From IMG/VR virus record IMGVR_UViG_3300020045_008475, positions 1-44,806 of that record: a stretch of 44,806 nucleotides of DNA; one strand, 5' to 3'. Under the pieces are notes generated by a model, which ran no database searches, was not told the DNA's origin, and was given only the letters and a program-made list of their open reading frames with translations. The translations under genes were made by a program, and so were the position numbers. Below, in pieces: positions 1-44,806 of this stretch. Source of the DNA: a virus. Lineage: Duplodnaviria; Caudoviricetes. The stretch's first letter is position 1, and every line of letters begins with the position of its first letter.

Positions 1-121
1 ATCCGAAAGATGTGTGCGAACCTTCTTACTTTCCCGCATTTGATTATTTGGGAGAGCCAGATAAGTATTTTTCATCCGAAGATCTGGTTTATGAATTACT
101 GCAAAAGAATGATGTGTGGTT
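1..121. repeat. Terminal direct repeat copy 1 (circular assembly overlap)
   Basis: 1-121 is identical to 44686-44806 and an ORF reads through the junction. Confidence 0.95.
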
Positions 122-314
122 GGTGAATCCGTTGGGGGATTACAATAATCCAATAGAACCTGAGTGTTGCGGCTTTTGGCAAGATGACGGTTCGGGTTAT
201 CCAATGTGTTGTAATCAGCCAGTTCCGTCCCAAAGATGGCAAGAGTATGATCATTATTGGCACGCCGCCCAAAACAAAGTTGTTGACAAAGTAATAATCA
301 TTAAAAAAGTTTGA
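1..314 (+). CDS. 3' part of 164-aa hypothetical protein that starts at ATG 44505 and crosses the junction
   Basis: Frame from 44505 (MIPLKDNLFAVIVP...) continues in frame into ORF 12..314. Confidence 0.8.
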   Translation, partial: PKDVCEPSYFPAFDYLGEPDKYFSSEDLVYELLQKNDVWLVNPLGDYNNPIEPECCGFWQDDGSGYPMCCNQPVPSQRWQEYDHYWHAAQNKVVDKVIIIKKV

Positions 315-315
315 G

Positions 316-744
316 ATGAACAGAACGATAAAATTTAGAGCATTAAAAGACGACCATTCGAATTGTAATTTCGTTTACGGTGATTTGGTCTATCAATGTG
401 AAAAACCAATGATAAAACGATCAGATGTGGCAATGCTGTTTGATTCTTGCATCAAAGGTTCAGAGGGTCAATTCACGGGATTGCTCGATAAAAACGGTAC
501 TGAAATTTACGAGGGGGATATTGTGCGATGGGACGACGGAAGCGATGGAAAAGATTGGCGTGTTGCGGTCGTTTTAATAAACCCAGACATTCAATTTAAA
601 ATCATAATAATAAATTGCGATTTTGTCCAATCTGCTCGTGAAGGCTATGTTTTTAGATATGGCAGGTTTATATACAAAGATACCGAAAACCACCTTGAAA
701 TTATCGGTAACATCCACCAATCCCACGAGCTACTCACCCACTAG
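316..744 (+). CDS. YopX-family phage protein
   Basis: IKFRA N-terminus, QFTGLLDKNGTEIYEGDIV motif, EIIGNIHQ C-terminus. Confidence 0.9.
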   Translation: MNRTIKFRALKDDHSNCNFVYGDLVYQCEKPMIKRSDVAMLFDSCIKGSEGQFTGLLDKNGTEIYEGDIVRWDDGSDGKDWRVAVVLINPDIQFKIIIINCDFVQSAREGYVFRYGRFIYKDTENHLEIIGNIHQSHELLTH

Positions 745-774
745 GAATTATTAACCGATTTATAAAATGAAATT

Positions 775-1566
775 ATGAATGCACTTAGCGAATTAGGTAA
801 AATTGACGTCAACACCTTGCCGGTTGTTCGTAAAGCATATCAGATTGACCTCGAAAAAATAAACGAGGGATATTTATTTGATAACATTTTTAGCTGCAAG
901 GAGAGTCGCGGCAAATGCAGGTCTGATTTACTTTCTCAGGCAATTGAACAGGGCTTAGAATTTAGATGGGGCGATGAAGAAATGACGTATACAAATCTGC
1001 CAGTAATCCGTTACCCAGAATTGGACTTATTTCTTTTTGAGGGAGAACAAAGAACCGCAAATTCAATCAATCAGATTTTAAGTGATCGTGAACGTGATTG
1101 TGAACTTCAGGCAATTTTAGACAATCCAGAAATAGAATTTTGCTACATAATGAAGCGCGGGGAATATTACCGACCAAATTCTTGTGGATATACGGGATTT
1201 AAGATTAGAGCAGGCGTTTACACAAAGCACGAAGCAGTTTCAGATGGCAGAAGTTGCAGCGATTTGCATATCGTACCGATAAATCCCGTAGAACATAATG
1301 ATGCAATCGAAAGAGAGATTCAAGAAATGGCTTCTAGGTTGATTAACCCTTCGGTAACAATATCGGAAACAAATTTCAAACCCAACCAAATGACCTTCAA
1401 AATCTCAGGACAACCCCGCAAGCAACTAAAAAAGGAACTGAACGCTCTTAAATGCAGCGTTCGGTACTTTTGGCAATACAACGAGGGCGAACAGGCAGAG
1501 GAACTCTATTCTGAAACGTGTGAGCAGATCACCAAGATTGAGCGGGAGTTGTTGGAGGTTATTTAG
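775..1566 (+). CDS. Hypothetical phage protein (C-terminal 58 aa from ATG 1390 may be a fused second gene)
   Basis: 263-aa ORF with YYRPNSCGYT...AGVY phage-type motif; composition changes near 1380. Confidence 0.7.
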   Translation: MNALSELGKIDVNTLPVVRKAYQIDLEKINEGYLFDNIFSCKESRGKCRSDLLSQAIEQGLEFRWGDEEMTYTNLPVIRYPELDLFLFEGEQRTANSINQILSDRERDCELQAILDNPEIEFCYIMKRGEYYRPNSCGYTGFKIRAGVYTKHEAVSDGRSCSDLHIVPINPVEHNDAIEREIQEMASRLINPSVTISETNFKPNQMTFKISGQPRKQLKKELNALKCSVRYFWQYNEGEQAEELYSETCEQITKIERELLEVI

Positions 1567-1632
1567 AATGGGTATAAATTAAATACTTTTCTGCTACCAT
1601 AGTTGCAGATGTGGATATTAGTTGTATCTTTA
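1561..1632 (+). promoter_or_regulatory. Inverted-repeat box (1561-1579) and early promoter (TTG...TATCTTTA 1625-1632)
   Basis: ATTTAGAATGGGTATAAAT followed by a variant Bacteroidota -7 element. Confidence 0.55.
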
Positions 1633-1657
1633 CATCATAATAAAACAAATAGGAATT

Positions 1658-1840
1658 ATGAGCAATTACGATAAAGTTTTCACAGCGTTAAGCAAATTGA
1701 GTTCTTCAACTTTGGTAATGCTTCACGAAGAGGTAAAAGGTTACGCATTCAAAACCTTTCAAGGAGATTGGAAAACGGTTAGGTTTGATTTCGCCAACTC
1801 TTTAGCCGGAATAGGAAATATTAACCGATCTTTAATTTAG
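1658..1840 (+). CDS. Hypothetical protein
   Basis: ATG 1658 after AT-rich leader downstream of the promoter. Confidence 0.65.
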   Translation: MSNYDKVFTALSKLSSSTLVMLHEEVKGYAFKTFQGDWKTVRFDFANSLAGIGNINRSLI

Positions 1841-1847
1841 GCCGGTT

Positions 1848-2069
1848 ATGAAAAAAGATTTAGATTATTATGAAAAATGGTATCAAAAATGGATTCGGAT
1901 ATTTAGGAAACTATGCGATAAATGTGAAAGTAATTTCAAATTAAGGAATTTAATTGAAAAAATAAAAAGACATTTTTGGCTAATAGAATGGCGACTGCTA
2001 TGCTTTAAGTGGTACGGTGAAAACGCAGAAGAAAGCCCAATGTACCCAAAGACGCTAAAATATAATTAA
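1848..2069 (+). CDS. Hypothetical protein
   Basis: 73-aa ORF in tight operon. Confidence 0.6.
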   Translation: MKKDLDYYEKWYQKWIRIFRKLCDKCESNFKLRNLIEKIKRHFWLIEWRLLCFKWYGENAEESPMYPKTLKYN

Positions 2070-2103
2070 CCAAATCAGGGGCGCGGCTGTAACGCGCATA
2101 AAA

Positions 2104-2346
2104 ATGAGCCAGCCACTACCAAACAATATAACCGAAGCCTTAATACGCTCGATCAAAAGGGGAGACTACATTCAAGTTGCCAGCCTTTACAATCTAAAGG
2201 ATTGGGACTTGAAAGACGTCATCTACCGCAAAAGGAATGTAAAACCCAAACACATCCCTGCGCTGCAAGAGCTAAAGAAACGAGCAATATCAAACGCGCT
2301 GCAATCCTACAACGACATTCAACTATTAAAAAACTTTGAGATATAA
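2104..2346 (+). CDS. Hypothetical protein, possibly DNA-binding
   Basis: 80-aa basic helical ORF. Confidence 0.6.
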   Translation: MSQPLPNNITEALIRSIKRGDYIQVASLYNLKDWDLKDVIYRKRNVKPKHIPALQELKKRAISNALQSYNDIQLLKNFEI

Positions 2347-2370
2347 TCAAACGAGCTTAAAAATATAATT

Positions 2371-2520
2371 ATGAAAATTGACATTTCTAAAATCACACTT
2401 GTAATTATTCAAGATGAAAAAGGATCTATTGAACAAAAATTCGAAATAGGATCAGCGTGCCTAAATAAAATGGGCAAAGGAAATCAAACATTAATTCTAA
2501 AAAAAGCAAAAGCTATATGA
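2371..2520 (+). CDS. Small hypothetical protein (49 aa, not in ORF track)
   Basis: MKIDISKITLVII...; its TGA overlaps the next ATG (ATGA). Confidence 0.55.
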   Translation: MKIDISKITLVIIQDEKGSIEQKFEIGSACLNKMGKGNQTLILKKAKAI

Positions 2521-2675
2521 TACCAAAACTACTCTGCCTTATTGGCTTTCACAAATGGGAGGTTGACAACTGCAACTTTGACCAGACAGACCCTAACACT
2601 TTTTTGGTGTATGAAAAATGCGAATGTTGCGGCGAAACAAAAACAACTGTTGAAACCTTTGATCTTTTTATCTGA
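2517..2675 (+). CDS. DUF1660-like small Cys/His phage protein (52 aa, not in ORF track)
   Basis: MIPKLLCLIGFHKW...KCECCGETK pattern; overlapping start and stop on both sides. Confidence 0.65.
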   Translation: MIPKLLCLIGFHKWEVDNCNFDQTDPNTFLVYEKCECCGETKTTVETFDLFI

Positions 2676-2863
2676 TGCGAATCATAACCCTCACCCCACT
2701 AACAACGCGCCAAATAACCCACAGTAACAACACAGCGCACGTATTAGCTAAGTTTGGAAATGTAGGCAACCATAACGCCACATTGATAAAAGAAGCCCGC
2801 AAAATGCGCATAATTGAATTTTGCAATAAACCAATGCCGGAATGGCTTAAACTTAAAAATTGA
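2675..2863 (+). CDS. Hypothetical protein
   Basis: TGATG overlap with previous gene. Confidence 0.55.
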   Translation: MRIITLTPLTTRQITHSNNTAHVLAKFGNVGNHNATLIKEARKMRIIEFCNKPMPEWLKLKN

Positions 2864-2867
2864 AATA

Positions 2868-3218
2868 ATGCGCCCCAGGTTAGACAGGTCAGATACAATA
2901 GCAATATCAATTTATGGCAGCACACGACCAAACAAACGTGATTGTTATACCAGACATCCGTTTTTCTTTAAAAGATTTACTTATGGGATTGATGGGGACA
3001 AAGTGGTTTTTTTTCACGATAAAAATAAACAAAGTAGGTTTTCAAGGCATTTCGCAATTGATAAATCTAACGGACTTAAGGGTGATATTTCCGCAAGGGA
3101 ACTACCCTCGGGAGTTTACAAGATTGAAAAATATTACAATGGTTTCGATGGCGTTTCTATAACAATACCGAGCCAAAAAAAACAACCTGCCAATTTATTT
3201 TCGGCACAAGGAATTTAA
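2868..3218 (+). CDS. Hypothetical protein
   Basis: ATG 2868 just after previous stop. Confidence 0.6.
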   Translation: MRPRLDRSDTIAISIYGSTRPNKRDCYTRHPFFFKRFTYGIDGDKVVFFHDKNKQSRFSRHFAIDKSNGLKGDISARELPSGVYKIEKYYNGFDGVSITIPSQKKQPANLFSAQGI

Positions 3219-3262
3219 TAACCCACCCGCCTAAATGGTTTGGCGGTTAATAGAGAGGAATT

Positions 3263-3655
3263 ATGGAAATTACACCAGAATTGATAAAGAAAATAAATAA
3301 AGAATGTCCATACGGTCAAGGCATATTCAAAGAGCCGTATGGAATACCAGTAAGCGTAAAGGGATTAGTGGTATATACAAGATATGGAACGGGTGGATAT
3401 TCTGGCGGGTCTTGTTGGGACGACAGCGATCCACAACCATATTACGAAAGCGAGCCAAAGGAAAAGTTTAAGGTGCTAGATTTGTTGCTTGAAGAAATCT
3501 TTCCTAAAATAAGCTACATGCAATATAAAAAAATAGAATCGATTGTCAGGACAAACGAAGAAACAGAGTGGGAGTACTATGGTAATTCTACAGATTGGAA
3601 GATTGAATTTATAGAACTTGACAAACTTTTAAAACTTTTAGACGACTTATGTTAA
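3263..3655 (+). CDS. Hypothetical phage protein
   Basis: 130 aa with TGGYSGGSCWD and EYYGN motifs. Confidence 0.75.
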   Translation: MEITPELIKKINKECPYGQGIFKEPYGIPVSVKGLVVYTRYGTGGYSGGSCWDDSDPQPYYESEPKEKFKVLDLLLEEIFPKISYMQYKKIESIVRTNEETEWEYYGNSTDWKIEFIELDKLLKLLDDLC

Positions 3656-3936
3656 CCGCCACCCAAACCATCACCCCTACCCTAAACTGGAATTTCACCC
3701 AGACATACGCCACCTACACAACACCAAAGGGAACAACCGAAGTATTGGAATGCGACGGGGATTTGTATGTTGAGTTTACGTTGGATGTTGTTGTTGAGCG
3801 TCCTGATGAGGTTACGTGGAGCGAATCTGTACTGATAGAGAATATCGTTGTGTTCAATCACGAATACAATACCGTAACGTTTGACCCCAGAGGTGTCGAG
3901 GCGTTTATTAAAAGTTGTTTAATTATTGAATCATAA
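3649..3936 (+). CDS. Hypothetical protein
   Basis: 95-aa acidic ORF overlapping previous stop. Confidence 0.65.
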   Translation: MLTATQTITPTLNWNFTQTYATYTTPKGTTEVLECDGDLYVEFTLDVVVERPDEVTWSESVLIENIVVFNHEYNTVTFDPRGVEAFIKSCLIIES

Positions 3937-3969
3937 CCCCGCCAATAGTGGCGATAATACATTGAAAAG

Positions 3970-4179
3970 ATGGAAAAATTAGATCCGACCAAAAATGTGT
4001 ACAAATGCACTTATGCCGTTATGCATGCAGGAAAACCAACTGTAATGCATAAAATCGTAATTACCGATAAAAAACCTTACGAAATAGCAGAAAAACTAAG
4101 ATCCAGTCCTGATGTTTTTTTGAGTGTGGAAGACGTAGAAATATTGAACGACAAATACACCGAAATATTTACGTTATGA
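3970..4179 (+). CDS. Hypothetical protein
   Basis: 69-aa ORF. Confidence 0.6.
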   Translation: MEKLDPTKNVYKCTYAVMHAGKPTVMHKIVITDKKPYEIAEKLRSSPDVFLSVEDVEILNDKYTEIFTL

Positions 4180-4367
4180 CCACAACCGAAATACAAAACA
4201 AAAAGCAAACGCTAATTGCTTAACTGAAAGCAGCGGTCAACAAGTTTCACAAGGATTGTCATGGCGTTTCATTGCGAATCGAATTTGAGCCAACGTATGC
4301 AGTCCACGACCGAAACGGATCAAGGGAGTTTGTGCATCAGGATTGGCGAGTTGAGGTTGTAATTTAA
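4176..4367 (+). pseudogene. Small ORF interrupted by in-frame TAA at 4221-4223
   Basis: MTTTEIQNKKQTLIA*LKAAVNKFHKDC...VEVVI*; ATGA-coupled start, and the ORF fills the gap exactly. Confidence 0.55.
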
Positions 4368-4477
4368 AACCATTCTTAACAACGTTTTTATTATCTTTGA
4401 AATACCGAGTAGTGCCGGTGACAACTTTTTATAATCGCGTCCTTGTTTGTTAGCACTACACATTCAGGGGCGCTTTT
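4362..4477 (+). promoter_or_regulatory. Box + promoter + kissing-loop leader upstream of recombinase gene
   Basis: Box 4362-4380; TATCTTTG 4392-4399; GTAGTGC 4409-4415 complementary to GCACTAC 4453-4459 in loop of hairpin 4437-4473. Confidence 0.75.
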
Positions 4478-4497
4478 AACTTTAATTCCTAATTATT

Positions 4498-5214
4498 ATG
4501 GAAAACAAATTAAATGCAGTTCAGGTAATGCCTGTAAGCGAAATTATGACAATGGCAAAGAACTTTGCCGATAGCGGAATGTTTACTGATGCGAAGCAAA
4601 TGGGTCAGGCATTCGTTAAAATACAGGCAGGTCAAGAAATCGGAATACCGCCATTTGCCGCAATGAGTGGGATACACATCATTCAGGGCAAGCCTACAAT
4701 TGGTGCCGGACTTATAGCAAGTCGCGTAAAAGGATCTGGCAAGTATGATTACGAAGTAAAAGAAATGAGCGACAAAAATTGCTCTATTGATTTCTTTCAG
4801 GGAAAAAAATTAATCGGCAACAGCTCTTTCAATCTTGAGGACGCAAAAAAAGCACAGACAAAAAACCTCGACAAATTCCCTAAAAACATGCTTTTTGCTC
4901 GTGCTATTTCAAACGGTGTTAAGTGGTTTTGCCCCGATGTGTTCGCAGGTCCGGTTTATACACCCGAAGAGATGAATACCGAATCGCAACCGCCAGAAAC
5001 AATTGAAACAACTTACGTTGATGTAACTGTTCAGGATGCGGAAACACACAAAGAAGAAGTGCGCCAAATTTTGCTTGCCGCCACTACAAAAGACGAACTT
5101 GCAGAGGCGTATAAATCTCTTGAAAAACAAGATCAAAAAGCGTGGGCAGAATACACAAAAAAACTAAAGGCGCAATTCGAACAGGCTGAAAAACAAAACC
5201 AGGACAATGAGTAA
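4498..5214 (+). CDS. RecT-like single-strand annealing protein
   Basis: KIQAGQEIGIPPFAAMSGIHIIQGKP, PKNMLFARAIS, VYTPEEM motifs. Confidence 0.75.
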   Translation: MENKLNAVQVMPVSEIMTMAKNFADSGMFTDAKQMGQAFVKIQAGQEIGIPPFAAMSGIHIIQGKPTIGAGLIASRVKGSGKYDYEVKEMSDKNCSIDFFQGKKLIGNSSFNLEDAKKAQTKNLDKFPKNMLFARAISNGVKWFCPDVFAGPVYTPEEMNTESQPPETIETTYVDVTVQDAETHKEEVRQILLAATTKDELAEAYKSLEKQDQKAWAEYTKKLKAQFEQAEKQNQDNE

Positions 5215-5647
5215 GCTGCAATTTTACGAGATGAGAGCCGAAGAAATGGCTGTAATGTATTCACCTGACTTTACTAAAAAGCAAGCCCAGAAAACTGGCT
5301 TGCAATTGGTACAGGATGTAATTGACAACGGAAATGTAGATAAATTACAGTTTGCCGCCAATCTATTTAGGCTTAACGAAGTTGTTTCTGCTGCCGCTAC
5401 TGAAATGCGTCAACACCTGCCATTTGAAAAAACATCCGTTTACGGTGTTGAGTTTTCGCCCGTGAATGGCGGAAACACAATCAACTACGAAGAGGATGAA
5501 GTTTACCGAACTTTAAAAGCTGATTTGGATGCCAGAGTTGAATTATTGAAACTCGCCCAAAAACAAGCAATTTTAGACACATACGGCAATGAAGTTCCAA
5601 AAGTCGGAACCACACCGCGAAAATCAAGTGTAACAATTAAATTTTAA
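5207..5647 (+). CDS. Hypothetical protein in recombination module
   Basis: 146 aa, between RecT-like and SSB-like genes. Confidence 0.75.
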   Translation: MSKLQFYEMRAEEMAVMYSPDFTKKQAQKTGLQLVQDVIDNGNVDKLQFAANLFRLNEVVSAAATEMRQHLPFEKTSVYGVEFSPVNGGNTINYEEDEVYRTLKADLDARVELLKLAQKQAILDTYGNEVPKVGTTPRKSSVTIKF

Positions 5648-5650
5648 ATC

Positions 5651-6028
5651 ATGGCTCAAGACAAAAAGTTCTACGCTACAAGTTTTGCATTGACAAAACT
5701 AAAACACGCAATCATAACGACCAAAAAGGGCGCGAAATGCTTGTTAATTCCAATAGATGACAACTACCTTTCAGAAAAGGACGGTGCGGTTTATATGCAA
5801 ACAGATATTTGTGTTCGAGAGGAAAAAGATACAAATGACAATTACGGTTTTGTAAAACAAAAACTCGCAAGCGACAAATGGAAGGCACTAGGAGACGAAG
5901 CAAAAACAATTGGAGATGCATTACCGTTTTTAGCAAATCTAAAGATATTTGAAAGAACTAATAACGACAATTCTGGCGCAACGGCAGACGCGTATGTTGA
6001 TGAAGAACACGATGATCTCCCATTCTGA
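5651..6028 (+). CDS. Putative single-stranded DNA-binding protein
   Basis: Beta-rich body with acidic tail ending DDLPF; position next to annealing protein. Confidence 0.65.
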   Translation: MAQDKKFYATSFALTKLKHAIITTKKGAKCLLIPIDDNYLSEKDGAVYMQTDICVREEKDTNDNYGFVKQKLASDKWKALGDEAKTIGDALPFLANLKIFERTNNDNSGATADAYVDEEHDDLPF

Positions 6029-6197
6029 TCCAACAGAACCCCTCCCGCCCCTAAACAAACGCCAATACACCACTTTAGCCGCTGTTGGAAAGGTGGTGGA
6101 GAGGTTGGGTGGTGCGGAATACGACAAGACCGTAGGTGATGTTTACCATAAAAAATACTGGTATCGATTAAAAAAAGGTTGGAATTTGTTGGGATAA
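6012..6197 (+). CDS. Small hypothetical protein
   Basis: ATG 6012; fills gap before helicase promoter. Confidence 0.45.
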   Translation: MISHSDPTEPLPPLNKRQYTTLAAVGKVVERLGGAEYDKTVGDVYHKKYWYRLKKGWNLLG

Positions 6198-6201
6198 GTT
6201 G

Positions 6202-6265
6202 TAACTTTAAACACTCTCTGAATCAAACTAATACGCCCTAAACAAGAGAGTTTTAGGGCTTTTTT
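6202..6265 (+). promoter_or_regulatory. Promoter + pseudoknot leader upstream of helicase
   Basis: TAACTTTA 6202-6209; ACTCTCT 6213-6219 complementary to AGAGAGT 6245-6251 in loop of GCCCTAAA/TTTAGGGC hairpin followed by T-run. Confidence 0.7.
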
Positions 6266-6270
6266 ATTTT

Positions 6271-7932
6271 ATGAAAGCATATGAATTATATGATTATCAG
6301 CAAAAAATGGTCCTCGACACTTTTGCCGCGTTGGATCAATATGAATCTGTTTTAAATCAATCAGCAACCGGATCTGGCAAAACAGTAATAATGTCGGACT
6401 TTATTCATAAATGGACCATACGAAACCCAAATAAAAAAGTATTGGTTTCGGTACATCGGGAAGAACTTGTAGAACAAACCTCTGATACTCTTGCAGAATT
6501 TGGAATACTGAATGAACGAATAACGCAAAAATCAAAGCCGAATTGGAATGCGGACGTTTATGTTGGAATGACGCAAACAATATGGTCTAGGAAATTATCA
6601 TTAGATATAGGATTGCTTGTAATTGACGAAGCACACGAACAAGTTCACGTTAAGTCGTTTTCACTATTCAAGAACGCAAAACGAGTAGGGTTTACAGCCA
6701 CCCCAATCATTAACAGACGAAATACATACTACGAATGCGCTTACTGCAACAAAAGGCACGAATCTAGGGAGATTTGTTGTTACAACGAAAAAGCCGAGAA
6801 ATGGTCCGCCCCTGTTTTGATGTCAGAAACTTACAATACAATTAACGTTGGTCCACCAATAAGGAAATTAATCGATCAGGGCGCATTGGTTGATGAGGTA
6901 GTTTACTGTTATGACTACTATTCCAATCTTGAGGCAAAAGAAAACGATGATTTTGATGAAAACGAAATTGCAGAGGAATCAGTAAAACATGATCAGAATG
7001 TACTGGAGGAATATAAAGAAAAGGCACTGGGGAAGAAGACAATGATATTCACCGCATCGACAAAGCAAAACTTGACTTTGGTAGATACGTTTTCAGAATA
7101 CCCGATTAGGTCCTATGATTCAGTAAACAACGACAGTTCCGAACGGAAAGGAATTGTACAATGGTTTAAAGATACCGATGGCGCAATACTCGTGTCAACA
7201 GGTACGTTTACAACAGGATTTGATGTCAGGGAAGTTGAGTGCATTATAATAAACAGGCCAACTAAATCACTTTCGTTATATCATCAAATTGTTGGGCGTG
7301 GTGCTCGGACCGTAAAGAATGGAATATATAAAGACCATTTTATATTAATTGACTTAGGGGGCAATGTTGCCAGACTAGGTAAGTGGTCAGACAATATTGA
7401 TTGGTCCAAAATATTCTACATTGGTTTGCATCCCGCAAAAAAGAAAAAAGAAATATTAGTCCAATGCGATGAGTGTGGATATAATTGGCTTGGACAGCAA
7501 AAAGAACCTTGTCCTGATTGTGGTCACTTAAATCAGGTTATTGCAAAAGAACCAATATTATCGTTATTTAGAGATCAGAATGAACTTGAACGTGTTGAAA
7601 AGAAAACAATGTTAGTTTCGAAAGTCCCAATGCCAAATGCTGACCAGATTGCAGCATATGTTTACAGGACCACAAACAGCAAAAACGATTTCTACAAGAT
7701 TTTGATTGATAAATACATTGATCTTTGGAGGTTGAATAATGTACCTATTGAAAAATATGAGCTTCGTAAACGTAATGGGACTATGCGTGCGAAAATCATG
7801 TCGTACCTAAAGCCTAGGTATGGAAAAGTGAACAAATTAGAACACGGAGTTCCGAGAACTTACGATTACCTTGTAAGTAAGATAGAAGAAAAACTTGAAT
7901 CGTGCTACATTGGCAAGCATATATCCCAGTAA
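6271..7932 (+). CDS. Superfamily 2 DEAH-box helicase with Zn-ribbon motifs
   Basis: ATGSGKT, DEAH, TAT, TTGFD, QIVGRGAR; CxxC pairs. Confidence 0.93.
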   Translation: MKAYELYDYQQKMVLDTFAALDQYESVLNQSATGSGKTVIMSDFIHKWTIRNPNKKVLVSVHREELVEQTSDTLAEFGILNERITQKSKPNWNADVYVGMTQTIWSRKLSLDIGLLVIDEAHEQVHVKSFSLFKNAKRVGFTATPIINRRNTYYECAYCNKRHESREICCYNEKAEKWSAPVLMSETYNTINVGPPIRKLIDQGALVDEVVYCYDYYSNLEAKENDDFDENEIAEESVKHDQNVLEEYKEKALGKKTMIFTASTKQNLTLVDTFSEYPIRSYDSVNNDSSERKGIVQWFKDTDGAILVSTGTFTTGFDVREVECIIINRPTKSLSLYHQIVGRGARTVKNGIYKDHFILIDLGGNVARLGKWSDNIDWSKIFYIGLHPAKKKKEILVQCDECGYNWLGQQKEPCPDCGHLNQVIAKEPILSLFRDQNELERVEKKTMLVSKVPMPNADQIAAYVYRTTNSKNDFYKILIDKYIDLWRLNNVPIEKYELRKRNGTMRAKIMSYLKPRYGKVNKLEHGVPRTYDYLVSKIEEKLESCYIGKHISQ

Positions 7933-8150
7933 AAGCGTGCGAATGTGTTACAAAAATGATCCAACTATACTTTATGTATTTTTATTTATCTTATTTTTTT
8001 GGTAAAAATTTACAATTAAAATTTATTTTTTGAAACAAGAATGCATTTCAAAGCGACATACGACACTTTTTATATAGAAATATAGTGTTTATAGGCTTTT
8101 TCAGCGTGTACAATTGAAATTTACCACAAAACACGTTGTAATTAAAAAAA
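7933..8150. other. AT-rich non-coding region, candidate replication origin
   Basis: Long ORF-free T-rich stretch between helicase and primase genes. Confidence 0.35.
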
Positions 8151-8158
8151 ATCTTTTG

Positions 8159-8270
8159 TATATTTACAACAGAGTTCATCTACCTCTATTAAGATACCGG
8201 TTAACCTTTAACCAAACGACCCTTAATTGAAGCCGAGTAGATGCGGACTAGATTAAGGGTTTTGTTTTTT
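8159..8270 (+). promoter_or_regulatory. Promoter + kissing-loop leader
   Basis: TATATTTA 8159-8166; CATCTAC 8177-8183 complementary to GTAGATG 8237-8243 in loop of ACCCTTAAT/ATTAAGGGT hairpin followed by T-run. Confidence 0.7.
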
Positions 8271-8276
8271 ACAGCA

Positions 8277-8600
8277 ATGAAAAAATCAACTATTAAATTT
8301 ATTATTGAGGGATTCAATAAAGATCAATCAATCAATCCTAAATGGATTTCACAAGTAACCGATGGGTTATTTAAAGAGTTTAACGCTCAAAAAAAGAAAA
8401 CGGAATTTGATTTTTTTATTGAAGAAAAGATCAAAGAGTCGAATCTAATCCGATTACGTTTTTGCAGACATCCAAAACTTTCTGCTGTTGAAGTTTACAA
8501 CAAAACAATTTCATACTTGAACGATAACGAGATTGTTTATCGAATAGTAAACGCATTCGATCCTTTGGATGAAAAAAATGCAATTATTGAAGTTTTATAG
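8277..8600 (+). CDS. Hypothetical protein
   Basis: ATG 8277 follows the leader; ATG 8241 lies inside the hairpin loop. Confidence 0.65.
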   Translation: MKKSTIKFIIEGFNKDQSINPKWISQVTDGLFKEFNAQKKKTEFDFFIEEKIKESNLIRLRFCRHPKLSAVEVYNKTISYLNDNEIVYRIVNAFDPLDEKNAIIEVL

Positions 8601-8610
8601 TAAATTTCAT

Positions 8611-8687
8611 TATATTTGACACCGTAAAAGATTTAGTCCTTTAATGATACGGAAGTCAGAGAGCCGTTGATTTAAAGGGCTATTTTT
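8611..8687 (+). promoter_or_regulatory. Promoter + leader hairpin upstream of primase
   Basis: TATATTTG 8611-8618; TAGTCCTTTAA/TTAAAGGGCTA hairpin followed by T-run. Confidence 0.65.
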
Positions 8688-8710
8688 ATTTAACCAACCA
8701 ACCAAACCAA

Positions 8711-11062
8711 ATGATCAATCCAATCGTTTCTATTTTTAAAGACGTACGACAGCCCAATAGCCCTTTTAATAAGTCGCTTTTATATTGTCTGGACCGAATA
8801 CGTGAGGGCAAGTCAAAAGATATGGTTGAGCAGTTGCGTAAAATGTCTGATGAGGATTATTTAAAAAACAAATCAAAATTGCCTGGATGTTGTTTCAACG
8901 GCAAGTTCACCAACAGGGCGGCATCTGGTTTGGTTGAGCACTCGGGTTTAATCATTTTGGATTTTGATAAGTTTAACACCACAGAGGACGCAACTATTTT
9001 TAAGGATTCAATTACATCCGATGAGTTTGTTTTTTCGGCTTGGATTTCACCATCTGCAAAAGGCGTTAAGGTTTTGGTTAAAATTCCTGCCGTTGCCAAA
9101 AATCACAAAGCATATTTCGAGGCGTTAGAAAAGTATTACAATTCAAATAACTGGGACGAATCAGGAAAGGATGTTTCTCGTTTTTGTTTTGAATCATACG
9201 ACCCTGATATTTATATCAATCAGGAATCAAGTGTATGGATTGAAATGGAAGAGCCAAACATTGAGGACATAGGCACCAATACTCCAATTGTTGCAATGAA
9301 ATCAGAAAATCAGATCATCCAAAATTTGCTCACTTGGTGGGGCAAAAAATACGGAATGACGATTGGTAAAAAAAATACAAACCTTTATATTTTGGCATCG
9401 GCATTTTTTGATTTTGGAATATCAAAAAGTGATGCGCTACACGAGTGTTTAAAATTCGATTCAGGTGGAAAGCAAAAAGAAATTGAATCGATTGTTAAAA
9501 GTTCATATAAAAAGCCGTCTGGTTTTGGTTCAAAGTTTTTTGAGGACCATGACACAAAAGAAAAGGTTGAAAAGATGGTTAGGTCCGGTAAGTCAAAAAA
9601 AGAAATTGAGGCGACTTATAAAGATATTGACCTTAGTTCTTTAAAGGATAATCTTGATATTGATGAATTTTGGTATTATAACGATAAAGGAAAAATACTA
9701 CTTTCAACACATAAGTTTAAGTTCTGGCTAGAGCAAAAGAACTTCTTTAAATACTATCCGTCTGAAAACTCTGGCACATTTACCTTTATAAAAAAAGACC
9801 AGAACTTGCTTGAAGAAACGAATGACAAAAGGATAAAGGATTTCGTTTTGAACAACATTTTAGAACGCGAGAACGTTGGCTACGGACCATACGATTTTAT
9901 GGCGTCAAATACAGGTTACTTCAAGCCCGATTTTTTAAGTATGCTCTCTACTACCGATGTGAAAATAAAGGAAGACACCGCGACAGAGTGTTATTTGTAC
10001 TACAACAATTGTGTTGTCAAAATTACAAAGGATTCAATTGAAGAAATTGATTATATTGATGTTGACGGTTACATTTGGAAGCGGCAAATAATAAATCGAT
10101 CTTTCAATAAGTCGGATCATCATTCAGCAGAGTTTAGAAAATTTATTTGGCTTATTTCTGGAAAATCGGTTGATAAATACAATTCTTTTAAATCAGTTAT
10201 TGGCTACCTATTGCACTCGTTTAAAACCTCGGCAAATAACAAGGCTGTTATTTTTAACGATGAAACCATTTCCGAGAATCCAAACGGGGGCAGCGGAAAA
10301 GGTTTATTTTGGAATGCTTTGAAAAACATGAAAAAAGTAGCATCAATTGACGGTAAGACTTTCGAATTTACCAAATCATTTCCATATCAAACAGTATCAA
10401 CAGATACGCAGCTTTTGGTGTTTGATGATGTCAAGAAAAACTTTTCTTTTGAATCTTTGTTTAGTTTAATTACCGAGGGCATAACTTTGGAATACAAAGG
10501 TCAGGACGCAATATCAATCCCTGTTGAAAAGTCACCAAAGATATTGATAACCACAAATTATACATTGGGCGGGTTGGGCGGATCTCACGAGCGAAGAAAA
10601 TTCGAAGTTGAAATGTCCGCATACTTCAATTTCAAACACACACCACTGGATGAGTTTGGCCATATGCTTTTTTCAGACTGGACCAACGATGAGTGGTTAC
10701 GTTTCGACAACTATATGATTAATTGCGTTCAGTATTACCTTGAAAAGGGACTTGTTAAGCATAACTTCAATAATCTTGAGGTCCGTAAGTTTATAAAGGA
10801 AACATCATTCGAGTTTTATGAATGGTCCTCAGATTTGGAAAACGTACCAATGAATGTTAGGTTAGATAAGTCTGAGTTGTTTGTAAAATTCATTAATGAT
10901 TTTCAAGATTTTAAAAAATGGCTGTCCCAAAAGAAGTTTACTCAGTGGATGGAGAACTTTGGCAAATATTATAAACACGATACACAAACAGGCAGGACCC
11001 ACTCAATGCGTTGGATTAGCTTTGGACCAACTGCTGATGACGATAATGATATTCCTTTTTAA
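8711..11062 (+). CDS. Primase-helicase (BT4734/VirE N-terminal-like domain, PriCT-like region, SF3-type P-loop domain)
   Basis: KSKLPGCCFNGKF, ILDFDK, ISPSAKGVK, DVSRFCFESYDP; NGGSGKG Walker A, VFDDV, ITTN. Confidence 0.88.
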   Translation: MINPIVSIFKDVRQPNSPFNKSLLYCLDRIREGKSKDMVEQLRKMSDEDYLKNKSKLPGCCFNGKFTNRAASGLVEHSGLIILDFDKFNTTEDATIFKDSITSDEFVFSAWISPSAKGVKVLVKIPAVAKNHKAYFEALEKYYNSNNWDESGKDVSRFCFESYDPDIYINQESSVWIEMEEPNIEDIGTNTPIVAMKSENQIIQNLLTWWGKKYGMTIGKKNTNLYILASAFFDFGISKSDALHECLKFDSGGKQKEIESIVKSSYKKPSGFGSKFFEDHDTKEKVEKMVRSGKSKKEIEATYKDIDLSSLKDNLDIDEFWYYNDKGKILLSTHKFKFWLEQKNFFKYYPSENSGTFTFIKKDQNLLEETNDKRIKDFVLNNILERENVGYGPYDFMASNTGYFKPDFLSMLSTTDVKIKEDTATECYLYYNNCVVKITKDSIEEIDYIDVDGYIWKRQIINRSFNKSDHHSAEFRKFIWLISGKSVDKYNSFKSVIGYLLHSFKTSANNKAVIFNDETISENPNGGSGKGLFWNALKNMKKVASIDGKTFEFTKSFPYQTVSTDTQLLVFDDVKKNFSFESLFSLITEGITLEYKGQDAISIPVEKSPKILITTNYTLGGLGGSHERRKFEVEMSAYFNFKHTPLDEFGHMLFSDWTNDEWLRFDNYMINCVQYYLEKGLVKHNFNNLEVRKFIKETSFEFYEWSSDLENVPMNVRLDKSELFVKFINDFQDFKKWLSQKKFTQWMENFGKYYKHDTQTGRTHSMRWISFGPTADDDNDIPF

Positions 11063-11064
11063 TT

Positions 11065-11373
11065 ATGACTGAGCACTTATTACAAGCCGAATGCATTTGT
11101 GTATTTAGAAATGAAATTGAACGATATGGAAAAGGCGTTATCATACCAGTTCTTAATGAATTGGCTGCAAAAAGAAAGGACATAATTGTTTGCCTGGGTG
11201 CTTCAGACCTGATAACAATTACCGATGTTGTCCGATTCAATGAACTGAAAGTTGGTTATAACTCACAATCAGCGGTTCAGATTAAATTTGAAAAATTAGT
11301 AACATCATTGGGATATGAATACAATGTGGTCCGTTCAATAGAACAGTTTAAAAAAATACATAACATACCATGA
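11065..11373 (+). CDS. VRR-NUC nuclease (PD-(D/E)XK)
   Basis: TEHLLQ, GASDL, FNELK, QSAVQ, VVRS motifs. Confidence 0.85.
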   Translation: MTEHLLQAECICVFRNEIERYGKGVIIPVLNELAAKRKDIIVCLGASDLITITDVVRFNELKVGYNSQSAVQIKFEKLVTSLGYEYNVVRSIEQFKKIHNIP

Positions 11374-11585
11374 CCCCACTAAAAACAGCCCAACGCCTCC
11401 ACAATTCCCAACCCATACCAACCAACGCTGTAATCTACAAACGCAACGGCAGGGAGTTCTATGTATCGGGACTGTCAATGAGCAACGTACGGATCAGGTA
11501 TCTCGACAATATGGAGTTTGAAAGCCTTTCATGGAATGAGGGGAGTATGTATAAGCCGTTTTGTGTTGAACCGATAAAAAAATAG
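11370..11585 (+). CDS. Hypothetical protein
   Basis: ATGA-coupled 71-aa ORF. Confidence 0.6.
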   Translation: MTPLKTAQRLHNSQPIPTNAVIYKRNGREFYVSGLSMSNVRIRYLDNMEFESLSWNEGSMYKPFCVEPIKK

Positions 11586-11588
11586 ATT

Positions 11589-12521
11589 ATGATAAACCAA
11601 GTACACAACATTAATTTTTTAGATAACGAATTGCCAGACAAATGCGCACAATTGATTATTGCAGACCCGCCATACTTTGAAGTGAAGGGTGACTTTGATT
11701 TCATTTGGAAAACATTTGATGATTACCTAATAGACGTTGAAAAATGGGCGATTGAATGCAAAAGGATATTTGCTGACAACGGCACTTTGTTTTGGTGGGG
11801 GGATAAAAAGAAAATAGCATATTCTCAAATTATCATGGACAAATATTTTGAGCTAGAAAACTCTTTGGTTTGGCGTAAAAAAGATTCAATGCAGTATCAA
11901 TACTATAGCCCAGATTTAGCCAGAACTTTCAATACACACAATGAGAGATTGTTGATGTATTCAACCAACACACAAATCGAAGAATTAAATTCATTCTCAA
12001 AATATTTGAAATCAGAATTTATATCGGCTAAAGTTTCAAATAAAGAAATTTCAAAATTGTTTCCTTCTGTCACTGGAGGCTTAACCGGGTGCGTTTCTAA
12101 TTGGTTAAATGGTGATAACATAATAACCGAATCTCAATATTTAAAAATTAGAGAATATTTAAAATTCAATTATTTACATCGTGATTATAAAGACCTTCGG
12201 AATGAATATGAGATTGAAAGACGATTCTTTTACAACACGAACAAGTTTGAAGAGGTTCTTGAGTTTTCGCAAGAGGGTCACATTACAGGAAAATACGACC
12301 ACGATACCTGCAAACCCGAAAAGCTAACACGCGCACTAATACAAACCTGCTCACGACCAAATGACCTTGTTGTTGTTCCATTCGCAGGAAGCGGAACAGA
12401 GTGCGCAATGGCGGTAAAGGAGGGTAGGCGGTTCGTCGGGTTTGATATCGAGTCAAAGTATGTGGATATGGCAAACCAGCGATGCAGCAGAATAATCAAT
12501 GCACCAACTTTATTTCAATAA
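11589..12521 (+). CDS. Orphan N4-cytosine/N6-adenine DNA methyltransferase (beta class) with HTH-like insert
   Basis: ADPPY catalytic motif, HDTCKPEKL, VVPFAGSGT SAM motif, GFDIE. Confidence 0.92.
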   Translation: MINQVHNINFLDNELPDKCAQLIIADPPYFEVKGDFDFIWKTFDDYLIDVEKWAIECKRIFADNGTLFWWGDKKKIAYSQIIMDKYFELENSLVWRKKDSMQYQYYSPDLARTFNTHNERLLMYSTNTQIEELNSFSKYLKSEFISAKVSNKEISKLFPSVTGGLTGCVSNWLNGDNIITESQYLKIREYLKFNYLHRDYKDLRNEYEIERRFFYNTNKFEEVLEFSQEGHITGKYDHDTCKPEKLTRALIQTCSRPNDLVVVPFAGSGTECAMAVKEGRRFVGFDIESKYVDMANQRCSRIINAPTLFQ

Positions 12522-12548
12522 TCCTTGCACAATAAACAATTAATTCAT

Positions 12549-12570
12549 TACTTTTGCGGGTATGGCTTAA
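12549..12570 (+). promoter_or_regulatory. Late promoter with ATG-GCT-TAA mini-ORF
   Basis: TACTTTTG 12549-12556 with TTG near 12526; ATG GCT TAA at 12562-12570. Confidence 0.55.
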
Positions 12571-12888
12571 TTGAATAATCAAATTATTTCAATATTGGAA
12601 GATCAAAGAAAATCAAACGGGGGTGCAAGGGCAGGGGCTGGACGAAAGCCAAAAGCAGACGAGATAGCACTTATTGAAACCATGGATGCCATACTTGCAC
12701 CAAAGATAGTTTGGGAAAACCTATCAAAACTCGTAAAATCAGAAGACCATAATGCAATAAAGACATGGCTGTCGTATCGTTTCGGAATGCCTAAGCAACA
12801 AATAGCCCACTCTGGATATATTGCCCCATCCGAAGCGCCTATAACCCCAGAGCAAGCAAGATCCATACTGAAAGAGCTTGAAGAATGA
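12571..12888 (+). CDS. Terminase small subunit-like protein (start may be TTG 12595)
   Basis: NGGARAGAGRKPK motif; overlaps terminase large subunit start. Confidence 0.7.
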   Translation: MNNQIISILEDQRKSNGGARAGAGRKPKADEIALIETMDAILAPKIVWENLSKLVKSEDHNAIKTWLSYRFGMPKQQIAHSGYIAPSEAPITPEQARSILKELEE

Positions 12889-14330
12889 CGGAACGTGAAC
12901 TAATAAGGCTTAAACTTATATCGAGTTCTTTATTGTTTACAAAATACTTTTTTAAGGAACGCTTTAAAAGGGGATTTGTAGTAAATCACCATCACAAAAC
13001 TATTTGCGACACTTTGGATAAGGTTTTTTCTGGTGAGATAAAACGACTTGCCATTGCCATTGCCCCGCGTTACGGAAAAACCGAACTTGCAGTAAAGAAT
13101 TTTATTGCAATGGGCTTGGCAATAAATCCTGCGTCAAAATTCATTCATTTATCTTATTCTCAGTCATTGGCGTTAGACAACTCTGAGGAAGTGAGGGATT
13201 TTATAAAAGAAACCGAATACCAAAGGTTGTTTCCGTGGGTGCAAATGGACAAAAGCAGTACCGCAAAAAACAAGTGGTACACATCCGATGGCGGCGGCAT
13301 TTACGCAACAGCCACGGGAGGGCAAATAACGGGTTTTGGAGCTGGAGAGGTTGATGAGGATGATTTTGACGAGTTTACCATTGATGACAACAACAAGTTT
13401 TCGGGAGCAATCATAATCGATGACGCATTGAAACCTGATGATGCAGATTCAGAGGTTAAAAGGGAGCGTGTAAACCAACGTTTTGAAAATACAATAAGAA
13501 GCCGCACAAACAGTCGAAACACCCCAATTATTGTTATTGGGCAAAGGCTACATGAAAATGACCTGATTGGTTATTTGCAGGCAAACGAGGCTGAGGAATG
13601 GACGTTCATAAATCTCCCTTGCATTGAGGTAGACGAACTTGGCAACGAGACTGCGCTGTGGGAGTTCAAGCAAACACTGTTAGAGCTTCAAAAAATACGC
13701 GCGGCAGATGAGCGTGTCTTTGAAACACAGTACCAACAATCGCCAAGCGATGTAAAAGGCAAGTTGCTCCCAATATCTTCTTTGCGATTTGCAGACCTGT
13801 CAAACATACCAACAGAAAACGTTGTTTACAAGTTCGCGGTTGGTGATCCGGCAGACAAAGGGGGTGATTGTTTCAGCGTTCCAATGATGCATGTGGCAAT
13901 AATCGACAATCAATTATGTGTATTCGTAAAAGACGTGATACACACAAAGGACGGCATTGAGGTTGTGAACGAAAGGTTGATTGAAAAAAGCAGGCTCAAT
14001 CACCTTGAGGACATTTACCTTGAGGTTAACGGTGTGGGGACTGCCGCATATCTGTTGCTTAAGCGGGACTTGGCAAACCACGCAACCGTAAAGCCATTCA
14101 CCGTATCAATACCAAAGGAAACGCGTATATTGAGCCATTACGAGTTTGTGGCAAAATACTTCATCTTTGACCAGGATTACAAATCAAAGCCCGAATACCT
14201 TAAATTCATCAACCACGTAACCACTTATGAGAAGGAAGGCGACAACAAGAACAAGAAGGACGGCATTGATGGCCTTTGCAGTGCAGCAAATATAATGAAG
14301 ATTAAATACGCCAAAATGCTGTACGGTTAA
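12885..14330 (+). CDS. terL: Terminase large subunit
   Basis: APRYGKT Walker A, ITGFGAG, IIIDD Walker B, QRLHENDL, QYQQSP, C-terminal nuclease Asp residues. Confidence 0.95.
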   Translation: MTERELIRLKLISSSLLFTKYFFKERFKRGFVVNHHHKTICDTLDKVFSGEIKRLAIAIAPRYGKTELAVKNFIAMGLAINPASKFIHLSYSQSLALDNSEEVRDFIKETEYQRLFPWVQMDKSSTAKNKWYTSDGGGIYATATGGQITGFGAGEVDEDDFDEFTIDDNNKFSGAIIIDDALKPDDADSEVKRERVNQRFENTIRSRTNSRNTPIIVIGQRLHENDLIGYLQANEAEEWTFINLPCIEVDELGNETALWEFKQTLLELQKIRAADERVFETQYQQSPSDVKGKLLPISSLRFADLSNIPTENVVYKFAVGDPADKGGDCFSVPMMHVAIIDNQLCVFVKDVIHTKDGIEVVNERLIEKSRLNHLEDIYLEVNGVGTAAYLLLKRDLANHATVKPFTVSIPKETRILSHYEFVAKYFIFDQDYKSKPEYLKFINHVTTYEKEGDNKNKKDGIDGLCSAANIMKIKYAKMLYG

Positions 14331-14371
14331 AAATAAATCGTATGCTTTAACGTTTAGTTAAAAGTAATTTA

Positions 14372-14466
14372 TATATTTGCGATTGAATACACGCCAAAAT
14401 GCCAGATACATACCAAAGGAATATTAACAAAGCCCATTCTTGCACACGTGCCAGAGGGGCTTTTTT
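14372..14466 (+). promoter_or_regulatory. Promoter + leader hairpin upstream of portal
   Basis: TATATTTG 14372-14379; AAAGCCC...GGGCTTT hairpin followed by T-run. Confidence 0.55.
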
Positions 14467-14478
14467 ACTTTTGTATTA

Positions 14479-15738
14479 ATGGCTTTTTGGAATAGAGGCA
14501 AGGAAAAGGTAAAAAGTCCAACTGGATTTGCAGAGCAGGACAATGACGGGGCTTGGTTCCAGTATTTCAACCAATACTTACGTTCTTTAGGTAATGACAA
14601 GTTGCTACGATACAGCGAAACAAACCCTTACGAGCTTGCCTGCAACCTTGCGGAGGTGTTTATACCAATCGATGCAATCGCGGACAGGGCTGCCTCAATA
14701 AGCTATAAGCTTGTCACACAGTCAACGGATGAGGAATACATCCCGACAGGCAACCTAAAAAAGCTAATTGACAAGCCAAACCCTTTCGATTCGCTAGGGG
14801 ATTTGGTTTATAAGGATGTTTTTTCAAAGTATTCCGATGGGAACGGGTATTTGTACACCAAAACACCCAAAAGTATCGTTAACCCAACAATTGACAACAT
14901 AAGCAATATATGGGTATTGCAACCGAACGTTACAAGCCCAGTGTTTTACAAGACAATACCAAACCCGTTCCTCATCAAGAACAAGGAGGAATTGATTGAA
15001 TATTACAAGACGTTCTTTCTATACAAGCACGAGATTGACCCAAGATACATCACACAAAGCACGGTATTGGGTTTGGATCAGAATGGCAAGGGAATAAGCC
15101 CATTAAGCAGGGTAAGCCGAAACATTGACAATATCCTTGCGGTATATCAGGCACGTTACAATGTCTACGCAAAGAACGGCAACGGTGGCATATTGACAAA
15201 AGCACCATCCGCGGCAAGCAACAACTTGCAGGAAGCCATTGACCCGACAACCCGAGATGCAATGCTAAGCGATTTGCAGTCAAGGAACGGCATAACGGGC
15301 GACAAGAATTTTATTGGAATATCAGCTATTCCAATGCAGTTCATTAAGACGCTCGGGACAATACAGGAGTTGCAGCCATTCGAGGAAACGGAAGCCAATG
15401 CGGTTGCAATCGCTGGCATATTTGGGGTTGACCCAGAGCTTATACCGAGAAAGGGCAGTTCAACGTTTACCAACAAGAATGATGCTGAAAAGGCATTGTG
15501 GCAAAATGTGGTAAAACAGGTTTGCGAATCGGAAGCCGCGTTATTGACAAAGGCATTTTATTTGCCAGAGGGCGTTGTTTTCAAGCCTGATTTCTCAACA
15601 GTTGAGGTATTGCAGGAAGACAAGAAGACCGCTTACGAAAGTGACGGATTGTTTCTGGACAACCTTGCAAAAATGACAGATGCGGGAATTGACGTGAAAC
15701 AGGCATACACAAATTTACAAGACAAGTACAATGGATAA
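14479..15738 (+). CDS. Portal protein (HK97-like)
   Basis: KPNPF, DGNGY, GISPL, IAGIFGVDPELI motifs; follows terL. Confidence 0.9.
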   Translation: MAFWNRGKEKVKSPTGFAEQDNDGAWFQYFNQYLRSLGNDKLLRYSETNPYELACNLAEVFIPIDAIADRAASISYKLVTQSTDEEYIPTGNLKKLIDKPNPFDSLGDLVYKDVFSKYSDGNGYLYTKTPKSIVNPTIDNISNIWVLQPNVTSPVFYKTIPNPFLIKNKEELIEYYKTFFLYKHEIDPRYITQSTVLGLDQNGKGISPLSRVSRNIDNILAVYQARYNVYAKNGNGGILTKAPSAASNNLQEAIDPTTRDAMLSDLQSRNGITGDKNFIGISAIPMQFIKTLGTIQELQPFEETEANAVAIAGIFGVDPELIPRKGSSTFTNKNDAEKALWQNVVKQVCESEAALLTKAFYLPEGVVFKPDFSTVEVLQEDKKTAYESDGLFLDNLAKMTDAGIDVKQAYTNLQDKYNG

Positions 15739-15856
15739 TAAAGTAGAAGAAACCAAGTTAAATAAAGTTGCTGAAAAGACAACAAACAAGGCTTTGAAAA
15801 AATCCATAGCCGAAAAGATTGATAAAGTTAACGACAATAAAGACGTGCTGAAATGA
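15731..15856 (+). CDS. Small lysine-rich protein (41 aa, not in ORF track)
   Basis: MDNKVEETKLNKVAEK...; overlaps both neighbours. Confidence 0.6.
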   Translation: MDNKVEETKLNKVAEKTTNKALKKSIAEKIDKVNDNKDVLK

Positions 15857-16659
15857 TAAACTGTAAAGAACTTAATTCTAACTTTGAGACAAAAACAGAA
15901 ATGTTTGCGGCTTTGGTTAAGAACGAAAAAAACATTTTAGACCTTAAAAAAGCGTCTGTACAAAAGTCATGTGAAAAGGGGCAGCTTGGCACGTTCAATT
16001 TATTTAAGGTTACAGAAGAAACCAAAAGCCTTTTAGGTTTGAAAGACGGCTATTTTTACCCCGTTATCAACACCACAAAATATATGGACAGTCACGGTGA
16101 CGTTCATTTTGACGGTATTTGGAACAAGTCTTTAAAAGAGGTTAACGGCAGTATTTTTTACGTTGCGGATCACGAGCTGAAAACCACACACGTTATCGCT
16201 TGGCCTAAAGATGTTAACGCATATGTAAAAGAAGTGCCTTGGTCTTTCGTTGGTAAATCATACGAGGGGAACACACAGGCGTTGATTTATGAAATTCCAA
16301 AAGAAGCTATCAAACACGAGGCAGCAAAGGAAATCATCGAGCAAAAGCACCCAGTGCAAAACTCGGTTCGTATGCAGTACGTAAAGATTAGATTGGCAAT
16401 TGACGACAACGCCAAAGAATTTGCAGAACACAAGGCATACTTTGACAGTGTTGTAGACCAGATCGCAAATAAAGAACACGCCAAAGAGCAAGGTTATTTT
16501 TGGGGCATTGAGGAAGCAAAGATTTCAAAAGAAGGCAGTATGGTATTGTTTGGATCAAACGATGCAACGCCTATACAATATACAGAAGCCGGTTTGTCCA
16601 CTTCTGCAAAAGAAGAGCCGTTGAAAGACACTCCTAAAAAATCAGTAACATTTATTTAA
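15853..16659 (+). CDS. Putative prohead protease
   Basis: DSHGDV, ADHE, EGSMVLFGSN; lies between portal and capsid genes. Confidence 0.7.
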   Translation: MINCKELNSNFETKTEMFAALVKNEKNILDLKKASVQKSCEKGQLGTFNLFKVTEETKSLLGLKDGYFYPVINTTKYMDSHGDVHFDGIWNKSLKEVNGSIFYVADHELKTTHVIAWPKDVNAYVKEVPWSFVGKSYEGNTQALIYEIPKEAIKHEAAKEIIEQKHPVQNSVRMQYVKIRLAIDDNAKEFAEHKAYFDSVVDQIANKEHAKEQGYFWGIEEAKISKEGSMVLFGSNDATPIQYTEAGLSTSAKEEPLKDTPKKSVTFI

Positions 16660-16670
16660 AAACAAAAAAG

Positions 16671-17954
16671 ATGAACGGAAAAAACATCTCGCTAATTGAT
16701 GCGTTAAAAAAAGCAGGCGCAACAGTTGATGCAGACCAAGAGAAATTCCTTAACGCTTTGGACGAGGCGCTAAATGCGCGTCAAAAAGACAATGACGAAG
16801 CTTATTCGGTATCGTTGACAAAGGCGTTGGAAACAGTTTTGGGGGCTACTGAAAAAGATAAAGACGGCAACGTTGTGACTTTTGCAACCCAAATCAAGAA
16901 CATGGCAGAAGCCATTGAGAAAATGGAAGCTACAGGCAAAGACCTGATTTCTGAAAAGGAAAAATTCCAACTCAAAAAATACGTGCGCGAAAACCATACA
17001 GCAATCGTTGACGCAATCAAGAACGGTAAAGATTTGCCAGAATTCACATTCAACGCAATCAAAGCCGCCGCAATCTTTACAACCACTTCGGCTGTAACAA
17101 ACGGATCAGGTGTTACTTTGCCATTGGTGGAGAACTACCTTGTAGAGAACGACATCGCGCTTATCCGTTACCCCGAAAACTTCATTCTCGATGTGATCCC
17201 TAACAACCAAGTTGCAAAAGTTCCAAGCGAGGTTATCCGTGAAGAGCAAGCGACAGCAGAGGGCGCAGTTGCGGTTGTTGCAGAGGGTGGTACAAAACCG
17301 CTTACAAGCGACACTTTCATTCGTAACCGTACTTTGCGTAAAAAATACGCAGGTCGTATCGAGTGGACAGAGGAATTCGAAATAGATAACGAAATGTTGT
17401 TTTCTGCAATCGTAAGAATGTTTGAGGACAAAGTAATTCGCGCTTGGCAAAACGGCTTAATCGCCACAATCCAAACCAACGCCGTTGCTTACACATCATC
17501 TGTTTTTGACGGTACATTTGTTGCGCCTGATAATGGACTTGCGGTAGTTGCAGGCCAATCGGTAATCCAAGGTATGTACTTCACGCCAAACGTTGTGATT
17601 ATGAACCCGAGCGATATTTTTGCAGCCATGTTCACGCAAGACACAGAGGGCAACGCGCAAATCAAGCCGTACATGACCAACAATAACGGTTCTTACTCAA
17701 TCAACGGAATGAGAGTATTCTCTTCTTACTTGATCGCGCAGGGAACGGCTTTGGTAGGTGATTCAACCGTTTACCAAGAATGGCACTCAGGCTTTATTTT
17801 CCGCGTTGGAACTTATGGAACGCAATTCATCGAAAACAAGAAAACAGCCATTGGCGAGGTATTCACTTTGTTGCGTATCGCAAACAATGAGAAACCAGCT
17901 TGGATGGTTCTAGACCTTGAAGCAGTAAAAGCAGATTTAACCGTAGCACCATAA
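16671..17954 (+). CDS. Major capsid protein (HK97 fold, N-terminal scaffold-like region)
   Basis: VAEGGTKP, VVIMNPSD, INGMRV, ALVGD, FIENK motifs. Confidence 0.92.
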   Translation: MNGKNISLIDALKKAGATVDADQEKFLNALDEALNARQKDNDEAYSVSLTKALETVLGATEKDKDGNVVTFATQIKNMAEAIEKMEATGKDLISEKEKFQLKKYVRENHTAIVDAIKNGKDLPEFTFNAIKAAAIFTTTSAVTNGSGVTLPLVENYLVENDIALIRYPENFILDVIPNNQVAKVPSEVIREEQATAEGAVAVVAEGGTKPLTSDTFIRNRTLRKKYAGRIEWTEEFEIDNEMLFSAIVRMFEDKVIRAWQNGLIATIQTNAVAYTSSVFDGTFVAPDNGLAVVAGQSVIQGMYFTPNVVIMNPSDIFAAMFTQDTEGNAQIKPYMTNNNGSYSINGMRVFSSYLIAQGTALVGDSTVYQEWHSGFIFRVGTYGTQFIENKKTAIGEVFTLLRIANNEKPAWMVLDLEAVKADLTVAP

Positions 17955-17958
17955 TAAT

Positions 17959-18195
17959 ATGCCAGTATTTGACATCAAACAAAAGGAATCAGAAGAGGTA
18001 GCAAAAGCCACTTTTGACAAAAAGGAAGATTACAAGGTAGTTTTCCTGACAAACGACCCACAAAAGAAACCGCGTTTGCTTCACGTTATCCAAGCAGACA
18101 GGTTGATTAAAAACAAGAAAGCGGAAGCCATTAAGGACGCTAAACTTGAACTTAGGGAAGTTGAAACCGTAGTAACGCCAATCAAGGCAGAATAA
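17959..18195 (+). CDS. Hypothetical virion-associated protein
   Basis: Directly after capsid gene. Confidence 0.7.
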   Translation: MPVFDIKQKESEEVAKATFDKKEDYKVVFLTNDPQKKPRLLHVIQADRLIKNKKAEAIKDAKLELREVETVVTPIKAE

Positions 18196-18204
18196 ACCAA
18201 TTAA

Positions 18205-18870
18205 ATGCTAATCAACACGTCATACTTTCAAAACAAGTCGGTTTTTATCCCGAGCACTGTAACGCAGCCGAGCATTGGCAGTAACACGCCAACAGCGGCA
18301 GACAGTTTGCAACAGGAGATTGACCAACGAGAGTGTGAGGTGTTGGTAAAGGCATTGGGTTGGGTTCAATACGCTGAATTACTCGATCAGTTGGAGCAGG
18401 TTTCACCAAGCACCGATTGGACTGTAAAGCCCAGCGCGCCGCAAAAGTGGAAAGACCTTGTGAATGGTGTCACGTATGATGGCAAAAGGTGGAACGGGCT
18501 TAGGTACACGTTGGGGACAAATAAAATATCCCTAATTGCAAACTATGTCTATTTCTATTACTTGCAATCAGAATGGTATCAATACACGGCTACAGGCATT
18601 CAGGTCGCAGAGGCAGAAAATTCTGTCAGGCAATCACCAAACAATCAAATGGTCAAGGCGTGGAATTCGTTCATTGAAATGTACGGAGGCAATAACGACG
18701 GACGGGGGTATTCATTCTTCAACAATCGGAATGGATTCGGAATGCGTTGGGCTTTCGGCACAAACGAGAAGACGGACGTTTCGCTTTACCGCTTCCTAAG
18801 CGACAGATCAGGGGATTTTGACAATTCATTTTTCCAGCATTTGGGGATGATAAATATCTACAACCTGTGA
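18205..18870 (+). CDS. Putative head-tail adaptor
   Basis: Position and size; LIANYVYFYY helix. Confidence 0.6.
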   Translation: MLINTSYFQNKSVFIPSTVTQPSIGSNTPTAADSLQQEIDQRECEVLVKALGWVQYAELLDQLEQVSPSTDWTVKPSAPQKWKDLVNGVTYDGKRWNGLRYTLGTNKISLIANYVYFYYLQSEWYQYTATGIQVAEAENSVRQSPNNQMVKAWNSFIEMYGGNNDGRGYSFFNNRNGFGMRWAFGTNEKTDVSLYRFLSDRSGDFDNSFFQHLGMINIYNL

Positions 18871-19361
18871 TAATCGTCGAAGAACGTCTTGCAGAAGCAT
18901 TTGACCAACTGCCGTTGATTGACGGGTTTAAGCCCGTGTATGATTGGGGTAATGAGTTTAACCTGTTGGCCACGCTTAATGTTTACGCGAAAGCAAACAC
19001 AAGCCCATACCCTTTGATTTATCAAACCAGCATGGATGAGGAGCAGGATGTTGTTTTACAAAGCTGCCAAACAAGGTTGATTTTGATTGTGGCAACAGTA
19101 AACCCACAAACCGATCTTCTGAATAAAAACAGGTGGGCAATGAGTTACCGAAACGTGCTTTTCCCGATGGCCGAAAACATACAGAAATGTATTTTAAAGG
19201 CAGGAATATTTCTTTGGGACGGCAAAGTAAGGCTGACAAAATACCCGAACTACGGAAGCGGTGCCGAAAATAACACTACGGATATTTGGGATGCCATAAA
19301 AATGGAATTTACAAATCCGATCACGATTTCAAGCAATTGTATTAATCAAATAAGATTCTAG
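18867..19361 (+). CDS. Putative tail terminator/neck protein
   Basis: YPLI motif; position before major tail gene. Confidence 0.55.
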   Translation: MIIVEERLAEAFDQLPLIDGFKPVYDWGNEFNLLATLNVYAKANTSPYPLIYQTSMDEEQDVVLQSCQTRLILIVATVNPQTDLLNKNRWAMSYRNVLFPMAENIQKCILKAGIFLWDGKVRLTKYPNYGSGAENNTTDIWDAIKMEFTNPITISSNCINQIRF

Positions 19362-19363
19362 CA

Positions 19364-19528
19364 ATGGAAGAAAGTAAAAAAACAGCCGAAAAGAAAACGG
19401 CACAGAAATTCACCGTAATTGCCACAGGTGGTGTTACCATTGACAGGTATTACGGCAGGGGCAGCACAGTTGAGCTGACCGACGAGAAACAAATCAAGTC
19501 ATTAACAAAAAACAAACTCATTAAATAA
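19364..19528 (+). CDS. Small hypothetical protein (54 aa, not in ORF track)
   Basis: MEESKKTAEKK...; TAATG overlap with next gene. Confidence 0.65.
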   Translation: MEESKKTAEKKTAQKFTVIATGGVTIDRYYGRGSTVELTDEKQIKSLTKNKLIK

Positions 19529-20430
19529 TGGCAACACCTACAGGTTTAAACGTTATTGACTGCTCCGCACAAGGAGCAAGAGGTACAGGGTTGGCGTATT
19601 GCAAGACAAACCGCAAAAGAGTTGCGGTATTGTATCTGTTTCCGCCAGACCACACATTTACTGCCGACATTGATCTGGCGTATATGCAGGCGCAACAAGT
19701 GGCGGGCAATCTTATTGTACTGCCGAATGTTTCATCATTCATCGATTCCACCCCAGACGCAACCATTACAGCCCGTGAGGGATCTGGAATCAAGGTTCTG
19801 GTAAACCAATTCCCTTACGAATATACCGCGTCTTTTGACAACGGCTTTATGTTCCAGCAAGACTTGGACAGTCTTTCAGGAAGCGGTAACTATTCTGTGG
19901 TAATTCAGGATGTGGACGATGTGCTTTGGTTCACAAAAAGCCGTTCCGGGGTTGCAAAACCATTTACTATGGGAATCCACCAAGTCGGGAAATACTTGGG
20001 TGAGGACGGAACGAATCTTGCGACAGAAACCTACTTTATGCAATTGACAGACCGCAAGGAAGTTGACGCGCGTATGGTAATGTTGAAGCCCGATTTCGGA
20101 GGTACGGACGTAAAAGGCGTAAATGACGTAACAATCACGATTGACCCGATCACTGCCCCGTCAACATCATTGGTGTTTTCGCCGTTGTTGAATGACGGAA
20201 CGCACATGGCTAAGGGTCTTTTGGCTGGCGATTACGTTTTCACAAAAAACGGAACGGTCATAACACCTACCATTTCGGCTGACGAAACAACCAAAAAAGT
20301 AACCGCCACACTGGCTGCGGCATCAACTGCTGCGGACGTTTATACGGTTAAAATTGATGGCATTGTTCTGATCTCTGTTTCTGAGATCCTTTACAAATCG
20401 CCAGAGGTTGCCACCGTTGTAGCGGGATAA
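19528..20430 (+). CDS. Major tail tube protein
   Basis: 300 aa, Thr/Ala-rich Ig-like C-terminus, followed by terminator, upstream of tape measure. Confidence 0.7.
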   Translation: MATPTGLNVIDCSAQGARGTGLAYCKTNRKRVAVLYLFPPDHTFTADIDLAYMQAQQVAGNLIVLPNVSSFIDSTPDATITAREGSGIKVLVNQFPYEYTASFDNGFMFQQDLDSLSGSGNYSVVIQDVDDVLWFTKSRSGVAKPFTMGIHQVGKYLGEDGTNLATETYFMQLTDRKEVDARMVMLKPDFGGTDVKGVNDVTITIDPITAPSTSLVFSPLLNDGTHMAKGLLAGDYVFTKNGTVITPTISADETTKKVTATLAAASTAADVYTVKIDGIVLISVSEILYKSPEVATVVAG

Positions 20431-20452
20431 AACACAACGCACTATTTTTATT

Positions 20453-20483
20453 AAAGCCGCCCGATTATTACGGCGGCTTTTTT
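20453..20483 (+). terminator. Intrinsic terminator
   Basis: AAAGCCGCC...GGCGGCTTT followed by T-run. Confidence 0.85.
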
Positions 20484-20497
20484 ATTATCTTAGCCGT

Positions 20498-20926
20498 ATG
20501 ACAACAGATCAGTATTTGGCAAGTTTAAAATCGGTAAGGGCGCAAATACCCAGCGAATTTGAGCGTATAGTAGACCGAAGCAAGGAAGTTATATTGGACT
20601 TTAACAGAGAGGATCAGTTGTTCGATCGCGGTATTGATTCAGACGGAAACAAATTACAGCCATATACGCCAACAACCGTTCGTTACAAGCGGTCAAAGGG
20701 AGAGGTATTCAACCGAACCACGTTGCTTGACACGGGGGACTTTTACAAAGGATTTGACCTGCTAAAAAAACCAAACGATTACAGTATATTCAGCAGGGAC
20801 GAAAAGAGCGCGGATCTGGTTGAAAAATACGGAAACATATTTGGGCTTACCAAAGAAAACACTGAGCGCGTAAACGAGGATGTGTTAAGACCACAATTAA
20901 ACGATTTCATTATAAAAAGTATTTGA
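20498..20926 (+). CDS. Putative tail completion/neck protein
   Basis: YTPTT...TLLDTGDFY...KYG.IFGL pattern; TATCTTAG element at 20486-20493 just before ATG. Confidence 0.6.
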   Translation: MTTDQYLASLKSVRAQIPSEFERIVDRSKEVILDFNREDQLFDRGIDSDGNKLQPYTPTTVRYKRSKGEVFNRTTLLDTGDFYKGFDLLKKPNDYSIFSRDEKSADLVEKYGNIFGLTKENTERVNEDVLRPQLNDFIIKSI

Positions 20927-20927
20927 T

Positions 20928-21590
20928 ATGGCAGAATACAGCGGAAAGAAGGCGACCAAAAACGTTTTGAGCATAGAGAACGCCTACGAAAACATTTCTG
21001 AATTGTGGCTTTACAATTTCGATATGTACCGAAAGACCAGCGATGCCAATTGGCTTATTAAGGGATATACCGGAAGGGAGACAAAGCTGCCTATGTCGGT
21101 ATTGAAGCCCGTTGAGGAACGTATAAACAAGGAATATTTTGAGGAAATAAAAGACCGATCTTTCGAGCTTTTAATACTTCGCCTGGCAAAGATTGACTCG
21201 TTGGTGGCGAAATATTCAAGATGTGTCTGCCTTATTGAGAGAATAGAGAAGGGTTTTGGCGATTCTGACGAAGGGCTTACAATGCGTTATTTGTTCATTA
21301 CGCAACTCAACAAGGAAGGGTTCAAGATGCCTGTTGTTGCGGGTCTTGTAGAGGATTTCGAGGAACTTCAAAAGTGCAAGGCGCAACTTGAGGGCATAAA
21401 GACCAACATCGAGCTTTTGCAGGCGCAAAACAAGACTGCCGAAGACAAAGTGTCAATGACGCTTCAAAAACAAATGCTTATCGTGTCTATGGGATTGCAA
21501 TTGGGGTACAGGCTAGACAGCAGGCAAATCACAGTAATGGAATGGATTGAAATGAACAGATTGCTTGAGGAACGCAGCAAACAAAACTAA
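20928..21590 (+). CDS. Putative tail assembly chaperone
   Basis: Helical protein immediately upstream of tape measure. Confidence 0.5.
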   Translation: MAEYSGKKATKNVLSIENAYENISELWLYNFDMYRKTSDANWLIKGYTGRETKLPMSVLKPVEERINKEYFEEIKDRSFELLILRLAKIDSLVAKYSRCVCLIERIEKGFGDSDEGLTMRYLFITQLNKEGFKMPVVAGLVEDFEELQKCKAQLEGIKTNIELLQAQNKTAEDKVSMTLQKQMLIVSMGLQLGYRLDSRQITVMEWIEMNRLLEERSKQN

Positions 21591-21593
21591 TCA

Positions 21594-24329
21594 ATGGCGA
21601 ATGTATTAAATAAAACGGTAGAGAAGGATGCGTTAGACGCGCTGGATTTGCTTATAAATAAAGTAACGGCAGCGGACAAGGCAATGTTGAAAGCCGTTGA
21701 AACATCAAGGCAATTAAACGCGGGTGTTTCTGGCGTAAAGACCCCTGCCGGGTTGTCAGCGGCAACCACCGAAAACGCCAATCTTACCGCAGAGATACAA
21801 AGGCAGGCAAAGGCAATAGACCAACTTGAGAAGTCTATTGTATCATTAAGCGCGGCAAGGAAGCAAACAGCGGCGTCAACGGTTACCGAAACGGTAAACA
21901 ACAGGCAGTTATTAAAGAACGCAACCGAACAGGCGCGGCTAAACAGCAACTTGATTGGCAGTTATGAAAAATTAAGCCTGCAATTGAATATTGCATCACG
22001 TGAAGCCCTGAATTTGGGCGCAACTTATGGGCGCAACAGTATAGAGTTTACCAATGCGGCTACAAAGGTGGCGAAATTGGATGCCGAGATAAAAGCACTA
22101 GATGCTGACATTGGGCGCAACCAGAGAAACGTTGGAAATTATAAGTCAGGATTCAACGGTCTTGGTAATGCCCTTAACCAGATCACCCGAGAACTGCCTG
22201 CTTTTACCTTTTCGGCACAGACGGGTTTCCTTGCCTTATCCAACAACATCCCGATACTTACCGACCAGATACAGGGATTAATTGCAACGAACAGGCAATT
22301 GGCGGCAGAAGGAAAACCAACAGTTAGTGTTTTTAAGCAGATAACGTCCGCTTTATTCAGCTTCAACACGGTATTGGCGTTGGTTATTCTTGGAACTACA
22401 TTGTTTGGCGACAAGATTGCAGCGGCTTTTGACAAAATATCATTTGGCAGCAAGAAATTGGATGCGGCTAAGGATTCCATAAGGTTGTTGGGTGAGGCGG
22501 CAAAAGAGGGTGCGAAGAACGCGGTACAGGAGCTTGTATCTTTGCAGGGAAATCTTGAGATAGCCAAAGATGTTAATCTATCATACAAGGAGCGTTTAAT
22601 AGCGGTTGAAAATCTGCAAAAACAATATCCTTTCTACTTCGAGAACCTGACCAAAGAGCAGATCTTGGCAGGGGACACCGCCAAAGCAGAGCGTGAACTT
22701 ACAGAGGCCATTATTGCAAGGGCAAAGGCAAACGCAGCAGTGGCTAAGATAACAGAGAACGAAAGCAAGATAATCGACATCGAGCAGAGGCAATTGGAGA
22801 TTACTCAGGAAAGAATTAAGGCTCAAAAGGACTTGCAAAGGGAACAGGCGGCATCAAATGCGTCAAGTGGCGGTCAGTTAATCACCGGCACGAACCAAAA
22901 CCAATTCAACGCCAAGACACGGCTTGCCCAACTGGACAAAGAGGAAGCTGATAACAAGCGTACCCTTATTTACCTGAACGGGGTAAACAACAAACTTACG
23001 TCATACACCCTTGAACAGCAGAAAACAGCGATTGGATTGGATTACCAACAGGAAAAAGGTTCGAAAGCAAAAAACAGGGCAAAAATTGAGGAAGTTGACA
23101 TTCTGATAAAGTTGAATGAACAGGGTAATTCACTGTTGTTTTATTTGCAGGAATATCAAAAGGAACTCGAGCGTGAACAAGCGATGGTTTCAAGGAATTC
23201 AGAGCAATGGAAACAGTATCAAAAAGCAATTGACCGTGTAAAAGAATCCATAAAGGGACTAACGGATGCTTATACTTCGTTAAAAGAGGGAGGTAAAGCC
23301 GCCGAAGAAGATTTCAACCGAAAGATAAAAGGCACAAAGGCTTTGGAAAAGTCAATGGAAGATTTGCGTAAAAAAACGCGGGAATTCCTTGACGGTTTTT
23401 CAGAAGGCTTCTTGGATCAGAACGGGCTTGGCGGGTTGACCATGTTCTTTGACGACACGTTTAACCAAATGATTTACGGAGCTGAAACCACCGCTGAAAA
23501 ATTCCAAGTAGCGTTTGCCGCTATATCCGAAGCGGGACAGCAACTCTTTAATTTTCTATCAAAACTAAGCCAAGAGAATTTCGAGGCAGAATATGCCCGT
23601 GTAGAGAGACAAAAAGATATTGCCATAGCGTTTGCGGGAGAATCAGAGGCGGCTAAAGTCGAGGCGGCAGAGCAGGCAGAAAAACAAAAGAACAAAATAC
23701 GCGAAAGAGAGGCGCAGGCAGAAAAGAAACTCAGATTGTTCAATGCCATCATAGACACCGCGCAGGCTGTTGTGGCGGCATTACCAAACATCCCTTTGTC
23801 TATTTTGGTAGGCTTGTTGGGCGCGGCACAGATTGCGGCAATATCATCACAGCAAATCCCTGCTTTCTGGGAGGGTGGTGTACACACATTTGGAGGCGCA
23901 ATGCGTGTCAATGACGATCCTAAAGGTACAAAGGGCGGCAATTACAAAGAAGTCGTTAAAACACCGTCTGGATCGGTTATACGCCCAGTAGGCAAGGATG
24001 TTACAATGAGCGCGCCTGCGGGATCACAAATATTCCCAACATATGAGGCTTACGAGCAGCATTTACGGGAACTTGATAGCATATTGCATAATACGGGAAT
24101 AACGCCAACAAGGGCGGTTGCATCATTTGCCGCACAGGCAGCAGCAAACACGCTTACCCCCGAACAATATTTTAACGGTGTGGCACGAACAGAGGCGGCA
24201 ATACGCAATTTCCAGCCAATCCATATCACAAAGGACAGGCGCGGAGAGATAATCCATACGCAGGGGCAAAACGGGCGCACACAATCAATGAACAACAGGT
24301 TGCACATAACAGGAAAAATAAACCCATAA
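21594..24329 (+). CDS. Tail tape measure protein
   Basis: 911 aa, Ala-rich coiled coil, RNVGNY motif, hydrophobic segments. Confidence 0.9.
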   Translation: MANVLNKTVEKDALDALDLLINKVTAADKAMLKAVETSRQLNAGVSGVKTPAGLSAATTENANLTAEIQRQAKAIDQLEKSIVSLSAARKQTAASTVTETVNNRQLLKNATEQARLNSNLIGSYEKLSLQLNIASREALNLGATYGRNSIEFTNAATKVAKLDAEIKALDADIGRNQRNVGNYKSGFNGLGNALNQITRELPAFTFSAQTGFLALSNNIPILTDQIQGLIATNRQLAAEGKPTVSVFKQITSALFSFNTVLALVILGTTLFGDKIAAAFDKISFGSKKLDAAKDSIRLLGEAAKEGAKNAVQELVSLQGNLEIAKDVNLSYKERLIAVENLQKQYPFYFENLTKEQILAGDTAKAERELTEAIIARAKANAAVAKITENESKIIDIEQRQLEITQERIKAQKDLQREQAASNASSGGQLITGTNQNQFNAKTRLAQLDKEEADNKRTLIYLNGVNNKLTSYTLEQQKTAIGLDYQQEKGSKAKNRAKIEEVDILIKLNEQGNSLLFYLQEYQKELEREQAMVSRNSEQWKQYQKAIDRVKESIKGLTDAYTSLKEGGKAAEEDFNRKIKGTKALEKSMEDLRKKTREFLDGFSEGFLDQNGLGGLTMFFDDTFNQMIYGAETTAEKFQVAFAAISEAGQQLFNFLSKLSQENFEAEYARVERQKDIAIAFAGESEAAKVEAAEQAEKQKNKIREREAQAEKKLRLFNAIIDTAQAVVAALPNIPLSILVGLLGAAQIAAISSQQIPAFWEGGVHTFGGAMRVNDDPKGTKGGNYKEVVKTPSGSVIRPVGKDVTMSAPAGSQIFPTYEAYEQHLRELDSILHNTGITPTRAVASFAAQAAANTLTPEQYFNGVARTEAAIRNFQPIHITKDRRGEIIHTQGQNGRTQSMNNRLHITGKINP

Positions 24330-26993
24330 ATGGAGTTCTTCTTAGACTTTTACTACCCAGACGGAACAACGGAACGCGATTACATTACGGAACCGCCAGG
24401 ATATGACGCTTTTGCCTATCGTGTAAAGCAGGGGGATTTCAGATTAGGTCGCGACAAGACCATCGGCGGCGAGGAAATCGGCATTACGCTGTGGGATGCA
24501 ACGGGTGAGGAAAGCGCGATACCGTACATCAACCAATCGGGCAGGCGTATCTACTACAAAACCCACGCACTAGACAAAGTGATAGCGTTAAGCAGGGCGG
24601 CAGAGCAGGGATTTGAGGCACGCATTGAGTTTGGCGTTACTGACGGGACGACGCAATTTGTTAACGGGCAGTTTGACACAGCCAAGAGCAAGACGGACGA
24701 GAAAACGTATTTCACGTGCAATGTGGTTCAAAATACCAAGTTGGCGCAGATCGAAAGGAAGAAGAATGTGAACGTCGATGTTTTCAGCACCACCGATTTG
24801 TACGGCAATCCCGTTACGCCCTGCCCTACCTATCGGATGTTGCAGAAAGCCAAGTCCGTTGTCGCCTATTCAACGCTAAGTTCTCCTGCAAACGTAAACC
24901 TTATCTACAACAGCTACGGACTTGATGCATATATTGTAAACAGCGCACAGCAAATTGACAATGCCGACATCGAGGACACCTACAACCCGTTTGCCACCTC
25001 CGAATACATCGGAACAGGATTTACGGACGCTATTGCCGCAGACGCATTAAACAGGTTCAAATTGTTGGTGGCTCGCGAGGATTTGTCGAACCTTACCATC
25101 AATCTTGATTCGGTTAATCTTGCGATTGTGGATTTGTCAGGATCGGCAACAAATAAGGAATTAATGGTTTCTGTTGGACTTGACCCCGTACTTGACAAGA
25201 CGGAATACCCCGTAATTGCAAGCACCACTTCGACTATAAACGTGGTCAACGGATCGTACGTGATAAACATACCTTTCATCCCGCGCGGTTTCAGCGTGTG
25301 GCTTTATGCATCGGTTACTACAACGAACACATCACCAAGTAGCACACCGGTTGGCAGTACGTCAATATCAATGGGTGGGATGAGCGTAAAGGTTAAGACG
25401 GAAAGTACCGCAGTTGACCGCGTTATAAATGTATGTTCATATCCAGAATTCCTAAAGGCGGGGATTGAGAGATTGTCTGGACTGCCGTTCAATTGCCCCG
25501 ATCTGGAGAGTACGGGCAAGTTTGGAAACCTTTATGTGTACAGCGGGTATATGCAAAGAAGCATCCCAAACAAGCCTTTCAATTTCATTTTCGAGGATCA
25601 ATTTGGGCACGATATGCGTTGGCTTGGAAATTCGGACTATGAGATCACCAATAATGGCGTGGATCACGGGGATTATGATTTCTTTTACCCCAATGTGGAT
25701 TTGGGCGGGTTCTTGGATGCGCCAGATGTTGACTTTGAGCGAACGATAAATGAGCGGTTCCAATTGCAGACTTGGGACACGAAATTCGCCAATTACAACA
25801 AGGACGACCGAAGCGCGAACACAATTGATTCATTCCAGACGGAGGCACAGCAGACGTTCCCGAACGGGGCTGTTGAGAACCGAGTTGAGCTGAATATAAA
25901 AAACATCTGGGACGCTTTTGAACAGGAGAAAAATGCGATACAGGGGTTGCGCAAGACAACGGGGCTGGACTTTGACGACAAGGTTTCAATTGTTGATGTG
26001 GTTGACCTTGCGCCGGGGGCTACGGGAACGATACGCGGGTTCTATACATTCTACACAAAGGACGGCAAGGTTTTGATATACAACAAGCCGCTTAATGGAT
26101 TCTTATCGACACAGGACAGCACGTTGGCGTGGGATCAGGTAGGGATAAGTGTTGGCGACGTAATCACGTTTGACGCGGGTGACAATATTGGGGCGCAAAG
26201 CACTGTACTTGACATAACACCCCAGATCATCACATTGCAACCTATAAACTACGTGGCTGCATTGTCAGGAACGGCTTATTTTGTCATTACACACGCCTAC
26301 ACAGGCGTTTTGCTTACCAACAGGACAAGCGAGAACTTCGACCAGATATTGAACCTGCAAAGCGGCAACAACTGCTCAAACCTCAAATACACGATTGCGC
26401 GGATGAACCAATACTTTTACAGCTATTGGAATACGGTATGTTCTGCGCACCCGACAAAGGACATATTGACGACAAAATTCGTGAACAACGACCAACTGAT
26501 AACGCAGTTTATGGGCGGAAGGGTCTTGCGTGAGGGCGAGAATATACCCGTCAGCAGGCTTGATCCGAAAGTGCTTACAATTGACGTTTACAAGACCCGT
26601 GTTTACTGCTCGTTCCAACAGGCAACAGCGTTGTTTAATTCTGGTCTTCGAGGGACAATAAGGATTTACAACAAGAACAACGAGATCAAGCGCGTGCATT
26701 TGGCAGACTGTGCGATGCTGTGGCGGGACGAGATATTGGAGATCAATAAAGGCGAGGTTCGCGACGAGCCAACGCAGAAAAGCATTGTTTCGGTAAGCGG
26801 GGGCATCGAGTTCAACGGTGTCTTTTACACAACATTGGATTGGTGGGAGATAAGTAACGGTTATTTTGCTGCTTACGACCCTGACCGCATATTATTGGCG
26901 AAACCTGTGCGGTTTGGAGAGGTGTTGCTAAACGGGGTGCTGTATGAGGACGAAAACGATTTTAGAAACGCATTAATTGTTTTGTTGGCGTAA
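24330..26993 (+). CDS. Tail tip/baseplate hub-like structural protein
   Basis: 887-aa beta-rich protein directly after tape measure. Confidence 0.7.
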   Translation: MEFFLDFYYPDGTTERDYITEPPGYDAFAYRVKQGDFRLGRDKTIGGEEIGITLWDATGEESAIPYINQSGRRIYYKTHALDKVIALSRAAEQGFEARIEFGVTDGTTQFVNGQFDTAKSKTDEKTYFTCNVVQNTKLAQIERKKNVNVDVFSTTDLYGNPVTPCPTYRMLQKAKSVVAYSTLSSPANVNLIYNSYGLDAYIVNSAQQIDNADIEDTYNPFATSEYIGTGFTDAIAADALNRFKLLVAREDLSNLTINLDSVNLAIVDLSGSATNKELMVSVGLDPVLDKTEYPVIASTTSTINVVNGSYVINIPFIPRGFSVWLYASVTTTNTSPSSTPVGSTSISMGGMSVKVKTESTAVDRVINVCSYPEFLKAGIERLSGLPFNCPDLESTGKFGNLYVYSGYMQRSIPNKPFNFIFEDQFGHDMRWLGNSDYEITNNGVDHGDYDFFYPNVDLGGFLDAPDVDFERTINERFQLQTWDTKFANYNKDDRSANTIDSFQTEAQQTFPNGAVENRVELNIKNIWDAFEQEKNAIQGLRKTTGLDFDDKVSIVDVVDLAPGATGTIRGFYTFYTKDGKVLIYNKPLNGFLSTQDSTLAWDQVGISVGDVITFDAGDNIGAQSTVLDITPQIITLQPINYVAALSGTAYFVITHAYTGVLLTNRTSENFDQILNLQSGNNCSNLKYTIARMNQYFYSYWNTVCSAHPTKDILTTKFVNNDQLITQFMGGRVLREGENIPVSRLDPKVLTIDVYKTRVYCSFQQATALFNSGLRGTIRIYNKNNEIKRVHLADCAMLWRDEILEINKGEVRDEPTQKSIVSVSGGIEFNGVFYTTLDWWEISNGYFAAYDPDRILLAKPVRFGEVLLNGVLYEDENDFRNALIVLLA

Positions 26994-27003
26994 TTTAATT
27001 CAC

Positions 27004-27075
27004 TACCTTAGCCCTTTCATAAAATTGAATTGATTGTTTTAAAATCCGCAGGCGTGGTTGTTATGCGGATTTTTT
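27004..27075 (+). ncRNA. Candidate ~60-nt small RNA ending in a terminator
   Basis: TACCTTAG -7-like element at 27004-27011, no ORF, terminator hairpin at 27041-27075. Confidence 0.35.
27041..27075 (+). terminator. Intrinsic terminator
   Basis: AAAATCCGCA...TGCGGATTTT followed by T-run. Confidence 0.85.
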
Positions 27076-27076
27076 A

Positions 27077-27170
27077 ATTTAGAATGGTTCTTAATTCATT
27101 AGTGCTTATATTTGTAATTCACGACAATTAACTTTTAATGCCCTTGGTTTGTCGTGAGCCTTGGGCATTT
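27077..27170 (+). promoter_or_regulatory. Box + promoter + kissing-loop leader of RNA ligase cassette
   Basis: Box 27077-27095; TATATTTG 27107-27114; TCACGACAA 27119-27127 complementary to TTGTCGTGA 27149-27157 in AATGCCC/GGGCATT hairpin. Confidence 0.8.
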
Positions 27171-27179
27171 ATATTTATT

Positions 27180-28106
27180 ATGGAATTTAAAAAGTATCAG
27201 CACTTGGAAAGATTTGGGGCAACAGAGGTTTCTAAAATCGAATTGGGGGAATGTTATGTATTTCCAAAAATCGACGGAACAAACGCCTCTTTGTGGTTTT
27301 GTGACGGAAAATTACAAGCTGGATCGAGAACGAGACACCTATCTTTAGAAAACGACAATGCAGGATTTTACGAATGGGCTTTAAAACAACAAAGGTTTTT
27401 AGATTTTTTTGATAAATATCCTCATATCAGATTGTTTGGTGAATGGCTAGTGCCTCATTCTTTGAAGACTTATAGAGATTCTGCTTGGAGAAATTTTTAC
27501 GTTTTTGATGTTTCTACTGACAAACAGGAGCATGAGATATTACACGAATCCGACACGCATTTAAACTACCTACATTTTAATGAGTACTCGCTTTTGTTGG
27601 ATGAATTTGGAATCGAATATATTCCTCCAATTTGCCGAGTTACAAATTCCAGTTATGAGCAATTTGTAAATCAACTTGTAAAAAATAGTTTCCTAATTGA
27701 AGACGGTAAAGGCGCAGGGGAAGGAATCGTTATAAAAAACTATCAGTTCAAAAACAAGTACAATCGTCAGGCTTGGGCAAAAATAGTAACGTCAGAATTT
27801 AAAGAAAAACACGCAAAAGAGTTTGGAGAGCAAGTTTTAGGAGCAAAGCCAATGATTGAGGAAGCCATAGCAGAAAAATACGTTACAACAGCTTTGTGTG
27901 AGAAAGTTTTTGCAAAGATTAAAAATGAGAAACAAGATTGGCAAAGCAAGTACATACCACAACTGCTAAACACCGTGTTTTACGACTTAGTAAAAGAAGA
28001 TTGTTGGGAGTTTATCAAAGAAAACAGAAACCCAACAATAAACTTCAAGACTTTACAACACTTTACTTTTATAAAAGTAAGAGAAAAGTTACCAAAATTA
28101 TTCTAG
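27180..28106 (+). CDS. ATP-dependent RNA ligase (Rnl2-like)
   Basis: Motif I KIDGTN, GSR, FGEW, FYVFDV, EGIVIK, WAKIV; AT-rich insert in tail region. Confidence 0.88.
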   Translation: MEFKKYQHLERFGATEVSKIELGECYVFPKIDGTNASLWFCDGKLQAGSRTRHLSLENDNAGFYEWALKQQRFLDFFDKYPHIRLFGEWLVPHSLKTYRDSAWRNFYVFDVSTDKQEHEILHESDTHLNYLHFNEYSLLLDEFGIEYIPPICRVTNSSYEQFVNQLVKNSFLIEDGKGAGEGIVIKNYQFKNKYNRQAWAKIVTSEFKEKHAKEFGEQVLGAKPMIEEAIAEKYVTTALCEKVFAKIKNEKQDWQSKYIPQLLNTVFYDLVKEDCWEFIKENRNPTINFKTLQHFTFIKVREKLPKLF

Positions 28107-28133
28107 TTTAGCCAGATTAAAATACCACACATT

Positions 28134-28161
28134 AGCAACCCATAAAACGGTTGCTTTTTTT
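28134..28161 (+). terminator. Intrinsic terminator
   Basis: AGCAACC...GGTTGCT followed by T-run. Confidence 0.8.
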
Positions 28162-28186
28162 ATTTTGCAAATCCAAATCATTCCGC

Positions 28187-28194
28187 TATATTTG
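28187..28194 (+). promoter_or_regulatory. Promoter -7 box restarting tail transcription (near-leaderless)
   Basis: TATATTTG 5 nt before ATG 28200. Confidence 0.6.
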
Positions 28195-28199
28195 CCACT

Positions 28200-29444
28200 A
28201 TGCAAAAGATTATAGACTACTCCTTTATAACCTTTCATCGTTCGCTTTCAGATGCCTACGGTAGCCTAAACGACCCACAACTAGCCACTATATTTAACCG
28301 AAGATTCGTTCAACTCGGTACAATGGACGAAACCCGCCAGCACACAAACACGGATTTTGACCTCAATTTCGGGCATCAGATACTTGCCGAACTTGTTGAC
28401 TGTTCCGATAACGTGCTTTTAAATGTAACCCCAAACTTTACCGAGTTCCAATTTGACCATTCCCAGACGGGAATCAAAAGCCTTTACTGGCAATTGAAGA
28501 ATATCGGGCGTTCATTTTCAAGACCCGTTCACCTAAAATTAACGCATTACGCAGTTGGAGCGAAGCAATCGGGATTGGTTGCATATTCTACGCCGTTTCA
28601 CGTGCAGGAGGATGTATCAGAAACAACGGAGTTCGACTACTGGAGTTACAAATTGTATGACGGTCAGGATTACGGAACGACACAGGGGCGAAATCGTATC
28701 AGGTTGCGAGGCACATACACCAAGCCGACGCGCGCAACCGAACAGCAAACATATACACAGGTCGGCAGGACTGGCAATGGTCAGGGCAACGTAATCCACA
28801 ACACGCCAACGCGGGTACTTAACTACAACTGGCTTGTTGAATATTACGACAATCACGGAATGGAAGCCTTTGAAAGTATGGTTAATTCTGCGGTCATTTA
28901 CGTATCAAAACCGTTCGAAACGGCAGGCACACGCGCGACAACCATTGTGCCAAGCACCGAGAACGTACTGGGCAGCAGCAACTTTTATTCTGGCGCGTGG
29001 GTAATGAATATCGACAGAACCGAAGTCTATGTGCAGCAGGGCGCAATCGGAACGGCTTTTGCGCTTGTACAGTCAACATTGCGACCGTTCGGATCGGTAA
29101 CACTTGCACAGCTTGCTTCGGATTCTTTGCGCGGTTTCTTCAATAAGGATATTACAATCGGCACAGGCACATTGACCGTCTGGGATGCCGACACCAATAC
29201 ACTTTTGGACACGTACACACAGGCGGATATTACCGCAGTCGGCACAAACGGATTTGAGATCACAAGTTTTGCCAATACAATCACCACAACTGGAAATTAT
29301 TTTATAAATTTCACGGGTGGATTATTTGTATCTTTGATCGGTGAGAATTATGCGGTTCCGAACAGTACGGAATGGACGTTTACTGCACAGGCGGCAGGGG
29401 ATTTTGACGAGGATGATTTTGATTCAACAGACTTTTTAACATAG
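28200..29444 (+). CDS. Tail structural protein with C-terminal Ig-like domain
   Basis: FNKDITIGTGTLTV...YFINFTGG...WTFT Ig-like pattern; acidic DFDEDDFD tail. Confidence 0.7.
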   Translation: MQKIIDYSFITFHRSLSDAYGSLNDPQLATIFNRRFVQLGTMDETRQHTNTDFDLNFGHQILAELVDCSDNVLLNVTPNFTEFQFDHSQTGIKSLYWQLKNIGRSFSRPVHLKLTHYAVGAKQSGLVAYSTPFHVQEDVSETTEFDYWSYKLYDGQDYGTTQGRNRIRLRGTYTKPTRATEQQTYTQVGRTGNGQGNVIHNTPTRVLNYNWLVEYYDNHGMEAFESMVNSAVIYVSKPFETAGTRATTIVPSTENVLGSSNFYSGAWVMNIDRTEVYVQQGAIGTAFALVQSTLRPFGSVTLAQLASDSLRGFFNKDITIGTGTLTVWDADTNTLLDTYTQADITAVGTNGFEITSFANTITTTGNYFINFTGGLFVSLIGENYAVPNSTEWTFTAQAAGDFDEDDFDSTDFLT

Positions 29445-29451
29445 GAAAAAA

Positions 29452-29940
29452 ATGAGCTTATACACAGCAGTCAAGGCGTTTATAGACAATAACGTAAGGA
29501 ACAAAACCCCTTTGGTGGTAAAAGTCGAGCTTGCCGATACATTGCAGGCCATGCTTGATGATGGCTATTTCAACGGAACCGAGAACCAAACGAACCAAAT
29601 CTACACAACAAAGTCGGGAACGTCGATCACCTATACCCTTACCATCGTGAAATCGAACGGCATCGCAACGGCAAATGTAACGATCGCAAATACAACGGGT
29701 TCGAATATTGCCCCCGGCACGGCTGTTTTTACGTGGAACTCATTTGTGGGCGGTCTGGCAAATGAACTGACCCCTATTGCGGGATTCACGGCCAAGGGGC
29801 GCGGGTTCGATGTTGGCAACAATACCGACTATTCCGTGCAGTTCCAGATGAACCCAACAGGAATGACCCTGCTGACGGGAATGGCTGCGGGATATACCTA
29901 CAACTGCGATACAATAACATGGGCAACCAATAAAAACTAA
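29452..29940 (+). CDS. Tail-associated structural protein
   Basis: Thr/Gly-rich beta protein in tail module. Confidence 0.6.
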   Translation: MSLYTAVKAFIDNNVRNKTPLVVKVELADTLQAMLDDGYFNGTENQTNQIYTTKSGTSITYTLTIVKSNGIATANVTIANTTGSNIAPGTAVFTWNSFVGGLANELTPIAGFTAKGRGFDVGNNTDYSVQFQMNPTGMTLLTGMAAGYTYNCDTITWATNKN

Positions 29941-29942
29941 TT

Positions 29943-30989
29943 ATGGACGCATTTTTAATACCAAACGCGGTTGCAGAATACAGGCAGAACCTAATGCCTT
30001 ACCTTTCGACGTTCGAACACGTGATTGCGGACACAACGATGTCGGGCAGCGGGAATGTTACCTTTGACACGGATTACGCCTTTGAGGGGTTACAGTCGTT
30101 GAAAATAACATCAAGCAGCAACACAACCCCATACGTTTTCAATTTCGGCAACAAATTAAAATACCCGACACCGCACGATGGGCGTTATACATTGGCGGTT
30201 CGCGTACTGCATACAATGACCACCCCGCTTGCCCATCAATTGACAATCAGGATAAGCAAGGACAATGTTTTCAGCGGAGACCCAGAGGACGATATTGTGC
30301 TTACAATCGACCCGACACACCAAAAGGAGGTTTGGGCGATCTACACGGGCAATTTCAACGCAACGGCAGGACAGGAAATTGATTTCCAGTTTTACAAATT
30401 GAACGCCACATCGGGCAGCGCGTCTATTTGGATTGACGGGTTCAAGGTGGAGTTTGCAACTCCAAACGTTGACTTGCAGATCAATCCGAGCGCATACACA
30501 TTCCCTGCAACCTACCCGAGACTGAATGCATTGTACCAATACGAGAACAATTCGGCCGTTGTGTCTGCTTCTGCCGATACGTGGACTACAATGGAGAATG
30601 ACGGATTGGGGGCGGCAACCGACATAAACAAATTCCCGTATCTTGACAACCTTTTCAATACATCGTTAAACCAGATTGACGCAAGCGGACTGGATAGCGG
30701 GGATGCAATTGTGTTGCAGGCGCAGATAACAGCCACGACCACCGCAAGCAACCAAATGATTGAAGTTAGGGCTATATTCGGCGAGGGATTGGGCGGTGTT
30801 TACACGCGGCTATTGACGCACGGGATTAATGGCAACACGCCAGCCGGTACATTCTCGTTTCCGGTATTCGCTTTATTGCAAGCAGACAAGTCGAAACCCG
30901 TCAAGATACAGATAAGGTCAACAGCGGACTTGGATGATGTTTCGCTCGATTTGCTTACATTGTCAGTCAACAAATTAATCGGTAAGTAA
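29943..30989 (+). CDS. Tail protein with carbohydrate-binding-like jelly-roll domains
   Basis: AFEGLQSLKIT...IWIDGFKVE pattern. Confidence 0.6.
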   Translation: MDAFLIPNAVAEYRQNLMPYLSTFEHVIADTTMSGSGNVTFDTDYAFEGLQSLKITSSSNTTPYVFNFGNKLKYPTPHDGRYTLAVRVLHTMTTPLAHQLTIRISKDNVFSGDPEDDIVLTIDPTHQKEVWAIYTGNFNATAGQEIDFQFYKLNATSGSASIWIDGFKVEFATPNVDLQINPSAYTFPATYPRLNALYQYENNSAVVSASADTWTTMENDGLGAATDINKFPYLDNLFNTSLNQIDASGLDSGDAIVLQAQITATTTASNQMIEVRAIFGEGLGGVYTRLLTHGINGNTPAGTFSFPVFALLQADKSKPVKIQIRSTADLDDVSLDLLTLSVNKLIGK

Positions 30990-32647
30990 TGCCAAAGCCA
31001 TTTTTAATAGTAAAGAACGCCAACGAGGAATACAACTGGTCTCATTTCGAGAGGGATGCGACGACGGGGAATGTTTTGAACGATTACTCGCTTTCTCCAT
31101 TATCGATGGAGACCACAAACGGTGTTTTTCAGGTTCAATCCTTAAACGGTGCGGAGAAGCAAGAGTACGTTTGGACTGATATTGAATTACGAGACGATTT
31201 CAGCGGGGTAACTGGAACGCCATATTTTCCGACGAGTGCCAATGATTTGCGTAATTGGCTCATTTCTAAAAAATATCCTGCATATGCTTATTTGTTCGCT
31301 ACTTCTGGCGGCATACAAAGCATCGTTGAGGGAACAAACATTACTGTTGACAATACAGATCCGTTAAATCCAATTGTATCTTCTACTGGCGGCGGTTTTT
31401 CATCACTCCAACAAATGTACGATGACAATCCAAACAAAGTTCAATTGACGGACGGCACGAATACTATGTCGCTTGATCCGCTGAATGTGTTTGTCTCTAC
31501 CGACTTGGGTGCTGGAGAGGGTTCGGTTGTAGGCAGTCAGGATGTAAGCGGATTAGGGGCTTATACACAGATTGAAAATGATGGTTCTAACTTTTTGGCC
31601 AAGGTTATTGCGGAGGATAGCGGAAACGGAACTGGCGCACAATTGGTAAGCACAGGCAAAATCCTAATAACAAGAGCAGACGGGGCAGTAGAAATAAAAT
31701 CCGATAACATATCTGCCAACCAAGATCACCAACTACCAGACGGAACAGGCACATACGGCCTTTCCGTAAAAGTCAACGGTGTTTCATATCCTTTCAACGC
31801 GGACGGGGAAACAGATGATATTCCAGTTGGCGGCGGTGGTGCAGTTTCGTCGGTAAACAGTCAAACGGGCGCGGTTGTACTTGATGCCGACGATATATCA
31901 GACAGCGGCACAACAAATAAGTGGACTAATTCAACTGAAAAAGCGACCTGGAACGGCAAACAAGACGCGTTAAGTGGAACAGGTTATAGTAAGTGGTCTG
32001 GAACAACCCCGGGTTATGTTTCGCAGATTCCATTATCTACGGATGTTACGGGCGTTTTGCCTGCTGCAAATGGCGGGGCGGGAACGGTAAACGGTATTTT
32101 AAAAGCAAACGGGTCAGGAACGGTAAGTCAAGCGGTAAGCGGAACGGATTACAATGTTTCGCAGGTGCAGAACACCGTTACAACACCGTCAACAACACTT
32201 GCATCGAGCACTACTGCAATGAAAACGTATATTGACGCCAAGAGATACGCCACATACGAGTTTAAGGCTTCTGCGTTCTCACCTCCAGACAATTCAATAT
32301 ACTATTTTTCAAATAACAACAATGCCGCGCCACAGACCACATCTGCGACCCAATACGTTGTAGCCACCTGTCCTGCAACTACGATAAATTGGAGTTGTAC
32401 GATACGGATCACGTCTATTGTTTCGTCAGGCGAGGATGCCACAATAAAGATAAGGAACATAACCACAGGTGTTACCGTTACGCTCACGACAACAATGGAG
32501 ACAAATGCGGCTTTCAATATGGCTTTCGGAACTGCGGCATTGGTAATATCTGCGGGGGACACACTTGAGGTAATATTTGAAGCCCCTACATACGCAACAA
32601 ATCCAACAAACCTTTTTATGTACACGTTGGTCAGTACTAATAACTAA
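30989..32647 (+). CDS. Tail fibre/receptor-binding protein
   Basis: IVEGTNITVDNTDPLNPIVS, VSSVNSQTGAVVL, WNGKQDAL, VTGVLPAANGG fibre motifs. Confidence 0.8.
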   Translation: MPKPFLIVKNANEEYNWSHFERDATTGNVLNDYSLSPLSMETTNGVFQVQSLNGAEKQEYVWTDIELRDDFSGVTGTPYFPTSANDLRNWLISKKYPAYAYLFATSGGIQSIVEGTNITVDNTDPLNPIVSSTGGGFSSLQQMYDDNPNKVQLTDGTNTMSLDPLNVFVSTDLGAGEGSVVGSQDVSGLGAYTQIENDGSNFLAKVIAEDSGNGTGAQLVSTGKILITRADGAVEIKSDNISANQDHQLPDGTGTYGLSVKVNGVSYPFNADGETDDIPVGGGGAVSSVNSQTGAVVLDADDISDSGTTNKWTNSTEKATWNGKQDALSGTGYSKWSGTTPGYVSQIPLSTDVTGVLPAANGGAGTVNGILKANGSGTVSQAVSGTDYNVSQVQNTVTTPSTTLASSTTAMKTYIDAKRYATYEFKASAFSPPDNSIYYFSNNNNAAPQTTSATQYVVATCPATTINWSCTIRITSIVSSGEDATIKIRNITTGVTVTLTTTMETNAAFNMAFGTAALVISAGDTLEVIFEAPTYATNPTNLFMYTLVSTNN

Positions 32648-32661
32648 AAAAAACAATACCT

Positions 32662-33153
32662 ATGAAAAAAACATTACTTTTATTTTCCGCAGCATTAGTG
32701 GTTTTGAGCCTATCCAGCTTCAAGACAATGCAGGAATACCTTTCTTTACCGCAATGGGTAACCGTTGAGGCCTTAACCGTATCTGGTATGGGTCAAAACT
32801 CAACATGGCCGACCGCAACACCAACAAATGTACTGGGTGTCGGATCAAACGGCGACGTTGTAAAAATGCCAATCCCGACTGGAGCAACATTCCTTTCAAA
32901 CGTAACGCTCACCCAATCCGCTCCCTTGGTGTTGCTTGGTGCAGGCGTAAGGAAAGCGACAATTACGGGCGTGACCGGATTGCTTGCAGGCGACCGGGTT
33001 GTATTGACACCCACGGCATCAACACCAACGGGATATGCGATTGGCGATTGTGTCGCCACAGCCAACGGAACGCTTGAGGTTTCCTTTACCGCCCCTGCAC
33101 TCGCAATAGGCGCGTCGTTCTCGATCCCGTGCAAGGTCACAGTTTTCAGATAA
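32662..33153 (+). CDS. Hypothetical protein with signal-like N-terminus and beta-rich domain
   Basis: 163 aa after tail fibre. Confidence 0.65.
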   Translation: MKKTLLLFSAALVVLSLSSFKTMQEYLSLPQWVTVEALTVSGMGQNSTWPTATPTNVLGVGSNGDVVKMPIPTGATFLSNVTLTQSAPLVLLGAGVRKATITGVTGLLAGDRVVLTPTASTPTGYAIGDCVATANGTLEVSFTAPALAIGASFSIPCKVTVFR

Positions 33154-33218
33154 AAATACCACACATAACCGCCCGATGCAAAAACGCCAGTTTGTTGAAG
33201 GTTTAAATTTTTGATGGT

Positions 33219-33473
33219 ATGAGAAAAGCCAAACGTTACCTAGTATTTTCAATGATACTAGCAATATTGGGTGTGTTTACCTGCGCGGGAGGCGCATGGA
33301 CTTACAGCCACCCAAAACCAATCAATCCAATCCCAGCCTCGACAATTATTGTAAGGGATCGGATAAACGAAATTACATTCAAGAATCATTGGAATGATGG
33401 TGAAATCTTTATCCAACACCCTGACGGCACGTGGTCGCGGGGAATATTTATCAACTATAAAAACAAGAATTAA
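33219..33473 (+). CDS. Hypothetical membrane-anchored protein
   Basis: N-terminal hydrophobic helix. Confidence 0.55.
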   Translation: MRKAKRYLVFSMILAILGVFTCAGGAWTYSHPKPINPIPASTIIVRDRINEITFKNHWNDGEIFIQHPDGTWSRGIFINYKNKN

Positions 33474-33475
33474 AA

Positions 33476-33697
33476 ATGAGTATCTTAAGATTTTTGGCAA
33501 CAGGAAACGCAAACCAAGTGGTATTGCAATGGCAGAATGACAATGCACTAATGAGCAAGGCAGATTTCAAGGCTTTGGACAATGCTGCGGTAACGGATGA
33601 GGCAACTTGGGGCGCAGGCAATGTATTTACCGAAAGCCTTGACTTGGTTGCAATTGGCCCACGCGGAACAAAGCCACACGGAAACACACCCTTGTAA
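33476..33697 (+). CDS. Hypothetical protein
   Basis: 73 aa; TAATG overlap with next gene. Confidence 0.6.
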   Translation: MSILRFLATGNANQVVLQWQNDNALMSKADFKALDNAAVTDEATWGAGNVFTESLDLVAIGPRGTKPHGNTPL

Positions 33698-34146
33698 TGC
33701 TTAGGCGAATATCAAACAACAACCTTATAATCCTGCTGACGGCATACGCGGCAGGATTATTTGTCATTGAGGCACTCGGTAGGTTATGGTACATCAAATC
33801 ATCGTCATTGGTGGACGAGCTTTTTTATTTCGCGGTTGTTTGTGTGTTGGCAATAAGGAACGCCTATGAATCGACAGTTTGGGATCGAAAGATTTACAAG
33901 GTTATGCTTGGGGCTAATTTTGCCCTATCCGTTATCGGGATATACGATGCACTATGTGTTTGGGGCATCAAGAGCAGTTATTTGTTTATTGGCTATACGG
34001 ATAAGGAGTTTGGCGAGGTAGAGCAACAGATAAGCCAATACACGGGCTATATGTACTGCAACTTCATTGTTTGGATGATTGTCCTTACACCTTTGTTCGC
34101 CTTGGCATTGGTGAAGGGAACGGATTATTTGCGCAGGACAAGTTAA
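33697..34146 (+). CDS. Multi-pass membrane protein
   Basis: About four hydrophobic segments. Confidence 0.7.
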   Translation: MLRRISNNNLIILLTAYAAGLFVIEALGRLWYIKSSSLVDELFYFAVVCVLAIRNAYESTVWDRKIYKVMLGANFALSVIGIYDALCVWGIKSSYLFIGYTDKEFGEVEQQISQYTGYMYCNFIVWMIVLTPLFALALVKGTDYLRRTS

Positions 34147-34247
34147 TTTATATTCATTCTAAACATATTTATTTATAAGTTTACAACTCGCGAAAACTAA
34201 CAATTTAAATGCCTTCGGTCTTTCGCGAGCTGGGGGCATTATTTTTT
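34146..34247 (+). promoter_or_regulatory. Box + promoter + pseudoknot leader
   Basis: Box 34146-34164; TAAGTTTA 34176-34183; CTCGCGAAA 34187-34195 complementary to TTTCGCGAG 34221-34229 in hairpin 34208-34240. Confidence 0.8.
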
Positions 34248-34261
34248 AAAACTTATTTATT

Positions 34262-34459
34262 ATGAAAAAAACAGGAATTATTGCATTCGCTATTTATAGC
34301 TTAATTTTTTTATGCTCGGTTTATGGTTGGGCAAGATGTGTTTACAAAATGGTAAAATGTAACTGGGAGCCAATTGGAAAGGCAGAGGTGCTTTACACGG
34401 TAGGAACATTTACAGGTGTTGGGGCTATCATTGGTTGGTTTGACATTGAAGATAATTAA
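34262..34459 (+). CDS. Small two-helix membrane protein (moron)
   Basis: YGW...C.WE...KAEVLYTVG...GAIIGW; own promoter and terminator. Confidence 0.75.
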   Translation: MKKTGIIAFAIYSLIFLCSVYGWARCVYKMVKCNWEPIGKAEVLYTVGTFTGVGAIIGWFDIEDN

Positions 34460-34513
34460 TACAATAAACGACCCCAATCCAACGTTATCCACAGTTAAGT
34501 TGAGTTAATTCCC

Positions 34514-34546
34514 GCCACCAAGTCACCTACTGCTTGGTGGCTGTTT
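34514..34546 (+). terminator. Probable intrinsic terminator
   Basis: GCCACCAAG...CTTGGTGGC followed by TGTTT. Confidence 0.65.
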
Positions 34547-34547
34547 A

Positions 34548-34585
34548 ATTTATATTGGTTCTTAATAGGGAATTGCGTAGGTTTG
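34548..34585 (+). promoter_or_regulatory. Box + promoter of tmRNA gene
   Basis: ATTTATATTGGTTCTTAAT 34548-34566; TAGGTTTG 34578-34585. Confidence 0.75.
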
Positions 34586-34590
34586 TACCA

Positions 34591-34889
34591 GTTCGTTGAT
34601 ATGTTATTGAAAACTGTTTGGACGCGGGTTCGATTCCCGCCAACTCCACAATTTCAAGTTTGTAGTTAGCTTGTTATTTTCGCTATACAATTATGGAAAG
34701 AGGTAGTCGCTATTTTAACTATGGAAAGACGCCTCTAGTTTTAGGGGTTGACTGGTTTTGACAGCAGTACAGTAGGTAATAAGGAGAGCCAAAAACAATA
34801 ACAGGCAAAGTAATTAGCCTTAACAATGCACCGCTCAGAGCAGTAGCATAAGTTACGAAACTTAGGGAGCGCGAAAGGCTCCCTTTTTT
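34591..34889 (+). ncRNA. ssrA: Circularly permuted two-piece tmRNA (acceptor piece ~34591-34648, intervening segment 34649-34743, coding piece 34744-~34885)
   Basis: T-arm GCGGGTTCGATTCCCGC and CAACTCCA lie upstream of GGGGTTGACTGGTTTTGAC; 7-bp acceptor stem with G3-U70; tag frame GGC...TAA 34804-34851 = GKVISLNNAPLRAVA. Confidence 0.9.
34864..34889 (+). terminator. tmRNA terminator
   Basis: AGGGAGC...GCTCCCT followed by T-run. Confidence 0.85.
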
Positions 34890-34956
34890 CTTTACAATTT
34901 TTACCCCCGTTTCGCGTTATTTAATATCTTTGGCTTACTAATCAAACATTTACACT

Positions 34957-35241
34957 ATGCTAAAATGGCTTAAAGAGCGCAACAACTGGCACTATATCGG
35001 TGGCGCAATACTTGAGATTACCTGTTACCTTATTGCATTCCAAGCCTATCAGTTCATCGGAAAGTTCCTGATCGCGACAATCATTGTTTCAGTCGGTTGT
35101 TTTGTTTGGGAAATGTTCTGGGCAGATTACAAAAACATCAAGCAGGATATGAACGACGTGAAAAAAGGAATCATCGCGGCAGTTGTAACTGGCGTTTTGT
35201 GTGTGATTACCAACTACCTTATAGTCGGAGAGTTCCGATAA
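34957..35241 (+). CDS. Membrane protein of lysis region
   Basis: Three hydrophobic helices; TATCTTTG promoter at 34925-34932. Confidence 0.7.
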   Translation: MLKWLKERNNWHYIGGAILEITCYLIAFQAYQFIGKFLIATIIVSVGCFVWEMFWADYKNIKQDMNDVKKGIIAAVVTGVLCVITNYLIVGEFR

Positions 35242-35273
35242 TTCATTAACCAATTTTAAAAACCAACAACATT

Positions 35274-35552
35274 ATGGGAAAAACAATCTTATCAGAACAG
35301 TTTAGCTGGAACTTGCGCGACTTCTTCAAGGGCGCAATCGTCGCTGTATTGGCAACCATCGTTCCAATCGTAAACGCCACAATCGAAAGCGGTGTACTTA
35401 CCTTTGATTGGAAGGCAATTGGCTTGGCGGCATTGGGTGGCTTCACGGCTTACCTAATCAAGAATTTCCTTGAGCCTACAAAAGTCATTGAGGTCAAGCC
35501 AACAGAGGCCAAGATCGAAGCGGCTAAGGCCAAGATAGAGAACCAAGCGTAA
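35274..35552 (+). CDS. Putative holin
   Basis: Two TM helices (DFFKGAIVAVL, FDWKAIGLAALGGFTAYLIKNF) and charged C-terminus. Confidence 0.7.
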   Translation: MGKTILSEQFSWNLRDFFKGAIVAVLATIVPIVNATIESGVLTFDWKAIGLAALGGFTAYLIKNFLEPTKVIEVKPTEAKIEAAKAKIENQA

Positions 35553-35728
35553 TGAAAGTCGAGTTCTACCGTACAAAGGTATGGAAGCAATGGCGGTGGC
35601 GAATCAAAGCCGCAAACAACCGAATTATTGGTTCAAGCTCGGAAGGGTATTGGAACAAAAAAGACTGCGAACACAATCTTGAGTTGAATTATAACGCCTT
35701 AAAACAATACTATGCAAACAACAACTAG
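35552..35728 (+). CDS. YegP/DUF1508-family small protein (58 aa, not in ORF track)
   Basis: QWRWRIKAANNRIIGSSSEGYWNKKDC matches the family pattern; TAATG-coupled start. Confidence 0.8.
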   Translation: MKVEFYRTKVWKQWRWRIKAANNRIIGSSSEGYWNKKDCEHNLELNYNALKQYYANNN

Positions 35729-35799
35729 CGCCCCACAATACGATCCCAACAACATGGACTGCACAGCGACAATCGTTGCGCCAAATGGCAATGAAACCA

Positions 35800-36033
35800 A
35801 TGCGTAAGTTCACAAAGGCAACAGAAAACACCGCGAATGATCTTGTAGGGGAGATTGTTTGCGGGTTTTTATTTGCGATCATCGCAGTCAATATGCTGTT
35901 CTTTGATTTGTGGCACGACTGGACAGGTGTTAAGGCAGATAAATTCTACGGGTCATTGATAATCCTGGCAATTCCGTTTGCGTTCGGCTTTGTGATGTTC
36001 CGCGTGAGGGTTGGCAAGAAATTGAGCCCGTAA
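35800..36033 (+). CDS. Small two-helix membrane protein
   Basis: Two hydrophobic segments; ATG 35800. Confidence 0.6.
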   Translation: MRKFTKATENTANDLVGEIVCGFLFAIIAVNMLFFDLWHDWTGVKADKFYGSLIILAIPFAFGFVMFRVRVGKKLSP

Positions 36034-36166
36034 TTTATATTGTTTCTAAACAAAATAGGATATATGTTTGCAAAGTAGTCCGTCAGCTACTTCTAAAATT
36101 TAGTTAGTAAATTCTAACTTTGAGAAAAGGCTTGGCATTCTGACGGATGTTGAGCCTTTCTCTTTT
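36033..36166 (+). promoter_or_regulatory. Box + promoter + kissing-loop leader
   Basis: Box 36033-36051; TATGTTTG 36063-36070; TCCGTCAG 36079-36086 (loop of AAGTAG/CTACTT) complementary to CTGACGGA 36140-36147 in hairpin 36122-36162. Confidence 0.8.
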
Positions 36167-36180
36167 AAAATTATAGTGTT

Positions 36181-36795
36181 ATGCCAACAGGTTACACAGC
36201 AGGAATCTTAGATGGAACCATTAAAGAATTCCCCGATTTTGCAAAATTATGTATGAGGGCTTTTGGAGCCACGGTTATGATGAGAGATGAACCTCTTTAT
36301 AAAGAATGGGTGCCACGGGTTCCAAGTGATTATCATCTAAAAGCAATTGAAAAAGCAAATTCAGATCTTGAAAAAGCTAAATCATCTTCCGATGAAGATA
36401 TTTTAGCAACTGTTCGTGTCGATTTGCTTAAAAGTAAATATTATCATGAAAAAAGCATTATTGATTGTAGTGAAAAACATAAACGACTTGACAACATTCT
36501 TATTAAAGCAGAATCCTTTATCCCACCAACACCAGAACACGAAGGCATAAAGGAATTTATGATTAAGCAGTTGAAAGACACTATTTCTTTTGATGCATCT
36601 GATAGTTATCACGTAGAAAACCTTGAAAGAATAATCTATAAATTGAATTCACTTTCAGCCAGAAACGAACGCGCTGAATTAATTTCAATAGCAAATAAAA
36701 AATTATCTTACCATACTCTTGAATACGAAAAAGAATTACAGCGTTGCGAAGAATCAAACAAATGGGTTAATGAGTTTATTTCAGCAATACAATAA
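36181..36795 (+). CDS. Hypothetical coiled-coil phage protein (moron)
   Basis: MPTGYTA...CMRAFGA...MRD N-terminus; AT-rich; own promoter and terminator. Confidence 0.8.
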   Translation: MPTGYTAGILDGTIKEFPDFAKLCMRAFGATVMMRDEPLYKEWVPRVPSDYHLKAIEKANSDLEKAKSSSDEDILATVRVDLLKSKYYHEKSIIDCSEKHKRLDNILIKAESFIPPTPEHEGIKEFMIKQLKDTISFDASDSYHVENLERIIYKLNSLSARNERAELISIANKKLSYHTLEYEKELQRCEESNKWVNEFISAIQ

Positions 36796-36801
36796 CACCA
36801 C

Positions 36802-36830
36802 AATCCCGCCCTCAACAAGCGGGATTTTTT
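36802..36830 (+). terminator. Intrinsic terminator
   Basis: AATCCCGC...GCGGGATT followed by T-run. Confidence 0.85.
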
Positions 36831-36912
36831 ACATATAACAATTTATTGCCACAGTGAACGTTCTAATAAATAAAATTGACTAAGTTTGTAATTAGATTAG
36901 CCCCAATGCTAT

Positions 36913-37329
36913 ATGAGCCAAAAATTGAATGCGATTAAGAGTTTTGCCAATTGGTTCAAACAGCAGGGACGTACATACCAAACAACCATAGTAATTGGAG
37001 TTGCCGCTGTATTTTGCGTAACAACCGTTTTTGGTGTAATAAGCATCGTGAAAACCGTTGAGGCCACAAGGTACAGCGACAAGTGCAAAGACTATGACAG
37101 GATCGTTAAGGATTTTGCCGATTACAAAACGTTGTCGGAGACGAGATTGGCAAATCAGGAAAGGGAGTGTAAGGAAGACGTTGATTATGTAAGAAAGGAA
37201 AACGATAACCTGAAAATTGAAAATCGGGTTATGGTTCGTGAAGCACTTGCGGATCTAAAGCAAAAAGTCAAGGATTACGAACATCAACTTTCTTTAAAAA
37301 ATGGTAAAAAACTACTCAAAGATGAATAA
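36913..37329 (+). CDS. Membrane-anchored coiled-coil protein (lysis region)
   Basis: One TM helix plus coiled coil; TAAGTTTG promoter at 36881-36888. Confidence 0.65.
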   Translation: MSQKLNAIKSFANWFKQQGRTYQTTIVIGVAAVFCVTTVFGVISIVKTVEATRYSDKCKDYDRIVKDFADYKTLSETRLANQERECKEDVDYVRKENDNLKIENRVMVREALADLKQKVKDYEHQLSLKNGKKLLKDE

Positions 37330-37606
37330 CGCCAGTATCATCATAACTGCCGCGTTTCTGGGCTTGATAGCCGCAGGGGCAACGCGAAAGGAAAACAACC
37401 AGCCGATCATTAAAGCCACACCACAGCTTTCGCAGATTGCGCCAAATTACAACTACCACGCGCCAAAGGAACAACTGCCCGATTACAAGGCCTTACAGGA
37501 TGCAAGGGATTGGCTGAAAAGCGAAACAGAAAGGCTAAAAGCATTGAACAGGCATCGACAAGACAGCATTGAAAGAGCCAATAGGGTTTTGGTTGCTGAA
37601 AATTAA
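37322..37606 (+). CDS. Membrane-anchored/secreted hypothetical protein
   Basis: N-terminal hydrophobic helix. Confidence 0.6.
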   Translation: MNNASIIITAAFLGLIAAGATRKENNQPIIKATPQLSQIAPNYNYHAPKEQLPDYKALQDARDWLKSETERLKALNRHRQDSIERANRVLVAEN

Positions 37607-37615
37607 CAATAGCCT

Positions 37616-38113
37616 ATGACACCAGATCAATTCGTCAAGTACTACTATCCTCACGCCAAAAAGGTACAGGACAAAACAGGGATTTCTGCAATCGCACTAC
37701 TTGCACAATCCGCACACGAAACGGGGTGGGGCAAAAAGGCTGTCGGAAATATGATGTTTGGCGTAAAAGACACGGACGGGTTAAATGGAAACGAGCAGTT
37801 GATTACAACGACCGAGTTCCACAGTACAAACAAGGTGAAATATCCCGTCATACTTTCAATAACGAAAGTGGGAGCCAGATTCAAATATCTTATAAAGGAT
37901 TGGTTTCGAAAATATGACAGTGCACAGCAATCTTTTGCCGACCACGCAGAATTTATACGAAAAAACCCGAGATACAATCTTGCATGGACTATGCGAGCAG
38001 ACCCAAAATTGTTTTTGCAACTGGTTGCCCGTGCAGGATATGCCACTGACCCTAATTACGAAGCCTTGATGATGCAAATGATTACGTCCGTAAAGAAACG
38101 ACTTCCGAAGTAA
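37616..38113 (+). CDS. Endolysin, GH73 glucosaminidase (FlgJ-like)
   Basis: AQSAHETGWG, NMMFGVK, FRKYDS, NPRY, GYATDPNY. Confidence 0.93.
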   Translation: MTPDQFVKYYYPHAKKVQDKTGISAIALLAQSAHETGWGKKAVGNMMFGVKDTDGLNGNEQLITTTEFHSTNKVKYPVILSITKVGARFKYLIKDWFRKYDSAQQSFADHAEFIRKNPRYNLAWTMRADPKLFLQLVARAGYATDPNYEALMMQMITSVKKRLPK

Positions 38114-38194
38114 TTTATATTCATTCTTAACACCTAACTCCCTACATTTGACATATCGATTAGTAACCCGCCCTCATCGATTTGAGGGCTTTTT
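38113..38194 (+). promoter_or_regulatory. Box + promoter + pseudoknot leader
   Basis: Box 38113-38131; TACATTTG 38143-38150; ATCGAT 38155-38160 complementary to ATCGAT 38176-38181 at GCCCTCA/TGAGGGC hairpin followed by T-run. Confidence 0.75.
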
Positions 38195-38207
38195 AATTTT
38201 GAGAGGT

Positions 38208-38426
38208 ATGGAGGCGAAGGAAATAAAACAAAATGTAGAATTACTTTCAAATGGAAAAATGTTTGTCATACCAGAATCAGACTATGGCAAGGCTGAGATT
38301 TGGAGAGTGAACGATTTATATGTGGTATTTGAAATACCGTGGCTTGGTGGCAAGCCTATGTTTTTCAAAACTTACAGGGTTTCGCAAATTGAAGAAATGA
38401 TATTGGAAATACTTTCATTAACTTAA
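38208..38426 (+). CDS. Hypothetical protein (moron)
   Basis: ATG 38208 after leader; FEIPWLGG motif. Confidence 0.7.
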   Translation: MEAKEIKQNVELLSNGKMFVIPESDYGKAEIWRVNDLYVVFEIPWLGGKPMFFKTYRVSQIEEMILEILSLT

Positions 38427-38462
38427 ATACTGGCAAGAAGTCAAACAACACATACAGGAATT

Positions 38463-38657
38463 ATGAAACACACAAGTAAGTACTACAAAGACAGAAACTT
38501 TGATGCAAATTCAAATATCTCGGTTGAAATACGCGTTGATGATTTGAAAAAATTGAAGCAATGGACTGGATTACAGCGCAAAGAGGCTGTTGACTTTCTA
38601 GAAAAATTTAAAGAACAAATAGAAATACAAATACACCACATTAATAAAATAAGTTAA
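38463..38657 (+). CDS. Hypothetical protein
   Basis: 64-aa AT-rich ORF. Confidence 0.6.
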   Translation: MKHTSKYYKDRNFDANSNISVEIRVDDLKKLKQWTGLQRKEAVDFLEKFKEQIEIQIHHINKIS

Positions 38658-38659
38658 TT

Positions 38660-38983
38660 ATGCAAATAACAACCACCGACAAACTACCAAATTGGCTTAG
38701 AACAATTATAGCAGTACTTGCAATATTTGGGCTTACACTATTGGTATACTATATAGCCAGATCTTGTGAACCCCAACCCGCCCTGACCGACAACGGGCAA
38801 AAGGAACGGAAAGAAGCGGATAGCATTAAGGCTGAAATAAAGACCGCCAACGCAACTGCAATCACAAAGGCAGACAATCACGTAGCAAAAGCAAAAGAAG
38901 CCGTAAAACGCGCCAATTTGCCCCGTAAGGTGATTGTTGATCCGAGTGTTGAGCAGATGGGTGTGGATTTGGTTAATTATTAA
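38660..38983 (+). CDS. Possible spanin-like membrane protein
   Basis: N-terminal TM ending ARSC, then coiled coil; downstream of endolysin. Confidence 0.45.
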   Translation: MQITTTDKLPNWLRTIIAVLAIFGLTLLVYYIARSCEPQPALTDNGQKERKEADSIKAEIKTANATAITKADNHVAKAKEAVKRANLPRKVIVDPSVEQMGVDLVNY

Positions 38984-39000
38984 TTTAAAAACGAAATAAA

Positions 39001-39255
39001 ATGAAAATGGCATACATTATTCTTTGGAGTGCATTTACCGTGGCTATGATGCTATACATAGGAAAAACAACAATCAGCTTTTCACCTTTTAAGTTTTCTA
39101 TGCAAAAGCCTTATGATCTTGCGGGATTTATTTTGATTGGTGTTGCCTTAGGGTGTTTCAAATATCAATCTTATTCCGAAGGATTTGATAAAGGCGTGAG
39201 CAAAGCCACTGATTGCGTAAAAGAACAGGTTAAACAAATATTAGAAGAAAAATGA
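39001..39255 (+). CDS. Small membrane protein
   Basis: Two hydrophobic segments; AT-rich. Confidence 0.6.
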   Translation: MKMAYIILWSAFTVAMMLYIGKTTISFSPFKFSMQKPYDLAGFILIGVALGCFKYQSYSEGFDKGVSKATDCVKEQVKQILEEK

Positions 39256-39647
39256 AAAAAATCCTATTCCTCCTACTCCCCGCAATCACATTAGCCCAAT
39301 CCAATTTCACGGCAGACGGCAAACACCTTTTGCTCCCAATAGAGAAAGTGCCTATCATCTGGCGCGACCTTCAAAACGGCAAGCAATGTGAACTTGAAGT
39401 GAGACGTAAGCAGGCTGCAATTGACACGCTTTCCGCTATTGTAACGACAATGGCAAGGGAAACGAAAGAACACATTGGCTGGATCAATGACTTGTCGAAC
39501 CAACGCGATCTTTTGCTCGAGCAAGCCGCTGCAAAGGAAGTGAAAACCGCTGTTGTGGTTGATCGAAAAAAGTGGTATCGGTCGCCATGGTTGTACTTGG
39601 TCGTTGGCGCAGTTGGTGGTGGATGGATTGTTAATAGCGTGAAGTGA
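39252..39647 (+). CDS. Possible spanin-like protein
   Basis: Signal peptide, coiled coil, C-terminal hydrophobic segment KKWYRSPWLYLVVGAVGG. Confidence 0.5.
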   Translation: MKKILFLLLPAITLAQSNFTADGKHLLLPIEKVPIIWRDLQNGKQCELEVRRKQAAIDTLSAIVTTMARETKEHIGWINDLSNQRDLLLEQAAAKEVKTAVVVDRKKWYRSPWLYLVVGAVGGGWIVNSVK

Positions 39648-39856
39648 TGGCGAGAACCTTATTCATAAGCAAGGCGGCGATGAATTCAATCGAAAAAACA
39701 GAATTAGACAAACAAAATCAAGTGCTGCACCTTAAACTTATTGCCCCACAAAAGGTCTTGGCGGACAACAAGATGCTTGACAAGTTAACAGCAAATCAGC
39801 ACCAGAAGATACGCCAATTCATAAAGGATTATCAAGACCAATTCCCCGAAAAGTGA
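39644..39856 (+). CDS. Hypothetical protein
   Basis: Overlapping start and stop. Confidence 0.55.
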   Translation: MMARTLFISKAAMNSIEKTELDKQNQVLHLKLIAPQKVLADNKMLDKLTANQHQKIRQFIKDYQDQFPEK

Positions 39857-39978
39857 AATGGCTTTACGTTAAAAAGACCAATGTAAAAAACAAATTCAAG
39901 GAGTTTGACGAAGCAGAACGCCTGCGCGAGATCAAGCGGCTCTCAAAGGCGATAAACAACCATAAGCATAATAGGTAA
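39853..39978 (+). CDS. Small basic protein (41 aa, not in ORF track)
   Basis: GTGA-coupled, MKWLYVKKTNVKNKF... Confidence 0.45.
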   Translation: MKWLYVKKTNVKNKFKEFDEAERLREIKRLSKAINNHKHNR

Positions 39979-39997
39979 CTTAATAAATAATCATACA

Positions 39998-40180
39998 ATG
40001 TTAAATCCAAAAACAGCGCAAAGACAATGGTCGCGCAAAACAAGAGCAAAACACAAAATGAACAACACACAGGGTTTTAGGTGCATTGTTTCAAAGATCG
40101 GGGCGTTGTCTTTCATGAAGTATCACGGCATTCGCCAAACAATCGGAAACAAGCAAATTGAACACTTGGTTTTACAGTAG
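39998..40180 (+). CDS. Small basic hypothetical protein
   Basis: Last ORF before terminator. Confidence 0.5.
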   Translation: MLNPKTAQRQWSRKTRAKHKMNNTQGFRCIVSKIGALSFMKYHGIRQTIGNKQIEHLVLQ

Positions 40181-40200
40181 ATTAACCCTACAAATACCAC

Positions 40201-40230
40201 AAGCCGCTTTTTAATCGAAGCGGTTTTTTT
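40201..40230 (+). terminator. Intrinsic terminator ending late region
   Basis: AAGCCGCTT...AAGCGGTTT followed by T-run. Confidence 0.85.
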
Positions 40231-40302
40231 ATTTATAATGATTCTATATTATTCAAAAACTTGCAAAATAATTTGGTATGTTTATAAAAACTTGTAAATT
40301 TA
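40231..40302 (+). promoter_or_regulatory. Inverted-repeat box and early promoter
   Basis: ATTTATAATGATTCTATAT 40231-40249; TTTG...TAAATTTA 40295-40302. Confidence 0.55.
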
Positions 40303-40322
40303 CATAATCAAATAAAAACAAT

Positions 40323-40559
40323 ATGACAACAAAAGCACTAATGGAAAAAATAGATTTGCAACTACTAGAAATGGGTATTGGCAAATCAAAACAAATTACG
40401 CAATTATCTTATATAAGCGGATTTCCAAAATCAAACTTTTATGCGTGGAGAACTGGAACCGAAATGAAGTTTTCGGAAGCCGTACATCTTTGTTCTAAAA
40501 TTGGATTGAATTTAAGCGAATTGTTAACCACTAACCCAACCACAAATGGAAACGAGTAA
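40323..40559 (+). CDS. XRE/Cro-like helix-turn-helix regulator
   Basis: ITQLSYISGFPKSNFYAWRTG...AVHLCSKIGLNLSEL. Confidence 0.7.
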   Translation: MTTKALMEKIDLQLLEMGIGKSKQITQLSYISGFPKSNFYAWRTGTEMKFSEAVHLCSKIGLNLSELLTTNPTTNGNE

Positions 40560-40845
40560 AGTACACCCCGCAATAGCCGCCTTGAATAACAGAAAAGAAT
40601 CGTATAAGCATGACGATTTTAAAACGTGCGTACAGTTGTGCATCGATTCAATCGAAGACATACTTACTGTTAAAACCGCACAACACCTCTCAACCCACGC
40701 CTCAATGTCAAAACGCATCGAACACCTAGAAACAGAGCTAAGGCTCATCGAGCATCAGGCAAGGTTGAACGAAACTGATTTCGGGAATTACATCGCTGAC
40801 TTGGCAACTAACGCTTTAGCGCCTTCGGGTGAAAAATTGAAATGA
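40546..40845 (+). CDS. Hypothetical protein
   Basis: 99 aa, coiled coil. Confidence 0.6.
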   Translation: METSKVHPAIAALNNRKESYKHDDFKTCVQLCIDSIEDILTVKTAQHLSTHASMSKRIEHLETELRLIEHQARLNETDFGNYIADLATNALAPSGEKLK

Positions 40846-40846
40846 T

Positions 40847-41311
40847 ATGAAAGACAAAGGATATTTTGGAATTGGAATACTACACGGCAAAACCCCAATG
40901 AATTATGGAACGCTTTACAGAACTGCACAAATCCTAAATGCTGACTTTATTTTTATGATTGGCGCAAAATTTAAGGTTCAAGCAACTGATACTATGAATA
41001 GCAGTAAGCACTTACCGTTATTTCAGTATAAGGATTTTGCAGACTTCAACGAACACAGGCCTTACGGGTGTCCGCTTATTGGAATTGAACTTGACGACAG
41101 GGCAATTCCGCTACACTCTTTTACTCACCCTAAGCAAGGTTGTTACCTACTGGGCGCAGAAGACAACGGTTTGTCAAAAGAAGCAATTTTGGCTTGTCAA
41201 CATCTAATTTATTTACCTGGGGAAAGAAGCATGAATGTTTCTGTTGCAGGATCAATTGTAATTTATGATAGGGTTGTGAAAATGCACAGTAATCCCTCAC
41301 ACCAACAATAA
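40847..41311 (+). CDS. SpoU/TrmH-family RNA 2'-O-methyltransferase (minimal SPOUT domain)
   Basis: PMNYGTLYRTA motif 1, LLGAEDNGLS motif 2, LPG..SMNVSVAGSIVIYDR motif 3. Confidence 0.92.
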   Translation: MKDKGYFGIGILHGKTPMNYGTLYRTAQILNADFIFMIGAKFKVQATDTMNSSKHLPLFQYKDFADFNEHRPYGCPLIGIELDDRAIPLHSFTHPKQGCYLLGAEDNGLSKEAILACQHLIYLPGERSMNVSVAGSIVIYDRVVKMHSNPSHQQ

Positions 41312-41402
41312 CCCTCCCGACAAGGGAATAAATAACACTGAAATTACCCCTGCTTCAATCGGGGAATAACAATCACTTAATAAACAACTTAAAATATAGA
41401 TT

Positions 41403-41645
41403 ATGAAACAATCAGGAAAATTATCTGGAAACACTTTTACCACCAAGTCTAACGGAGAAACCAAGTCTTACAATATTGAAGAAAAACATTCAGAGCGGAT
41501 TTTAAGTAACAGAGACAGCGACTTAGAAGACGTAAAATACATCCACACCACAATGGTTGCTATTGATGAATCTGGAAATCGCGCAGGAACTATAGAAAGC
41601 GGTGCTACAGGCAACTCTTTCGTATTGAATACAAATACAAAGTAA
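41403..41645 (+). CDS. Hypothetical protein
   Basis: 80-aa ORF. Confidence 0.65.
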   Translation: MKQSGKLSGNTFTTKSNGETKSYNIEEKHSERILSNRDSDLEDVKYIHTTMVAIDESGNRAGTIESGATGNSFVLNTNTK

Positions 41646-41697
41646 GTAACCCGCCCTTTTCAATCTAAGGGAAAACAATAATTAAAAAATAGGAGAA

Positions 41698-41853
41698 ATG
41701 AAACTTTCAATTTATAAGTCAAAGAATAAACTTATGGGGCAATATGTTGCCACAATAGATTTTTCAAACACGCAAGTCCAAATTATTTCAGATACAAAAA
41801 AAGAGCTTGACACAGTACTTAAGTCTGTCAAACCAATACTAAAATCCCTATGA
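41698..41853 (+). CDS. Small hypothetical protein (51 aa, not in ORF track)
   Basis: MKLSIYKSKNKL...; ATGA overlap with next gene. Confidence 0.55.
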   Translation: MKLSIYKSKNKLMGQYVATIDFSNTQVQIISDTKKELDTVLKSVKPILKSL

Positions 41854-42168
41854 ACCCACTCATACCAAAACAAGAAGCGGAGAAAGCGGCAAGCAAAAAA
41901 GCACATCAAAAATACAAAAGTTGGAATGATGATCGAACGCTACCTTATCTGTCGGGATATATAGACGCTACCAACGCGGCAAAACGCAAAATTCAGCGAG
42001 GTTGTTCCTATGTTGGAGAAATCAGCGGAAATGTTGCAAGAAACAATATTGCAGATTGAATATTTGCACGAAAAGTTTACGCCAACAGGTTCAGGTAATT
42101 CGGTGTTATCGCAGGCAAAATCCGCTTTATCCGATCTCAACGAACTTTTAAATAAACAAAACGATTAA
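41850..42168 (+). pseudogene. Probably one gene split by a 1-nt frameshift near 41981-41984
   Basis: ...YLSGYIDATNAA continues as NAKFSEVVPMLEK...QIEYLHEKFTPTGSGN...QND* if one A is removed. Confidence 0.45.
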
Positions 42169-42170
42169 AA

Positions 42171-42362
42171 ATGAGAACACACGGTCAAATTTCAGACGGC
42201 AAAATACTTACTTATGAAGACTTTTCAAAAGAAGTTGCCACTAGATTAAAAAGGTACATAGTTAGTAATTATAAACTTTCTGGAAAGCTATGTAAGAAAC
42301 TTTATAACAAGGGGTATTCAGTAGAAGATACCTGTTCATTTTTAATATTAAACTCAAAATGA
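42171..42362 (+). CDS. Hypothetical protein
   Basis: 63-aa ORF. Confidence 0.6.
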   Translation: MRTHGQISDGKILTYEDFSKEVATRLKRYIVSNYKLSGKLCKKLYNKGYSVEDTCSFLILNSK

Positions 42363-42580
42363 TGCAAACAATAATTCAATTAACATATGACGGCAAAAAT
42401 CACCTTAATCCGTATGAAGTAATTGTTACACTTCCTTTTTTGTACGACACACCTATTAATGCAGAACTTACTATAAAAAGTCGAAAGTGTATTATAAATA
42501 ATACTTTGGATGTGATAAATGAAGATGGAGAAATTAAACGACTATTAAGGGTTCACTATATTGAATATCAATCAAAATGA
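42359..42580 (+). CDS. Hypothetical protein
   Basis: ATGA-coupled. Confidence 0.55.
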   Translation: MMQTIIQLTYDGKNHLNPYEVIVTLPFLYDTPINAELTIKSRKCIINNTLDVINEDGEIKRLLRVHYIEYQSK

Positions 42581-43032
42581 TCACAAAACAACACGCCTCC
42601 GAAGCCTTTGGATATGGGTATAGGATTGAATTAAATGGAGACCTCGTTACCCCTTACGAGCTTAGGGATAATTGGATGTTGGCCAGGAATAAAGACGGCT
42701 ATTCATGTGTAATATATTTTAAAGACTTCGGAACCGACGCATTCATCCTATGCCGCCCATTTTCACACCTAACGAAAGAAATAACCGTTGAGGGAGAAAC
42801 ATTTGTTCCGATCGTTGAACTGGCTAAGATTGCTTATCCTATGTCAAAATGGGTTATGAGAAACGGACGCTGCGAGGATAACAAAAATTGGTCTTTTACT
42901 TATTCTTATGGCGCTTTCAAGAAACTAGGGACACTCGTTAATTTAGTTCCAGATCAAACTAAACTATTCACCAAGCTAAAACAATGGCACTTTTCATTTT
43001 TTGACGATAGCGTGGTTAAATGGATGGAATAA
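42577..43032 (+). CDS. Hypothetical Bacteroidota phage protein
   Basis: ILCRPFSHLTKEITVEGETFVPIVEL...KLKQWHF pattern. Confidence 0.75.
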   Translation: MITKQHASEAFGYGYRIELNGDLVTPYELRDNWMLARNKDGYSCVIYFKDFGTDAFILCRPFSHLTKEITVEGETFVPIVELAKIAYPMSKWVMRNGRCEDNKNWSFTYSYGAFKKLGTLVNLVPDQTKLFTKLKQWHFSFFDDSVVKWME

Positions 43033-43069
43033 CTTAAAAAAATAATTATTAATTAAAAAACAAAAAAAC

Positions 43070-43399
43070 ATGTCAGAATTGCTAAATGCCGCATCCAGAA
43101 AATTAGAAACTTTAAACGAATTAAAAAACCTAGCCGTTAAACTTGGTCAATATGAACTAGGAGCGGAATGTAGGAAATTAGAAAAAGAATTGTTTCCAGA
43201 AACAGATGCAGAAATATCTGCAAAGGAAAAGGCCTGCAAATTAAATCTGGTATTTCGTATGGTTGAGTTAAATATTGAACCAGAAATTTGCTTTAGAATT
43301 TCACAAACACTCGACCTTTTTAAAAAGAAAAAAGGAAAATTTGACTTAATGGACGCGTCAAAAATAGTTGTTGAAAGCCAAGATTTGTTTAAAAGATAA
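43070..43399 (+). CDS. Hypothetical protein with UvrB/UvrC-like coiled-coil motif
   Basis: LKNLAVKLGQYELGAECRKLEK. Confidence 0.65.
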   Translation: MSELLNAASRKLETLNELKNLAVKLGQYELGAECRKLEKELFPETDAEISAKEKACKLNLVFRMVELNIEPEICFRISQTLDLFKKKKGKFDLMDASKIVVESQDLFKR

Positions 43400-43442
43400 C
43401 CAACCCCTTTCCATTCACACGGATGGGATAAAATTTAAAGAT

Positions 43443-43898
43443 ATGAAAATAACAGATTTGACAGAGAAAGACGCGGTGCATTGCGCGACGCAAGAAGAGT
43501 TTAACAGGGTTATTTTGCTAATACCTAATAATAGTTTAGAAAAAAATATTTTTGGTTACTTTGGCGACGACGACACCTGCATTTCAGATTTTGACCAAAG
43601 GGGAGAGTTTGAAAGACTGAGTTGGTACAAGTCTAACGGCTACAACATCATCCCATCCGAGCAAATCACAGACACCGTTGAAAGCGATCATAAGTGCCAG
43701 CCAATTGTAAATGCCGATTGGACACATTTGACTTGCGATTGCGGTAAGCGTTATCTGCCTGGTGAATCACAACCATCCCCCGACAAATCAGCGTTGCTCG
43801 ATGAAGCGGTTGAATTGCTTAACCTTTGCAAGAAAATATTGCCTAAATATATGCAATTAAACATTGATGATTTCCTAACCAAATACAACGCAAAATGA
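43443..43898 (+). CDS. Hypothetical protein
   Basis: ATG 43443; AVHCATQEE motif. Confidence 0.7.
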   Translation: MKITDLTEKDAVHCATQEEFNRVILLIPNNSLEKNIFGYFGDDDTCISDFDQRGEFERLSWYKSNGYNIIPSEQITDTVESDHKCQPIVNADWTHLTCDCGKRYLPGESQPSPDKSALLDEAVELLNLCKKILPKYMQLNIDDFLTKYNAK

Positions 43899-44098
43899 AA
43901 AGAAAATACACCAGAATTGGAGAAAACCCTGTAGCTTATGAATGCTGTAAAAAGAACTGTAAATGGCAAGGTTTACACTCTGAAAAATATAATGTTTTAA
44001 CCAACCCAGAATACGGTGAACGAACTGAAGTTTGTCCTGAATGCGGTAATGATATTTTTTACGGATTACTTGAATTGCCTAAAATAAAATCAAAATGA
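43895..44098 (+). CDS. Small Zn-ribbon-like protein
   Basis: CCKKNCKWQG...VCPECGND. Confidence 0.7.
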   Translation: MKRKYTRIGENPVAYECCKKNCKWQGLHSEKYNVLTNPEYGERTEVCPECGNDIFYGLLELPKIKSK

Positions 44099-44508
44099 CA
44101 AAAATAGAAAAAGTGCAGTTCTTTGCGCAGTACTGGGGACAGAAAGTGGGCTGTACAAAATACACGGACGGAATGTTGATTGGAAAATCAAACTTTGGCA
44201 ACATAGAATGGTTAAAACTCACCCGACTTGAATATATTACAGATGAGGATGCGATTGCTGTTCTGCATATTTTAAGCACCCAAGCAAAGGACAAGTACAC
44301 AGATAGTCAGTTGATTGAAATAAAGCACAGTATTTGTGAATTATTTTCTGATTCGCTTAAGATTGATGAAATTGTAGGCGATACTTTAATTATAAAGTTT
44401 TTTGAAGCCTACGACTACCTCCGCTCCAAATCATACCTTTTGCCCTGGCGAAATTACACCGTAGAGCAACTGATTGAAGAAGGCATTGTTAAAACCAGAC
44501 AGCTATGA
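44095..44508 (+). CDS. Hypothetical Bacteroidota phage protein
   Basis: FFAQYWGQKV...ITDEDAI...DYLRSKSYLLPW pattern. Confidence 0.75.
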   Translation: MTKIEKVQFFAQYWGQKVGCTKYTDGMLIGKSNFGNIEWLKLTRLEYITDEDAIAVLHILSTQAKDKYTDSQLIEIKHSICELFSDSLKIDEIVGDTLIIKFFEAYDYLRSKSYLLPWRNYTVEQLIEEGIVKTRQL

Positions 44509-44806
44509 TCCCCTTAAAAGACAACCTATTCGCTGTAATAGTGCCGAAAGAGGCGATAAATTTTAGCGACTTTTATTTTTGGGATTACCAATTGATGTAT
44601 GATGTTATTGAGGATGTAGAAAGTCAACATATTGGTTTCAAATTCCAAATCCTCCTAACCGTAACCAAAGACGAAATCTTAGGAGATCCGAAAGATGTGT
44701 GCGAACCTTCTTACTTTCCCGCATTTGATTATTTGGGAGAGCCAGATAAGTATTTTTCATCCGAAGATCTGGTTTATGAATTACTGCAAAAGAATGATGT
44801 GTGGTT
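44505..44806 (+). CDS. 5' part of junction-spanning hypothetical protein (continues to 314)
   Basis: ATGA-coupled start; open through the terminal repeat. Confidence 0.75.
   Translation, partial: MIPLKDNLFAVIVPKEAINFSDFYFWDYQLMYDVIEDVESQHIGFKFQILLTVTKDEILGDPKDVCEPSYFPAFDYLGEPDKYFSSEDLVYELLQKNDVW
44686..44806. repeat. Terminal direct repeat copy 2 (circular assembly overlap)
   Basis: Identical to 1-121; unique genome length 44685 bp. Confidence 0.95.

Follow-up and report, generated by a model that had tools for sequence, protein, structure and literature searches.

A covarying family of phage leaders with complementarity between a 5' segment and a terminator-like hairpin loop

Introduction

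In guanidine-IV (also described as GGAM-1 and the mepA motif), a kissing interaction promotes read-through; as the stem grows, the linker becomes shorter and the kiss is impeded (PMC7736828, PMC11611296). In P4, as described in the passages on its leader in PMC4825925, a leader-derived RNA terminates the replication operon from which it comes. A 2023 catalogue of viral RNAs has in its tables the entry DNAVirus_8377, of 105 nt and 88 sequences and with a predicted terminator, whose host, where given, belongs to Bacteroidetes, whose samples are mostly from freshwater, and which lies upstream of HNH, NUMOD4, AP2 and GIY-YIG genes (PMC10690425).

We analyzed one strand of the IMG/VR record IMGVR_UViG_3300020045_008475 (Caudoviricetes), and the whole stretch of 44,806 nt is referred to as the window. 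Seven genes in it each have a predicted RNA leader 5' of the start. In all seven leaders, a segment (X) begins 3-10 nt past a TAnnTTT(G/A) box, and its partner (X') lies in the apex of a hairpin that is followed by a T-rich run and the ATG.

Leaders in the window

4392..4497, + strand: leader 1; -7 box 4392-4399; X 4409-4415, in the loop of the 5' hairpin 4404-4419; X' 4453-4459, in the terminator-like hairpin 4437-4473; T run 4474-4477; RecT-like gene (PHROGs), start 4498
6202..6270, + strand: leader 2; box 6202-6209; X 6213-6219; hairpin 6235-6259 with X' 6245-6251; helicase gene, start 6271
8159..8276, + strand: leader 3; box 8159-8166; 5' hairpin 8171-8187 with X 8177-8183; linker hairpin at about 8198-8213; X' 8237-8243, in the terminator-like hairpin 8220-8259; 107-aa ORF, start 8277
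27107..27179, + strand: leader 4; box 27107-27114; X 27119-27127; X' 27149-27157, in hairpin 27140-27166; RNA ligase gene, start 27180
34176..34261, + strand: leader 5, paralogous to leader 4; box 34176-34183; X 34187-34195; X' 34221-34229, in hairpin 34211-34237; 65-aa ORF, start 34262
36063..36180, + strand: leader 6; box 36063-36070; 5' hairpin 36073-36092 with X 36079-36086; a hairpin within the linker; X' 36140-36147, in the terminator-like hairpin 36129-36156; 204-aa ORF, start 36181
38143..38207, + strand: leader 7, the weakest named member; box 38143-38150; palindromic X 38155-38160; X' 38176-38181, in hairpin 38170-38189; ORF, start 38208

The seven pairs named in the initial annotation are all exact reverse complements. 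It had also placed the 5' segment in a hairpin loop in four cases, three of which stand: AGAG/CTCT covaries, ACCG/CGGT recurs in its own family, and AAGTAG/CTACTT is replaced in a homologue by another pairing set. The fourth, TAATT/AATTA at 27114, was rejected, as the homologous leader L649 is without it. The hairpin of leader 7 is also the first terminator-like hairpin 3' of the endolysin gene.

Each locus was compared with 2000 dinucleotide shuffles of the 24 nt that follow the box. The observed length of complementarity was reached by 163 shuffles at 4392, 858 at 6202, 160 at 8159, 17 at 27107, 14 at 34176, 11 at 36063 and 36 at 38143. Single short pairs are weak alone; taken together, the seven leaders are above shuffles (Fisher combined p 8e-6, and 5e-5 once the loci at 8611 and 14372 are included). 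Eight other hairpins in the window, searched with a wider window of 75 nt, served as a control and gave maxima of only 4-6 bp. Contrary to the original proposal, not every locus has a code of its own: the segment at 6213 pairs over 7 bp with its own loop and over 8 bp (6214-6221) with the loop of the leader at 8611. Outside coding sequence, the complement of each 8-9 nt code occurs in the window only in a leader loop.

Two further loci had been put forward as weaker versions:

8611..8710, + strand: primase leader without a 5' partner; box 8611-8618; loop code 8656-8663, in hairpin 8636-8680; primase-like gene, start 8711
14372..14478, + strand: portal leader, not a member; terminator-like hairpin 14432-14460

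The hairpin at 8611 is a true member of the family, 94% identical to the helicase leaders L044 and L045, but its 8-nt 5' partner is lost; the remaining match, to its own stem, is 5 bp (1130 of 2000 shuffles). In place of the partner stands a 5' segment (8622-8630) for which pairing with the terminator's 5' arm is predicted at -5.2 kcal/mol (53 of 2000 shuffles). This is the one family hairpin seen without X. Membership of the locus at 14372 was rejected: its match is 4 bp (1312 of 2000 shuffles), and portal leaders, judged by eye, follow a small-hairpin-plus-terminator design with no kiss (36 of 60 loci viewed).

Homologues and covariation

Homologues were found for six of the seven window leaders, with compensated code changes in five. 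Leader 1 recurs with the same code before a NUMOD4 gene (L189) and with other codes in 12 further rows, and leader 2 belongs with the helicase leaders L044, L045, L050 and L062, which carry two codes. The homologue of leader 3 in the cultured phage FCL-2 has a changed code, that of leader 4 (L649) has a compensated change and a different gene downstream, those of leader 5 (L599, L682) have another code, and that of leader 6 (L462, in genome G001) has a compensated two-letter change. Among 696 fetched loci, no homologue of leader 7 (38155, with its 6-nt palindrome) was detected. No recognizable leader was seen in 40 upstream regions viewed (of 43 loci) of RNA ligase relatives; thus, leader 4 is not tied to that gene.

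With relatedness uncorrected, changes on both sides of a pair were seen in 3/7 pairs of the family of the leader at 8159 (in which 63/63 cells are paired), in 6/8 pairs of a family of 21 rows and in 3/9 pairs of the family of the leaders at 27107 and 34176. The covariation that had been read into a shared shape is real: this is a covarying leader family in which changes in the kiss are compensated among homologues. Overall, 63 codes were counted in 81 leaders. It is also not a named Rfam family, as had been supposed: the Rfam 15 covariance models gave no match on any window leader at E values up to 5 and no match at gathering score in 11 related loci, in a test that took in c4 antisense, Flavo-1, Pedo-repair and Bacteroidales-1, with c4-a1b1, which has no Rfam accession in the table, falling outside it.

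Occurrence and downstream genes

When promoter-led terminator hairpins in IMG/VR were chosen blind to their loops, 40 of 83 had a pairing of at least 7 bp, compared with 114 of 6806 swapped pairs. In cellular genomes (GTDB; 120 of about 1100 stretches were sampled, with many non-Bacteroidota genomes among them) the proportion was 1/51, the single case being a near-repeat of the phage leader L149, and a chromosomal element was rejected on this count. A search pattern for the hairpin alone retrieved 32 cases with 19 codes; all 32 have a 7-8 bp partner upstream and an ORF start, and 30 have a promoter box. Because the descriptor misses real members (6202 and 34176 in the window, and L462 and L599), these counts are lower bounds. 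Among extended-type promoters, 66/89 have no leader hairpin. An SOS box as the origin of the extended promoter motif was rejected by eye, as six promoters do not fit CTAA-N5-TTAG.

An ORF lies within 50 nt of 46/47 kissing leaders versus 6/36 plain promoter-terminator units. Pfam assigned 10 of the 47 downstream ORFs to DUF6291, 4 to the primase N-domain, 4 to homing nucleases, 1 to helicase and 4 to other families, with no match for 24. Primase, helicase, DUF6291 and homing nuclease genes stand behind leaders, also in the cultured phages FCL-2 and mumin9-1; no element was found in the cultured phages Leef_1, phi46:1, FPSV-S1 and P12024L, and a BLASTN search with two leaders against cultured phages returned no homologue.

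Geometry and folding

The hairpins carry the signature of intrinsic terminators, a G/C-ended stem and a U run: stems end in G/C, and the next 8 nt include 6-8 T, in 67/81 leaders (the filter demanded 5). For RNA 3' ends at the U runs, a search of sequencing runs with positions 4000-9500 of the window listed none, which counts neither way. In the window, the T run is weak at 4474 (4 T) and interrupted at 27167 and 34238. These weak runs, together with the fixed, short distance from terminator to ATG (median 20 nt), would fit a reading in which the hairpin is no terminator and the gene, 9-43 nt further downstream, is controlled at translation by the fold. Some plasmids have rep pseudoknots that control translation in this way, and T-rich runs are common before start codons in Bacteroidota. 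We regard this as very improbable, given the G/C-ended stems with their T runs and a start region that is unpaired in predicted folds of the window leaders.

The hairpin is long in kissing leaders (median 43 nt vs 24 nt in plain terminators), and the unpaired tether is short (median 17 nt). In minimum-energy folds, the X:X' helix is present just after X' has been made in 75/80 leaders, a figure partly built in by selection, and the terminator is present in the full leader in 76/80. The geometry was modeled as a straight stack at 2.8 A per bp and 5.9 A per nt (assumed dimensions), and L165, whose best match is on a stem, was left out of the counts. The ratio of span to contour length of the tether has a median of 0.78 (80 leaders) and is at least 0.9 in 27/32 leaders of the tightest family. 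Where linkers reach at least 26 nt, the excess is folded into a hairpin in 21/22 cases vs 9.5 expected, about half of them from one family; an increase of tether length with helix span was not seen, the correlation being negative. On this model, the tether would usually be too short for the kiss and the full terminator to exist at once. Pairing between linker and 5' arm exceeded shuffles in 34/80 leaders (p 0.17), so a general linker-to-arm antiterminator is not enriched.

The same geometry bears on whether the kiss forms on terminated RNA or on the mRNA 5' end, for protection or as a compact small RNA, with termination not opposed or even aided. On the one hand, X lies 3-17 nt from the box, 68/80 leaders (3/7 in the window) begin with a hairpin, and in roughly half of the leaders a tether stretched across the full stem would be feasible, though costly. 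On the other hand, the tether is bounded from above and too short in the tightest family, a gene stands behind nearly every element, unlike plain promoter-terminator units, and these genes include essential primase and helicase genes. We consider this reading quite unlikely; 5'-end protection had been among the initial suggestions, and the shortness of the tether speaks against a fold that is both closed and stable.

Proposed mechanism

Complementarity, covariation, placement between promoter box and gene, a near-obligatory 5' partner and a bounded tether characterize these leaders. From the geometry and the guanidine-IV precedent, the element is probably a ligand-free kissing-loop antiterminator, in which the kiss opposes termination. 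X would be transcribed first, and the terminator apex with X' would follow 20-60 nt later, able to kiss while the 3' arm has yet to be made; a hairpin of this length would give X' time to leave the polymerase. Closure of the lower stem would then require the tether to cross a stacked helix of 25-31 bp, so that the kiss would block zipping of the lower terminator stem and the gene would be read. A terminated leader, once released, would hold the full stem and hence two free loops, either of which could bind a nascent copy with no strain on a tether and restore termination. Expression would be a self-limiting burst, held back code by code as promoter output or genome copy number goes up, which would suit replication genes and mobile nucleases.

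If the kiss does act as an antiterminator, capture of the nascent partner in trans by aborted leaders, shutting the gate, has in our judgment about an even chance, and the whole reading, a kissing antiterminator closed in trans by aborted leaders from its own locus, is held tentatively, at somewhat below an even chance. In favor of the trans step are the restriction of complements of the 8-9 nt codes to leader loops outside coding sequence, the precedent of P4 and the lack of enrichment of an antisense promoter: a box within 100 nt downstream was present in 5/76 cases vs 6.2 expected, and in the linker in 2/81 (consensus search only). Trans capture would need RNA at about micromolar concentration, as estimated from kissing rates. 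Aborted leaders could also pair together and so be neutralized, which counts against the trans step. Against the explanation as a whole, we count that start sites, termination and the direction of the effect are all predicted, that some T runs are weak, that the geometry assumes a straight stack and the tether does not lengthen with helix span, and that codes change no faster than ordinary stems and are neither more alike nor more distinct within a genome than across genomes.

The last point also bears on a kissing antiterminator that takes no signal in trans and works as a kinetic dimmer: the race between kissing and zipping would set the level of read-through, with polymerase speed, temperature or magnesium as possible tuning factors. 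All of the structural evidence fits it, and magnesium promotes the guanidine-IV kiss. Cells changed in 38/167 cases in the kiss vs 23/82 in the upper stem; codes thus evolve as ordinary stems do, no faster, and these rates give no sign of selection for new codes. Cross pairs of at least 6 bp number 3/56 within genomes vs 341/7832 across genomes, with no within-genome avoidance, and genome G002 has two leaders whose codes are one letter apart in seven. However, a weaker promoter would be a simpler route to a fixed level, and the 66/89 promoters of the same type without a leader hairpin make the leader an add-on that is kept with strict pairing. We judge the dimmer rather unlikely.

A shape-reading protein or a small ligand could instead stabilize the kiss and open every leader at the same stage of infection, much as the promoter-terminator units of lambda are released by an antiterminator. 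Free codes with a kept shape would fit this, as would the largely replicative functions downstream; GT among the first letters of one loop (67/81) and a 6-nt A-rich loop segment (27/32 of one family) could form a binding surface. However, four window leaders have no GT edge, and the paired letters vary where those of guanidine-IV loops are conserved. In a tblastn search with the 92 window ORFs, none matched all seven element-bearing genomes compared, although a host factor would be compatible with this result. Such a regulator appears unlikely to us. Of the attenuator or antiterminator originally envisaged before replication genes and morons, the attenuator shape and the placement before replication and accessory genes are retained, but a shape-recognizing phage protein is unsupported.

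Returning to the kissing antiterminator closed by its own aborted copies, its broadest form is a protein-free and ligand-free switch of about 60-110 nt, widespread and mobile in phages of Bacteroidota, with sensor, signal and actuator in a single RNA: the terminator would be opened by the RNA's own kiss and closed in trans by its aborted copies. The code, of 7-9 letters, would address the feedback to one locus, would let loci with the same code (helicase and primase) cross-talk and could let co-infecting phages or nucleases of the same code silence each other. In this full extent, we hold the proposal to be doubtful. If it were true, a kiss between loop and terminator would be a general expression platform beyond one riboswitch class, needing no conserved ligand pocket, and phages with no evident repressor or antiterminator gene would time replication and nuclease genes by RNA alone. 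Sequence-based RNA catalogues miss the element because the paired letters are free. Natural orthogonal attenuators are scarce and have been named as a bottleneck in the relevant passages of PMC3753616; dozens of natural codes would be a ready library of compact attenuators, and the cultured carriers mumin9-1 and FCL-2 make the element testable now.

Comparison with known systems

P4 immunity (seqA, CI RNA, seqC) shares the logic proposed here, a leader-derived RNA that terminates its own replication genes in trans; it differs, in the passages of PMC4825925 that describe it, in using a single processed antisense RNA that has a target on either side, in lysogeny, whereas the phage leaders have one short pair each at many loci. 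In the window, no repeat of any X was found between hairpin and gene start, as a P4-type second target would be, and no tyrosine integrase was found in genomes G000-G005. In pT181-type antisense attenuators, according to the relevant parts of PMC3753616, loop-loop recognition likewise decides termination and changeable loops give specificity, but a separate antisense RNA from the opposite strand is required; here, an antisense promoter is not enriched. The zipper-type attenuator of pLS20 is also a mobile-element leader with a 5' segment that pairs with the terminator region to antiterminate, although its portrayal in the pertinent part of PMC13401043 is of a 456-nt leader with one long stem that is extended, compared with 55-110 nt and a loop-loop contact here. 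By its table rows, DNAVirus_8377 has the same gene classes as the phage leaders, and those rows describe no kiss or mechanism for it (PMC10690425); this unnamed catalogue entry may overlap the phage leader family.

The closest likeness is to guanidine-IV, where the loop of a 5' hairpin kisses the loop of an intrinsic terminator over a linker, in about 90-105 nt, and where kiss and full stem compete via linker strain with no strand exchange. Its loop nucleotides are highly conserved for a ligand pocket, whereas in the phage leaders the letters of the pair are free to vary; its genes are exporters (sugE and others), mostly in Firmicutes, whereas none of the 47 downstream ORFs here is an exporter; and in the phage leaders the 5' hairpin is optional and the genes have replication, nuclease or accessory functions. 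The architecture of these leaders thus has a tested precedent in guanidine-IV and is not without known relatives.

Kissing pairs in the window

Seven leaders in the window (designated by the start of the -7 box: 4392, 6202, 8159, 27107, 34176, 36063 and 38143) had been annotated as carrying, just after that box, a 6-9 nt segment (X) complementary to the loop (X') of a terminator-like hairpin. All seven pairs proved to be exact and in the positions claimed; against shuffled controls their combined p is 8e-6, the pairs being individually modest (11 to 858 of 2000 shuffles). The initial annotation also proposed a different pairing code at each locus. This holds for six of the seven X segments, each of which pairs best, among nine loci, with its own loop, but not for the segment at 6213 in the helicase leader, which pairs better with the primase leader loop at 8611 (8 bp). 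The latter had been listed as a weaker version of the design: its hairpin indeed shares 94% identity with the hairpins of L044 and L045, two loci from related phages, but the matching 5' segment that both of these keep has been lost in the window. In L044 and L045 one code is common to the helicase and primase leaders; in the window, the helicase leader is the only perfect partner left for the primase leader loop (6213-6221 with 8656-8663). The other supposed weaker version, 14372, proved not to be a member.

Covariation among homologues

Shared shape without shared sequence had been taken as built-in covariation, and the homologues bear this out, as the kiss is changed on both sides in three families. 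In that of 8159 (nine rows, one from the window), both-side changes occur at 3 of 7 pairs and 63 of 63 kiss cells are paired; in slid controls, pairing drops to 35-48%. In a second family, of 21 rows, 6 of 8 pairs are changed on both sides. Leaders 27107 and 34176 are paralogous, with two compensated pairs separating their codes; once loci L649 and L651 are added, such changes affect both sides of 3 of 9 pairs. The homologue of 36063 in another genome (G001) carries a compensated two-letter change, helicase leaders have two codes, and the 4392 code recurs in a NUMOD4 leader; no homologue of 38143 was found among 696 loci. In all these alignments the rows were picked for pairing, which biases the percentage paired but not the diversity of codes. 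Among the primase upstream regions examined (25 of 28 loci), many share the design but have other letters.

Searches blind to the pairing

A promoter plus terminator-end pattern matched about 440 viral stretches, of which 120 were taken (103 distinct, 83 with a hairpin). A kiss of at least 7 bp was present in 40 of these 83 hairpins versus 114 of 6806 swapped pairs, and an ORF lay within 50 nt of 46 of the 47 units with at least 6 bp versus 6 of the 36 others. The same pattern in GTDB yielded a kiss in 1 of 51. A hairpin-only pattern, for which 120 of about 1300 stretches were taken (115 distinct, 2 at locus edges left out), fell within a terminator-like hairpin in 32 cases, all 32 with an upstream partner of 7-8 bp; 7 bp was also reached by 7 of the 81 remaining sites. 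Across 356 loci, a threshold of 7 bp and 3 G/C leaves 81 of 391 distinct promoter-led hairpins; these carry 63 codes, and 76 have an ORF downstream. Two 10-bp kissing units, in loci L354 and L365, have no downstream ORF and are possibly stand-alone small RNAs of related design.

An extended promoter, AATTTA-N6-TTCTWAA-N12-TAnnTTTR, was found six times in the window versus 0 in 100 shuffles, and in 101 viral stretches.

Extended promoter copies in the window: 4361, 27076, 34145, 34547, 36032, 38112

Kissing leaders lie downstream of five of these six copies, and the sixth leads to a tmRNA gene. Among 89 distinct sites the leader hairpin is absent in 66 and present in 23; at least 7 bp is reached in 16 of these 23 versus 44 of 506 swapped pairs, figures that are inflated by near-duplicates.

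Downstream genes and genome setting

Pfam assigned 10 of 47 downstream ORFs, many of them truncated at the locus end, to DUF6291, 4 to a primase N-domain, 4 to homing nucleases, 1 to a helicase and 4 to other families, leaving 24 with none. DUF6291 heads replication initiators. Among cultured phages, FCL-2 has one leader and mumin9-1 has two, upstream of a NUMOD4 nuclease and a helicase-VirE operon; the descriptor used found none in four others. Leader types recur in front of different genes and downstream of different promoters, and therefore move as modules. Kissing-loop terminator leaders are a real, phage-enriched and mobile family.

With its direct terminal repeats, the window (44,806 bases) is the whole virus record, and its + strand carries all the large ORFs. 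PHROGs names in it comprise RecT, helicase, primase/helicase, methylase, terminase, portal, tail, RNA ligase and endolysin genes; a search of the window for a tyrosine integrase found none. We infer a flavobacterial host from primase relatives among cultured phages and from the TAnnTTTG boxes, which match the flavobacterial promoter consensus. The sole regulator-like gene among the ORFs scanned is of the Cro/C1-type HTH kind (PF13443; 40323-40559), with its own promoter-like box upstream. At 28187-28200, another promoter box lies 5 nt upstream of the ATG of a 414-aa ORF, likely a leaderless message.

Other RNA elements were noticed:

Window 34591-34851, within 34578-34883: permuted (two-piece) tmRNA gene (RF04321, 68 bits vs cut-off 47)
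L321-L372, upstream of portal genes, and L465, L469, L470, L473: late-operon leader

The window tmRNA comes with a promoter box of its own and with a terminator-like hairpin; in L046 (17620-17851) another permuted tmRNA adjoins a tRNA. Among the phage literature matches listed, none contained the phrase "permuted tmRNA". The late-operon leader, a separate element without a kiss, consists of a promoter, a small hairpin (GTGAAG/GTGATA loop region) and a terminator before portal/head genes, and is possibly acted on by a late antiterminator. Window site 14372 occupies the same position without being a clear copy.

A predicted switch at the terminator

In predicted folds, X:X' belongs to the best structure just after X' synthesis in 75 of 80 leaders, and the terminator is best in 76 of 80 full leaders; as modelled, the folds describe a switch between two states. 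The hairpins that kiss are long (median 43 nt vs 24). The polymerase footprint is about 14 nt, and a long hairpin would bring X' clear of the enzyme before the U run. The unpaired tether has a median of 17 nt versus a span of 27.5 bp. In the tightest family it is 15 nt versus 31 bp, and 27 of 32 tethers are fully extended or close to it; where linkers are long the excess is folded away in 21 of 22 versus 9.5 expected. Of the long promoter-led hairpins, 15 have an ORF but no kiss; by eye, only that of window 8611 resembles a family hairpin, and pairing between its replacement 5' segment and the 5' arm of the terminator is predicted (53 of 2000 shuffles). Taken together, the kiss probably opposes termination. 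In the L477-L594 family, a 6-nt A-rich segment lies at the end of the 5' loop in 27 of 32, and the terminator internal loop, mostly TGAA against GGA(T), suggests stacked G-A pairs.

What might close the gate

Leaders showed no enrichment of antisense promoters, no window protein common to all seven element-bearing genomes was found, and the paired letters vary freely, as those of a ligand pocket would not; the leader itself is therefore the remaining candidate for closing the gate. The terminated leader would have both loops free and is unique among the non-coding RNAs in carrying the right letters, so that it could act as the closing RNA. A passage on P4 describes a leader-derived RNA that stops its own replication operon (PMC4825925). 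The full model, in which the kiss opens the terminator and aborted leaders shut the gate in trans, can be put forward only tentatively, because codes within one genome showed neither avoidance nor sharing, code evolution is no faster than that of the stems, and tether scaling with span was not seen. Its main rivals are that the leader is a fixed kinetic dimmer, which we consider rather unlikely, and that a factor stabilises the kiss, which we consider unlikelier still.

Comparison with known systems

That the leaders are not a named Rfam family, as initially proposed, agrees with Rfam 15, which gives no match on them. The family was not found described in full-text literature, subscription papers being mostly beyond this search. 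An unnamed candidate, DNAVirus_8377, fits in length, terminator flag, host and downstream genes as given in table rows (PMC10690425), and its alignments and figures may bear on novelty. The same terminator-loop pseudoknot logic appears, in a portion of PMC11109978, as a proposal for one weak riboswitch candidate. For guanidine-IV, sections of two papers propose and measure the same arrangement, in which the kiss leads to read-through and the linker becomes shorter as the stem grows (PMC7736828, PMC11611296). Tests for guanidine-IV membership place our leaders outside that class, and their paired letters are free, unlike those of its ligand pocket; the expression platform, however, is likely alike.
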